Below, piece by piece: positions 1 to 64,000 of a stretch of 64,000 nucleotides of DNA. Below the pieces are notes generated by a model. It ran no database searches. It had not been told where the DNA came from and was given only the letters and a program-made list of their open reading frames with translations. The first letter of the stretch is position 1; each line of letters begins with the position of its first letter. Location of the stretch: NCBI GenBank assembly GCA_965649825.1, contig OZ287703.1:62001-126000 (forward strand), written 5' to 3'. Both the position numbers and the translations under genes were made by a program. This stretch comes from Penicillus capitatus (taxonomy: Eukaryota > Plantae > Chlorophyta).

Positions 1-819
1 GTCCGACCTTCGATGAAACTTGGTGACTACATGGATCTCGGATCGATGCAAACGATGTGTAATGCAGCCGTAGACGAAGACGAAACATGTCGCGCTGTGA
101 GGGACGTTATCGTGAGGGATGGCAAGCTACAATTCCCTCTGACACTGAAGACGAAGAATCAGATCATGATTGCGTTCAAAGAATTACTCTCTGAAGATCG
201 CTATTTTGAAGAGAGCCAACGCGCAATCAGAGCTGAGGCTGACCGACGTCGAACGCATTCTTCGAAAGCCAAAGAAGCGCGCCATGCCAATATGGATGAA
301 GAAGAAGCTCTTGACAGAGCTCATCTTTGCGAAGTTGAAAGCATAAGTAGAACTGAATCGCCGCTTGTGTGCAGAAGTGTCCAACCTAAGAAAGCATCTA
401 TGCATGCTAACCTTGAGATGGCAGGAAAGTCAATCCGTGCTCTCATTGATACTGGAGCCACGGATAATTTCCTACAAGAGGAAACCGTGAAAGCCCTCGG
501 ACTGGCCTCAAGCATGCTCCCTTCAGACAGGCATGTGGTCTTGGCCAACGGGGAGCGAGAGAAGATCACGGGACATCTAGATGTGCCCGCGAAGCTGGAT
601 GGTCGCCCGGTTAATTTCAGCGCTTACTGTTTTAAGGGAAAAGGCCAAGAAGCGATAATAGGGTATAAATTCCTCGAAACAAACGGCTACCTCGTTGATT
701 GTAGCTCCAAGAAGCTGATCAAAGTCGGCGAACCAGAAGTACAATGCTTCAAGGCATACGAACCTGAGCAAAAAAACGGATGTGGTCTGGCTGTGAATCC
801 GGCAAACAGCCAGGCCTAG
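1..819 (+). CDS. gag-pro: Gag C-terminus plus retroviral-type aspartic protease (ORF open beyond the window start)
   Basis: ALIDTGATDNF active site and AIIGYKFL (ILGxDFL-like) motif. No stop between 1 and the ATG at 13. No CCHC knuckle visible. Confidence 0.85.
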   Translation, partial: VRPSMKLGDYMDLGSMQTMCNAAVDEDETCRAVRDVIVRDGKLQFPLTLKTKNQIMIAFKELLSEDRYFEESQRAIRAEADRRRTHSSKAKEARHANMDEEEALDRAHLCEVESISRTESPLVCRSVQPKKASMHANLEMAGKSIRALIDTGATDNFLQEETVKALGLASSMLPSDRHVVLANGEREKITGHLDVPAKLDGRPVNFSAYCFKGKGQEAIIGYKFLETNGYLVDCSSKKLIKVGEPEVQCFKAYEPEQKNGCGLAVNPANSQA

Positions 820-832
820 TGCGATTGCTGGA
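771..832 (+). promoter_or_regulatory. -1 programmed ribosomal frameshift signal (slippery heptamer plus H-type pseudoknot)
   Basis: A AAA AAC at 771-777 is correctly phased in the gag-pro frame. 6-nt spacer; stem1 784-794/806-816 (11 bp, one G-U); stem2 798-805/825-832 (8 bp, one G-U). pol is in the -1 frame. Confidence 0.85.
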
Positions 833-3527
833 GCCTCTCAAATACATGCCATTCAAACGAAACAATCGATTAGTGATTCCCTTTAATAGGAATTGGATGT
901 TGGGGCCACAAGAAAAGAGAGCCATCAACATCCAGATCCAATTTAGTGACATTAAACAGATCGAAGACGCTACCCGACCAAGTTACATAGAGTTTCATGC
1001 GAAGACTGATGGGAAGCGCATCTGGGGTGTGATAACAAATCACTCGAAAACGGCTGTTGCGCTTACACCGAAGAGTGATCTATGCAACGTGATGACTACA
1101 TCTACAAGCATAATGATTCCTGACCAAGGCATCCGAATCATTGAAGACCGAGAGAAGGTGTCGATGTGTCGAAGCGCAGCACTCGACGGAGAAAGATGGA
1201 AAGAAGAGTTCCCAGAGCTATTTGAGGAAACGTTAGGTAAATGTCAACATTATGTTGTCAACCATATTCCCCTCAAATGTCCGCTTGACCCACGCCAGCA
1301 ACCGAAACCACCTCCAAGAGGACCGGCTCAAGAGCAAGCTCTGCAGAAAGATCTGGATCAGTTGATAAAAGATGGTATTGTCAGCGAAGCAGCCCAAGAA
1401 CCTCTACTCATGCCTATTTTCGGCGTTCCTAAAAAGGAAGGCGGCGATCGAATTGTGGCTGATTTGCGAAGACTCAACAGTTTCGTGAGAAAAGAGCCTT
1501 ACTCGAAAACTTCGAGAACTAATGTCGTGGCAAGCATTCAACCGTTTTCTGTTGGTTCAAGCTTGGACATTTCCAGGGCTTACAACCAGATAGTGTTGGG
1601 CCAACAGATCAGACAGTTTTTCGGCTTCTCTCACCGAAACAAACAGTACGTTTTTAATCGACTGCCGTTTGGTTATTCGAATTCTCCATTCGAATTCCAG
1701 CGGGCGCTCGATAAGACTTTGCGTAATGTTAAAATACAATCGCAACTAATAGTGTACGCAGATGACATCTTGGTGCTGAGTTGTTCCGATGAACAGCATG
1801 AAAAGGACCTTCAACTGCTCTTGAAGGCACTGGTCAAAGACGGCTGGAAACTCAATCCCAAGAAGAGTAAATTTGGAAGAACAAGCTTCCAGTATCTGGG
1901 CATGGAATTGTCAACTGAAGGGTGGACCCCAGAATCAGCGGTACTCACCCAATGGAAAGACATGAAGCCCCCTCAAGGAATAAAAGAGTGGCGCAAGGTG
2001 AAGGGTTGGTGGAATGAAATTTGCAGATTCGTATGGAAAGGGGCTACTGTTTCGCAAGCATTGAAGAGGTGTGAAGAATCCGGCAAGTCGGAAGACTGGA
2101 CAGAGTTCTTGAAATTACTCGAACAACACACCGTCAGGATTACTCTACCATCATCAACGAAAGAGTACTCGGTCAGTGTGGATGCATCGAGCACTGGATG
2201 GGGCGCGTGCCTGCAGCAAGATCAAGCCATCATAGTGTGCACGTCCGGCCTGTGGAATTCGCAGATGCAGAAGCACCGTTCGAACGAACTTGAAGCTGAA
2301 GCGCTGCTACAAGCGTTGCAGCGATTTAAGCCGTACATCTACGGACAGGACGTCACTGTCTACACCGACAACAGTTCCACGTTCAGCTTGGATAATCCAG
2401 ACAATTGCAGTCCATTTGTGTACAGACGTCTTGTGAAACTTCTGGAGTTTTGTCCTGACATTCGATTCGTCGATGGTCGAAGCAATGTAATCCCAGACTT
2501 TCTGTCACGAATGCCACACTTGAGAACCATGCAAGAAGATCCTTATCGCCTGTTGAAAAGAGCGCATGATGGCCACTTCTGTGCACGCAAGACGATGCAA
2601 CGATTGAAGGCACTTGGAGGAGGAGCGACGTGGAAAGCGGTCAAGGCTTATGTCGAAAGCTGTACAGCGTGTCAACGCTTTAAGGCGGCGAAGCCTGTGA
2701 TTCCTCTAGGAGTAGTTGAAGAAGTCATGGATGTCAAAGATGTTTGGAGTGCCGACTTTATTGGTCCCCTCAAACCTGCTGAAGGAGGAGTGCAGTATAT
2801 CTTGGCGGTGACCGATCATCTCTCAAGGTTTCTGTGGACGTCAGCGTCGAAACGTGCGGATACCAAGACGGCTCAACGTCACTTACAACGTCTATTCGAT
2901 GAAGTCGGAGTGCCCAAGGTTCTGCTGACTGACTCAGCTTCATATTTCACGTCCGAGAAGTTTCAATCGTGGCTCCGTAACGCAGGCATCAGAGGCGTAC
3001 TGGCACCTGGTCACGCTCATCACTCGAATGGACAGATCGAACGATGTAATCAGAATTTGATCGGGCGATTACGTCGAATGATGCATGAAGGAGCCCGAAG
3101 ACCTACCTGGATGAAACTCCTGAAGAAAGCGACAGATGTGATTAATGAAACTGCCAATGATGTCACGGGATCACCGCCAGCGGTGCTCTGGGCAATGGGT
3201 CGTCTGGAGACCGAGGTAATCTCAGAGGTCAGGCAAGCGCGCTCTCGAGCGAGGCAGAAAACTTGCGCTCGGCAGCAGAAGACCTCCGAGGGTCGATCTT
3301 CTCCTTCTCGTTTACTCTTCCAAGCTGGCGAGAGTGTCTGGCTTAGAGATCATGTTCGAATGGGCCGCTTAGACGAAAAGTTTGCACCCTTCTGGAAGGG
3401 GCCTTATCCGGTGAACAGAGTGATATCGAATCACCTCAGGGAACTCCAATGCGGCTCTCGTAGTTTGATCGTACATGTGGATTCACTCCGGGAAGTTCAG
3501 CACAGGGAAGCGTGTGGAAATGAATGA
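780..3527 (+). CDS. pol: Pol: RT, RNase H and integrase, likely expressed by -1 frameshift rather than from ATG 780
   Basis: RT LDISRAYNQ, LPFG, YADD. RNase H VDASSTGWGA, ELEAEA, VYTDN. Integrase H-x2-H...C-x2-C, WSADF, LLTDSAS, NGQIERCN and GPY motif (WKGPY). No chromodomain. Confidence 0.95.
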   Translation: MWSGCESGKQPGLVRLLEPLKYMPFKRNNRLVIPFNRNWMLGPQEKRAINIQIQFSDIKQIEDATRPSYIEFHAKTDGKRIWGVITNHSKTAVALTPKSDLCNVMTTSTSIMIPDQGIRIIEDREKVSMCRSAALDGERWKEEFPELFEETLGKCQHYVVNHIPLKCPLDPRQQPKPPPRGPAQEQALQKDLDQLIKDGIVSEAAQEPLLMPIFGVPKKEGGDRIVADLRRLNSFVRKEPYSKTSRTNVVASIQPFSVGSSLDISRAYNQIVLGQQIRQFFGFSHRNKQYVFNRLPFGYSNSPFEFQRALDKTLRNVKIQSQLIVYADDILVLSCSDEQHEKDLQLLLKALVKDGWKLNPKKSKFGRTSFQYLGMELSTEGWTPESAVLTQWKDMKPPQGIKEWRKVKGWWNEICRFVWKGATVSQALKRCEESGKSEDWTEFLKLLEQHTVRITLPSSTKEYSVSVDASSTGWGACLQQDQAIIVCTSGLWNSQMQKHRSNELEAEALLQALQRFKPYIYGQDVTVYTDNSSTFSLDNPDNCSPFVYRRLVKLLEFCPDIRFVDGRSNVIPDFLSRMPHLRTMQEDPYRLLKRAHDGHFCARKTMQRLKALGGGATWKAVKAYVESCTACQRFKAAKPVIPLGVVEEVMDVKDVWSADFIGPLKPAEGGVQYILAVTDHLSRFLWTSASKRADTKTAQRHLQRLFDEVGVPKVLLTDSASYFTSEKFQSWLRNAGIRGVLAPGHAHHSNGQIERCNQNLIGRLRRMMHEGARRPTWMKLLKKATDVINETANDVTGSPPAVLWAMGRLETEVISEVRQARSRARQKTCARQQKTSEGRSSPSRLLFQAGESVWLRDHVRMGRLDEKFAPFWKGPYPVNRVISNHLRELQCGSRSLIVHVDSLREVQHREACGNE

Positions 3528-3660
3528 CTACAACTGACACAATCAAATGAATCATGTGTCATTATAAAAGGAGGAAGTCAAACAGTCTTTTAGAGATTAG
3601 TTCTCCCGACTCTTCGTCTTGTTTTCCCGCGCCATCGACTGTCAACTTACACTGTTCACA
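3513..3660 (+). repeat. Putative short 3' LTR (~148 bp)
   Basis: Starts TGTGGA directly after the PPT and contains TATAAAA at ~3562. Ends TTCACA just before the host LRR reading frame resumes. The 5' LTR is not available for comparison. Confidence 0.5.
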
Positions 3661-4130
3661 TTTTTTATCCGATGACACCAAAGCAACTGCTACAAATGGC
3701 AGAGATCATGCCGCGTCTGGAATCTCTGGAAATTCATAACTACCTCTGTGCGTTTTACATACCAAGTTTCATGTTCCTTAACATAAAAGGCTTGCGATCG
3801 CTCAGCCTGAAGGGAGTGGATGTCGAATTGGATTTTTTCGACGTACCGGCCTCTTTAGAACACTTGACGGCGCTTCGATTGTGCTGTCGCCAGAGTACAG
3901 AAGGTTTACATTCGGTCCGATTTTATGCCGAGGCCAATCGCCTTACGAACCTGTTGTTTCTGCGCCTGTACGTCCTTGATCCATACCAAAGCCTCGTGCT
4001 GGAACATCTGTCTGGAGAGCAGCTGAGCAGGCTCCAGGTGCTGGAATTGCCCCGCTGCAAGTTGGACGATAGCCAGAAGAACTACCTTTTCTCCAGATTT
4101 CCGTCTCTCCGTCGTTTCTCTTCCGATTAA
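3661..4130 (+). pseudogene. 3' fragment of an F-box/LRR gene interrupted by the retrotransposon
   Basis: Aligns residue for residue with the C-terminal half of the 41262..42014 paralog (e.g. LEHLSGEQLSRLQVLELPRCKLDDSQKNYLFSRFP vs LQHLSGDRLKSIRELTLPGCRLNDDQRMDLFNRFP). Confidence 0.8.
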
Positions 4131-4556
4131 GACATCTGCCACTTTGCGCGTGTGACGTTTGGGTTCTGATTTCGTTGTCAGTTGTGCAATACTGGTGCGC
4201 ATTTCCCATTTGTTCGTCTCAGTCAGTGCACGGCTTAGTAAGAGACTATATTTGTTCTGAACTCTCAAAGAAAAGTATACGCGTCTAACTAAGGACAAAG
4301 AAAACGATGTCATTTCGCAGAGCTGCTGCTGTTCGGGGTGTTAAGGTTGTGTTCCGATTGAGTATTCAATGCCTGAGAGAATCGAAGGCATGAGTGATGA
4401 CGCAGTACAGTGGCGATGATCGTAATGCGCAACGAAATTCGCGTGAACTTCGTACACCTAACAACAACGATTCAACGAATAAGCGCGAAGTTCAATCGAC
4501 GCAAGTCCGTCACGGCTTTACGCCGCGTTTCTGGAAGAAACTTCGCCCATGCTCCG

Positions 4557-6326
4557 ATGGGGTGCGTACATTCGAAAGAGATTTCTCAACGCACAGAGAG
4601 CAGACGCTTATCGAAGTCTGACGCGTCCGCCAGCTCAGACGATGCACAGTACAGCGTCGCGAGTCCGTCTGTGACAGCAGCCGACTCGGAGTGGACCCTT
4701 GGCGTTCTCCTGGACGAGCACGAGGATTTGCTGCTCAAAACGCTAACATGCGTCATGGAGGATGGACTCCATGAATGCCGCCGTGTGTGCCGTCGTTGGA
4801 GAGACGCCTGCGGGAAGCTGCCGGTAGAACTCCGCGGCATTCATCCGGACCAGCTGCAGAGAGTAGTCGCTTTGTTCCCGGAGGTCGTCTCGCTAACCTT
4901 GGGGAGGCGCCTTGCCAGCGAGGACACTATCGAAGGGCAAGCCATTCCGCGGCTGTCGCGTCTGAAGAACCTACAGCATCTGCATGTGTTCTACGGCAAG
5001 CTAAGGGACGCCGGCGGCCTGGTAACATGTTATCCGTTGATGAATCGTTTACTGTCTCTCTCCTTGTGGATGGACAGAGACGCCTTGAGTGACGTCGTCC
5101 AGGCATTGCGTCGTCTGACGAACCTGGAGTCACTGCGTCTCGGGGATTGCCGTTTCGAGCAGACCGATTTGGAGCCCGTTACGGAGCTCCGCGGGCTTAG
5201 AGAGCTGAAGATTGCTGTTCAGTTGATCGTCAACAGACGCGGCGAGCTCCTTTTCCCTTCGCTGACAAAGCTTACGTCTCTGTACGTCGTTGGCGGTTCT
5301 CTCGGAGTACACACGCCGTTCACGATCGACTTGCAGGTGTGAGAATTCGGAATCGCATTGGATCTCTCCACGTGTCTTTTGTTGTAGTGCATCTCGCCGT
5401 ATGCCGCGACCCTACAGGAGCTGGACGTTTGTTCGTGGTGGTGGTTCGAACCTTTGTCGACGCGTGGGCGGTCGTTTTGGAGAATGTTCGCGTGTCTGTC
5501 AAGCCTCTCGGTTCACCATTTTTTCCGAGGAGAAGACATTTTTTTCGAAGGCCTTATGGAAGTGCGTCATCTGACGAAGGTGGATTTTTACAAACTGGGC
5601 CACGGAGGACTGCGAGCATTTGCGGAATGCATGTCCTCGTTCGCCAGGATCCGATCGCTCACGCTCAGAGACAACTATCGAGCGATTTTGCCGGAGATCA
5701 CGGAACGTCTCACAATCCTGACGCAACTCACTGAGCTGTATCTGGATCCGATATCGAGGAGCTACTCTCTTCGTCTTCCAACGGGAATCGTCAACCTCCA
5801 TCTCCGTTCCACTATGAGTCTTGTGGGAGCCTCGCTTAACGCGAACGAATACTTGATATGTCTCGCATCACTGACCAATCTCACCTCCTTGTCGATCGAC
5901 AGCGGCGACGAGCTGCGTCTTTTTCAGCCCGGAAGCGTGACGCCTTCCCAGTTTTCCAGACAACTCAGCGGACTGAAGGATCTGGAGACGAAGAATGTGC
6001 GCGTGGACGACTTGTTTGTCGACGCTCTGGCAGATATGACAGGACTGACGAAGCTCTGCCTCGTCAATCGTCTCAGTGTCGTGGATCCCTACACCGTTTG
6101 CCCGAGGCTGAGTCTTCTGTCAAACCTGGAGGTGCTGAAGATTTCGTGTATCGAGAGCCGTTTCAGCAGTAGAGTTGGATTGCCGCAAATGTGTCTGCCG
6201 AAGCTCAGAGAACTGAATCTGCCTCTTGCAAACACTGACCTCAGTGCGCGCAGAGAGGTGTGGCAGATGTTTCCGTGTCTTCGAGAGTTCTCGCTGTCTG
6301 GAAGGAGGACCTCAGCTTACGAATAA
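4557..6326 (+). CDS. F-box-like/LRR protein A (2 exons, intron 5337-5387)
   Basis: LLxxxExLLxK..DGLHECRRVCRRWR motif followed by LxxLxxL repeats. Phase-0 GT-AG intron joins the two ORFs (..DLQ|CISPYAATL..). Start is ATG 4557 (MGCVHSK) or an upstream in-frame ATG. Confidence 0.85.
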
Positions 6327-7554
6327 ATCCTTCATTACCTCAAGTTGTTGCCTGAGGGTCATCTGTCCAAATTGGTATCCGATCGTTATTTCAGTTTTCA
6401 AAGCAAGCATAAGACAGAGGGTCATGAGTGATGGACTGATGGATTGCATCAAGGACCATCAAGCACATCCCAGTTGCCCCTAAGATCTGCTTGGTCGAAC
6501 TCCCCTGTATTCGAAGTTCATTAGCAACCATGTGCTTATCGACGCATATTGTTATTTAGCGTTCCGATTGCCTTGCTGATCTTAACGCCTGTCGCGCTTC
6601 GGACCTGCATTCCTACATGACACTCCTGATGGTCCAGTCGATTTAGTGCGCTTCTTGGCGGAAAGCATCGTCGGTTCACCTGTGTTTCCATTGCGGGAAT
6701 GCCATCTTGCCGAGAAGAGATTTCCATTGCTTCCTGGACCTGTCCGTGAAGACAGAGATTCTGCAAGCTGTCTGCCTTTTCCCTACGGAGAGATATGTGT
6801 TCGAGACGCGTCGCTAAAAAGAGAGTTCCACGGATGACATCCAGTACTGGACAGTTCGAATGGAACGCTAACGCTGCATCCTCCGATTCTCAGCATGTCA
6901 CCGGCGGCGATGTCTGAAAATGGCAGGAGTGTTAATCGATCGTGTGATCTTTCGACGCGTGACGAAGACACGGACGGCGACTCGCGGAACTTTCCAAACA
7001 GCGGAGCGAATCTGCGGCACTGTCATCGAGGGACAAGTACATGACATCTACGGGCCGGGCAGGAATTCGGGCGTTCCAGAGTAGCGATCGAGACGGCGAG
7101 GATGATGACGCGACATTTGCATATCGAGCACTGTTCTAGTGATCCACTTCGCTTTCGCACTCCTGTGTTCACTGGACGGCTTGAGACGTAGCTGTCGCTT
7201 TTGCGCTGCTCTGGATAGGAGGCCGACAACACTACCCTCCAGTCGCCCTGTTTCACTCCATCAGTCGAACGGAAAGGCAACCGGCGCCGAGTGCTCAGGA
7301 GTACGGCAAACCTGCTCCGCGAACGGATTGCGCGACTCGGCGCTTCTCGGTTCTGCGCATTCCAGAAACCTCGCTCGCCGCTTCTTCGACGGTAACGTCG
7401 TCGGTCGACAGGACGACGTTTCTTAGACTGGAGTAGCTTCAGACTGATGATCCGTCGTCGACAGAGGAGCTTCTGATGTGACGTCGGACTCCACTTCTTC
7501 CCATTTCTTCTGCAGTTCACGGACAGTTCGGATGAGGTGACGTCGAGGCAAAAA

Positions 7555-9210
7555 ATGAGCAGCGTTGCAAGTTGTACGCGGCAGGAGAGCCGTCTCGGAG
7601 AACTGCTGGACGATGAGTACTTTCTGTCCAAGGTCTTGAGGTATCTCGTGGACGACGGGCTCCACGAGTGTTCGCGCGTCTGTCGGAGATGGCGCAGAGT
7701 GAGTCTGCGGATGCACCCCAGACTCGCACGCGTTCCTTGGAACAAGATTCCGGACGCCGCCTCGAAGTTCCCCAACGCCGTTTCCGTGTCGGTGGACACC
7801 GAGGCATCCACGGACGACCTCTACTACTACCCAGGCGTCCTCACCCGTTTCCCGAACATCGAACAACTGTCCATCGAAGGAGAGCATCCGCCCGACAGCG
7901 CATCGTTCTCCCTCTGTCTGCACCACGCCCTGTTAATCGCATTGCCTTCCCTGCAGCGACTGCTGTCGCTTTCGGTGCGACTGCACTCCGACCAATCGCA
8001 TTCCCAGACGGCATCGGCGCTGAAGCACCTCACGAATCTGACACGCCTGTGGGTGATGGAACCGAAGGATGTCGACATCGACCTGGAGCCGTTCGCCGAC
8101 ATGCACAAGATCGAGGAACTGTGCGTCGGTCCCAGCCTCCTGATCGACCGACAAGGCCAGCTCGTGTTTCCTTCCCTGACGAATCTGACGACACTGGAGC
8201 TGACAAGCGCGCTGTCGAGAAGAACGAGACCGCAGTGCGAAGGCAGACTGCTCGAGGTGACTGCAGTCCATCGCTGACCTCATGTAAGGAAGCGTGTGTG
8301 CATCTTCCAGATCCTGCTCCCTTACGCTTCCACGCTGAAGTCGTTCGACGACACCAACGGGCGCAATGAAATGTGGATTCTGCCGACGGCGGACTGGTCT
8401 GTGCTCGACCACTTCACGAGCCTGGAAACGCTCTGCGTCTCGAAGTCCGACATGTCGCGATGGAGTTCCCAACTCTGGGCGAAGCTCAGAGAGATGGGCA
8501 CCGTCACGGAGCTCGCACTCAGTCCCTTGAGAATCTCGACGATTGCGGACGCGGAGGCGTTCTTCGGATTGAGTCAGCTGAAGTCGCTGACGATCGGAGG
8601 CTGCAACAGGAATCGGATCGACCCGGGATTCGATTCGCTGGCGCTCTTGGCCAACCTGACACAGCTTCTTGCCGTGCACACCCCAGTGACATCGTCCGTC
8701 AGCGAACTGACAGGACTCGTCCGTCTGGGACTGTGCGTCGGCGCGGACCGTAACCTCGACCTGACTCGAACGCTATCCGGTCTGCATCTGCTGGAGGACC
8801 TGGTTCTGAACTGCTACCTGGATAGAGGTCTCTCCGGATCTGTCTTTGCCCCGTTGACCGGATTGAAGAGTTTCTCGCTGATAATGGCTGATCTGAAGAT
8901 CGAAGAGGATTTCTTTCCGGCGCTGGGATCTCTGAAGAGTCTGACGTCCCTCGCGGTGTGCTCGAACGGGCCGATGGATTTCGATTCGCGTCAGCGATTC
9001 TGCAGAATCACGCTTCTGACGACGCTGAGGGAGCTGACTCTGATGATCACGCACTTGGACTTCTTCGATCTGCTGACGGGTGTGCGAGGTTACCTCGTCG
9101 AAGGGAGCTTTCCAAGATTGCGCTCCCTCTGCACCGGCGCCGAGAACTTAACGGATGGTGCGCGTCGAGAGTTGAAAAGAAAGCTCCCTTGTCTGAACCA
9201 TCTGGAGTAG
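7555..9210 (+). CDS. F-box-like/LRR protein B (intron 8257-8310)
   Basis: DDGLHECSRVCRRWR, LRRs, same phase-0 intron (..RLLE|ILLPYASTL..). Confidence 0.85.
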
Positions 9211-10711
9211 CTGTCTGCGTCCACCACTCACAAAACGTTCTCGCTCTTTATAAGGCTCGGTACCTGTGTAGGATAAGAGAGGCAGATGCCATGCATTCTA
9301 ATGTGGGGAGAATGAACGCATTAAAACGAAAGCAGTTTTTATTTCAGAGCGCATTACTAGTGGTGTGCATGCTGCTGGTCTTCGATGATTCTCACAGTTT
9401 CATTCCTGACATCGAACGACAGATTGTCTAAGTCTATGTAACCTCACCCTTGGCACGTACAGAATGGGTAAACAGAGAAGAGAGAAGATTGATCGACAGG
9501 CCACGACAGGCCATTTTGGCAGCGACGGTGTGCTCCTGTCACATCAAGATACACCTTCCGCATCACCGGCTCCAGCGACTGATGCAGTAGACCCTTAACG
9601 ATTCGAAACGAAGGAGTTCAGCGATCCAGAGCTGGACGAAAGAAAACAGGTCTGCTCCACTGGTCCTGTTTTACACGGACTGTGCCGCGTTGTGTGTTGC
9701 TTTGGAATGCAAAATCGAGTCTCGCGGATGATCGAGCGAACGTAACAGGTAAGGCAGTCGCGTATTCTTATCTCGTCTTCGTTCGCTCATGTAGACCCAC
9801 GATGCCATGAGATGAATCGTCGTTTGTTTCATGTCCATGTCTACAGTGGCAGCATTCCAGGATGTTCTTCTGTCGCCCAAGGAATCGAGACACGGACGTT
9901 AGCGTTGGGATTCTTTGCCGCCAGCGTGACGTTTCTCGTTCCACCTGTAGTGAGCTGCCGAATCAATCTGGGCCGTGTATGGGCTGAATGGTGGCCGCGT
10001 TACAGTCAGGATAGCTGGTAGCTCACGCATCGCGATGAGGGAACGGACGGCGCGTGCAGCTGTTACTGGTCTCGATTGCAGTTCCAGGAGCATCGGGTGA
10101 CTTTAAGAACTCGACGTTTTCAGGACTGACTACATCCTTCCTTTTCGATTGTAGCTTACCAGGAACGGACGGTCAATACTGAAACGATAGCTGGCTCAGC
10201 AGGCACTAACCTGCGTAATGTATTCATTTGCGGCATTAGATAACGGTGGAGTTAAGTTCACAGTCAGCTTTTGCATCGCTGGCGTCTATTCCGACTCACG
10301 GTTAGTTTACTTACTAACAAGACGGCTTTCGACGGCGGCATCGGAGCAATCTGCAGCGAATCGACAGATCATGCCAATGACGCAACGTTAGATGTCTACG
10401 CGACAAGGTGAAACAATTAAGCTGTCTCGCGTCTCTTCGCAAACGTCGTGACATGCGTCTTGTCCTCAGAATGCACATGGCAGACGCATCAGCGGTCGAA
10501 TCCGATGCGACGTTTGAATTAATCATGCAGCGAGAATGGATGGCAGATAGAAAAGATGATGTCCAGTCCACCGTTCTCGCATTCGACGTGACCCGCGGAT
10601 CATCCACGAGGCAGCATCGCGCCGCGGAGGAGCAGCTGCTGGTGTACTACTCTCGGCATACCCTTATATTGACTGCGTTTGGTCAGCTGTTCGTGTTCTT
10701 AAGTCGCTAAC

Positions 10712-11197
10712 ATGGAATACGCTCCGTTGAACCCTTCAAGACAAGAGTGGCGCTTCCGTCTGTTTGGTTGCATGGAAGATCGGGAAACGTGCTGCATAGG
10801 ATATTGGTTACCCTGTCTGCTCTATGCCGAAAACGGCCGAAGACTGACGGGCGATTCCGGGCCTCGCTATTTTATCGACTTCATCTCCTACATGCTGCCC
10901 TGCTGGATATGTCTCGGCACCTCGGAGTCTCGCTGCTGTGGATGTCAGTGTGCCTTGGCGGTAAAGCGAAGAAGAATGCTGCGTGCCAAGTACGGGCTGC
11001 CTGAAGGACCGTGTACCGACTGCTGCGTGCATTTCTGGTGCCATCTCTGTGCCCAGTGTCAAGAAGCGAGAGAGCTGAAGGCAAGGGAGACAGAAATGCT
11101 GTCCGAATTGCCGATGCACCCAACGGGACAGCGCCATGTAGCGGGTCCTGTTTCCGGATCCCTTTCAGAATCCGCAGAGCAAACGGGGAGGATCTGA
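10712..11197 (+). CDS. PLAC8 / plant-cadmium-resistance family Cys-rich protein
   Basis: WxxxLFGC..D..TCCxGxWLPC, RRxLRAKYGL, DCCVHFWCxxCAxCQEARELK motifs. Confidence 0.92.
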   Translation: MEYAPLNPSRQEWRFRLFGCMEDRETCCIGYWLPCLLYAENGRRLTGDSGPRYFIDFISYMLPCWICLGTSESRCCGCQCALAVKRRRMLRAKYGLPEGPCTDCCVHFWCHLCAQCQEARELKARETEMLSELPMHPTGQRHVAGPVSGSLSESAEQTGRI

Positions 11198-11804
11198 AGT
11201 CAGGTGGAGAGAAAACGATAATTCTTTGTTGTAAATCCAAGCTGTGCATCTCGTATGATGCGCAATGATTCTTTCCTAGCGAAGAGAGCCGTTTGCCAGG
11301 AGGCTCTCACAATTCCAATCTTGTCAGCAGATGAAAAGTAACATCCATTTTGACGTATGCAGTTTGTTCGATGTGATGTGACGTCGAATCCGCGTCGAAC
11401 GCGACAGCAGAACGGGCATTTCGAAGATGCGTCTTTCCAGGATCCGCAGCAGTTTTCAGATTTTTCGCGAAGCCTTTCCTTCTAATGTGTGTAAAATCGT
11501 TAACCTTCCAGCTGCGCGACATGAAGCGTCCCGTTTATCGAGTTCAATCGCGCTCCGTCCTTCGAAACACTAGCATATCTCAGGCACCGTAGTTTGTGTT
11601 CTGCTGGATGGCAACGAGAGAGCGCAAAGCCACAGCAACGCGCCAGGTGCTGAATAGCGCACATTACAAACGACGTTTAGAAATGGATGGTACTGTAAAA
11701 ACACTGAATGACAAGATATAAGTACAATTTACAGTGGAGTCAGGAGACACGATATGCGCCATCCGTGGATAGGCTTCCATCCACACAGGTTTCTGGGGAA
11801 AGAC

Positions 11805-12045
11805 TCTAGCACAATACAGCAAGCGGAGGATGCAGATGACAGGTGACTGGCAGGTGAAGACGCATCGTGTGGCATAGACATGCCTTACGATGTCGTTACG
11901 TAATGGCCCTTCGCTGTCTTTGGGTCCACCTGGACATGGTGCGCATGCACAAAAGCCAATCGCACCGTCCATTCGTTCATTTCGCCTTTCGGCTCGAGCG
12001 AACACTCGACTCGTCTTCAGTCGACTTGCGTGCCGCACTTGAAAG
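11805..12045 (+). promoter_or_regulatory. Conserved non-coding block upstream of ankyrin gene 1 (copies at ~24006-24250 minus and ~48725-48965 plus)
   Basis: Direct three-way similarity, e.g. GCATCGTGTGGCAYAGACATG..CTTACGATG..GTTACGTAATGG, directly 5' of each signal-peptide ATG. Confidence 0.6.
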
Positions 12046-13608
12046 ATGGTGAGACACGGGCTTCTCTGCGTCGTGCTGTGTCTTCTGGTACACGGACCGA
12101 TTCCTTCGGTTGGCAGCCACGGTCTGCAGAGCATGAATCTCTGCAAATCTGACTCTTTTTCGTGCTTGGCCAGAGCGTCGTAGCTCAGAGGCCACGTTCA
12201 ACAGGGTCATTAAACACGAAGTCAAGGTGAGTTTCGCCGTCATTCCGCATACGGCGGCATACTATGACTGTCTTGTCTTGCAGAAGACAAGAGAATCACT
12301 GCATGGTAGAGAGTCTCCACTGTGCTCTATTCGACGGATCTGTCTCGTTCTGCAGACGACGGCGATATCGCTGCTTCGCGCGACTATGCCAGAACGAAAA
12401 CGGCGGTTCAGTTATCGGAATGCGGACGAAGATTGCTACAGTGCGTCGTCTCACAGTTTTTCATCGATGACGCAGCAAACTACAGGTCTGCAGACAACCA
12501 GTCGACGCCACTTCACCAGGCAGCGCGCGACGGACGAACTGAGGAAGTCAAGGTGAGCATTAGACAGACGCGTTCTCTTATGACTCAACCAGTCTTGTCT
12601 GTGAATGCAGGCACTCCTGGCGGCAGGGGCGACTGTCGACGCCGTAACCAACCTCGGATGGACACCGCTTCACGTTGCAGCCCGTTACGGACGTTCAGCT
12701 GTCGTCAACGTTAGCATTGGACCTTTTCTGTGCCCAGTAGATCGCTTGCCTCAAGGTTCTACTGGAGGCCGGAGCGAATGTCAATGCTGTAACCAACCAG
12801 AGATGGACACCGCTTCATATAGCATCGCTCAACGGACATTCATCGGTCGTCCGGGTTAACACTGGACGCATTCTCTGCACCTATTAAACTCGCCGCATAT
12901 AGGCTCTCCTGACGGCCGGGGCGACTGTCGACGCTGTGACCAACCTCGGATGGACACCGCTTCACCATGCAGCCAATAATGGTCGTCGAGAGGTCGTCCA
13001 GGTGAGCACCAAACGCCTTTTCTGTACCCACTAGATCCGTTACGTCTAGGTTCTTGTGTCGGCCGGGGCGACCGTCGACGCCGTGACCAACGTCGGATTG
13101 ACATCGCTTCACTATGCAGCTTTTAACGGACATTCATCGGTCGTCAGGGTCAGTCAGCATTAAACGCGTTTTCTGTGTCACTGTGCCGATCGCGTGTAGA
13201 TTTTAGTGAATGCCGGGGCGAATATTGCTGCCGTAAACGACGTTGGAATGACACCGCTCCACTATGCAGCGCTTTTCGGACGTTCGGCTGTCGCCAATGT
13301 TAGCATTAAACTCGTTTTCTGCGTCCACTGGACCAATTGTTTTTAGATTCTTGTGAATGCCGGGGCGAACGTTAACGCTGCTACATTTGACGGAAACACA
13401 CCGCTTCATCTGGCAGCGCTTTGGGGCAATTCACAAATCGTATCAGTGAGTAGTCTAAATCTCTTTTTAGGATCTCGTCGACGCTGGAGCATCAAAGACG
13501 ATTGCCAATCGTCGAGGAGAATTCCCTGTCGACGTGGTTTGCGATCATCCGGATGCCAATTGTTCCGATGCTACGCGATCCTTCCTCCTTGAGCTGTTGA
13601 CTCCTTGA
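12046..13608 (+). CDS. Secreted ankyrin-repeat protein 1 (12 exons; 7 one-repeat exons)
   Basis: Exons 12046-12121, 12174-12226, 12284-12305, 12356-12405, 12457-12552, 12611-12709, 12756-12854, 12903-13001, 13050-13148, 13200-13298, 13347-13445, 13471-13608, all GT-AG, giving one ORF. N-terminus MVRHGLLCVVLCLLVHG; repeats GxTPLHxAAxxG. Confidence 0.85.
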
Positions 13609-14443
13609 CTGACACGCCTTCTATGTCGCCATCGCCTAAATCTGCAGTAATATACCTCGGATTTTTGACGAGGTTTTTTTCACAGTCTGCATGTTACGTT
13701 GTCGAAAGTTTTATCCGGGCGTCGATTGATAAGTGTCGATGAACTCCATCCCCGTAGTTCTGCTGTAAGTGTGTCGGATTCTACAATCCTTCGATTTTGT
13801 CTTTTGTATTAACAGTAACACGCTGGCTTAAACGTCATGAGCATTTTCAACACATCCTCATTGTATGAGGAGACTCCGTGCATCTGCGCCTAAGGGAACA
13901 CACTGTGCTATTCACCAGTGTTCATCTTCAATCGTTTACGAAGGGCAGTTTTCGGAAAACACAGTCTTTCGGGTTGTTTGCATGTGGACGGACTAGAAAT
14001 GGATGAAGGGGGTTGTCGAATCTCACCGAGCGTCGCGCATCGCGACTTCTCTCTCTGCCTGCTCTTCCCGCAATGAGGCGTTCGACGCGCAATATATCGA
14101 CACGCGTGAAATGCTTCCTCTCCCTCTGTTTACTCCTCTCACAATCAACAAGGCTCAAACGCAGTAGTGACCAAATGATTTCTTAAATTCAGATAACAAC
14201 GAACGCTCTTCTGCGAGAAAGGAGGAGTCTGTTGTCGAACGGGCAGCCACACGACACTTTGCCGATGACTCTGTCGAAACGACTGAACAGTGCAATAGGT
14301 GGCAGATGAGAGGGTGTTGCCTCGACAGGGTATGCGCCTTGGCTTTCTTTCGCGCATATTCGATTTATTGAAGTCTTTTCAGAGACAGATGACAAAGTAA
14401 TGAACATGATATGTATGTATGGGAATCCACAATAGCGGATAGT

Positions 14444-16228
14444 TCAATCATCGTTTTGCAGTTCTTTGCAGAAGAGATCGATTTCTGAGAATATGAAATA
14501 CTCACGATACGGACGCAGACAGTAGTCAATTAAAACGAGACGGGCACGGCGAAAACATGGAAACGCATCTGCCAGATCCGACCAGTTCACGGAGTTCTCC
14601 ACTTGCGCCACTATTCGTTTGTAGTCTGTCTTGAACACCCAGTCGTGTGAGAAGAATTGGATCTTCTGGATCCTCGGCATACATCTCCCGAGCGATTCAA
14701 TCCGTGTCTTTGACATCTTCCAATGATGCGAAACTCCCAGCACCGTTAAATTGGAAAACGGTACGAGCTGGGCAAAGAAACGATCACCGGGGTCGCTGAA
14801 ATAGGAGAAGATGACGCTCAGTTCCTTTAAGCACGGCAAGGTTGCCAGTACTTGGAGAAGATCCGATTCCATGTCGATCGCCCACAGCTTCAATATCTTG
14901 AGTTCTGTCAGTTGCTGTAGGGCAGAGGACGCCAGCGTAAACTTCGAATGCGATTTGTAGACGTGGAGGGACGTCAGATGACGCATCGAGGACAGAGTGT
15001 CCGACAGGTCCATCGTCAAATTACCATAGCCAACGATCTTGAGATCGACCAGCTTCGTCAGGCAGCTCAAGGAGACTCCGACCATGGATGGCGTCAACGC
15101 GAGACGTGTTAACTGCACCATGCCTGTGATGGCTTCTATCATTTCTGATGTGACGTCCTCGCCCCGAACATGATCGAGGAGGAGTGCGCTGAGCTGGGTG
15201 AGGGAGAGCACGGAATCCATAAGGGGACGGGCGGCGGCTTTTTCATAGGCGATTTCCAGTTCGGTCAATCTAGTCATGTCCGAGAGGGTTGTGTAGAAAT
15301 CGTCGACCTCCAAATCAAGATGGCGCAGTTTAAACGTCTCCAGTCTCGAAAAGGCTCTCAGCAAAGGCCAGTCTTGAAACGGAGATTGGGCAGCGGCATG
15401 CTTTCGGAAATCCAGTGTACTCAACTGGGCAGCGTAAGGCAAGAACGTCTACACAACACACGAGATCCCACAAGAACTGGCATCAGAGTGGATCATCACT
15501 CGCAACTGCATGCTTCTTTCACTATTCTGACGCGTGTGAATCCAGTAGACTGTGAGCGCCGTGAGTCGGGTCAGTGAAGGGAAGAGGAGGCGATCGCCAA
15601 GAGTGACCAACAGATGAAAATCGCCGGTCAAGTTCAGCAGTCCGTGGAGCTCAGTGATCGGCTCCAGATGCGCTCGTATGATACGAGGCGCTCGGAGATC
15701 CAGCGAGGTAAGCTGCGTCAGGTATGGCAGGATGGCGATATATGCAGCGGAGTCGCTCCTGCGACTGAAACTGAACGAAAGGGACCGGAGAAGGCGCATC
15801 GACAACAGAGTGGAGAACAGCGTCTCCGCCGCCGGGCGCTCTCCCATGAAGCGTGTCTGCAACGTGCGCAGATTCTCAAGTCGTCGCAGCGAACGCATCG
15901 AATCCTCATCTAATGCATCTTTTCGGCGCCGCCATTCTCCGAGACGCAGAGCTGTTGCGTTTGGGAATCGCTCCGCCATCGCCTTCACCACTTTGGATGC
16001 GTCGAAAGCGATACCTGGTTGAATGGCGACGGGCAGTCGACGACAAGCGTCCCGCCAGCGGCGACAGACGAGGCGGCACTCGTGAAGGCCGTCCTCCATG
16101 ATGCATGCGAGCACCTTAAACAGGAGATGGTCCTGTTCGAGAAGTGCCCCCAGCGTCTTCTCACGCGCCGTGGCCGAGTCCGCTCCACTCACTAAGTTGT
16201 CGTCTGTATCCGCAGGAGTATCTGACAT
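14444..16228 (-). CDS. F-box-like/LRR protein C (intron 15449-15499)
   Basis: MEDGLHECRLVCRRWRDAC, LRRs, same phase-0 intron (..QLR|TFLPYAAQL..). Confidence 0.85.
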
Positions 16229-17140
16229 GCCACTGAACATGTCGCTGTGAGCATTCTGCGTTTTCGGCTGAGTGTGCGAACCTCATCGTTGAGTCGATAG
16301 GGTCTGCTGACGAATTCGAAACGGAAACGTGACGGACTGTCTGCAGAATCGCTGTCGATTCGATCCGTAGCTGCGAATTCATACTCCTGCTCTACGCGGC
16401 ACGTGTCGGATCTTCGCACTTGATGTGACTCGACACCTGAGTGATATCGCCGCCTTGTTTGCTGTCGATCTTCTTTCCGGGAGAATCAGAATTCGAGGCC
16501 TTTGAAGCACATTGCTGTCGAGACCGAGATGCGCTTTATGCATTTTCCTTCTGACGACGAATCGCATTCACAGATACGATACAGCTGGCAGGTTCGCCAT
16601 CCGTCCGTACCTTATGCTATGCTCCGTGACTTCGCGGAGTTCTGTGTCCATTTGGCAGGAGCGACAAATTCGCTAGACGTTTGCCTCATTTCCCGTCTCC
16701 TTTTCGCTTTTCTTTTCACGTGTGCTTCTTTCATTTCGCACAGTGACGGCAAAACGAAGGGGTGGATTTGTAGCGTCTGCAATTTTACTCAGGTTACGGT
16801 GAGATGTTCACACCCGCCGTGGATAAGCGAGTTAGATGCGACGAGTAGAAAAAACGAGATCAATTTGTCGACGGCCGATAGATCGAATAACGATTTTCGC
16901 GCATCACCGAAGTGCCCTGACTGGATCGTGCTAAATCTGTCAAGACATTGTTACTCATAAACATGTGTCGTCGTGTTCTGGACATTAAAATCAACAGCGG
17001 AATAGTAATGTTACTGCAGAGAAATGCGTTCATAATAATGTATGTACGATAAGATCTGCTACTCACAAACAGATGTCGTTCCATCGGCGTTAAGGCCGAC
17101 AGTGGATTGGTAGTGTTGGGAGAACAGCATCGAATGGTCA

Positions 17141-17246
17141 TGAATTCAGTCGCCTTAGAGAGTAGAATCAAATAGGTATCGTCCAGCAGCTCCTATAGGG
17201 CAGCTCGGACGTGCTTAATGACATCGACAGTATTGTCATTGGGTTT
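17141..17246 (+). repeat. ~105-bp repeat with an inverted copy at 20325-20428
   Basis: TGAATTCAGTCGCCTTAGAGAGTAGAATCAAATAGGT.. matches the reverse complement of 20325-20428 with scattered mismatches. Confidence 0.75.
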
Positions 17247-17354
17247 GTTGATCTTCTTATTCTGTGTCGCGTTCACCAGGAAAACCGAACTTGTGAACTC
17301 TTACGATCTGGAACGTACCGCTCAATGAGTCGCAATTCACGAAAAGGCAGCACC

Positions 17355-19098
17355 TTATGTAGAGACTTGAGACTCACTGGACTGCGAAAGTGAGCGAAGA
17401 CAAGGAAAGCTTTTCCACAGTCCCTTCCACAGTGCTCGGTGCGAATTGTCATAGACGCCATCATATGGAAGCTCTAATACCCTGAGCTTCGGCAAATACA
17501 GTTGCGGGAAATTGAAATCGCTCACAGAGTGTAAGGTTTCCTGAAAGGAGATCACCAGCTCCACCAGTTCTGTGAGATGACTCAATTCACAACAGGCGAT
17601 GTGCGGGTCCAGAGATGCTTTGCTATCAACAAGGGTAAGGGACGTCAGTTGAGTCAGCATACCAACGGCGTCCAGAAACCAGTGATTGTTAAGCACATGC
17701 TGTATCGATAGATGCTTCAATCTTCCAAGTTTTTCAGAAAACTGAGATGGCGTCACACGTTTATTCGGAAAGAGACGCAGACGCTTAGAAATTAGATCGA
17801 TCGACAGTGACGTCAGATTTGTCATGGTCACCAGTACTTCAACGAAGTCCATCGGAGGGCTCTCACAAAACCCGAATTGAAGAGACCGAATTCCCATTGG
17901 AAGGTGTTGACAACGATCGAGTCGATAATGGTTCAAGGAGAGCTGTGTGAGTTGCGTCAGGGTCATGAGGTGACGTACCTCGAGCTCAGATCGAATGCCC
18001 GATCGACGATTTCCAGAGAGAGTGAGCGATCTGAGTCCAGTGAGTGGGGACATGAACTCAGTGAGGGCCTTGAAGTCTCCTTCGTCTGTGACTTGCAATA
18101 CCAGGCTTGTCAGATGATGCATGTCCATTGATGCCTCGAGGAAGCTGCGCTCTCGTCGGTGTAAGAACATGACCGAAAGACTTGACAACCGCCAAAACCG
18201 GCGCCACAGATGCTCGTCTGTCGACGGCAGATCCCGTTTCTGATCGAGAAGTTCGAGATCAAGCGCCGTCAGTGTACTGGCATACGGAAGGATAGACTAA
18301 AACAGACACTTAGGGATATGCGATGCTTTATCGGAACTTGCATACCCGTAATCTGAAATAAGTACGTGACTCGTCATGTTCATCGATGTCACCGCTAAGC
18401 TTGAGGTGCCTCAGCCTCGGTGATGGGAACAACAGCTTTCCGCTGCTGTTGACGATCAGCGGAAGATATGCATTGAGATAACTGAGTCCTTGAAGCTCGG
18501 TAACGGGGTCCAGATCCGTTTGGATGAAACGGGTGATAGAGATAGTCAATGCCTCCAGATTCGTCAAAATACGCAGCGTATGCACGACGTTGTCCAAGAT
18601 GTCTTTTGTTTCTATCCGTACGTTGAAGGAACGTAGAGAGTCCGTCGTTGGCAACAACGCCGTCAGCCTCCTCACGTTCGCCTCGTCGTCGAAGGTGGAC
18701 AAACGCAGACTTCGCAGATTGCTCAGTCGCGTCAGGTTTTGCATCGCCTGTCTTCCCAGGATGTCATTGATATCGAACGACCTTTCCAAACTCAATGACA
18801 CGGCGTTCGGGAACAAGTCCATCACTCTGTTCAGCTTGTCCAGGGACGAACCCCCCAGGTGGACCGGCAGCTTCCCGCAGGCGTCTCGCCAAAGACGACA
18901 GACGCGTCGGCATTCGTGTAGTCCGTCGTCCATGACGTAAGAAAGAACCTTGACAAACAAGTCCTCGTGGTTCTCCAGGAGAGCGCTCAACGTCTTCTCC
19001 GAGCCGGACTCTCGAGCGACAGCGTCTTCCGCATCGGACTCGTGTGACTGGCGACTGCTTGTGCGTCGGCGACATTTCCTCCGATGTACGGTCTCCAT
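17355..19098 (-). CDS. F-box-like/LRR protein D (intron 18297-18345)
   Basis: MDDGLHECRRVCRLWRDAC, LRRs, same phase-0 intron (..RLR|SILPYASTL..). Confidence 0.85.
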
Positions 19099-20324
19099 TG
19101 GAGGAAAGAGAGCTGCGTCGATGGACGCGAAGCTTAACGCGACAAGCGAAAACAAGTCGGCCGTTACTGTTTCCGTCGATGTTACCTGTGTGAACTTCAG
19201 GCGCAGTTCGTGGATCATGTGGATCAGTCTAGCCTCATCGTACTACGCTATTATTGCCTCATTTTTCTATTGCACTCCGCTGCCCGAACACTGAACCTAA
19301 ACGCAAAGCTGGTTTTGGAGACCTACTCATCTGACTTCCTCTCCTTCTAAGGCTGTGCCTGTTTGAGAGAATGCCTCTGGTCGAATCAAATGCAATCGTC
19401 GTACTGTTAGGACCGATAGGGTCGGCGATTGGTCCGAGCGCGTCGAGGCTGCGATGCGAGGAGAGTCGGACGGGTATTCTTTACAGGTGCTCAGTACGTC
19501 GTTATATAGGCAAACGTCCTGTCATTCGACAGTGACGTTCCATGCTCTAACAGTACTCCCAGCCGTTTTCCTTTTACTGAAATGAGACCTCCTAATGAGC
19601 TACTGTCAACATCGTCGGCAGAAACAGATGAGAAGACATACGACACGCAAAAGAGCAGTGACGGCTTGACGTCGAAGTTTCAGACCACTTGTTGGACTTT
19701 ACGAATCAAGGGACGACAGACAAAGCTGTTCGTGGGTTTAGTCGACAGCAGTACGTGAAGGGCGTCGCACGCGACGGTGTAGGTTTGCGGAGATGCTATC
19801 GCCATCACCAACGCTGGACGACAGACATAGTTTTTTGATTGCTTTTAAACCTGGACGAATGGACTGAAGCCACAATCGTGTCCTTCCACTCCGCCTTGTG
19901 TCACCGCAGATGCTTGTGATGATAAACTTCCGAAAAGCTCTGTCTATCCGAAAACGTCGCGTAGATAATAATAAGAAAACCAGAACTCGGTCGGATGACA
20001 GACGCTTGTCCTTAACACGAGTCGCATTTCGCAAGTGGACGTGAAGAGATCCATTTTTCACCGTGTGGTCACTGTTAGTGCGAACATCGCCAAGCATCAA
20101 AGACTCTATTAAACAAGAACGCGAGTGAGATATATCTTCCTTGGTACAGCGCAACCCAACGCCTTTCTAGTACATCAAGAAACGCATGAGTATGCAGCAC
20201 GACTGAGCAGACATTCAAAACCAAAGAATCTGAGGCGCAGCGTGGATCGACATGAGAAGTGCCTCCTCATCAACCAGTTCTCTATACGAGCAGTCCTCCG
20301 TTAGACAAGAGATACATGCAGTGG

Positions 20325-20428
20325 AAACCGAATGACTACACTGTCGGTCATTAGGCACATCCGAACTGTCCCATAAGATCTGCTGGACAACACCTATTTG
20401 ATTCTGCTCTCTAAGGCGACTGCATTCA
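20325..20428 (-). repeat. Inverted partner of the 17141-17246 repeat
   Basis: Direct sequence comparison. Confidence 0.75.
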
Positions 20429-21836
20429 CAATCTTTACCATGATCCAGTCGGGTCACCTTTGTGATGCGCGAGGAAGGTGGTTGTTTCCATCGGCCATCG
20501 GCGAATCAATCTGCTTCTACCTTGCATGCCGAGCACTCCAATGTCAGCGATTCCAATTCGACAGTAGTTGATACCGAGCGACTTGTCGTCGGAATCAAGC
20601 GACATGGATTTACTTCTCCGAAAACTTAAGATCACGAGAGCGTCGTGTGTGTTCAAGTTTCTCGAGATTCGCTCTTGAGTGACGACATCACGTTTTGGGA
20701 GTTAAGGAAATGAAACGTCGATAAAGGTGACTGTTTCTTCACTTTTGCTATGTATACCTTTGGTAACAGATTGCATTAAGGGACTGTGATATAACCTCTT
20801 TACATAGCAACACTCAGTCGAGACGACAGCAAATGTTGTTTTGTGATTTGCGCTCTGTTTGAAATCATGAAATTTGCTCTATAAAGCGGTGATATACCTT
20901 AGCGAGAAACGGCGGAACGCTCACTGTATTGCATGTTTTCCTTTAAAATCGTAGCTGACAGAATACGGGAACTCCATTCGACTCAATGACACAACAGACG
21001 TCTGGCCAGGTCGACAAACGAAGTTGCGGTTTCGCGTGGTCGACTTGGCACAACTTTCTAGCGCCAGGGATGTGAAAAGACGTCGCCATGCTTTTGTTTT
21101 CAAACACTCCGCAGTTGCGGGTAAACGAACGGATGAATGATCACTCTTGCGGCAGTGTCATCCGAGAAGAGCACTCGATGCGCATTGTCAGAGAGCACAA
21201 ACACCAAGTGCGTGACAGTCACTCGTTTGCCAGGCCTTCTAAAGAGGATCGTAGCCATCGATGAAGGCTTCGTCGTTTTGGCAGTAGCCGGCAGCGCTCA
21301 GCTGCGAGAAGACTGAACCACAGACGAGGGATTCCACGTGCGTTAGTCTACTGCACGTCAACGCAAACAGTGTCGGTAGAGCAGTCGAAGAGAGAAGACG
21401 CGTTGGCGCGACGCTCGGAGAGATTCACTAACCCCCTTTGTTGATTTCAATGCCGTCCACATGCAAACAACCCGAAAGACTGAACTTCCTTCTCGAACTC
21501 TGCCGACCCCATTAAGACTTACAAACGAAAGAGGAACGCTAGTGAATGGCACAGTGCGTTCCCTTAGGTGCAGATGCACCGAGACTCCTCACACAAGGAG
21601 GATCTGTCGAAAAATGTGAATGATGCATAACCCACTGTGTTTGTTACCACTGGCACAAAAAACAGATTCAATAATGTTCATGGATATGACAACGTCCAAC
21701 AGAATGGCGGAGTTTCATTAACACTTTTCAACTCCGCCCAGACAGATAAGCAGTGTACCATGCAGAGTGTCGTTGTTGAGTCTTTTCAAAATAGAACGAT
21801 ACTGTAGATCTGAGTGATGGTTGGATCCAAGGTGCA

Positions 21837-24005
21837 TCAGATCTTTAACAGGTCAATAAGGCTGGCGCGAGTATCATCGGTACACTCCATGATCGCATAC
21901 TCGCAGACGACGTCGACAGGCAAATCTCCATTATCCGCGGCGATGGACTTTGATGCCCCAGCGTTGACGAGAACCTGAAAAGAGATTCAGGTGCCAAAAC
22001 GAAACTTGACAACTCACTGTCGCGGCTTCCAGTTTTCCGGCCATCGATGCTACATGAAGCGGCGTATATCCTTTGTCGCTTAGAGCGTCGACAGTCGCCC
22101 CGGCTGCCAAAAGAGCCTAGAAGCGAGAGATCTAGTGGATGCAGAAAACGCGTCTAATGTTCGCCTGGACGGTTTTCTGAGATCCGGAACCGGCTGCAAC
22201 GTGAAGCGGTGTCCCTCCTTCGTCACTTACAGCGTCGATATTCGCCCCGGCTGCCAGAAGAGCCTAGAAGCGAGAGATCTAGTGGACGCAGAAAACGCTT
22301 CCAATGCTCACCTGAACGACATCTGTGTGTCCTCCTGTGGCGGCATAATGAAGTGGTGTATATCTAAATTTGTCTACGACGTCGACACTTGCTCCGGCCG
22401 ACAAGAGAACCTAGATGCGATGGAGCTTATAGACGCACTATGGCGTTCAATGCTCACCCGGACGACCTCTACGTGTCCATTTTCGGCGGCATAGTGAAGC
22501 GGTGTGTATTTTCTGTAGCCTCCTACGACGTCGACACTTGCTCCGGCCGACAAGAGAACCTAGACGCGATGGAGCTAATAGACGCATTATGGCGTCCAAT
22601 GCTCACTTGAACGGCCTCTGTGTGTCCCCCTTCGGCGGCATAATGAAGTGGTGTTTGTTCCCATTTGTCTACGGCGTCGACACTTGCTCCGGCCGACAAG
22701 AGAACCTGGACTCAATTGAGCCAGTGGACGCACAATAGAGTTCAGTGCTCACCTGGGAGATCTCTGCGCGTCCTTCTCTGGCGGCATAGTAAAGAAGTGA
22801 GAATCCGAAGTCGTCTACGACGTCGACACTTGCTCCGGCCGACACGAGAGCCTAGACGCGGTGGAGCCAGTGGACGTACAATGGCGTTTCGTGCTCACCT
22901 GAACGATCTCCAGATGTCCGCGACGGGCTGCATGGTAAATCGGTGTTTGTTCAAAGATGTCTTCGACGTCGACACTCGCCCCGTCCACCAAGAGAGCCTA
23001 GACGCGGTGGAGCCAGTGGAAGCAGAAAACGCGTCCAATGCTCACCTGAACGACATCTGTGTGTCCTCTTTCGGCGGCATAATGAAGTGGTGTATATCCC
23101 AATTTGTCTACGACGTCGACACTTGCTCCGGCCGACACGAGAGCCTAGACGCGGTGGAGCCAGTGGACGCAGAAACCGCGTCCAATGCTCACCTGAACGG
23201 CCTCTGTGTGTCCCCCTTCGGCGGCATAATGAAGTGGTGTATATCTAAATTTGTCTACGACGTCGACACTTGCTCCGGCCGACACGAGAGCCTAGACGCG
23301 GTGGAGCCAGTGGACGCAGAAACCGCGTCCAATGCTCACCTGAACGACATCTGTGTGTCCTCCTTCGGCGGCATAGTGAATAGCTGTTTTTCCGTCCATG
23401 GTAGTAGCATGGACACTCGCACCACTTCCCAGGAGATCCTGCGTACGCAGACAATACTGGTTGAGTAATAGCAGAACGTGTCCGTCTAGTGCTGACTTTG
23501 ACTTTCTGAATTTGTCCGTCGCGTGCTGCCTCGTGAAGTGGTGGCAGGTCATTGGCTGTAGGGTTCTTGACGTTTTCTTCGTCATCAATAAGAACCTGCC
23601 ATGGGATACGAGTGTCAAAACAGCGTTCGTAGTTCAACAACCGTACCGCAGTATTCGCTTTTGCAGAGTCGCAGGAGACAGCGAATCCGCCGTTCTCGGC
23701 GGAACGAGACAGTTCTGCCGCACTGGGAACAGTGGAGCGTCCACCATGCAGCGAGTCTTCCGCCTTCTAGGGCACAAGGCAGTCACAGCTCGTCGCCGCA
23801 TTCGGCATGACGAGCGAAGCTCACCGTGATTCCGCGCTCGACGAGCGCGTTGGACGTGGCCTCTGGGCTACCACTCTCTGGCAAAGCACGACAAAGAGTC
23901 AGCTGCGAAGAAATCCATGCTTGGCCGACCGTGACTGCCGACCGACGGATGCGGTCCGTAGATCAACAGACACAACGAAACGCAAAGAAGACCGCGTTTC
24001 GTCAT
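21837..24005 (-). CDS. Secreted ankyrin-repeat protein 2 (11 one-repeat exons plus 138-nt cap exon)
   Basis: Signal exon 24005-23930 ([17 protein letters not shown]). Repeat exons 23595-23497, 23438-23340, 23291-23193, 23144-23046, 22997-22899, 22851-22753, 22705-22607, 22559-22458 (102 nt), 22410-22312, 22263-22165, 22116-22018; cap 21974-21837. One GC donor and one altered acceptor. Confidence 0.8.
22117..23339 (-). repeat. Tandem ~147-bp exon+intron units
   Basis: 99-nt exon plus 47-48-nt intron repeated; adjacent units near-identical including introns. Confidence 0.9.
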
Positions 24006-25225
24006 TTTCCGAGTGCGACACACAAGCAAACATAGAAGAGTCGAGTGCTGGCTGCAGTCGAAACGTGAAATGGACGCATGGACGGTGCGACTGGCCTTTT
24101 ATGCATGCGCATCGTACCCAGATGGACCCACAGACAGCGAGGAGCCATTACGTAACTGCATCGTAAGACATGTCTGTGCCACACGATGCGTCTTCGCCTG
24201 CCAGCCACCTGTCATCTGCATCCTCTGCTGTGCTGTGCTGTGTTAGGGTTCTTGCCCTGATAGACTGCAATGATGATAACACGTCCATGCGCGCACGATT
24301 CAAGTTTTGAAGTCAACCCGATTCATCTGATAAGCATTCTTGACTTCGTAAGTAACACAAGACACTGGAGGTCAGTCAATTTCTCACTCAGTAAGCGAGG
24401 CGACGCATTACGGTAATGAGAGATTCCGATGTCCCATGTCCGTCAAGCGCAGATCAGACAAGAGATATAAAGAGTCCCTTACACAGACTAAACGATGTTG
24501 CAAAGGGAAGAGTGTTTCTGCTCACAAAACTGACTCCTCTGTTTTCCATGCACTAGATTCTGGGCCATTTCAAAACAACACAGCGCCAAATGCCTGCCAT
24601 CGTTAAAATTCTCGGCATTGATGCGGTGAGCAGAAACTCGCATCCGCTCAAAATTCCACGCAATTTATGAACCGTTGAAATGCCGCAAGGATTAGAAAAG
24701 CTCAAAGTGGAAAAGGTGTTTAGAATCAGCACAATTCTGTTCTGAAGGCAGCAGGATGATTAGCAGGAAGCAGATTCGCAGGAAGGAATCAAACGCGCGG
24801 TTACTTGCAGTTGCGAAGAGCACGATCATAACACTGCATTCATCGCCGTGTGATACCTCCCTTTTATAAAGAGTGAGAAGTATGTCAAGTGGTCAGTAAA
24901 GGAATGGGCGTAACTGATATCATACCGACGTCATATCACACTAGGCGGCGTATCGTCATGTCACGGAACTCGCTGCGCAATTCTGTCTACCTTCGCCCCT
25001 TATCCTCATCATTCGTTCTCGCATCGAATTGCCGAAACCTCCCGTTCCGAAACACCAAACGACGCGTATCGTAACCATCGATACACTTCTTCTTTGAGAC
25101 ACGCACTATCTTGATGACAGATTGGTCCGTGGGACAGACATGAGGGCACGATCGCTTGATTGTCATTGTTTCAGTTCTTTGTGGCTTTATTTTTCGAGTC
25201 CGTTGTTTAGGAAGGAGGATATTTA

Positions 25226-26264
25226 TCATCTCTCGTTCGCAGCTTCCACCATTGTCAAGAGCCGCCGTGTCGATCCCTACATTGCAGACGCATCCAACAT
25301 GAGCACCGCATCAGCCGCCACCCCGTACTGTGATCTCTCGCGGTTTCGGCAACGTGTTGTTTTCGTCATCGTCAATAACCGTCAGCACCACAGCGGCGAT
25401 GACGGCGAGGAGAATGAGGAGAAGAATGAGCCGAATGAACCTGAACAGCGTAGAATACTCGAGAACTGGCGGCGCATGGCATCGAGAAGCACTTGTCGGT
25501 CAGAATGCCGCGTGTCAAATCGGTCAACACTTTTCGAGCTTTCTTCATCGTGAATTCGATATCGTCCAGATCATCCACCACCCTTTCCATCGCTTTCGTC
25601 TGATCGCGCAACTCAGCTGCCGTCTAAACACGAACTGTGCACGTCAGGGGTGGAAGATGGAGGTCGCGATGTTGCCTGCGTGCCGATCTGGATCGTATCT
25701 TCGACGACTTTCTCCGCTCGACCGAGCGTCGTTTCCACACCCTTCATCTCTTTTCGCCCCGCCGCCACCAATTGCTGCGTTGTCATTGTGTGCTGCTTCG
25801 ACGATTGGCCCGATTCTACATCTCCACTCCATCGCCATCATAACATCGCCAAGCAGCAAGGAGAACAGCTACCGCACTCGCGTCCATCTGACGCGCCGCC
25901 GAGGACCTCCATACGCGCATTCAGAATCTGCGTTTGCGTTTTCTTGATCGAGATGCAATTGTTTAACTCGTTGACGAGTCCCGTCTTCCGCTCCATCATC
26001 TCTCCAGCTGGCATGGAATCGTTACGCGCCTCTCGTTCAAACTCCTTTATCAACCTACACTCTCACACCTGCCCGTCACATCATCTCACTCTTTCGTACA
26101 CAGCATCCTCACGCTTTGCCGTCTTTTATTTTCTCATTCAGCTCTTTTAGCAGCGCCTCCTGTTTCGACACATTCTTCAGTTTATCGAACTCTTTGAATC
26201 CCGTCGTCAGTTCTGAGAAGAGCTCTTCGAGGCGTTGCTCCTGTTCGGTCTTCTGAAACGGCAT
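25226..26264 (-). CDS. NPSN: Novel plant SNARE (NPSN, Qb-SNARE), multi-exon
   Basis: ELTTGFKEFDKL..LKELNEKIKDGKA|LIKEFERE, SNARE motif ..ERVVDDLDDIEFTMKKARKVLTDLTRGILTDK, TM segment, C-terminal RRLL motif typical of NPSN1x. Confidence 0.85.
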
Positions 26265-26362
26265 CTCCCTCGTCAAGGAACGTCGCAATTCGAGCAAATC
26301 GCGAATTCACATTAGTTTTCATCATCTCCGTACGTCGTTTGCGCTTCTGCTCTTCATTCACA

Positions 26363-29300
26363 ATGCAGTCCCCCTCGACTGGCACAGTCTCTGTGCCCGT
26401 TCTCAACCCATACGTCATCTCAACGATGCGCAAAGATGAGGTCCTCCTCCTCGTCTCACTCAGACCATCAGGCGTATGTTCGTTCGATGACAGGCTCCGG
26501 GTTTTCTCGTCCTATCGCGAGAGCTCGTCGCCTGTGCCGAGAACCCCGATGAAAAACAGCTGCGCCATCTGCACCTTGCTGTTCTGCCGCGTTTGGCCTT
26601 CTTTGCTTCGATGCCCGTCGTGGTTCTGCCTCCTCTGCTGACCATTACCAAGCACACGACACAGATCGTCCGCAAAGATCATAAGAAGCTCCTTCGCTTG
26701 CTGTACTACCACATCCAGCTTCTACTGGGATGCGGTCGAGCTGGGACGAATGGACCCAAAGATACAGATGACAGTGTGTCGGCCACTGTCCTGCCGCCTC
26801 ATGTCTTGAGCGATTTCTGGCAGACCTTCTCTCAGCCGACAAAGGACATTGCACAGATCGTTGCGTGTTTGCTCGTCCTTGCCGGTATTCTGAGAGGACT
26901 GCAGCAATCTCCGGCCAAGAACAGACAGAAAGCACAGCAAGGTAGGCTGGACATTTGAGAAGACAGTAGATGGCGATGGCTGAGATGCAGAGCGCAATGT
27001 GATGACGTCCAAGTTCGTGGAGATGCTGTTCGGCATTCTGTCGAGTGATTATCAGCCGCCAAGGGGCGACAAGAAAGGCATCTTCAAGACCATCAGCAGT
27101 CGGCCCGCTGCAGACGAAGAAGAGGCCAAAGCCCTGATCCAGCGAGCCGCCCTTGCAGCCGCGCGTGCCAGTCTGCCAGTCAAGCAACAGAGGTGCGCTT
27201 GGCTGCGGTGATGTGACAGCTCGTGCAGGGATGGATGACAGGAGACTGATGCCCAATGCGTTGAACGTGCTGAAGAGTAATCAGGCGTTAGACAGCGTCT
27301 CGATGCGTCACATCATGTCACTGGCGGCGGATTCGTGCAAGAAATCCACGTCGACCTTCATCCAGGAAATGCAGTTTAGACTGCAGGCGACGATGGATGT
27401 CTATGGCTCATCAGGTGACGCCTTTCCTGCATCCTTTCCTCACTCCATGCATGGCAGGATGTCTGTTTCCGAATCAGGAGGGCGTTCCTGTCAAGTCGAA
27501 TGCACCCAACGGATCGTCTCCGCCCTTGCTCTTATCTGACCCCTTTGCAAGGAAATACTTGGCGCAGGCGTGCGGTGTGATTGTGAGGGAGATGGAGAAG
27601 AAGGCAAAGGGCACGGTCTTCTGGAATGCTTTAGTTCTCATGGCATGCGGCGATCCGCATTTTCTGGTGTCGTGTGAGGCGATGAAGGCATTGCTGGACG
27701 CGCCGCCAGAACCGACCGTCGATCTCTTCAGCGAAAAGAAGCCCAGGTGCCGCTCACTCTATTTGATGTGACTGGATGACGTCACACTTATGCCTGTCTC
27801 TATAGAATCAGCTTCGAGGTCGACGAAAGGGAGGAAGCACGAGCGAAGGATATGTCCTTTGCTGTGTGGCAGAGCTTTATGAAAGAAGAGGTCCCATCAG
27901 TTCTCATCGCCGCGAAGCAAGGGACCAAGAAACAAACATTACTGGCACACTGCATTGTCCGTCTGCGTGCTGTCCTGTCAACAACGGGCTCGCAGCCCGA
28001 AATCTCCGGCGCCTGTCGCGTCATCTGTACGTCATCTAACTTCGCCAGATGCCATGATGAAGAAAATGGTCTCCAGGTGCACTAGGCCGCTGCTATGCCT
28101 ATGCCGTTTCCGCACGGCCCAATCAAAAAATGTGGCAGCGTGCCACCGCGATGCTCAGTCCGCTGCGAGATGACGTTTTGGATTTTGCCACCAGCACGGG
28201 TCCCTACAGCTCAGGCATCCAGTACCTCGCACTGAAGGCGCTGATTTGGCTTCAGGTAGGTGACGTCATCTGCATCGTGCTAGACGAAGGGCTTTCTGAA
28301 AGATTTGATTCAAGGGAGTGGACGGAGGACCCCTCACGCCGCCAGTAATGGCACAGATTATGAGCAATGGCCCGTGTTGGCCACATGAACTGATGTCCGA
28401 TATTCTTCAGACACTCTTTCATCGTCTCATTGTCCAGCCCTCTATGTCATCCTACATTCTCGGTCACTCTTTTTGACATGACAGCTCAAGATCGTCGTTG
28501 TGATGTAGATTGCCTCAATGCGGCGGTTGCTGGGAATCCAGTAAATGCCGTTCCTGTGGATCTGGTGGATTTCTGGTTCTATTCTGTGGAGCATTCAAAC
28601 AAGGCACACGTCCTCAATGCCGCCGTGCAATTCCTTGGATCGCCTCCGCCGCCACGTGCATCGATGCTCAACGGTCGCAGCTTCGCATCAGCTTCTGTCT
28701 CACACTTTCTGGATCTAGGTGATCAGGGGTCTGTTTCGGAGACATGCAGTGCATGGAGGAAACTCAAGAAGACCGTCACGTTGTGGCTGGGGAATGCCAT
28801 TGTCTTCCTGGCAGAAGATCATCCTTGGCAGGAACGAGAGGCCGTATCGCTGGCAACGGATCAGATGCTGACGACTTCCGATATGCTTTCGGCGGAAGTG
28901 ACACAGAGTCCACTACTGATGTCCACCATCTCACACTTTGTCCACGATCTCGTAACGGGATCCTGGGAAACACGGTACCCTTATCTCCTTCACCCTCTCA
29001 AAACCGTCGCCCATTTGACGCGTCTCTAGGTTGGCGGCGGCAAAGGCGCTGACCTGTATCGCCATTCAATGTCAGGAGCCGTACAGGATTCAGATCTACA
29101 GCGTTTTCAAGGGACTGCTGCCATCGGCTGATCTCTTTGGACTGCATGCGACGCTGTCTCGAGTGCTGCAGCTCCTCGATCAGATGTACACTGGAGCCAT
29201 CATGATCGATGCCTGTGTGAAGCAATGGGGTGGGAATTTTGCCTCGTGGCCTGCAGAAATGGCGGAGTCGGTTCAGACGCGACACGCTGTATTGCTGGAA

Positions 29301-30440
29301 GAGATCCTGCATCATTGTCAGGTCCCCACCGATCTCTTCTTTCCATTGGGGCCCAAGAGTCGGGCGCTGATTCTGGGAGAAGACGTGCCAGAGACGCTTC
29401 CGCAGCAAACTACTGTTGGCTTCGAGCCGCCTCAAGCACAGTACTCAGATTACCTGAGTCATGGATCGTCCTATCTCGGTGAGGGCTACGAACCAGAGGC
29501 CGCCGTCGAGGAGGAAGACACGACGACGGGATTCTCTGGAGAACCGACAATAGAGCAGTACATTAGAGGATCGCAGCGAACCCGTGACTACATGGCAGGT
29601 GTGATCTCTCGCGTTTCTGGCTGCTGAGAAATGGCGGTCGACCGTAGCGCCGTCACTGAAGGACTTGGTACAGTCGGGAGAAATGGCGAACGATGATCAT
29701 TTGCAAGAGACCACCTTCACCATGTCCCCAGCAGATATCGTTCCAGGTCCAGCCTCCGATGACATCGCCTGTGTTAACACTACTATGATCGCAGTGCCGG
29801 AGGTGGAAGAAGTGAAAGATCAAACAGAAGAAGACAGCAAGGAAGCATCGGCCTATGATCATCCACCTACACAAGACGCCCAATGGGACACATCTTTCGA
29901 GGATCAAGGTCACACACACATTTATGTTCTGCTCTGCAGTTCTGACAGTCGATCGCATTGCAGGGCGTTACGACTCGTATGCTGAAGAAATGAGGTACTG
30001 GTCTTGTGCCGGAGGATGCCTCGGTGTTATGTGTTTTGTAGGAACGGCGGGGAGATGCCTGAAGAAGAGAATCCCTTCAACCAAGACGTACAGCCCCTCG
30101 ATGATGGATTCGACATACAGAAGCATGTCCAAGTATCCAGCCCCGCATTCGGACGCATTCCGCTGAGGACGGGATGATGTGACAGGTGCAGGAAGGCTTT
30201 CCCAAACGCGCGGCCGTTTTGTTCGATTTCGAGGCCGAGATGGAGGGCGAACTGACTGTCAACATAGGTCTGTCCCGCGCCATTCTCACACATTCTCACA
30301 CTTTTGATGGTGTAGGCGACATCATCAACATTGTGAGTGAGATTGAAGGCGGCTGGTACTTTGCCAGTGTCGAAAACATCATGGGTATTAAAACGCAAGG
30401 CATTGTTCCCTGTGATTACGTGGAGCTGCAAGAGGAATGA
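26363..30440 (+). CDS. TASH3: TPLATE/TSET complex large subunit TASH3 (trunk plus C-terminal SH3), multi-exon; start approximate
   Basis: Segments match recalled plant TASH3 (LAVLPRLAFF..LPPLL..LLRLLYYHIQLLL; FVEMLFGILS..KKGIF..IQRAALAAAR..LP). C-terminal SH3 AAVLFDFEAEMEGELTV..GGWY..GIVPCDYV. Confidence 0.75.
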
Positions 30441-30470
30441 AGGAACGGGTCCTTCTCTGGCCTTTCCTGG

Positions 30471-30872
30471 TTACACCTCTTCCTCCTCGACACCGCGGAT
30501 GTACAATACGTTGTTACACCTAAGAAATAGACGCATTCTGTTTGTTGAAAAATAAATGCGTCGATTCTCACCGAATCAACACCTCTCCAAGATTCCCTGT
30601 CAACTCGTCGTTGACGTACTCTTCGGTATTCGCCAACTGATGTGACGGCTGGTGTATGAGAAAGAGTGAGAAAGGTGACGAACTTGGAGATTCATGTAGG
30701 AATCGACAGAAACAAGGTAGCCTTTGTACTCCATTCCCCATTTGAGCTTCACGATTACCGTCTTCCCGGTGAGATCGTTCAGAAACGGCTTCGGATTGAC
30801 TGGGACTGTCTAAACAACACACGTGATAATCGAGCAGCCTCTTTTTCGCCGATGGTGGCCGACCTGACTCAT
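30471..30872 (-). CDS. SNRPF: Small nuclear ribonucleoprotein SmF (4 exons; not resolved by the ORF track)
   Basis: Manual splicing gives MSQ|[42 protein letters not shown]|[22 protein letters not shown]|[15 protein letters not shown]. Confidence 0.95.
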
Positions 30873-30964
30873 CGCGCCGTATCGAACGATAATGCGAAAT
30901 GATCCGTCGTCGATCGATCGATCAATGCCGGGTCGACGCTATATTCACGATCGCTGACGAAACG

Positions 30965-31806
30965 ATGGTGCTGTCAACATCGCGCCGTTTTAGACTTCCG
31001 ACGCGGCCGAATTACCGAACACCTGCGATACGTTCGGCAGCACCGCGACGAGTATCAGCCGACGCGCGACGCTGTACACAACGCACTTCTCAATCCGTCG
31101 CGTCATGCACCAAACGCCATCTTTTCCGATCCGCCCTTATCGGTGCCTCCACACCATCACAGCGCAAGAAACGATCTCGATTTGCAGGAAGTCTCGCAAT
31201 CGTCGTGCAAACCATGACCCAGGTCCCTGTCAGTCGTGCAGATGAAGCAGTTTCCGGTGGCGATAGCGGAGATAGGGTTTCCGAGGGCGATCGTCCAAAC
31301 AGAGAGCCTGTCGGTGGCGATCCTGCAAACAGAGAGCCTGTCGGTGTCACGGGAACAGAGAAGGAGAGGGTCGGTGATGAAAAGGGTCCGGGAGAATCCT
31401 GTCCATGTCCTCTATCGACGACACCTAAGACACAGCCATCGATTGAACTGACGCCTGAGGAGGTGGAGCGATTGATGCAAGTGGAGAAGAATCGTCGAAA
31501 ACGAACCAACGGTCGGAGGGGCCGACTGCAGGAATTGGAAGAGACCCGCACAGAATTGGCACAGAAACAACTCGAACTGCTGCAGAAGGAACAGGAGCTA
31601 TTGGATCGCGATCAATCGCTTGCTGTCCTGCGCGAAGAAGTCCGTCATAATGATGTGACGTTACATACTTTAAACATGATGTGACTGCTCTGCAGTTAGA
31701 ACTTGAGCGACGGATTCGGGCGCTGTTAACGAAAGAGAAAGAACAGGCGATCGAAGAGGCGGCTTTGGCACGAGGACTGTGTTCTGGGGCAACAATGCTG
31801 CCTTAA
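30965..31806 (+). CDS. Putative plastid-targeted coiled-coil protein (intron 31640-31695)
   Basis: R/S/A-rich N-terminus, heptad C-terminus, spliced end LELERRIRALLTKEKEQAIEEAALARGLCSGATMLP*. Confidence 0.65.
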
Positions 31807-31902
31807 ATGATGAACACGTGATGGACAAGGTCACGCAGTTGCGGGACATGGCGTTGAAGATACAATGAACAGATGAAGTGCGTGATGTGACGGGCAATGC
31901 TG

Positions 31903-33259
31903 TCAGAACAAAAAGAGTGAATTGGCAAAAGGATTGAATGCAGTGTGCGATGACGGGGGTTGAGAAGAGACGACGGCGGGATCCTCTCCATTGGCCAAAG
32001 ATTGAAACGGATCGACCGTATCCTGTGAGAACAGGACATAAAGTGTGACGTCAGTAAGAGTGAGATAGTCGTACGCTTTTAAGCCCTGTGTCGAGGATAT
32101 TGAGATCAATGAGATCCGAAGAGAGGCTTCTCAGCGGCGGCTTCCCCTTCGTATCATCCTCGGCAGAACGCTCGCCGGCCAGAGAACGCGATACGGTGTG
32201 TCTGTCGCCGTCACTCATGCGACGCAGCGTCAGCTCTATGGGCGACGAGATGCTCTTCTCATGCAACTGGGAAGACAAAAGTGTGAGAGAGGGTTGGAAT
32301 TTGAGTGAGATGTCACATCAAAGGTCTTGTCGGCGGCATCGATGGCGTGGAATGCTTTGGTGACGGCGTTTTCGACGGCAGTCCCGTTATGCCCAGCCAA
32401 AGCTTCGATCGATTCGGCCAGTTGCTGTCTCGAGCGCTTCAGTTCTCCCAGAAGCTCTCGGATCAAAACGCGGTTCGTCTCACGTGATGCGCCTCTCGTG
32501 ACGAGTTCCCTTATCACCTCGCAGTGATGGTGACAGCTCTGTTCGAATCGCCAGATGCGTTCGATGCTGTTCTTCGGCTCTGTACTCCACCGCCATGCAA
32601 TGGAGAACAACGCCTGCTGCCCCATACCTGTCGGTTGGGAGGGTGATGTGACAGGTGCGTCGTCAGTTCCGCGATGCTGGCTCAGTTTGTTGCCTCGGTG
32701 CTGTCCCATGATCCCTATCGCGACCTGTAAGGCACCTTCTCGTGCAGCAATGAGGCAGGGGAATGGATATGGGAACATGTTTGGCATCTTTGGTTAGTTG
32801 GCTGGATGTCGCGGTATTCATCGTCGTGAGGACGGACACGGCATCGAGGATTTCCTGCAGAACGGGCTGGAGAAAGGATCGACATTCTGTCAAGACGTCG
32901 CGGGTGAGCACAGTCGCCAGCCACTGTTTCCGGGGATGCGCCGATCGCAGTACTTTACGCAATTGCTGTGAAACTCTCTACCACCACACAATTCTTCACA
33001 TTTCGATCTCTCGCTCGTGTCTCGGACCGTCGGGGTCAATTCCATGCCAGTATTGGGATCGTTGATCGCGAGGATGACCTGAATCGAGAAGAGTGAGACC
33101 GGGAGAATGAGGTGCGAGGGTGACGTTTCGATTGACGCGTGCATCGGGTCGCATCAGGTGTTTATCCGTTGCTTCTTTGACGAGACTTTCGAATTCTCCG
33201 TCGAGGAGATTGTGATGGTATTCTTGATTTCCGAGGATGGCGCGACGTATACTCTTCAT
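31903..33259 (-). CDS. TOM1-like (TOL) VHS-GAT protein, multi-exon
   Basis: VHS-like FESLVKEATDKHLMRPD and KQWLATVLTRDVLTEC, helical GAT-like segment (ELLGELKRSRQQLAESIE), C-terminal DPF/NPF motifs. Confidence 0.6.
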
Positions 33260-33390
33260 CCTTTCTCTCCGATGCGATCGGTTCCGAGGCGATACGATAA
33301 ACGTGATCGGCGTCGATAATGATCGTCATCATTTCGTACCAATCACATCATCGTTTCCAGATCTCGTTCGATTAAAGATTGCGCGATTCG

Positions 33391-35010
33391 ATGGCGTGGT
33401 CGATTCGTTCCATCTCGTTTGCCAACACTGGCCGATGCGTCGCCTGTCGCGCCAATTCAGCACTCAAGATCGATAGCACCTCTGTCAAAGCCACATCCGA
33501 CGCCATAACAGGTCGCACTGAGAGGATAACGATCTGTGTGTCGCGAACCTGTCTTTGGCAGAACCGCTCTTGGTCCGAGCTGCTCGGGGTGAGCTTGTCG
33601 AACGTGCGCCGTGCTGGTATGTGATACCGTTTGACGATCGATCGATCTCTCTGCTGAGTGTAGGATGATGCGACAGGCAGGTCGCTATCAAAAAGTGTGA
33701 CATCTATGACACTCTCTCACTCTTTTCGAGGTGACCGATTAGGCTTATCGAGATGTGGCTTTGAAATATCCGTCTTTTCGGCAACGCTCCGAAACGACTG
33801 AGCTCATTGTCGAGATTACCCTTCAGCCATGGAAAGCTTTTAAACCAGACGGCGTCATTCTTTTCAGGTCTGGTCATATTCACACCATTCTCACTCTTCT
33901 TAAATCTTACTCTTTTAGCGATATCCTAACGATTCTTCCAGCCGTGGGAATCCCCTTTGAGATCGACGATCTACAAGGTCCCATCATCGAAGAGCCTGTC
34001 TGTTCCCCCGAACACGTATCGCTCTCTCTATCTTTATCACATCTCATGCTTCTTCTAGCTCAAGAGACTGACGCCATTGGATGTCGATGCGTTGCGTTTT
34101 ATCGGCGAGAGTCTCCGTACGATACGTCAAGAGCTCAAAGGCGAAGCTGCGTTACTCGGCTTTGTGGGTGAGCATTTCCCTCCTCGTTCACCTGTTCGCT
34201 TGATTAGGCGATGGTGTAAGATGTGTGAAAGGATCGCCTTGGACCATTGCCACCTATCTGATCGAAGGCAGAAGCTCATCGTTCTATAAGACGATCAAAA
34301 CGATGACCGGACGCGATCCTGCCACACTCGACCGCTTGCTTTCCTTCCTGGCCCAACAAATCGCACAATATGTTATCTACCAAGTAGGGGCAGATAGCAA
34401 CAGACGTCTGGAGACGACGACTTTGACGGTTAGATAGAAAACGGCGCACAGGTTGTTCAGATATTCGACTCGTGGGGTGGTCAATTGCCACCGAAGACGT
34501 GGGAGCGTTGGTCGAAGCCATACATCGAAACCATCATTCAAAACGTCAAAGACGTCTATCCCAATGTCCCTCTCACTCTTTACGCCAACGGTACGTCTCA
34601 CTCTTTCATTCCTTCTAACCAAGACGGCGCACCAGGCGGCGCTGGATTACTGGAGAGACTGAAAGAGACAAAGGCGAATGTTGTTGGATTGGACTGGGCG
34701 GTCGATATGAAGGACGCCCGAGAGCGACTCGGATACGATACGGCCGTTCAAGGAAACGTCGATCCCTGTGTCCTCTTCAGCGATCGCAAGGCGATCCGAG
34801 ATGCCGTCGACGATTGCATTCGATCCGCTGGACCCAAAGTGCCAATCGTATCTGACTCATCCCCACATCCGAGGTGTGGTGTGGCGACCTTAGGGACACG
34901 TTCTGAATTTGGGCCATGGAGTGATGGTCGGTACACCGGAAGAGAATGTCTCTTACATGTTTGACTTATCCAAAGAGTTTCTCTACAAAGATATCTTCGC
35001 CACAAACTGA
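33391..35010 (+). CDS. HEME: Plastid uroporphyrinogen decarboxylase, multi-exon
   Basis: Transit peptide, then [72 protein letters not shown]. Confidence 0.95.
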
Positions 35011-35407
35011 GCGAAATTTTAAACCGCGATGCAATGTCGATGGAAGGCAATTGTCGAAACACGCATAACCTGCCTGACCCATAGGCTCAACTGACCCAAA
35101 GTTTTAAGAATGATAGGGACAGAGTCACGGACGCTCATCACAAATCGCTTGAATGATGGACAGTTATAACAGTCAACCCACCAAAACCCACCGCTCCCTC
35201 TCGCTTTTCCAATTGCCCTTCACAGCTGCAACATCCAGCAACAACGAAGTATGCACGCTCGGTCAGTATTAGATATGTAGACAATAGATAGATGCCAACA
35301 CTCCTTCGGACGGAATGATATATCTGGCGAGATGTCTTGTAGAAAAGAGTATTGATTTATGACCTGTTGTCCAGTCCGCTCACGTGACAAGGTATTTCTG
35401 GCCGTGT

Positions 35408-37022
35408 CTATGGTGATTGGTCTTGTTCAATGCCGTTCGATAGTCGTTCTCTGCAGGACAGGTATCCAGCTGTCACATCATGCCAAATGGGGGTGGATGC
35501 CCTGACCTGTCGTCGTTCGGTTCCTCTGTTTTCTGTGACTCTTGTTGTTGTCGGGACAGAATCTCGGAAAAGTATCTGAATCGGGAAAGCTCAACACGAT
35601 AGACGCGGGCGACGGCGACGATGTGTTCGGGAAGATCTTCCGCTCGATTTCCCTGGATCAGCAACGCCACCTCGGTGACGACCTGATCATCACAACACAC
35701 CGATCGATCGATCACTTCGATACGATCGCACGCACCTCGTGCATTCGAGGCAGCAACGACCACAACGCCTTTCGTGCGACATAGAGCCAGGAATGGACAT
35801 CCACGTCGACTTCAAAGTAATTCGGTCCGCGAAAAAAATGCTGATAAGGTCGTGTCAAGATGGGCTTCTCGTTGAACTGATGCACCAAACGATGTTCCTG
35901 CAAGACAGCGTTCGTAGGGACGAACGATGCGGGAGAGGGGTCACCGTCGAAGAAAGAGGTCCTTTCTGAGCCCATTCGTCAACGTTCAGGAATTTGGGAA
36001 TCAGTTTGATACGGTACTGCGACTGATTCCAGCAATCCTGAACAAAACGCCCAAAGAGATCCAGCGCCGCTTGGTTCGGAAACGATCTCGGGTCAAAGTG
36101 TTCTCTCAGTGCACAGTAGAAAACAAAAGAGTGACCAGGACCATCACAAGTGCCAAAGAGAGAAGGCTACAGACCATAAGCCACTTGCAAAAGAGTGAGA
36201 TCGTGAGTGAGATAGACTTGATAGACAGGGAGCTGCATGTTGACAACGATCAATGTCGGCAGTCCGTATGCAGCGATGGCCGCTGTCTCTTCAGGCGTTC
36301 GCTTGTAAGGATCGTCAGGCAGTTGGATCATTTGCGCCACGTGTGTTTGTTTCTTGGGGAAGGAGATGAGATCCGACCCTGACAGCGACAGCACATTGCT
36401 GCTGACAGACGAGGGGCAAGAGACAGACCGATGACATCGTAGAAGGCACCCTTGCATGGCTCCTTGGTTCGCGTTTTGAGATAGTCCTTCGATCGTATTC
36501 GGTACTTTGTCGCATCGGCCGGTTCCCATCGTTCTCGCGTCGCATCGAAATCGCACGTCGCTTCGCATCTCTAGATGATCATAGTGATCGGCGACGATCG
36601 AAAACGTCGATCTTACTTCGAATGAGGAACCGTGGACGAGTCTCTCTTGGCCATTGGATTGGGAAGAAGATGGCGGCTCCTTGGGATGGTGTATCAAATT
36701 GGAAAGCGCCGAGAGAACACGTGATTGATTGGGATCAATCGTCGTATCCGATGCCGAACGTCCGCCTTCACCGTGTGCAAAAGAACCGCTCTCTTGGAAT
36801 TCTGCCTCGTCTGTCCCGTGGTCATGTCTCTCCTGAAATCCGCACGAACGAACATACATTCACACAATGGTGATGGAATGGAGGATCGTAGTACCAATGA
36901 GACGCGATGAATCGTCTTTGTGTGGTTTTTTCCACTGCCCGTCCAACCGAGCAGTCCCCAGATCGAGGGAAGGTGCCATGATGATGTGACAGGTGGAGGA
37001 AGAGGCTCTTGACACGGAGCAT
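35408..37022 (-). CDS. EDR2 C-terminal (DUF1336) domain protein, multi-exon; ends approximate
   Basis: FNEKPILTRPYQHFFRGPNYFEVDVDVHSW and IQGNRAEDLPEHIVAVARV motifs. Confidence 0.8.
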
Positions 37023-37986
37023 TGTCACATGACGATATATCTACGCCTACACATCCAGATGATGATGATTTTGATCGTATTCGATAGATCCGTACCCGTC
37101 CAGAACACTGAATTCGAAATATCGGACTTGCAATCGAAGAATTCGCAATCGCCTAATCGCACAGCTCAGCAGAGAACGCAGTCCCAGCGCTACGGAAAGC
37201 ACTTGATGGAGGTGATGCCGATTTGACAGACGACTGTGTGTTGGGAATCTGTCGGGAAGCTGGTCGATTCTCTGTCAGCGGATCTGCGGGCGTTTGTGAG
37301 AATAGCCATATGGACCAGACGTTGTTACCAGCAGCACTCGGTTCTTTCGACGGTGCTTCGTGCGCCTCGCTTCTATTTCTCGAAATCCGACTTCCCCTTC
37401 GTCTGTATTTGTGCAGGAAAGGACAACAGGTGATCATTTCCAGAAATAAACCGAAAAACATCCACAACGAGACTGTCGGGAAATCGACACCACGTCAAAC
37501 TGCGAACAAAGGAAAGGGGTACACGTCGAGGTGTACAAGGCAAACGAATGCAAACGTTAAGCGAAAGACGTGGCTTTTGACTGCAGGGTACGACGCGCCA
37601 CGAAGCAACTGCCACGTCGACGCGTTGAGCAACGATCAACGTGATGAAATCGAAAAAATGATGGACGTCTCACATCCCTACGTCGATGTACCGTCATCGA
37701 TCGTCCGCGACGAGATCGCCTGATCGTGTTCGATGGATCCCGTTCGTTGCATCGGTTAAGGATCGAGCATCGCATCGTATCGACGCACACCAACCATTCT
37801 TTCTACATGAGCAAGCGTTTATCGTGTCGGATATGCAACGTTCGTTTTCATTGATCGACGCGACAGGCATATCTATCTGTTTCACGGGAACCTATCGATT
37901 GTTGTTGCCGTACGATCGTTGAATGTCGATCGTGCCTCGAGAAACGCGCCATTGCATCGGCCTTAGCGCCCATCGATGGTGGCAGC

Positions 37987-39225
37987 ATGAGCTACGAGGC
38001 ATCACCTACCTTTGACTATCGTCGACGCCTTTCGTCGGTTTCCGACGCCCTTCGTTTCTGCATGAGCCTCCGGCAAAACACACCCACTGTCGGGTAGGCG
38101 CCACGACGCATGCGTTCAGCCATGCGCCCCACGTTCAGCAATCCCCGAGGCCAACGACGTTTTTTCGTTGTCTGTAGTCGACGCACTTCCCGTGACCGTG
38201 ATGACCTCCTCCCTGTCGGTCTCTCCTCTTCGATCGATCTCGCGTTCCTCGACGAAATGGATCCAAACATCGGTCCGTCGTGCATCTTCGTTTCCGTTGC
38301 TATACTGTTGCTCAGCGTCGTCTGCAGTGGACGGCCTGCGTTTGATATACGAACGCGAAATACCACTTGAGCTCCGGACCTATGACGGAACGAATTTTCC
38401 AGCCGAAGTGCCGAAACCGTACCGTTTGCCTCTCGGACGTAACGCCGTCTGCAGGTCGGCAACGTCGAGCAACTCAAAATCAAAGTGCTGATTCTCGGCG
38501 ATGAAACCCAACCCGACGCCCTGCGAGTCCGCCAAGCCCCCTCGCGCACTTATCCTCTCTTTAACGCGTACGTTTGTTCGTCAGGTCGAGATCACGAGCG
38601 AAAACAACCTCTTCTTCCATTTTCTACACGACATGAGTTTCGAAGAATTCGGCGACGTTCAAGTAAGACCGGCCGCCGCATTGGATAGCCGATAGCGCAA
38701 CGTGTCGTTTCTCAGGAGGCGCAGCGTTTGATGATCGAATTCGCTGAGTATCCTAAGCTCTTGGTGCGTCTGATCAACGCCTGTGTTAAGGAGCCGCAGC
38801 ATTGTATTGGTCTTCTCTATTTCAACGGAGACAAAACGGCGCGTCTCGATTTCGTCCAGGTCGTCGTCATCGACGCATCTCTCAACCGTCGAGGCGATGA
38901 TCAGACGCCTGTCGTGCAGAACATGCAGCACAAGTTTGTGGAATTGCTTCAAGTGCGTTTCGCTGAGTCGAATGAAGAGGTGGTCCGTCGTCAGATCACC
39001 TATCGTTACAACAACGTCAAATCCAAATCGGAAATCTTGTCCGCAAAACTCGCAGATTTTAACGCCATGGTATATCACACGCACGAATGCCTTGCCAAAA
39101 TCGGATGAACGGACGGGATCTGTGTCTAGATCAAAGTCAAGAATCCGAGTCTGCTGCTTCAGATGCAATCCAGAAATATCGACAGTTCAGCGGCCTCTCC
39201 GACAAAGAAGACGTTTCGGCCTTGA
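37987..39225 (+). CDS. SAS6L: SAS-6-like protein (SAS6L-type, short SAS-6 head paralog), multi-exon
   Basis: IYEREIPLELR, VEITSENNLFFHFLH, QRLMIEFAEYPKLLVRLINAC.KEP, ARLDFVQ|NMQHKFVELL, RQITYRYN, KNPSLLLQ; no long coiled coil. Confidence 0.7.
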
Positions 39226-39261
39226 TCTCGATGCGAGCGTGATGTGACGGACGGATGGCTA

Positions 39262-40101
39262 TCAGTACTTTGCATTGACGGCGTCTGTATATTCGACAAA
39301 GGGTGTAAAATCTTCGGGAAATCCTTCGCCGCGTTTCGGAACGTATTGAAAGATTCCCTAAAAGAGTGAGAGCGTGTGTATATGGAGCGAAAAGCGTAAA
39401 GTACTGCAGGGAGGTGGCTGCGTCGTGCGGCATCGAGGCATGCATATGCTTCCCACTCCGGGATGGAACTCCATTCGCTCAAGACGGCGACTTCGCGTGC
39501 GCCATCTTTGCGGAATGCGCCGTCGTTGATTTTGAGCCCCTGGAATCCTTTCGCCGTCTCCATGATCGATTTGCGATGCTCCCAGACGTCATCGAAAGGA
39601 CCTCTCAGATCCGATGGGACGACAAACCTGCAGACGCATCGTTGCGATGGGGATGGATGCGATCGGGTTACCGGTTTCGATTGCTGAAGGTCTTGACGCC
39701 AGGTGCAGAAACCGTCGGCGCTGTGGGAGTCGATGCCGGCTTAGCCGTGACGACTTTTGCCGCGGGAGTATCAGACATGGATCCAACCGGCTTGGCCGAC
39801 AATGGCTTTGGTGTCGGTTTCTTATCCTCGGGAGTGACAGCCGGCTTGGCCGTTACCTAAACAAAATATACAGGTGTGTTCGCTAGGTAACATGCGGACA
39901 TCGTTTTTCTTGGCCTTCAGGGAGCCGTTATCGATCGGTTTCGGCGGTACCCCCTACGAAAGATAGCGTTGGCCTCAGCGGCATGGTTCGATCAGAGAAC
40001 GTCGATACTTTGTTGTCCGATGAAGCGGCACGGACATGATAGGGACGTTGCGGTGCTCTACCGCACGGAAGGCGGCTCGCCGGCAGCCGAGCGATATACA
40101 T
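39262..40101 (-). CDS. Putative plastid-targeted ABM-like (dimeric alpha-beta barrel) protein, multi-exon
   Basis: Transit-like N-terminus MYIARLPASRL; METAKGFQGLKI..VAVLSEWSSIPEWEAYA resembles the ABM/IsdG fold. Confidence 0.5.
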
Positions 40102-40397
40102 GGTAGCGATAATGACATCGATCGAACGCGTTTCGAAGATGACGTTCGGCATGCGCCGGATGCCCAACGCTTACCGACGCCATCAAAGTACGATCACCGT
40201 CTGTATCGATTGTCTACTGAACGCTTCGCTCCGATTCGCATCGCGATCGACGATCGGCATCACGCGTGACGCGAGCATGATAGAGACAGGTCCCTCAACT
40301 GTCTGTCGTGCGATGTCCGTACTCGGCATCGTTCGATTTTCCCTCACTTTTCTCATCGCCGCGTTCCGTACCCATCGTCCGCCCGGTTTGTCACACC

Positions 40398-42014
40398 ATG
40401 TCCGATAACGAGGACTTCTCAGACGAGGCATTCGGATACCTGCTTTTACAAGAGCCGTTTCTGACGAAGATTCTGATTCATCTCGTCGACGGCGGACTGC
40501 ACGAATGCCGCCGTGTATGCTCCACCTGGTACAGGGTCTGCAACCTGCTGCCCGTGCAGCTTCGACTCAACTGGAATGCCGACATCGCTTCCGTACCTGA
40601 AAAATTTCCAAATCTCCTTTCTCTGGCCACCAAAGAGACGCACGTTTTGCGACGATTCTTCGTGGAAGAACAGATTCTTCCTTGTCTATCTCGATTACGT
40701 CACATCACACATCTTGGATTGGCATGGCTGACCGAGTGGCCTTCGTTGGAGAAGATAGGAACCCGTCTGCGATTTCTACAGTCCATACGATCGCTTTCCG
40801 TCACCTTTCGCAACGCACACAGCTTTTTGGACTTCTTGGCAACGCTGAGTCATTTGACTCGATTGGTCACGCTAACGATGTCGGGCGCATCCGATGCTCA
40901 CGTTCCGATGGATGCCATGATGAAACTGCCAAGTCTCAGATCGCTGAGCGCAGCGCCGCCTTTTCTCTTCAATACGAATCGAGAGATGCTGTTCGGCAGC
41001 TTACGACAGTTGACGAAATTCGAGCTCCTTTCGGAATACCCCCGTGGTCTGCTCGGCCACTTCAGGCTCGAGGTAAGGAACCCTTCTTTATCGTCATTCT
41101 GATGATGTGACGGATGGTGACGATAGGACGTCCAGCTGGATGCCGCACATCTCCGATCGTTATCGATCAATGGCGTCAACCATCGAAAACTAGAAATCGT
41201 CAATTGGAACACACTGCGATCCTTTACGCAGCTGGAGCGGCTGGTTCTCAGGAGAATCGCCGTGGCGTCCGAAATCTTCGCCAATGCCCTGAAAGATCTG
41301 CATCAGCTGACAGAGGTAGCCATCGTGGACGTCTCTTTCTCGAGCACTGCTCCCGTCTTCGATGCCATCTTCGCCATCGCGCACCTCAAGGCACTAGCAT
41401 TCGATCAAGGATCTTCCGACACGGCGTTTTGCCTTAAGAAATCCGAACGGGACATGACGCAGCTGACGAAACTCAGTTGGCGATATCCCGTCTTCTTCTC
41501 CTGGATGTGGTCGTTGCCTCAGATGGTCCACCTCGATATCACCGCCGTGCATTCGAGGCAGCCCAAACTGCTGTTATGGATGCTGGAGGGTATGCCGCAT
41601 TTGCGATCGCTGAGAATCGAGAACACGGGTCCGGCGTTTCTCCTGCCGAGCGGCATCTTTCTCCAGAGAGAGAAACTAAAGTCCATCGAACTGAGGCGCG
41701 TGCAGATCGATCTGAATCTATTTGAGTACTTGGCTGGGTTGCATGAGCTGACGGAGCTTCGACTGCAATGCCACGAGAGTACCAAGGCGTCATCGTTCAT
41801 CCACTTGTATGCAGATGTCAATCGACTGACACAACTGACGGCGCTGGAAATCGTTGTCAACCATTCCTCACCAGCCCTCCTGCTGCAGCACCTCTCTGGA
41901 GATCGGCTGAAGTCCATTCGGGAATTGACGTTGCCCGGGTGTCGGCTGAACGATGATCAGCGGATGGACCTCTTCAACAGATTTCCATGTCTCTGTCGAT
42001 TTTGCTACTTCTAG
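40398..42014 (+). CDS. F-box-like/LRR protein E (intron 41073-41126)
   Basis: VDGGLHECRRVCSTWYRVC, LRRs, phase-0 intron at the homologous position. Confidence 0.85.
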
Positions 42015-43816
42015 AAAAGTCCGACCTTATTGAACGTCTGTCTTCTGCGACTTTGATTGCTTCCTTCTGTTGTTGCCTTGTATGCGTTTATCCTCTGCCA
42101 ATGGAGGGTTTTCGAATCCCGTCTTTGTGATCTGAGCTTTTTCGATTAGATGTTTGTTTGTGTGCCCCGCATCGACGCACGTTCGTCGATGACGTGCGAT
42201 GATGACGTTATTTTAGGGTTCGTATTGGTCATCGTTTCTCTCGTCTTGACGCCGATTGACGCACTTCATGAACCGTTTGTCCATTAGATGACGCATCGTT
42301 TGTAACACTTTACAAAAAGACGCACTCGATGCCGCTGTTATTTCATTCCATCGAGTATTTCGAGATTCTTACCTTACCGTGTCTATTAGAAATGCACTTA
42401 CGCATTGGACGTGTAATGTTGACGTCTTCTCGAGATGCCGTTTTTCGATCGGATGTCGTATGCATATCGACGTCATCCACCTCGACAGTTTTTGTCCGTG
42501 TGATCCATTTCGGGACATATCCTGATCGATCGATCTGCTGCGATTCGACGCCGCTTTTTTAGAGAAAGGCGTGCTGATGATGGAACGCGACGCGATCGCA
42601 ACGACGAACGCGATCTCGCACATCCACTGATTAACGTAGTCGCGTCATTGCGTTCTCTTTGCGCTGCACCAGCGACTCGACAGCGACCACATCGCCACAG
42701 AGTCAATCTGTCAGAATGATAGACGCGGCCAACGGTTTCTTCGATGCCCAATGAGGCTTCATTCACCTCAACGTCGTCTAAAGACCAGACACTTGTTGTC
42801 ACTGCAGGCAGTGGTGCTTCGAATGCGGACTTCAAATGGAAGCTATCCACAATGACTGAGCTTTCTTCTTTGCGTAAAGTGCTCTTGTAGCCACCTATCT
42901 GCACTTGATACGTCCGCGCGCATCTTCTATTGAACGACAGAAAGAAAACCGCATTTCCTGGAGACGTAGCGCAAATAGTTCAAAAATGGATAATCGGATT
43001 CGACTAAGGCAAGTTTTGTGAGGTACCGAGTCTTCTGACTTTGGTGCGTGTGGAGAGATTCGCGATAATCGAACGGTGAAGCGACTGGCAATGCGATGTC
43101 CAGGAACTGTGCACTGAATGGATCATCAAAGCGGCGGCATCGATGTCTTCCCAATCATCGTTACCTCTCAGCTCTCCGCTTCAAATGAAACACTGCTTGG
43201 CCACCGCCATTCCGGCAAGACAGTCGCATTGCTGAGAATTATGGAACATCTCTACTGCTGCTGTGAGTTCTACCAGCTGATCTCGATGACGTGTATCCGC
43301 ATGCACGAACGCACGATTACGTCACGTCATAGATCGCGGCGGAGAAACTTATCGAACTCGCTCGCCACGCGCCAGACGCACGTGGCTTCAAGGGTAAAAA
43401 CGCACTCCAGAAAACCATCACCCTCTCTTCGCAAACACGTTGGACGCCGATTCTTCCTTAGTCTCTGTAACAATGCGTTGTGTAATTCATATTCGCTCGA
43501 GTTTCGGCATTGCCATCATGTTCTGCTCTTGCCTTGGCGGTTTCGCGGACGACAGCCTCTATGTATTCTTCCACATCTCCTCTGTCGCCGACGCCAGAAT
43601 CGAGTGGCCTCGGCTACCCACGATCAAGTCTTCCAATGTGAACGCGCTTAGCGAGAACAGACAAATCTGCAGCTGATACGCAGCCCATAGATCGAGTAAC
43701 GAGTTCACGTTTTGTTCTCCGGAGAGCGGCCGTTGATCCATCCGCTTGTTCAGCGACGATGGATGCCGAGGCGGGTCTGTGTTTGCGATCATACCGAAGA
43801 AGACGTTCGTCGATAT

Positions 43817-44032
43817 CGGTGGATGAACCGACGTGACAGGACTTGCGCGCGACAGGAGTCGGCATATGCTCAGTTTGCCCACCACTCGAACGTGTCCTCT
43901 TGAGGCGCTTCCATCCCGGGGCACTTGTCCCGGGATCGAAGCGCCTCAAGAGGACACGTTCGTGTGGTGGGCGACCTGAGCATATACCGACTCCTGTCGC
44001 GCGTGTCCTGTCACATCGTTCCGTCCGTACCG
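43817..44032. ncRNA. Long inverted repeat / pre-miRNA-like hairpin (~100-bp stem)
   Basis: 43833-43920 is the near-perfect reverse complement of 43929-44014 (about 5 mismatches and a small bulge) with a 4-8-nt loop; imperfect basal extension to 43817/44032. Transcription is not shown. Confidence 0.6.
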
Positions 44033-44454
44033 CTTGACTTCACAAGATGGCGAGCTCGTTCCCCGGAGAAGACGACCTCCTCCCGATCAAGGAGCATACG
44101 TGTACATAGGAACATTCCAAAACGGCCGAGAATGCCCAAAGACGTTGCGTCGAACGAGGAGGCAGCGCATCGGCAGCCTCGGTGGGCTCTGTTGCTGTTG
44201 CATCCATGTTCTCGAAAGCGATGTGCTTGCTCTGTCTCGGCGACTCGCGAACTCTTAACGGACAAACCGTGACGGTTTCGCTTTTCGATCCATTCATTCT
44301 CCGGCGCAGATTCCCTATACGCAGATCTTGTCTGTAACGCGACCGCCGCATAGACAGACGTATCCTGCGTCGAAAAAACTCCGAACAGCATTCTCAGTCA
44401 GCCGAGCGGTGTGGCGGACACAGTCGACGACGCATAGAGCGATCAGAGTTAGCC

Positions 44455-44813
44455 ATGTCGTCCGACCAATCCCAGACTTTACCGAAGAAACGCTTTTGTC
44501 AACCAGACGGCCTCTTCTGGAGTTACTTTCTCCTCGGCTCCGGATACCTGGCCCCCTGGAATGCGCTCATTAGCGCCGTCGACTACTTCAACGATATCTA
44601 CCCCGTGCACACCATCCATTGAAACCTCGCCGAATGCCTCTGTATGCAGGAGAGGGATGCGTTGAGATGGATATCCGTCTGCTTCTTCGCGACGGCTTTC
44701 ATCACGGTTCTCGTCAACAGCCTCGTTCCGGCGGCTGACAGAGGACATAGCTGAGTCTCCATTGGCCTGTTGCTCTTCGTCGTCTCGATCTCCTTCATTC
44801 CATTGAGAATGAA
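44455..44813 (+). pseudogene. Truncated equilibrative nucleoside transporter (ENT) pseudogene
   Basis: FWSYFLLGSGYLAPWNALISAVDYF (ENT TM1), intron, in-frame TGA at 44752-44754; similarity stops after TM3. Confidence 0.8.
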
Positions 44814-45583
44814 GAGAACTGTAAATGTAGGACTCTAAATCGAAACTTACTGGTGAAACAAAGTTAGGGAGTGCGAAGGACTAACTGCTCAAATGTTCTC
44901 ACACGAGTGCATTGCTTGTGGAAAATATGAAATGAACACAACCCTCTGCACTTTTAAACGTCGCAGATGCCAAGGCACCTCGAGAACTAAGAAACGTCCA
45001 GGGATCGACAGGCAAGTCCTGCCAACTAAGATTCAAACTAAAAGAATCGAGAAACCCCTCAAGAACCTCTTCAAGATGGTCAGGTTGAACAACGATCGCG
45101 CCTTAAGCTGGCTGGTCACTGAAGGCTACGCCACGAGACGCTTCCAATCAACACAATCGCTGTCAAGTCATCGACTCCAAATAGGGCCAAAGAACATCGA
45201 TCTGCCGTCTGTACCCGGACCAGCGTCTCCTTCGCCTGGAAGCCTCATTTTGGTTGGTAACATGGTCGAGAGAAAAGAAAAGAGAGAATCTCTCAGGACA
45301 GGCGTCCACGCATTCGCCGCTTCTCCTTGCTCAATCGCCCCGGTCTGAATCCATCCAACGTCGAAATTGAATTCCTTTCATTTCAGACATTGATCATTTC
45401 GCAGTTTGTCTTTGTATCTTCCGGAGACAGCGGCGACCGTCTAACAGGTCCTTCACACGATGAGCGCAGACAGAGAGCGACCCACGGGGACGACCGGTAA
45501 CGCAACAGGTCACAGTCTTCGACCATTCCGCCTCAACGTCTGGTTTCGTTTCGGATGTAGCGTCGCGGATAGCGGATGCGCCG

Positions 45584-47199
45584 ATGGCGGAAAGGTGTCT
45601 AGGAGACTGGCTCGAGAACGACGACTACCTGTCCAAAGTCCTCCGCTATCTCGTAGACGACGGACTGCACGAGTGCTCGCGCGTCTGCCGAAGATGGCGT
45701 GAACTGAGCTTCGGCGTCTGTCCCAAGCTCGCCCGTGTTCCGTCGAGCAGAATGACTGAGATGCTGTCGAAGTATCCAAACACGGTTTCGATGGCTGTGA
45801 ACGTAGAGGATACGAATGAAGACATCAACCGTTACCTCGACGCCGTGAAACGTTTTCCAAAGATCGAGCACTTGTTCTGGCAGGGCTTTTCCCGAATGTC
45901 CAGCTACCGCAGCCTGCTTGAATCGATTGCAGTCGCTTTCAGACTGGCTGTCATCTTCGAACTCTTACGTACAAACCTGGATGGGGCCGGCCCTCAGACA
46001 TCTCACAAACCTGACGTATCTCCGATTGAAAGCACCTGAAGTAGTCTTTCTCGAGCCGGTCACAGAAATCCACAAGATTGAAAAGCTGTGCCTCAGTTCG
46101 ACTCTCTTGGTGGACCACAAAGGCGATCTTGTTTTCCCGGCTCTGACGAGTCTGACGTGTCTGGAGCTGATACGTGAAAAATCTCTTCCCTCACCCAAGC
46201 AGTACGAAGACAGGATGAGCGGCAGACTGCTGGAAGTAAACCTCTATTCTTAATGCTGATCTCCTCGAGGACATCTGTGTCCTGCGTGTGCTTCAGATTC
46301 TGCGTCCCTACGCCTCCACCCTCGAGTCCCTGGCTGAACTCAATAGCCACAGCCGTATGCTCTTTCCGACGAGAGACTGGTTGGGACTGGAAGGTTTTAG
46401 AAAGCTTGAAACACTTCACATCGGACATCTAGCGCCAGGCAACTCTATTGAGCACTTGGAGACAGCTCTGAGAAACACGGGCACAGTCACAGAGCTCTGT
46501 GTGAGATACATAAAGCCGCCACCCGACATCGTTGCCGATGCGCTGTTCGGATTAGATCAGCTGTGATCCCTGACGCTCACTCTTCGAATCGTCGATCAGT
46601 TCAGCCATGCATTGAGCACACTGGCGAGCTTGACGAATATTACAGAACTCGTTGTTTACGTCAAACAGGTGGACACATCAATTGGTGAATTCACAGGACT
46701 CGTCCGTCCGGGGATCTTATCGGAACAATGCACCACGGATTTTGCTCATGCACTAACCAAGCTCCATCTGCTGGAAGAGCTGGATTTGCTAGTCATCGAT
46801 GACATGTTGTTATCTGGTCACATGTTTTCCTGTATGGCAAGACTGAAGAGGCTCTTCATCACTTTGCCCAGTCTGCAGATGGAAGATGACTTCTTTCCTG
46901 TTCTAGGATCTCTGGAGAAACTAACTTCTCTGGAGCTGGACTCTAGGGTCGACACTGAATGGGACACTTGTCAGCACATGTCCAAGATCACACTTCTAAG
47001 TAATCTGAGGGAACTGATTCTTCGTCATGGCACCGACGGGAGCCGTCAACGAGCGAACCTCCTCCGTAACTTCGATCAAAACAGCTTCCCTAAACTGCGA
47101 ACGCTGCACATTTCGAGCTTAAATTATCTGGATGAGGCTTACTGCAAACCACAAACAAAGTTTCCGCGCTTAAACAGTGTTTTCTTTCACGCTTATTGA
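45584..47199 (+). pseudogene. F-box-like/LRR pseudogene F (paralog of B)
   Basis: DDGLHECSRVCRRWR. Frame switch near 45900-45920, family intron 46236-46296, in-frame TGA at 46564-46566 where B has ..QLKSL... Confidence 0.8.
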
Positions 47200-48965
47200 T
47201 ACGACTGTGAACTCATCTGTCCTCTCTATCGTTTAGAGTTCTCGTCGCGTCAAGGATTTACAACAAACAGTCTTTTCTGTTCCTAAACAATGAGTGGATG
47301 TGACTCCATTCCTGTGCGAGGCGAGACGTCGATGGTTGTCCGCCACGACGAACGACGCCGCCATTCGCATCACGATCCGAACAAACTTCACGGACAAGGG
47401 AAACCGTCGTCGCTGAGGCGCCGCTATGTTCTGCAACACATCCTCTCTGGGTCATGATGGATGTGTGGTCGTACGCATATGAAGCTTTCTGCGGCGTCCC
47501 AATGTGCTCGATCATGCAGTTAGAGACGACGGACAGTATCGATGTCGAAGCAACGGCCTAGACACTAACGCGATTCGGTGTCGGTGAAAGCAGACCACAG
47601 AAAATCGAAGGTCGAGGGCAGTGAGCAAGACCGAGTTTGCCAGTAGCAGCTTGTGCTCCATTCCGTTTGCATAGTCAGCCATCTCTCCCGGCACCCTTTT
47701 TAAGCAGCGGTACACGTGCTCCTGTTTCGAATAGTCGTGGATCGCCGCATCGATCACGTGTTCTGTGCGAGGCGTTCGAGTCCAGAGAGGACGAAGTCCT
47801 TTTCATTCAGTTATGCGTTGAACGAAATTCCGAGCTCAGGTGGATGCGAAAATGGTAAACGTAGAGAGAGGAAGGGTCTGTTCTTTGGTTTGTACTTGTA
47901 CGCTGTCTTTCCTTTACGATCATCTTCCTTGCCTTTCATCACTTCTCGAATCCTCTCTTCGTCTCACCTTCGTTGCCGTCTTGGGCACTTCGCTAGGCGA
48001 TTTCTCCTGTCATGTCGAATGTATGTCTGAGGGTCGTTGCTTGCAGGTATCCTCGTGCTGTGCAGCTTTGGTACACTCCCGGCGGTCCTCGATGCAGGAG
48101 AAGACTCGTTGGCTAGAGCAGCCTATCTACCCTCCCTGTTCTCCGTCGTCCGGGCACTCTATTAGCTCTTTCACCCCTTCACTGGATGCTGTTCGATCCA
48201 AGTCGTGCTGAGAAGAACAGTCGTCAACTGTGCGAGCAATCACCTACACATTTGCGACGCCCTTGCAGAAATGGTTGTCTAGTCAAGCCACAGAAGGTCC
48301 GTCTTCTTAGCTCCACAGACCAGCACTGGAAATTAAGAATGTGGATAACGACACCGATTTCCATCTGTGTCGATTCGACAGAAAGAAGCAAAACTGCGAT
48401 GTCCTCTGGAGCTGCACAGCAGTGCAGGCAGAACCGAGTGTGACATTGGTGTCGTGTAGCCAAGAACCCGTTGCCTGCTTCGTGACAAGTCAACTCCCTC
48501 TCACGCCGGAATACTCCATCTGTTGCGCTTCTCGATGACAAGCAGAGAGGTGCAAGAGTAGTGCCCATGTGAAGAACGCAAGAGACGTTACTGGATGAGC
48601 ATGCAGGGATCTTGGACAGACTCCTGTAGCAGGACACGTCATCTCAACTCTGGCAGTGATGCTATTCGGTATGCTTCGTGCGTATGTGCAGGTTTCCATC
48701 CCTTTAGACTTCTATTCCAACGCCCCTGCTACAGCACAGCCAGCAACCAAAGCAGACAGATGATGTGGACAGGTAAAGACAGAGTGTGTGTGGCACAGGT
48801 AGACCTTACGATGTCCTTACGTAATGACCCTTCCATGTCTTTGTGTCCATCTGGCCACGAAGCGCATGCATAAAGGCCGATCTTCCGTCGACCATTCGTC
48901 CATTTCGCGTTTAACTCCGGCCAGCACACGACAGTTCTGTCGTCCGGTTGCGCGGCACTTGGAAG

Positions 48966-51192
48966 ATGACAACCAACGGGCTTCTCAGTGCCTTGTTCTG
49001 CTTCTTGGTCTTCGGACCTCATCCGTCCGTTGGCAGTCACGGTCCGCAGAGCATGAATGTCTTCGAAGCTGACTCTTACTCTTGCTCTGTCAGAACCCGG
49101 CGCTACAGCGCATTCCTTGTCCAGCGTATTTGTCCAGCGCGAAGTCGCGGTAAGCTTCCATCGTTGTCATTTTGTGTGCGTCGACATTCTGCGCGTGTCC
49201 TGTGCTGCAGAAGGCCGGAGAATCGCTTCATGGTAGAGCCTCCGGTGTGCTCAGTGTGGCACAACTGTCTCGTTTTTCAGAAGACGGCGAATTCGTTGCT
49301 CGTCGCGACTACGCCAAATCGAACACTGCGGTACGGGTATTGCATGCAGCACGAATGTTGTGGTGGGAAGCGTTTCGTTTCGCAGGCTCTCATCGTTGAC
49401 GAAGCGAACGTCAACAAACCTTCGGCCAATGACTGGCCTCCGCTTCATCAGGCAACGCTCGACAGAGACTTGCAGAAAGTCGAGGTAAAGAGAGAGCGCA
49501 TTTTGCTGTCACTAGACCAGTCCTGTAGGCTCTCTTGAAAGGTGGATCCGATGTCGACGGCGGCGACGGCGGCGAGATCGGACTCACTGCGCTACACATC
49601 GCAGCGGGATTCGGATACACAGAGATTATCGAGGTAAACACTTGAAGCGTTCTCGCAGTAAATTTATTCTCGAGTTTGTGGCTCCAGGCCCTCTTAGCTC
49701 ACAACGCGGACATGAATATCGTAGACAACGACAAATGCACGCCTGTGATGTACGCAGCGCGTTATGGTTTCACAGAGAGCGTCGAGGTAAACGCTCGAAG
49801 AATTTTCGCATTCACTCACTCTTCCTTGTCGCATCTCTTTAGGTTCTCCTAACGCACGGGGCGAATCCCGACGAGGTCGAGAGATACGGATACACTGCGT
49901 TAAACTACGCAGCACAAGAAGGACATACAGAGACTGTTAAGGTAAACACTTAAAGCGTTCTCGCATTTACCTTTTTTGAAATTGCGTCTTCAGGCTTTGG
50001 TAGCTCACAACGCTGACGTGAATATCGCCAACGAGAAAGATTGGACACCTGTGATGTACGCAGCGCGTTATGGTTTCACAGAGATCGCCAACGTAGACAT
50101 TCGAAGAATTTTCGCATTCACTCACTCTTCCTTGTCGCATCTCTTTAGGTTCTCCTAACGCACGGGGCGAATCCCGACGCCTAAGATACGACGGGTTCAC
50201 GTCTCTGATGTACGCAGCGTCTTATGGTTTCACAGAGATCGCCAAGGTAGACATTCGAAGCGTTCTCGCGTCTACCCACCTTTTTCTGGTCGCGTCTCTT
50301 CAGGCTCTCATGACTCACAAGGCGGACGTAAATATCGCAAGTGACGACGGATGCACCGCTCTCATGTACGCAATAAGGAAAAGATGTACAGAGATTGTCG
50401 AGGTAAACACTCGAAGCGTTCTCGTATTTACCCTTTTTCGAATTTGCGTCTTCAGGCTCTGGTAGCTCACAAGGCGGATGTGAATATTGCAGACAACGAC
50501 GGATATACTCCTCTTCTGCGTGCACTGTATCTCGGGTACACAGAAATTATCGAGGTGAGCACTCGAACTGTTCTCGCATTTGTTATTTACCAGCCGTGTA
50601 TCCCTTTAGACTCTCATAGAGCACGGAGCGGATGTAAACCTTGCAAATAACGACGGAACAACGCCTCTTATGCGTACAATCTCGGCCAGGTACACAGAAA
50701 TTGCCAAGGTGAGCTCTCGGAGTGTTCTCGCACTTGCCATTTTCCAGTCTCGATTCTTCAGCTTCTCCTGAGAAAAGGGGCGAATCCTAACGCCGTAGAC
50801 AGATCCTCGTACACGCCTCTCTTAAGGGCAGCGCGTAATGGACGCACAGAGATCGTCAGGGTGAACACTCGAAGTGTTATCGCAGTTCCGTTGTTCCGAT
50901 ATCATGTCTTCAGGCACTCGTGGAAAAAGGGGCAGATGTCGACGCCACCAACACAGCCGGATTGGCGGCGCTTCACTTTGCAGCGAGGAATGGATATGTG
51001 CAAATCGTTGAAGTGCGTTTTTGCTGTTGTTTCACTACCTGAGTCTCTTTCCAGATTCTTGTTGATGCTGGAGCATCGAAGTCCCTCAAGACGAACTACG
51101 GACTGAAACCGGTAGACTTCGTTTGTACTTATTCTGGCGTCATTTGTTCTGAGACGATTAAATCCGTCCTCATCAAGTTGTTGACTCCTTGA
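48966..51192 (+). CDS. Secreted ankyrin-repeat protein 3 (11 one-repeat exons, one frameshifted; 138-nt cap)
   Basis: Signal exon 48966-49041 (MTTNGLLSALFCFLVFG); micro-exons 49094-49149, 49211-49232, 49281-49330. Repeat exons from 49386-49484 to 50914-51012; exon 50149-50246 is 98 nt with TAA; cap 51055-51192. Confidence 0.75.
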
Positions 51193-51529
51193 CACGTATT
51201 CTGTCTGACCATTTCCCAAATCTGCGGCATTTTTTTGATAACACTCCTGCGACAACACATTTTGTGCGTTAGCCACTCTTTTTGCGAGGTCGGCGGTTAG
51301 AGAACTTCGATGAACGGATTGTGCCCGTCGTTCTGCTAGAAGTTCGATCGATTCCGTATTGTGCTTTTTTGCCAGCGACAACATAAGAACCTGTAGAGGT
51401 CGCGAACACATTCTTTCGACCGATTCTCCTTCGCGAGGAGAGGTCTCGGTGCAACTGCACTCAGGGAACGCATAATACCATTCACTTGCGGCGTTCTTCT
51501 TTCTCATATCTTTATCTCAGAGGGTGGCA

Positions 51530-52606
51530 GGTTTCGGGAAAGGAAGTTCAATCTCTCGGGTTGTTTGCCTGTGGACGGAATTGAAATCAACAAAGGGGGT
51601 TAGTGAATTTCGCCGAGCTCCGCACGACGCGTCTCTTCTCTGCCTTCTCGTCTCATAGTGTCTCGTTCGACGCAGTGGATCGACACGACAGAAGTGTCTC
51701 CTCTGAGATCGAGACTTCATACAACCAGTCAGCCCATTCTCTGTTCGAGAGATATACATGCAGTTGAAAGCGAATGTCTTCTCAGAGTCCGGAGACCACG
51801 CACTTCTGCGAGAAAGGAGAAAGGTCGTCTATGGACACCTGATGCTGCATCGTAGTGTTGTCGATAACTGCAACACAGACGTTTCGTTGAATTGGCAGAA
51901 GAGCGAATGCGACACAGCGATAGGCCTTTCAAGTTTAAAGCGCAAGATGGCATCTCTTTACCGCCCACTCTTCCTCTCGGCCGTCTACACAGTCGAGTCG
52001 TGTGTCCGATAGTCGATGACGGTTCCCTCTCAGTTCGGACTCGCATCGCGGCAAAGCGTCCTGCGTCAGCCGCAGCCTTTCTCGCATCGCCTGTATCGTT
52101 GCCTTCAGGGCGGCTGCCTCATGCACTGTCATCTCCGCGCACTTGGTTGGTATCTCCTACGACTGAAACCTCGCGACCATCTCAGCCAACAGTCCGACAG
52201 TTTCCTTCGCTCGGTTTTCGATCTCCACCTCACAGCTCCTTCCGCCAGTCTCCCATCTCCTCTGCATGCGTTCGTGCAACGTCCTCCCGCACCCCCTGCG
52301 TTGGTACGTCGCCCGCTCGGTGACGTGAGCTTCGTTAAAAAGTGGATCCAGAGACGGCGCCGTTTCAGGCATCGCAGAGAAGTTCTCGGAAAACTAGCGC
52401 GGGCGGCGATCTCATATGCGTCTTCACGGAGTCCGTGACGCGCAGCAGAGAGAGACCACGGCCTGTGCGTCGCGCCATCTGGCCTCTTGCGCCTTGACCC
52501 TATGCTCTCTCTGTGCAAGTTCGGCCTTCCTGGCCGCCAACATCTCCGACGATAGCGTGTTCTGAATCTCCAACGCTTTTATGCGTTGCTCCACAGCTAC
52601 GTTCAT
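51530..52606 (-). CDS. Probable multi-exon coiled-coil protein; 3' end uncertain
   Basis: Heptad-rich fragments (EQRIKALEIQN..RKAELAQRE; EAAALKATIQAMRERLRL) separated by plausible short introns. Confidence 0.4.
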
Positions 52607-52711
52607 CGTCGGTAAACGGCACAAACGTCATGTCAGGAAGAAAACCGAACGCATCTTCTGCAGCAGATCGCCTTTGCGTGTCACATCTGACGGAGGACGC
52701 AGGAAACGCCC

Positions 52712-54352
52712 ATGATGCATCGTTTTGTGCAGAGCTGGGCCAGCGACGCACGTCGGCTGCTCCATTCGCGTTTCTTCGCTGCCGCTCAGACTCGGTCTGG
52801 CGTTTCGCAAGTCGATCTTCTTTACCCATCTTCTTCCAGATGCCCGCCCCTCGCGCAAAGACGCGTCGACGCCAAGACGACAATGCGCTGTGCGGGCGCG
52901 ATGCAGCTGCGCGGGATTCATTTCGCCTCAGATGAGCGCTTAGAGGTGGAAGATTATATGGAGGGGATCAAAAGCCATCTGAAAACCACAGCTGACTACG
53001 ATCGTGCCATGCATCGTCTGATGACTGATCGCTTCTACCCTTGCATCATCGATCTCTTCGAAGAAATGAAGTCCAACGGCGTCGCCATTGACATCAGGAT
53101 CCATATGGCAATCATAAAAGCCTACACGCGGATGAACAGACTGGACATGGCGAAAAAGGTTTTCGACGATGTCGTGACCTCGGGGATGAAGCCAGACAAG
53201 TTCGTGTTCAATACCCTCGTCAATGGCCATAAAAGCACCGGCGAAGTTGACGCCGCATTCGAGACATTTCGCATGATGCAGGAAGATTATGGGATTGTGC
53301 CTGATTTAGTGACCTACCGTTCGCTGATCACTGTCTGCGGCAAAGGGAAGGATGTCGGTCGTGCAAAAGAGACGTTTCACCAAACGATCGAGAAATTTGG
53401 AGCAGACGCGCGCAGCTTCAACACCATGTTGGAGGTCTATGCCGAAAACGCCGACAGTGACACTGGCGAGGCGTACCTGCAGGAATGCAAGGACCTGCTG
53501 GCATCGATGGAATCGAAAGGGATTACACCCAATGCGTTCACCTATGTGCATTTGCTCAGATTGTATGCCAAACTGGGACAATCAGATGAGGCACTGGATT
53601 ACCTGAAGAAATTTTTCAGTACCGATGTGGAGTGCAATATCTTCTCGTTTGATTTCGTCTTCCGCTCGTTCATGGATCTGGAGCTAACAGAGAAGGAACT
53701 TGAGACCCATATTGTCCGCTGTTTCGATCGTATGCAGGAGCTCAAGCTGAGGCCATCGCACATCACATTTGATTGCATCATAGATATCTACGAGGCGAAA
53801 TCAGATGTGAGCAAGGCGTTGGAATTCCTGGAGAGACTGTCGAGGGAGCATATGCATGGCGCTGGTCGCTGTGGAGAGAACTTCGCCGCACAGTTGAAAA
53901 TTGTTCAGCGCCTGTGGGCGAGTGGCATGTGTTCGCAAGAGGAAGCTCTGAGGAAGTCGTCTGAGGTGGTAAACATGTCGAAGTCGTTCCACGTCTCCCT
54001 GCCGTACCGTGCCTACAGGACGTGGTTCGCCATGTGCCTCAAGGCATCCGATGTGGATCGCGCGCTTGAGTGCTGGAGTGATACTACAACAGGAATTCGA
54101 TGGCCATCGTCCCTGGCGACAGAGTCGATGATTCGACTTGCTCTGGATCACGACCGTGTCCACGATGCCGTGAGAGTGCTGAAGGATAAAGAGATTACGC
54201 CGAACGAAGGCGCATACGAGGCGATCTTGGCATACTGTGCCCAGAAGAGCGACACGGAGAATGCGGAGACGGTCTTCGAATACATGAAAGAAGTCAAAGT
54301 GGAACCGAACGAAGCGATTCAAGAACACCTGGGCGCTTTGCAGTTAGTTTGA
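52712..54352 (+). CDS. Intronless P-type pentatricopeptide repeat protein, probably organelle-targeted
   Basis: 35-aa repeats, e.g. PDKFVFNTLVNGHKSTGEVDAAFETFRMMQEDYGI-VPDLVTYRSLITVCGK; R/S-rich N-terminus. Confidence 0.92.
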   Translation: MMHRFVQSWASDARRLLHSRFFAAAQTRSGVSQVDLLYPSSSRCPPLAQRRVDAKTTMRCAGAMQLRGIHFASDERLEVEDYMEGIKSHLKTTADYDRAMHRLMTDRFYPCIIDLFEEMKSNGVAIDIRIHMAIIKAYTRMNRLDMAKKVFDDVVTSGMKPDKFVFNTLVNGHKSTGEVDAAFETFRMMQEDYGIVPDLVTYRSLITVCGKGKDVGRAKETFHQTIEKFGADARSFNTMLEVYAENADSDTGEAYLQECKDLLASMESKGITPNAFTYVHLLRLYAKLGQSDEALDYLKKFFSTDVECNIFSFDFVFRSFMDLELTEKELETHIVRCFDRMQELKLRPSHITFDCIIDIYEAKSDVSKALEFLERLSREHMHGAGRCGENFAAQLKIVQRLWASGMCSQEEALRKSSEVVNMSKSFHVSLPYRAYRTWFAMCLKASDVDRALECWSDTTTGIRWPSSLATESMIRLALDHDRVHDAVRVLKDKEITPNEGAYEAILAYCAQKSDTENAETVFEYMKEVKVEPNEAIQEHLGALQLV

Positions 54353-55090
54353 GATGTTCTGCCTCGGCCGATGTTAAGAAAGAGTGACAGACGTTTAAGC
54401 GGAGGGAGACGTTGATGTGTTGCAACCATCCGTTAGACATCGCGTAAACGATCGATAATGCACGAGTCGGCACGTCTCTGTCGAGAACAGGACTCGGATT
54501 CCGTCCGTGTCCGGAGAGAAGATCATTCGCCACGAAAACGGACGTTCGATTTCTGGAGATTCTCTCGTTGCTTGCCAAGATGGAGAGATTTGCGTTGCAT
54601 GTCAGGAACGGATGAGCCGTACGGCGCGACGACTCTTCTCTAAGTTCGTGAGGCATTCGCTGCCTTGTTTTATGCAATTTCATACTGCTGTTATCGATAG
54701 TGTGTTTTTATCAGACAAACAATTATGTGCGTAAGCGCCGTTGAAACGAGATTCTCATGTTCATAAACTGCGATGGATTTCGCTACCGAGTGCAGGAGAG
54801 CGGAGGGATCCGCTTCCCGACAGCACCGCACCGCATCTGCGTTCCCTTACGGCGAATGCTCTCCTCTTCTGGCAGAAGAAACGCATTCGATCCGGCTGGA
54901 ACCACCGCCAACGGCGCCGTGTGCGGCTGTCCGTCCACTCTCCGTCGCATGAGCGACCGAGTAGCGGACACAGTGTTCGCAATGAAACAGGAAAATAGAG
55001 ATGTGGAATCACAAGAACGAAAGCAAGGGACGGAAAGCGATGAATCGCCGTCCCCTTATCGGAAAGCCCAACGGCCCTCTTCCCTTCCGG

Positions 55091-57071
55091 CTATTGGAAT
55101 CTCCCCCTTTTCTTACGCTGCCTTTCCTCTTTCGTGACGAACATACCTAGGAACTTATGCAACCTGAGACGACTCTTAGGATACACAACCTTACAAAAGA
55201 GACAGTCGTAAAGATTCAATTCTCTAAGCAACCCGCTACGCAACTGAACCTTGATACAAAGCTCGACCCTCACATATTTTCTGTCTGTTAAGCCAAAGTA
55301 GGGGGAGACCGAATTGAGCCTTTGCGATGACGTCTGTGTTGGATCGAAGAAGGCGACGGCATTGAGAGCGCCATCGCCAATGGACTGAACGACATCGAGC
55401 GAAAACGCTTCGGCATCCGGCGCCTTTGCCACGATCGACGCGATCTTGTCGATCGGAATGTGCAGCTGGGGATCGTAGGCGAGATCGATACGGAGACGAA
55501 AACGCTCGCCGCGTTTCAGAATGTAGACGGGACTGTCCTCGAGGAAATTGTCGAAGAAGGCGAGAGGCTCCCGAGACGCCCGATCGCAAAACGCCAGCGA
55601 TCGATCGTCGTCTGTGGCAAACATCTCGACATCGATTTCGAAACGCATGTGCTGCAAGAGGAAACACCGAAGCGCCCATTCGAACAGCTCCCGATCCATA
55701 CCAGCTGGCACATCGCCGACCTGACAGGCAGCGATCGGCGAAAGAACGTACGAAATATTATCGACACGTACGGTGTTCAGCAGGTCGATCATTCGCGTCG
55801 CGTCCGCGGTCCATCGAAAAAGTTTGTCTTCCAGGGCATCGGACGCTGTGTGCCGTTTCGTCGGGTCCTTCTGTAGCAGTGCACGGAGAAACGCGTCATC
55901 TTCGTCTCCCTTCACGCCATCTGGGGATGTCTCCAAGAGCTTGACGATGCCGAAGGCGTTTCGAACTGAGGAACCTGACAGCGAAACAAAAGCGGTGGTG
56001 CTGGTCTAGTGACATGACTTACAGGTGAGGACTTCAAAGGCGACGACACCGAAGGACCACATGTCCATCGAAGGCTCCATGCCGATCTGCTTCGGTCCTT
56101 GTCTGACGGTTCGGGTCAGTTCAGGACACGCAAATCGTCCAGCGTTCGATGGAACATCCGGTTCTCCCGTGGGCGATGCCGAAGAGAGTCCGATGAGTTT
56201 CCAAGTGGAGTCTGCCGAGAACCACATGACGTGTGACGGATCCAGATGGCCATGAACGATGCCTTGACTGTGAATGCACTCCAACGACCGCAAGATCTGT
56301 ACTACACAATCGCCGTCTGCGGTCTGGGACGGAGATGGCTTACGGAATGGAGGAGATCTCTGCGCTCGCTTATGGGCATCAACCAACGGGACATAAATTC
56401 GGCGAGTGTGTAGCAACCCCTTTCTAGCACCAGACAAGGAGGCAGTCCCTGAACATCGGTGACTGTCGCCAGCACTCTGCAGACGTGTCTGCGACGGCCT
56501 TGCAAGGCTCTGTGCGCGGCGAGTGCTTTCTGGAAGGCGGCAAGACGATGCTGAGGGTTGAAGAACTTTAAGAAGACTTCTTGGCCAGTGGACTGTTCGA
56601 CGGCGTAGAGGCAGTGTGGCTGATCTGGGTTGCGCTTTGATTGGATCCGGTACCTGCCATGGCCTCGCTCTCAGCGCATTCATGCTCGATTGGTGCGTTA
56701 TGTACTTTCCGGCAAAGAGGACGCCGTCTTTGAAGAGAGAAAGCTTCTTTGCGTCGAAATCCGCAGCATTGAAGCCATTTTCGCCGACGTCGGCGGTTGG
56801 CGTCTTATCACTAATTGCCAGTTGAAGAGAACGAGAGTTAGATGATGAGGGCACATACCTTATGTCAGCTGGCGGCGTTGAAACGCACGCTGGGGCATTC
56901 AATTGAGAGAGTGGGTATGTGGTGTTGTCTCGGACAGCTTTCTTGTGTTCTACACAAACGCACGTGATCTCCACCCATGTTCCGAAACTGCAAAGGAGGA
57001 ACCGGTAGGCAGAGATGGGCGGTCCGCAGGAGCATCGATGCAATTTGATGGAGCATTATGTCGGCTGACAT
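55091..57071 (-). CDS. Protein-kinase-fold protein, probable pseudokinase, with a C-terminal extra domain; start uncertain
   Basis: PPCLVLERG, subdomain VIb HGHLDPSHV, VII WKLIGLS, IX DMWSFGVVAFEVLT, XI DPTKRHTASDAL. Confidence 0.75.
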
Positions 57072-59431
57072 GATGTTCGGGCGCTTGGTTTGAATTCGTC
57101 GCGGAGGAGGACTTCGACGAACGTGGTCGCTGAAAAGGGAAGTGGTGTTTTGGACGGGTGCTGCTGCGACTGGATGTCGTTAGATGTCTTGTCTCCGCCG
57201 TTATTGCCGACTTATTGCGAAATGGCGGCGCGTGTTTTTTGCTACGAATGCGACCGGGAAAACGTAAAAGGAGCCAAGAAAGAGACCATATATGCTTCGT
57301 CCGTGCCGGAGAGTGGTCGCCGACACTGCTGTCGTCCACGCGTCCTAATGACAGCAAAGAGTAATGATGTGATGCGCCGTCACGTTAGAGAAACTTATTC
57401 TATCAAATAACGCTACGCACCGGAAGCATCGTGTCGCGAGACCATTCTGAGAAGTGCACGCGCGAAGATAGAAAACACACTGTGAAAGAAATGTCACTTG
57501 TTTTAGACATGACTAAGTGTTCTTTTTTGGGGGGCCTTTTCAAACGGCGGCTGCCCTTTTTTCAAGGCGGCTCAGGACGGCTGTCCCTCTCTGGTCCTCA
57601 AACGGAAGGGGGCTCATATTTCATAGCACTTCTGTAGATAAATAACCTGAAAAAGGGCCCTACCATTCTCCTGCGCCTCCCTTCAGCAGCGGGAGGAGAC
57701 ACGGGAGCCTTACGGTAAGGGCGCGCGGAAGCTGCTCTGTGCTGAGTGGTTGGGCTAAGCAACCGTCTTCCCTCTAACAGACAACTAACTCCGCACAATT
57801 TGTTATGCGTCGTACTTCATGCCTCTTCAGTTCTTTACCTTCGCCGTACGAAACAAATGTCACTGCTAACTAACTCTGCAACGGAATGGGGTCACACATC
57901 ATCACTTTCTACAGACCATCCCTGTCGCAGAGGCCAGCGTAGATGCCAACCAAGGACACAGCACAGTCTTTACTACCGATACCCGACACTCCTGGATCCA
58001 ACGCTTCTTCACGAGGAGCAAAGCAGAAGTGAAGAAGGCAAAGATGACAGCCCGACAGACAGGAACAGCGGATTCTGGGCGATGATGTACAATCATTGGG
58101 TCGCTTATGCCAACCGAGATGTGCTTAGCAGATATCAATAGAGGCCGCAGATGTGACTGCGGATGCCAGATGACACTTCGCAGCGCAGATCGCATTCGTT
58201 TTCACTCGAATGCATCCAGTTTCGTGTGCTTCTGATCGACGACGCCAAAAAACGGTGAGATGACGTGCAGGCCGAAACACGACGGCTTCGATTGTTTTCC
58301 CGTGGAGACACCGGATCGACTCCAACTCCACAATACCCTCCTCATCGGAGTCGGAAAAGGAAAATGGCGTGGCAACGCCCCCGAACGGAAGAGGTTTTCT
58401 TCATCTGTTGGCACAAAGATATGCAATCGTGCATCTTGCCGGCGGCGGCATAGGAATAAGATGCCCCAACAGATAGCGATCGCAGAATCGCAACGCCTCC
58501 TGCGCGCTGCTCGGTCTGAGAAAACACTCAGTGCATAGCGCTCTGCTGAATTATCGTTCAGCACTGGCCAACATGTCCACTCTGGCCATTGGTAGAGATG
58601 TCTGTCGACTTCGCCGTTGGCCACAACGACTTAAAGACAACTGAGCGGCAGGAGAGAGGTGGAGACAGAGATCGTTCGGCCAAGAGACAAGAACAACGGC
58701 CTTGACGCAAGGAACAGAAGAGTCTGTCGCTCCATGGCCACTGATTTGGGAAGGCTGAGAACATATCTGGCAGCTGTGAGCAGAGCGAATCCAGCCATCG
58801 TCGTCATCCCTTCGACCGAATCTCTTGTCCGTCACACATCTGGGATCGGCGATCTTCGAGGCTCCGGGATCACGGAGAGACAAAGATCGCAGAGACACGT
58901 CTACGGACTCTAAGAAAGATTTGCTGCGTGTATCGAGATTTGCGCACGATCTGAGTACGGGCTGCGTTCCGACGTCGGCTGACGTGTGACGCCTGAGAAT
59001 CTTTTGCAAGGAAATCGGGTGATACTTGTCGTCGCTGCTTGCCCTTTATCAGTTATCGCAGCCAACACTCTCATCCATCCACAAGGTATCTCGCTGATAA
59101 CAATTGCCAGAACAGACGCACCGTCATCCGAAAACTTAGCGAGGAGCACCGGCCAAAGGAAAATCTGTCAACAGCTTAAAACAGAATCTGTCGATACGTT
59201 CAAAAGAACAGGGACAGTAACTTCCCCTCCTAAAGGACAACACTCTCCAATGCTCAAACGATAGAGAGTGCACAAAAGAGATCCAACCCGCTTGCGGAGA
59301 CTAAGATTCAACCAACTGGCCGACGCTCAAAGATTGCAGCACGCTAGCCACAAATGCTGGACAGGCTCCTCTTGGATGCATGAAGGGAAGGGGTAGCGTA
59401 ACACAGTCCGTTGTTCGCTGTGTTGATCACG

Positions 59432-60905
59432 TCAGCTCAGCACGGACCAGAGGAGAGATCCAAATGATCCGAGACAGAAAGCAAGCATCATGATGAAGGA
59501 GCTTATGTTTCCACTGATGAATTGCTCCGCCTTGCTATGCAATTTTGTCTGAGTCATCTTGAAACTGCACAGCAGAGTGTACCTGTTATCCAATCCGTCG
59601 ACAAATCGCATATGGCGGACGAGGTCTTACCCGTTTGACAATCCTACCAGTGCAGTCAGGGAGGAGATGACGAATGGATTGGAGAAATACATCATCGCAA
59701 AGAAGGTCGTGGGTATCAGCAGCAGTCTGCTGCAGACAAGGGCGGTACTGACCACGGGACTGTTCGGAATCCACTTCATCGGAGAGTATCGGCCAACATG
59801 GTTTGTTATGTTGAGCAAGAAGAGTAGCAAGATGCCGTACCAATCGCCCAGCGTCTCGCTCTGTACGAAGAACAGGGCGTGGCCGAATCAATAGACTTGG
59901 CAGCACACGAAATACCTCTGCGTCCGAAGCGACGCCAGGAAACATGACGGACAGTATGAACAGAGTGATGAAGGTGTTGGCCGACGCCAGTCTAGTCTTC
60001 TTCACCGTTCTCCACCATGGTCCCTCTACGTCGATCGATCCCGAGCGATCCGAAGAGATGTCCAACAGCAGAGGATCCCCTTCCTCTAGCATCGACAAAT
60101 CCGCTGTCCACACCGAGCTCGGCACGATGACCCATCTCTGAACGAGCAGACAACTCAGGCAGACTAGTGTCGCCGAGAAGAAATAGATCCTGGCACTCTG
60201 ACGCAGACCGTCAGACGAATCTGGGAAAGCTGCCTTCGTGGCGGCACGTAACGCAACGGTGAGAATTCCTGCAATTCCCCATCCACCCATGTATCCCTAT
60301 AGCCAAGGACACTCCAGCCACCCGTCACCGAGAAAACAGAGTCGCGCTTGGAAATGCCGGAAGGGTAGGTGTGCCATGAGTCCCGTAAAACTGCCTAGCG
60401 CAATTCCATTGAAGACCCCGAGCAGCGTGACGCAGAGCAGCAGAAGGAGAAAGGATGTCATTGTGCCTCCATCGTCGGCAATCACTGCGTAGTCCATCTA
60501 CAAGACATCCAGCATCGCCTCGTCGGGTGGGAGGCAGTAGTGTGCATACGACTGGAATGACGGACATGAACAGACTGAAGATGAAGAATCCCAGAGACAC
60601 TCGAAGATGCCCCACACCGCTTGGCGGAAAGAAACTGTTTCCTAGACTCCCCAGCAGGGTGAATGTCAAGTAACACGTCGCCGTCCATCGAGTGGCCTCG
60701 TAGTCCTGCGAATTGCGATTTGAGGCACCGAGGAACCGCGACTCGGCATTACGCTGAAGGCTTCTTTGAAGTAGTCGACTGCACAAGTTAACATGTTGAA
60801 CGGCATGAATACTCCGCAGCCCATAAAAAAGCAGCTCCAATAGAAGACGTCGAAACGCGGCGAGACGCTGTCGGCCAGCGAAGGCATCGATGGGTTAGTC
60901 GGCAT
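59432..60905 (-). CDS. ENT: Equilibrative nucleoside transporter, apparently full length, multi-exon
   Basis: FFMGCGVFMPFNMLTCAVDYF, GGWGIAGIL, SVMFPGV, NITNHVGR, LVGLSNG, many TM helices. Confidence 0.88.
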
Positions 60906-61454
60906 TCCACTCAGTATACCTTGTATCCGAGATGGCCCGTGTACGTTATTATCTATAATTTTTGAATTGACATTCTATGGCTTCATGTACTTAATAAAGA
61001 TCCGCTCCTCAGAGGCGTTCGAGTTTAGCGAGTGTCGTCTTCCCGATTGATCGTCGACGATCAAGCATCCAATGTGACTTCGGATCGGAATCAGACCTCC
61101 AACAGCAGGAAGATGATGCAGAAAGCAGTTCATGAAAGCGGTTAAATTTTTGACGTTTGCAGACAAGGGTGTCGTTGCGATTGACAACAATAAAAAATCG
61201 TCTTGTCGTGTGCAATCGAATCCCGTTTGACGATTGAATAATCAAAAACTTCCGATCCAAACGAATAAACAAATGTCTATACCGATTTGATCGACATCGA
61301 ACAGATCAAAGACGATCGATTGTTATCGCCGGATCGATATCGTACTCGTCGAAGTCAAGTAAGTGACACCAGGTAGTTCGAAATTCATCCCATGAAAGTC
61401 TCAGACTAAGCAAACCGGACAAACCAAAGAGCGATTAGATTGTTTTCGATTAAC

Positions 61455-61501
61455 ATCGATCGATCGATCGATCGATTCGATATCGATATCGATATCGATC
61501 G
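61455..61501. repeat. Palindromic microsatellite (GATC)n followed by (GATATC)n
   Basis: ATCGATCGATCGATCGATCGATTCGATATCGATATCGATATCGATC. Confidence 0.9.
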
Positions 61502-62834
61502 GCAGCAGTCGACAGGATCATCAAGTCAATTTAAAGGACAGCATTGATTAGCTCGAAGTGCGTGCCAAGAGGCTTTCTAGGTTTTTTTTGAATTTGCTTA
61601 GCGATCATTCGATCCGATTTGTCAACAGACGGCTTTCTGTAACGTTGATGATTCTATTGTTCGACAGACGCTGATCGCTCAGCCTAGGTTGGTGAATCGA
61701 TCGTCGATGTTTCTCATCATAAATTGATCGAATATCGGTGACTCATTATTCATTGAATCGCTACATCGAACGAAGTGGATACGAGCATTCGACGTTCGAC
61801 AGTCGGATGAATGGCATCGGTGGTTCTCTTTTCGATTGATATCACGAATATAAACTAGTTCATTAACACCCGATTCTTGCGCATGCCTGTTGCTTAGACA
61901 ATCATATAGGCTAAAGCCTGAACTTGCTTTCTGCAATTGCCTTCCCGAAAAAACGTTGATCGATTCAGTTAACAGTGCACAAAGCGCCAGAATTCGATTC
62001 GAAGACGCGTGCAGTTTCGCACCGGATGATCGTGCGAACGATCAAAGTCGACTGGATCGAGTGTGGGATATCGAAATGATCGATGCATTGCGATCTTTGG
62101 TAACAGAATAATTCCAAGTGTCAATCGTTATCGATATGAAGTGTGACGATATGTGTCACGTACATTTGCGAGATCGATGCTTTCATGTACGACTTGTTCA
62201 ACAATGATCGATGGAAGCAGAGTCGTAGAATTCTCTCTTCGGTGAATCGCCTTCATTGGGCATCGGACTTCCTCCGATCGAATCAGACGAATTGCACAAG
62301 AATCGTCGAAGGCGTCTCGAATTGGGTAGAGTTGGAGGACTGAAGATAGATCGCTTCGATTTCGATGTACAGCGATCGATCGATCTAAGGTTCGAAGAAA
62401 GCTCTCTCTCGTCGTCTTGCTGTCGAAAACGACTTCACTTCTTTCCTTTCCATGCCTACTACTCACATGCGACTCGATAACGATTGTGCGGAGTTTCTAA
62501 TGTCCTTTGGAACTCGGCAATTGTGGTGCTACGGACGGAGATTTCGTCTCGACGAGAGACATCGTACAAAACAGCTCGATTGTGCCTGTCGTATTCTGTA
62601 TCGTCTGCCCGAATAGTCTTCAGACAAGTGAAAGCAAAGAAATTTTCTAATGTGTTAACGATACAACCGAGATCCGAATCGACGCGGACGTAACGGGTCA
62701 CTGGTTTTCGATCGTCCTTTCGGTAGTATTCGTAATGCCCGACGATATCAAATCACTCGAACACATGTTCAGATTTTGCATTCGTTACCCTCTGGAGAAA
62801 ACGCCAAGATGCCCCATACGAGCCAGATCATCGA

Positions 62835-63900
62835 TCACAGAAACAAACGTCTTCTATCAGAACTGGTCCAAGAGCCGGGGTTGAAACGTTTCCTCCGCCA
62901 GCCATGACAAAGGCACCCAAATCCACATCCGTCTGACATCTCGCGTCGAACAGGAACGCGAAAGTCTCGACTTGGAGAAGTCGGCGATGACGAGACAGAG
63001 ATAGATCCATCCACGCGGACAACCATTCCAATCTTCCCAGAGAGAGAGATAGACCGGCTGCAGATGCGCGACGAGAAACACCTCGACGTCACACTCTGGT
63101 TCTCTGAAGCTCCTCGCAGTCCTCGAGTTTACCAAATGTCGTCAGCTTCGCGCCCTTCGTTGGATGGACAGCAACATTCTCCCAGACATATATCTGGTTA
63201 GCTGGCTGGTGGCGGAAGAGAGAGACATTGTCTCTCTCCACTGCGAGAGAAGCGGGCTCTGAAGAGTTCGATACGAAGCCTCGTCGGTTCGAATGTGGCG
63301 CATTCAGCATGAGTCATCGTCGAGGCAGATGTCAAGGGACTTCCGTCCGATGCATCCTCGACGCGAGGAGTCGAGGCCGTGTCATACCAGACAGAGGCAC
63401 CGGCTTCGGTGCTGATGCCGTCCGTCGGGGAACTGCAGTAAACAAAGCAACAGCACGGGCGAAGAGCTGAGACCCGCAGTCTGGGTTTTGTTCTGCACCG
63501 CATTCGAGGACCGAAGGGGAAGTCGCCGCATGGACATCCTTCCGCAGATGACAGCCAGACGCGACAGCACCAGTGCTGTCCGTCGTCGACCGGCGTCGCA
63601 GCACAGCAAACGCGTAGCTCTGCTGCGAACGGCGTCTGCTCACTGCACAGCCGCGGTAGGACACCGATGGATGCATCATGGCCTCCGGACCGGGGGACGA
63701 AGCGGGAGACGAGGAGACGGCGTTGCGCGGCCAGTCCACCGGCGCTCGGTCGTCGGCGCGGACGTCGATAGCGTGGATTTCTCTCTTCGCATGTCCCACC
63801 GCCGCACCGGACCAGTCGCAGCGGGAGTTGAACGGCCGTCCACAACGAACCGCCCAGGCGGAAACGTCCGTCTGTCTGCGGAGGGTCGCCCTCGTCCCTC
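62835..63900 (-). CDS. Possible 3' exons of an unidentified gene running off the window end
   Basis: GC-rich open frames with candidate GT-AG junctions; no recognisable domain. Confidence 0.25.
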
Positions 63901-64000
63901 ATCAGAAGTTCAGCAGAGAGGGGGGCCCGACCGTCAAGGCGGCGCGATTCGGAGCCCAGAGTCCGATGGTCTAGACTCTGCGAAGGGGCGCTCTCTCGAG

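What the first reader, a model, noticed from the sequence alone, without database searches (positions are those of the whole stretch)
12046..51192. Secreted 'natural DARPin' family: signal peptide + N-cap micro-exons + variable array of one-repeat exons + constant Cys cap (3 loci)
Seen: three dispersed genes (12046-13608 +, 24005-21837 -, 48966-51192 +) share one scaffold. It has a 76-nt exon with a hydrophobic signal-peptide-like N-terminus (MVRHGLLCVVLCLLVHG / [17 protein letters not shown] / MTTNGLLSALFCFLVFG), 53-56, 22 and 50-nt micro-exons, then 7, 11 and 11 phase-0 exons of one ankyrin repeat each (almost all 99 nt). It ends in a 138-nt cap with VC-x7-C ([27 protein letters not shown]). 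Established: ankyrin proteins are overwhelmingly intracellular. One-repeat 99-nt exons occur in vertebrate ANK genes, and exon-per-repeat shuffling has been proposed as an immune-receptor diversifier for ROCO-LRR and NB-ARC-TPR genes of the brown alga Ectocarpus. Inference: this may be an undescribed secreted/luminal variable-recognition system (pathogen, symbiont or self/non-self) in a green alga, diversified by exon duplication and skipping, with the Cys pair as a disulfide.
Basis: partly seen in the sequence, partly recalled or inferred. Interest (0 to 1): 0.85.

Follow-up and report, generated by a model that had tools for sequence, protein, structure and literature searches.

The report
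Secreted ankyrin-repeat gene family, siphonous green alga
Three neighbouring genes of an uncultured green alga encode ankyrin-repeat binding proteins that start with an export signal and are built from one exon per repeat; repeat number differs between two near-identical copies of the genome, so this looks like a fast-evolving secreted binder family that no searched paper describes.

Summary
Loci A (12046-13608 +), B (24005-21837 -) and C (48966-51192 +) are paralogs. Each has a 76-nt signal-peptide-like exon, small exons of 53/56, 22 and 50 nt, then 7, 11 and 11 one-repeat ankyrin exons, and a 138-nt Cys-containing cap.

Corrections:
- The Cys spacing is C-x6-C, not x7.
- C exon 10 is 98 nt, so it is frameshifted with a TAA.
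- B has lost the AG acceptor of intron 3.
- A's last intron is only 25 nt.

New evidence:
- The host is a chlorophyte close to Bryopsidales.
- Exon 1 evolves as coding sequence (pN/pS 0.32-0.40).
- A 97-98% identical second haplotype or strain carries locus C with 9 repeats instead of 11, and with exon 10 intact.
- Two more paralogs have 6 and 7 repeats.
- The cap defines a wider family. Its only named carriers are Ostreobium and Caulerpa.
- Some family members fuse the ankyrin array and cap to trypsin-like proteases. Others carry signal peptides and Pro-rich linkers.

Secretory targeting and diversification by unequal recombination are therefore well supported in silico. Expression, the exact splice junctions, the disulfide, exon skipping and any immune role remain untested. 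I rate it a new variant of known kinds and moderately to highly interesting.

The parts
11900..12045 (+). Locus A: conserved upstream block with a TATA-like GCGCATGCACAAAAG at 11941-11955, about 95 nt before the ATG
   Evidence: About 80% identical among A, B and C. A TATAAAG variant is present in paralog D.
12046..12121 (+). Locus A exon 1 (76 nt, ends in phase 1): signal-peptide-like MVRHGLLCVVLCLLVHGPIPSVG|SH
   Evidence: pN/pS is 0.35-0.40 against B and C.
12174..12405 (+). Locus A small exons 2-4 (12174-12226, 12284-12305, 12356-12405; 53, 22 and 50 nt), encoding the linker and N-cap
   Evidence: GT..AG boundaries and frame are conserved in A, C, C', D and E.
12457..13445 (+). Locus A ANK array: 7 one-repeat exons (96 nt plus 6x99 nt) with 46-58-nt introns
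13446..13470 (+). Locus A last intron, only 25 nt (an internal deletion relative to B, C, D and E); it may not be spliceable
13471..13608 (+). Locus A cap exon (138 nt): DLVDAGASKTIANRRGEFPVDVVC-x6-CSDATRSFLLELLTP*
23930..24005 (-). Locus B exon 1 (76 nt): [23 protein letters not shown]|SH; an out-of-frame upstream ATG lies 28 nt before it
23647..23877 (-). Locus B exons 2-4. The 48-nt 'intron 3' (23744-23697) has lost its AG acceptor and is in frame and stop-free, so retention adds 16 aa
   Evidence: The same change is present in B' (L003).
22018..23595 (-). Locus B ANK array: 11 one-repeat exons (10x99 nt plus one 102 nt). Exons 7, 8, 11 and 13 are 87-94% identical and their flanking introns up to 100% identical
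21837..21974 (-). Locus B cap exon: [24 protein letters not shown]-x6[15 protein letters not shown]
48966..49330 (+). Locus C exons 1-4 (48966-49041, 49094-49149, 49211-49232, 49281-49330): MTTNGLLSALFCFLVFGPHPSVG|SH plus the N-cap
49386..51012 (+). Locus C ANK array: 11 one-repeat exons (99, 105, 8x99 and 98 nt)
49843..50148 (+). 306-nt segment (exon 8 through intron 9) that is absent from the 97-98% identical haplotype or strain L002; this is a two-repeat copy-number difference
50149..50246 (+). Locus C exon 10, 98 nt: a 1-nt deletion (GCC-TAAGA against GCCGTAAGA in L002) gives a frameshift and an in-frame TAA
51055..51192 (+). Locus C cap exon: ILVDAGASKSLKTNYGLKPVDFVC-x6-CSETIKSVLIKLLTP*

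Best explanation
A, B and C belong to a lineage-specific gene family of a Bryopsidales-like siphonous green alga. The family has at least 5 paralogs plus alleles in the same assembly. It encodes soluble ankyrin-repeat binding proteins that are routed into the secretory pathway by a cleavable N-terminal signal peptide.

The mature protein is an N-cap, 6-11 ANK repeats, and a conserved C-terminal cap carrying a C-x6-C pair. Every repeat is a symmetric phase-0 99-nt exon followed by a short intron of about 48-57 nt. Because of this, unequal homologous recombination between exon-plus-intron units adds or removes whole repeats without breaking the frame. Substitutions accumulate mainly at the canonical ligand-contact positions.

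Shown here: the anatomy, coding constraint on the signal exon, within-locus unit duplications, and a 2-repeat difference between two near-identical haplotypes or strains.

Inferred: actual secretion, the ligand, and the role. The most likely role is extracellular or vacuolar recognition or adaptor function in biotic interaction or wound response. The proteins possibly work alongside the related secreted trypsin-ANK-cap proteases.

The family shows birth-and-death turnover. In the window, C carries a frameshift, A has a doubtful last intron, and B has an altered N-cap junction.
For: Gene models and repeats:
- Exon tables and Pfam ANK at E = 1e-125.
- The UROD gene in the same window shows that 43-64-nt introns and weak donors, including GTCTGG, are normal for this genome.

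Signal peptide:
- The h-region is 11-13 residues with mean Kyte-Doolittle hydropathy (11-residue window) of 2.5-3.3.
- A helix-breaking GP is followed by a conserved -3/-1 site, SVG|SHE, at residue 23.
- Exon 1 has pN/pS of 0.32-0.40 among paralogs.
- The same exon is present in C', B' and E.
- There is no alternative in-frame ATG before the ANK array (read directly from the sequence).

Diversification:
- 147-nt tandem units.
- The closest repeats lie within a locus: B7, B8 and B13 are 93-94% identical, against about 70-75% between loci.
- Introns are as conserved as, or more conserved than, exons.
- The L002 allele of C has 9 repeats instead of 11, and an intact 412-aa ORF.
- Paralogs carry 6 (D), 7 (A, E) and 11 (B, C) repeats.
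- The five most variable repeat positions are the DARPin-randomised contact positions.

Secretory context:
- The cap profile finds 24 clusters with the same C-terminal motif.
- These include Ostreobium proteins with signal peptides and Pro-rich linkers.
- They also include trypsin-ANK-cap proteins that keep the S1 disulfide cysteines, in this assembly and in another one.
- A primary-plastid green alga has no signal-peptide-dependent plastid import, so a signal peptide here means the ER route (established knowledge).
Against: - No transcript or protein evidence exists. No spliced homologue of the N-terminus was found in any annotated proteome or transcriptome.
- SignalP or an equivalent could not be run.
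- The exon 1 donor is weak.
- Whether 'intron 3' is an intron is unresolved. It is 48 nt, in frame and stop-free in B, C, D and E, and the periodicity test was uninformative.
- Several copies are damaged: the window C allele by a frameshift, D by a +2-nt change in exon 1, and B' by an interruption. A has a 25-nt intron.
- The cap Cys pair also occurs in a Caulerpa MLKL_N-like ANK protein without a signal peptide. The cap is therefore not an exclusive marker of extracellular proteins.
- pN/pS values above 1 among recent B repeats rest on very few substitutions.
- The allelic ratio of 9 nonsynonymous to 3 synonymous changes is about neutral.
Confidence: 0.6

Rival explanations
1. The proteins are effectors rather than receptors. 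They are secreted by the alga and act on or inside cells of another organism, such as an epiphyte or endophyte, a grazer, or an animal host of an endolithic or symbiotic alga. This would parallel the secreted ANK effectors of oomycetes and plasmodiophorids.
For: - The architecture is signal peptide plus ANK, the same as the described effector families.
- Evolution is fast, with birth and death of copies, in a region rich in repeats and transposable elements.
- A named relative, Ostreobium, lives inside coral skeletons (abstracts).
- The ANK fold is best known from reducing cytosol (general knowledge).
Against: - No host-translocation motif is recognisable.
- The conserved Cys pair, the protease fusions and the Pro-rich linkers fit proteins that stay extracellular.
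- The lifestyle of the source alga is unknown.
Confidence: 0.12
2. The proteins are not secreted. The hydrophobic N-terminus is an uncleaved signal anchor or other membrane tether, or exon 1 is not part of the mature mRNA. The ANK array would then face the cytosol as an ordinary scaffold.
For: - Most ANK proteins are cytosolic.
- The exon 1 donor is weak (GTCNGC).
- There is no transcript evidence.
- The Caulerpa cap-bearing protein has no signal peptide.
- Neighbouring family genes (F-box plus LRR) are intracellular types.
Against: - The h-region is only 11-13 residues, followed by GP and a conserved small-residue -3/-1 site. That is typical of cleaved signals and too short for a membrane span.
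- Exon 1 is under purifying selection, and its reading frame joins to exon 2 in all copies. This holds even across a 3-nt length difference (53 against 56 nt).
- No other in-frame start exists.
- GTCTGG is a genuine donor in UROD.
Confidence: 0.15
3. The window copies are decaying pseudogenes of a repeat-rich family, and the pattern reflects neutral duplication and decay only.
For: - Frameshift and stop in C exon 10.
- A 25-nt intron in A.
- Lost acceptor in B.
- A +2-nt change in D exon 1.
- B' is interrupted.
- Allelic pN/pS is about 1.
Against: - The C' allele (L002) and paralog E (L007) are fully open with all junctions intact.
- Exon 1 pN/pS is 0.32-0.40 and structural ANK positions are strictly conserved.
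- Frame is preserved over 12-16 exons in A and B.
- The cap is conserved across 24 clusters that are at most 50% identical to each other.
Confidence: 0.13

Closest known systems
Secreted ANK-repeat effector families of oomycetes (Phytophthora sojae; PMC11139960) and plasmodiophorids (Plasmodiophora, Spongospora; PMC12503489)
   Same: Eukaryotic proteins with an N-terminal signal peptide followed by an ANK array. Both are expanded, polymorphic families, with variable non-structural positions.
   Different: - Those belong to pathogens and are thought to act in host cytosol.
- No Cys cap or one-repeat-per-exon architecture is reported for them.
- No sequence relationship beyond the generic ANK repeat was found here.
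- The present organism is a photosynthetic green alga.
Exon-shuffled ROCO-LRR and NB-ARC-TPR candidate receptors of brown algae (Ectocarpus; PMC3341825, PMC11378527)
   Same: One repeat per exon, symmetric phases, and repeat-level duplication and shuffling proposed as a diversifier in an alga.
   Different: - Those are intracellular proteins with a signalling domain (ROC-COR or NB-ARC) and LRR or TPR repeats.
- Here there is no signalling domain, the repeat type is ANK, and a signal peptide is present.
Fungal NLRs with highly internally conserved ANK/TPR/WD repeats (PMC4986451)
   Same: Near-identical tandem repeats, repeat-number polymorphism through unequal recombination, and variation focused on binding positions.
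   Different: They are intracellular, with NACHT or NB-ARC domains. Their repeats are not separated by introns.
Designed ankyrin repeat proteins (DARPins)
   Same: N-cap plus n consensus-like 33-aa repeats plus C-cap. The most variable natural positions here (exon positions 14, 15, 17, 25, 26) are the DARPin-randomised ones.
   Different: DARPins are synthetic, Cys-free and produced in the cytosol. The natural family has a signal peptide and a conserved Cys pair in the cap.
Vertebrate ankyrin genes (ANK1/2/3) with 99-nt one-repeat exons (recalled from general knowledge)
   Same: One 33-residue repeat per 99-nt exon.
   Different: They are cytoskeletal adaptors with no signal peptide, a fixed 24-repeat array and long introns.
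Ostreobium quekettii CAD7698948.1 and CAD7700645.1; Caulerpa lentillifera g7620.t1; metagenomic trypsin-ANK-cap proteins
   Same: They share the C-terminal cap motif (GASK..G..P.D.[VI]C-x3-7-C..L..LL). The Ostreobium proteins have signal peptides. One-repeat exons occur in the genomic members.
   Different: - Their N-terminal parts differ: multi-module with Pro-rich linkers and a CC motif, a trypsin domain, or an MLKL_N-like domain.
- The N-terminus of the window family has no detectable homologue outside its own assembly.

Membership tests
Ankyrin-repeat proteins (Pfam PF00023/PF12796) | Tandem 33-residue repeats matching the ANK profile (TPLH..A...G......LL..GA) | tested here: met
   Ank_2 at E = 2.8e-125 and Ank at E = 5.5e-98, with 10 stretches in the B model. 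Consensus positions L2, A7, T18, P19, L20, A23 and G27 are nearly invariant.
Classical secretory proteins (cleavable ER signal peptide) | N-terminal n/h/c regions: an h-region of 7-15 apolar residues and small residues at -3/-1 | tested here: met
   By manual criteria only. The h-region is 11-13 residues with hydropathy 2.5-3.3. The motif GP..SVG|SHE is conserved in A, B, C, C' and B'; paralog E carries the variant GPHPSVG|IH.
Classical secretory proteins (cleavable ER signal peptide) | A positive call by a trained predictor, and experimental secretion | not testable with these tools
   No SignalP or DeepTMHMM is available. There are no transcript or proteome data.
Bryopsidales 'GASK / C-x6-C' capped ANK family (delineated here) | C-terminal module GASK-x6-G-x2-P-x-D-[VI][VI]-C-x6-C-[ST]...R..L..LL.P at the protein end | tested here: met
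   The profile of the 3 window caps retrieves 24 clusters with the motif. Spacing is 6 in 19 of 24. Named members are Ostreobium and Caulerpa.
Bryopsidales 'GASK / C-x6-C' capped ANK family (delineated here) | One ANK repeat per exon, with an intron immediately before the cap | tested here: met
   Seen in the window loci, D, E, L005 and L008. Read-through introns are visible in the short metagenomic ORFs.
Brown-algal exon-shuffled candidate immune receptors (ROCO-LRR, NB-ARC-TPR) | Repeat-per-exon with symmetric phase and evidence of exon-level duplication | tested here: met
Brown-algal exon-shuffled candidate immune receptors (ROCO-LRR, NB-ARC-TPR) | An attached signalling domain (ROC-COR or NB-ARC) and LRR or TPR repeats | tested here: not met
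   Pfam finds only ANK families in the B model. It is therefore not a member, only a mechanistic analogue.
Oomycete/plasmodiophorid secreted ANK effectors | Sequence relatedness beyond the generic ANK repeat; pathogen origin; action in a host | tested here: not met
   The N-terminus-plus-cap profile finds no such proteins. The organism is a chlorophyte. Host action is not testable.
Disulfide-stabilised extracellular repeat caps (LRRNT/LRRCT-like logic) | The two cap cysteines form a disulfide | not testable with these tools
Conservation of both Cys is shown. They also occur in a protein without a signal peptide.

The most novel reading that the evidence does not exclude
Siphonous green algae (Bryopsidales) may possess an extracellular recognition repertoire built on ankyrin repeats. 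It would consist of signal-peptide ANK-cap proteins and trypsin-ANK-cap proteases. Their one-repeat exons would be reshuffled by unequal recombination to generate population-level diversity in binding surfaces. This would serve pathogen, symbiont or wound surveillance in giant single cells. It would be an ANK-based counterpart to LRR-based systems.
Probability: 0.2. Interest if true: 0.85.

Novelty: new variant of a known kind. Interest (0 to 1): 0.62.

Why it matters
ANK repeats are the classic intracellular binding scaffold. The secreted eukaryotic ANK families described so far come from pathogens. This family sits in a photosynthetic, coenocytic green-algal lineage and is targeted to the secretory pathway. 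It has a conserved Cys-bearing cap, protease-fused relatives, and a gene structure that lets repeats be added or lost in frame. That gives three things:

- A natural test of whether ANK arrays can work outside the cytosol.
- A candidate molecular basis for defence or wound biology in giant single-celled algae, where almost nothing is known.
- A second, independent algal example of diversification at the level of one repeat per exon.

It also offers natural disulfide-capped ANK scaffolds that may interest protein engineers.

Tried and rejected
1. **Oomycete origin.** I suspected this from the short introns and an INR/FPR-like upstream motif. It was rejected because the UROD best hits are all green algae and the cap relatives are Bryopsidales.
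2. **Homology search with a mini-protein profile** (signal peptide, N-cap, one ANK repeat and cap). It returned only generic ANK proteins, many of them bacterial, and was uninformative.
3. **N-terminus-plus-cap profile.** It returned only three real hits, all from the same assembly. There was no annotated homologue of the N-terminus.
4. **Spliced models in the exhaustive search.** No AlphaFold model or Cys-Cys distance could be obtained. The cap exon alone was used instead.
5. **Codon-usage scoring of ORFs** to find genes discriminated poorly.
6. **Codon-position periodicity test** to decide whether the 48-nt 'intron 3' is coding was inconclusive.
7. **pN/pS above 1 among recent B repeats.** The values (1.4-2.9) rest on too few changes to claim positive selection.
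8. **Rfam and tRNA scans** of the window found nothing.
9. **Walking the second haplotype to the alleles of A and B** was not possible. Look-ups accept only window-encoded or previously returned proteins.
10. **Literature searches** for ankyrin together with the Bryopsidales genera or 'siphonous' found no description of such a family.


Full report
**Source and organism.** The window is eukaryotic DNA with GC of about 0.52 and introns of about 45-60 nt. An exact look-up of the PPR ORF places it on contig ctg339784_20x_l (166,925 bp) of ENA metagenome assembly ERZ25074695.

I spliced a model of the uroporphyrinogen decarboxylase (UROD) gene at 33.5-35.0 kb. Its best matches are green-algal plastid-type enzymes: Bryopsis sp. 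at 66% and a protein later identified as Caulerpa lentillifera at 68%. Micractinium, Coccomyxa and Haematococcus follow at about 63-64%. The host is therefore a chlorophyte nearest to Bryopsidales, with no closely related sequenced genome. An early idea of an oomycete origin was dropped.

Other contents of the window:
- A Ty3/gypsy element.
- Six F-box plus LRR genes.
- SAS-6, PLAC8, a PPR gene and a kinase.

**The observation.**
- A has 12 exons: 76, 53, 22, 50, 96, 6x99 and 138 nt.
- B has 16 exons.
- C has 16 exons.
- All ANK exons are phase 0-0 and encode one 33-residue repeat. Exceptions in length are one exon of 102 nt, one of 105 nt and one of 96 nt.
- Pfam scores the B model at E = 2.8e-125 for Ank_2.
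- Tandem Repeats Finder sees the exon-plus-intron unit as a 147-nt period.
- No other fragments of the family lie in the window.

- The cap cysteines are C-x6-C, not x7.
- C exon 10 is 98 nt and contains a TAA in frame.
- B has lost the AG of intron 3. That 48-nt segment is in frame and stop-free, so retention would add 16 residues.
- A's last intron is 25 nt. All other introns, including eight homology-defined UROD introns, are 42-64 nt.
- The weak donors are not a problem for the models. UROD uses GTCTGG, GTGCCA, GTAGGG and similar donors.

**Is exon 1 real coding sequence and a signal peptide?** Among A, B and C, exon 1 has pN of 0.18-0.24 against pS of 0.52-0.61, a ratio of 0.32-0.40. Residues 18-25 (GPxPSVGSH) are almost invariant. 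Exon 2 differs in length by 3 nt between copies, which keeps the frame. There is no other in-frame ATG before the ANK array.

The peptide has three parts:
- A short n-region that is charged in most copies.
- An 11-13-residue apolar h-region with hydropathy of 2.5-3.3.
- A Gly-Pro break and a conserved -3/-1 site, SVG|SHE, at residue 23.

This is a classical cleaved-signal layout and is too short for a membrane span. A TATA-like box lies about 95 nt upstream in all copies. A trained predictor could not be run, and there are no transcripts.

**More family members, and an allele.** A profile of the N-terminus plus the cap found only three real hits. All are ORF fragments from other contigs of the same assembly. 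Fetching those contigs and one more gave the following.
- **L002.** It is 97-98% identical and syntenic to window 39.2-59.9 kb, so it is a second haplotype or strain. Its copy of locus C lacks a 306-nt segment (window 49843-50148, exon 8 through intron 9). It therefore has 9 ANK exons instead of 11. Its counterpart of exon 10 is an intact 99 nt. The spliced ORF is open for 412 residues. The deletion or insertion endpoints lie in sequence shared by exons 8 and 10 and by introns 7 and 9, which are 95% identical. That is what unequal homologous recombination would produce.
- **L004.** This is paralog D, with 6 ANK exons plus the cap, but with a +2-nt change in exon 1.
- **L007.** This is paralog E. 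It is completely intact, with exons of 76/53/22/50/99/6x99/cap and the signal [25 protein letters not shown].
- **L003.** This is a B-like copy that is interrupted after exon 4, near a contig end.

Repeat number therefore varies both among paralogs (6, 7, 7, 11, 11) and between alleles (11 against 9).

**Mode of evolution.** The nearest relative of each repeat lies within its own locus. B7, B8 and B13 are 93-94% identical, against about 70-75% between loci. Expansions were therefore local and partly recent.

Introns between repeats are as conserved as the exons, or more so:
- The introns after B6 and B7 are identical.
- The introns after C7 and C9 are 95% identical, against 83% for the exons.
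- The pooled intron p-distance is 0.22-0.27, against pS of 0.39-0.60.

Pooled pN/pS between repeats is 0.67-0.78. Among the recent B duplicates it is 1.46, but on few changes. Between the two C alleles there are 9 nonsynonymous and 3 synonymous differences, which is roughly neutral.

The five most variable positions of the 33-residue unit are exon positions 26, 15, 25, 17 and 14. These are five of the six positions randomised in DARPins (Mann-Whitney p = 8e-4). This fits a binder whose contact surface changes. It is also the general pattern of ANK proteins, so it does not prove adaptive diversification.

**The cap defines a wider family.** I ran an exhaustive HMMER search against 1.84 billion representative proteins with a profile of the three cap exons. 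It gave 112 hits. Of these, 24 carry the full C-terminal module GASK-x6-G-x2-P-x-D-[VI][VI]-C-x(3-8)-C..R..L..LL.P, and the spacing is 6 in 19 of them. Many are short ORFs in which an ANK exon, a read-through intron of about 45 nt and the cap exon are visible. That is the same gene structure.

The only named carriers are Bryopsidales:
- **Ostreobium quekettii** CAD7698948.1 and CAD7700645.1. Both have clear signal peptides. Each contains several modules of N-cap, three ANK repeats and a Cys cap, and CAD7698948.1 has Pro-rich linkers between the modules.
- **Caulerpa lentillifera** g7620.t1. It has an MLKL_N-like N-terminus (below Pfam's cutoff) plus ANK and the cap, and no signal peptide.

Other carriers fuse a trypsin-like S1 protease to the ANK array and cap. 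Genomic versions with one repeat per exon occur on other contigs of this same assembly (L005, L006, L010) and in a different assembly, ERZ26696514 (L008, L009, about 25 ANK exons). The protease parts keep the His-loop and Ser-loop disulfide cysteines. This is characteristic of secretory-pathway S1 proteases (general knowledge).

Together with the Ostreobium signal peptides, this is independent support that the capped ANK module functions in the secretory pathway in this lineage. The Caulerpa protein shows that the cap is not exclusive to such proteins, so the disulfide inference stays open.

**Comparison with what is known.**
- Secreted ANK families are described as effectors in Phytophthora sojae (PMC11139960) and in plasmodiophorids (PMC12503489).
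- Repeat-per-exon shuffling is described for brown-algal ROCO-LRR and NB-ARC-TPR genes (PMC3341825 and PMC11378527).
- Repeat-number polymorphism with hypervariable positions is known from fungal NLR ANK/TPR/WD repeats (PMC4986451).

The present family combines elements of all three but belongs to none of them. It has no signalling domain. It has no sequence relationship to the effector families beyond the generic ANK repeat. It comes from a different lineage. Searches for ankyrin together with Ostreobium, Caulerpa, Bryopsis or 'siphonous' found no description of it.

**Verdict.**
- Supported in silico: green-algal origin, secretory targeting, and diversification by gain and loss of exon units.
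- Speculative: immune or self/non-self function, exon skipping and the disulfide.
- At least one of the three window copies (C) is a damaged allele.

I rate it a new variant of known kinds. The most likely mechanism is a secreted or luminal ANK binder family that evolves by unequal recombination among exon-intron units (confidence about 0.6). It may act together with the related trypsin-ANK proteases.

Noticed in passing
window 4410-9210, 14444-19218 (-), 40308-42014, 45464-47196; also L002, L003, L004, L007: There is a family of F-box-like plus LRR genes, with six copies in the window and a shared motif DGLHECRRVCRRWRDAC. On every contig examined, members of this family sit next to a signal-peptide ANK-cap gene, so the two fast-evolving families are co-clustered. 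One copy has a possible MGC N-myristoylation/palmitoylation start (my reading of the sequence).
   Followed up: partly
L005/L006 (ctg337790_14x_l), L010 (ctg340523_41x_l), L008/L009 (assembly ERZ26696514): These loci carry genes that encode a trypsin-like S1 protease followed by a long array of one-repeat ANK exons and the same Cys cap. There are several copies per contig, and they occur in two different assemblies. This protease-ANK architecture does not appear in the literature I searched.
   Followed up: partly
P0353 = Caulerpa lentillifera g7620.t1 (EukProt): This protein has an MLKL_N-like four-helix-bundle N-terminus (E = 3e-5, below the Pfam cutoff) fused to ANK repeats and the same cap. 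That is a cell-death-type architecture in a siphonous alga.
   Followed up: no
window 13-3527: An apparently intact Ty3/gypsy retrotransposon coding region lies here. It has gag-aspartyl protease, RT, RNase H and integrase in two long ORFs. A related RT/integrase ORF lies next to the trypsin-ANK gene in L010.
   Followed up: partly
window 39235-59856 against L002: A second contig of the same assembly (30x coverage against 20x) is syntenic and 97-98% identical over 20 kb. A third contig (10x) carries regions that are 88-92% identical. The sample therefore holds several haplotypes or closely related strains of the alga.
   Followed up: partly
all three ANK loci; upstream blocks 11900-12045, 24006-24150, 48830-48965: Non-coding sequence is less diverged between paralogs than synonymous sites are. 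Introns and about 150 nt upstream have a p-distance of about 0.21. Synonymous sites in exon 1 and in the cap have pS of about 0.4-0.7. This suggests constraint on the very short introns and the promoter, or gene conversion.
   Followed up: partly
L004 9590-9660: Paralog D has a triple tandem copy of a 22-nt unit containing TATAAAG. It sits where the other copies have a single TATA-like box.
   Followed up: no
L003 10500-10980: The B-like copy is interrupted right after exon 4 by unrelated sequence, about 450 nt before the contig end. This is either a possible transposon insertion or an assembly break.
   Followed up: no
window 31286-31346: A 30-nt tandem repeat (2 copies, 93% identical) lies inside an ORF that encodes a repeated GDxPNREPVG peptide.
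   Followed up: no
window 33520-34990 (+), 38689-39105 (+), 10703-11194 (+): These are housekeeping genes: a plastid-type UROD with eight introns of 43-64 nt, a SAS-6 N-terminal domain (so the alga has centrioles or basal bodies), and a PLAC8-family gene.
   Followed up: partly
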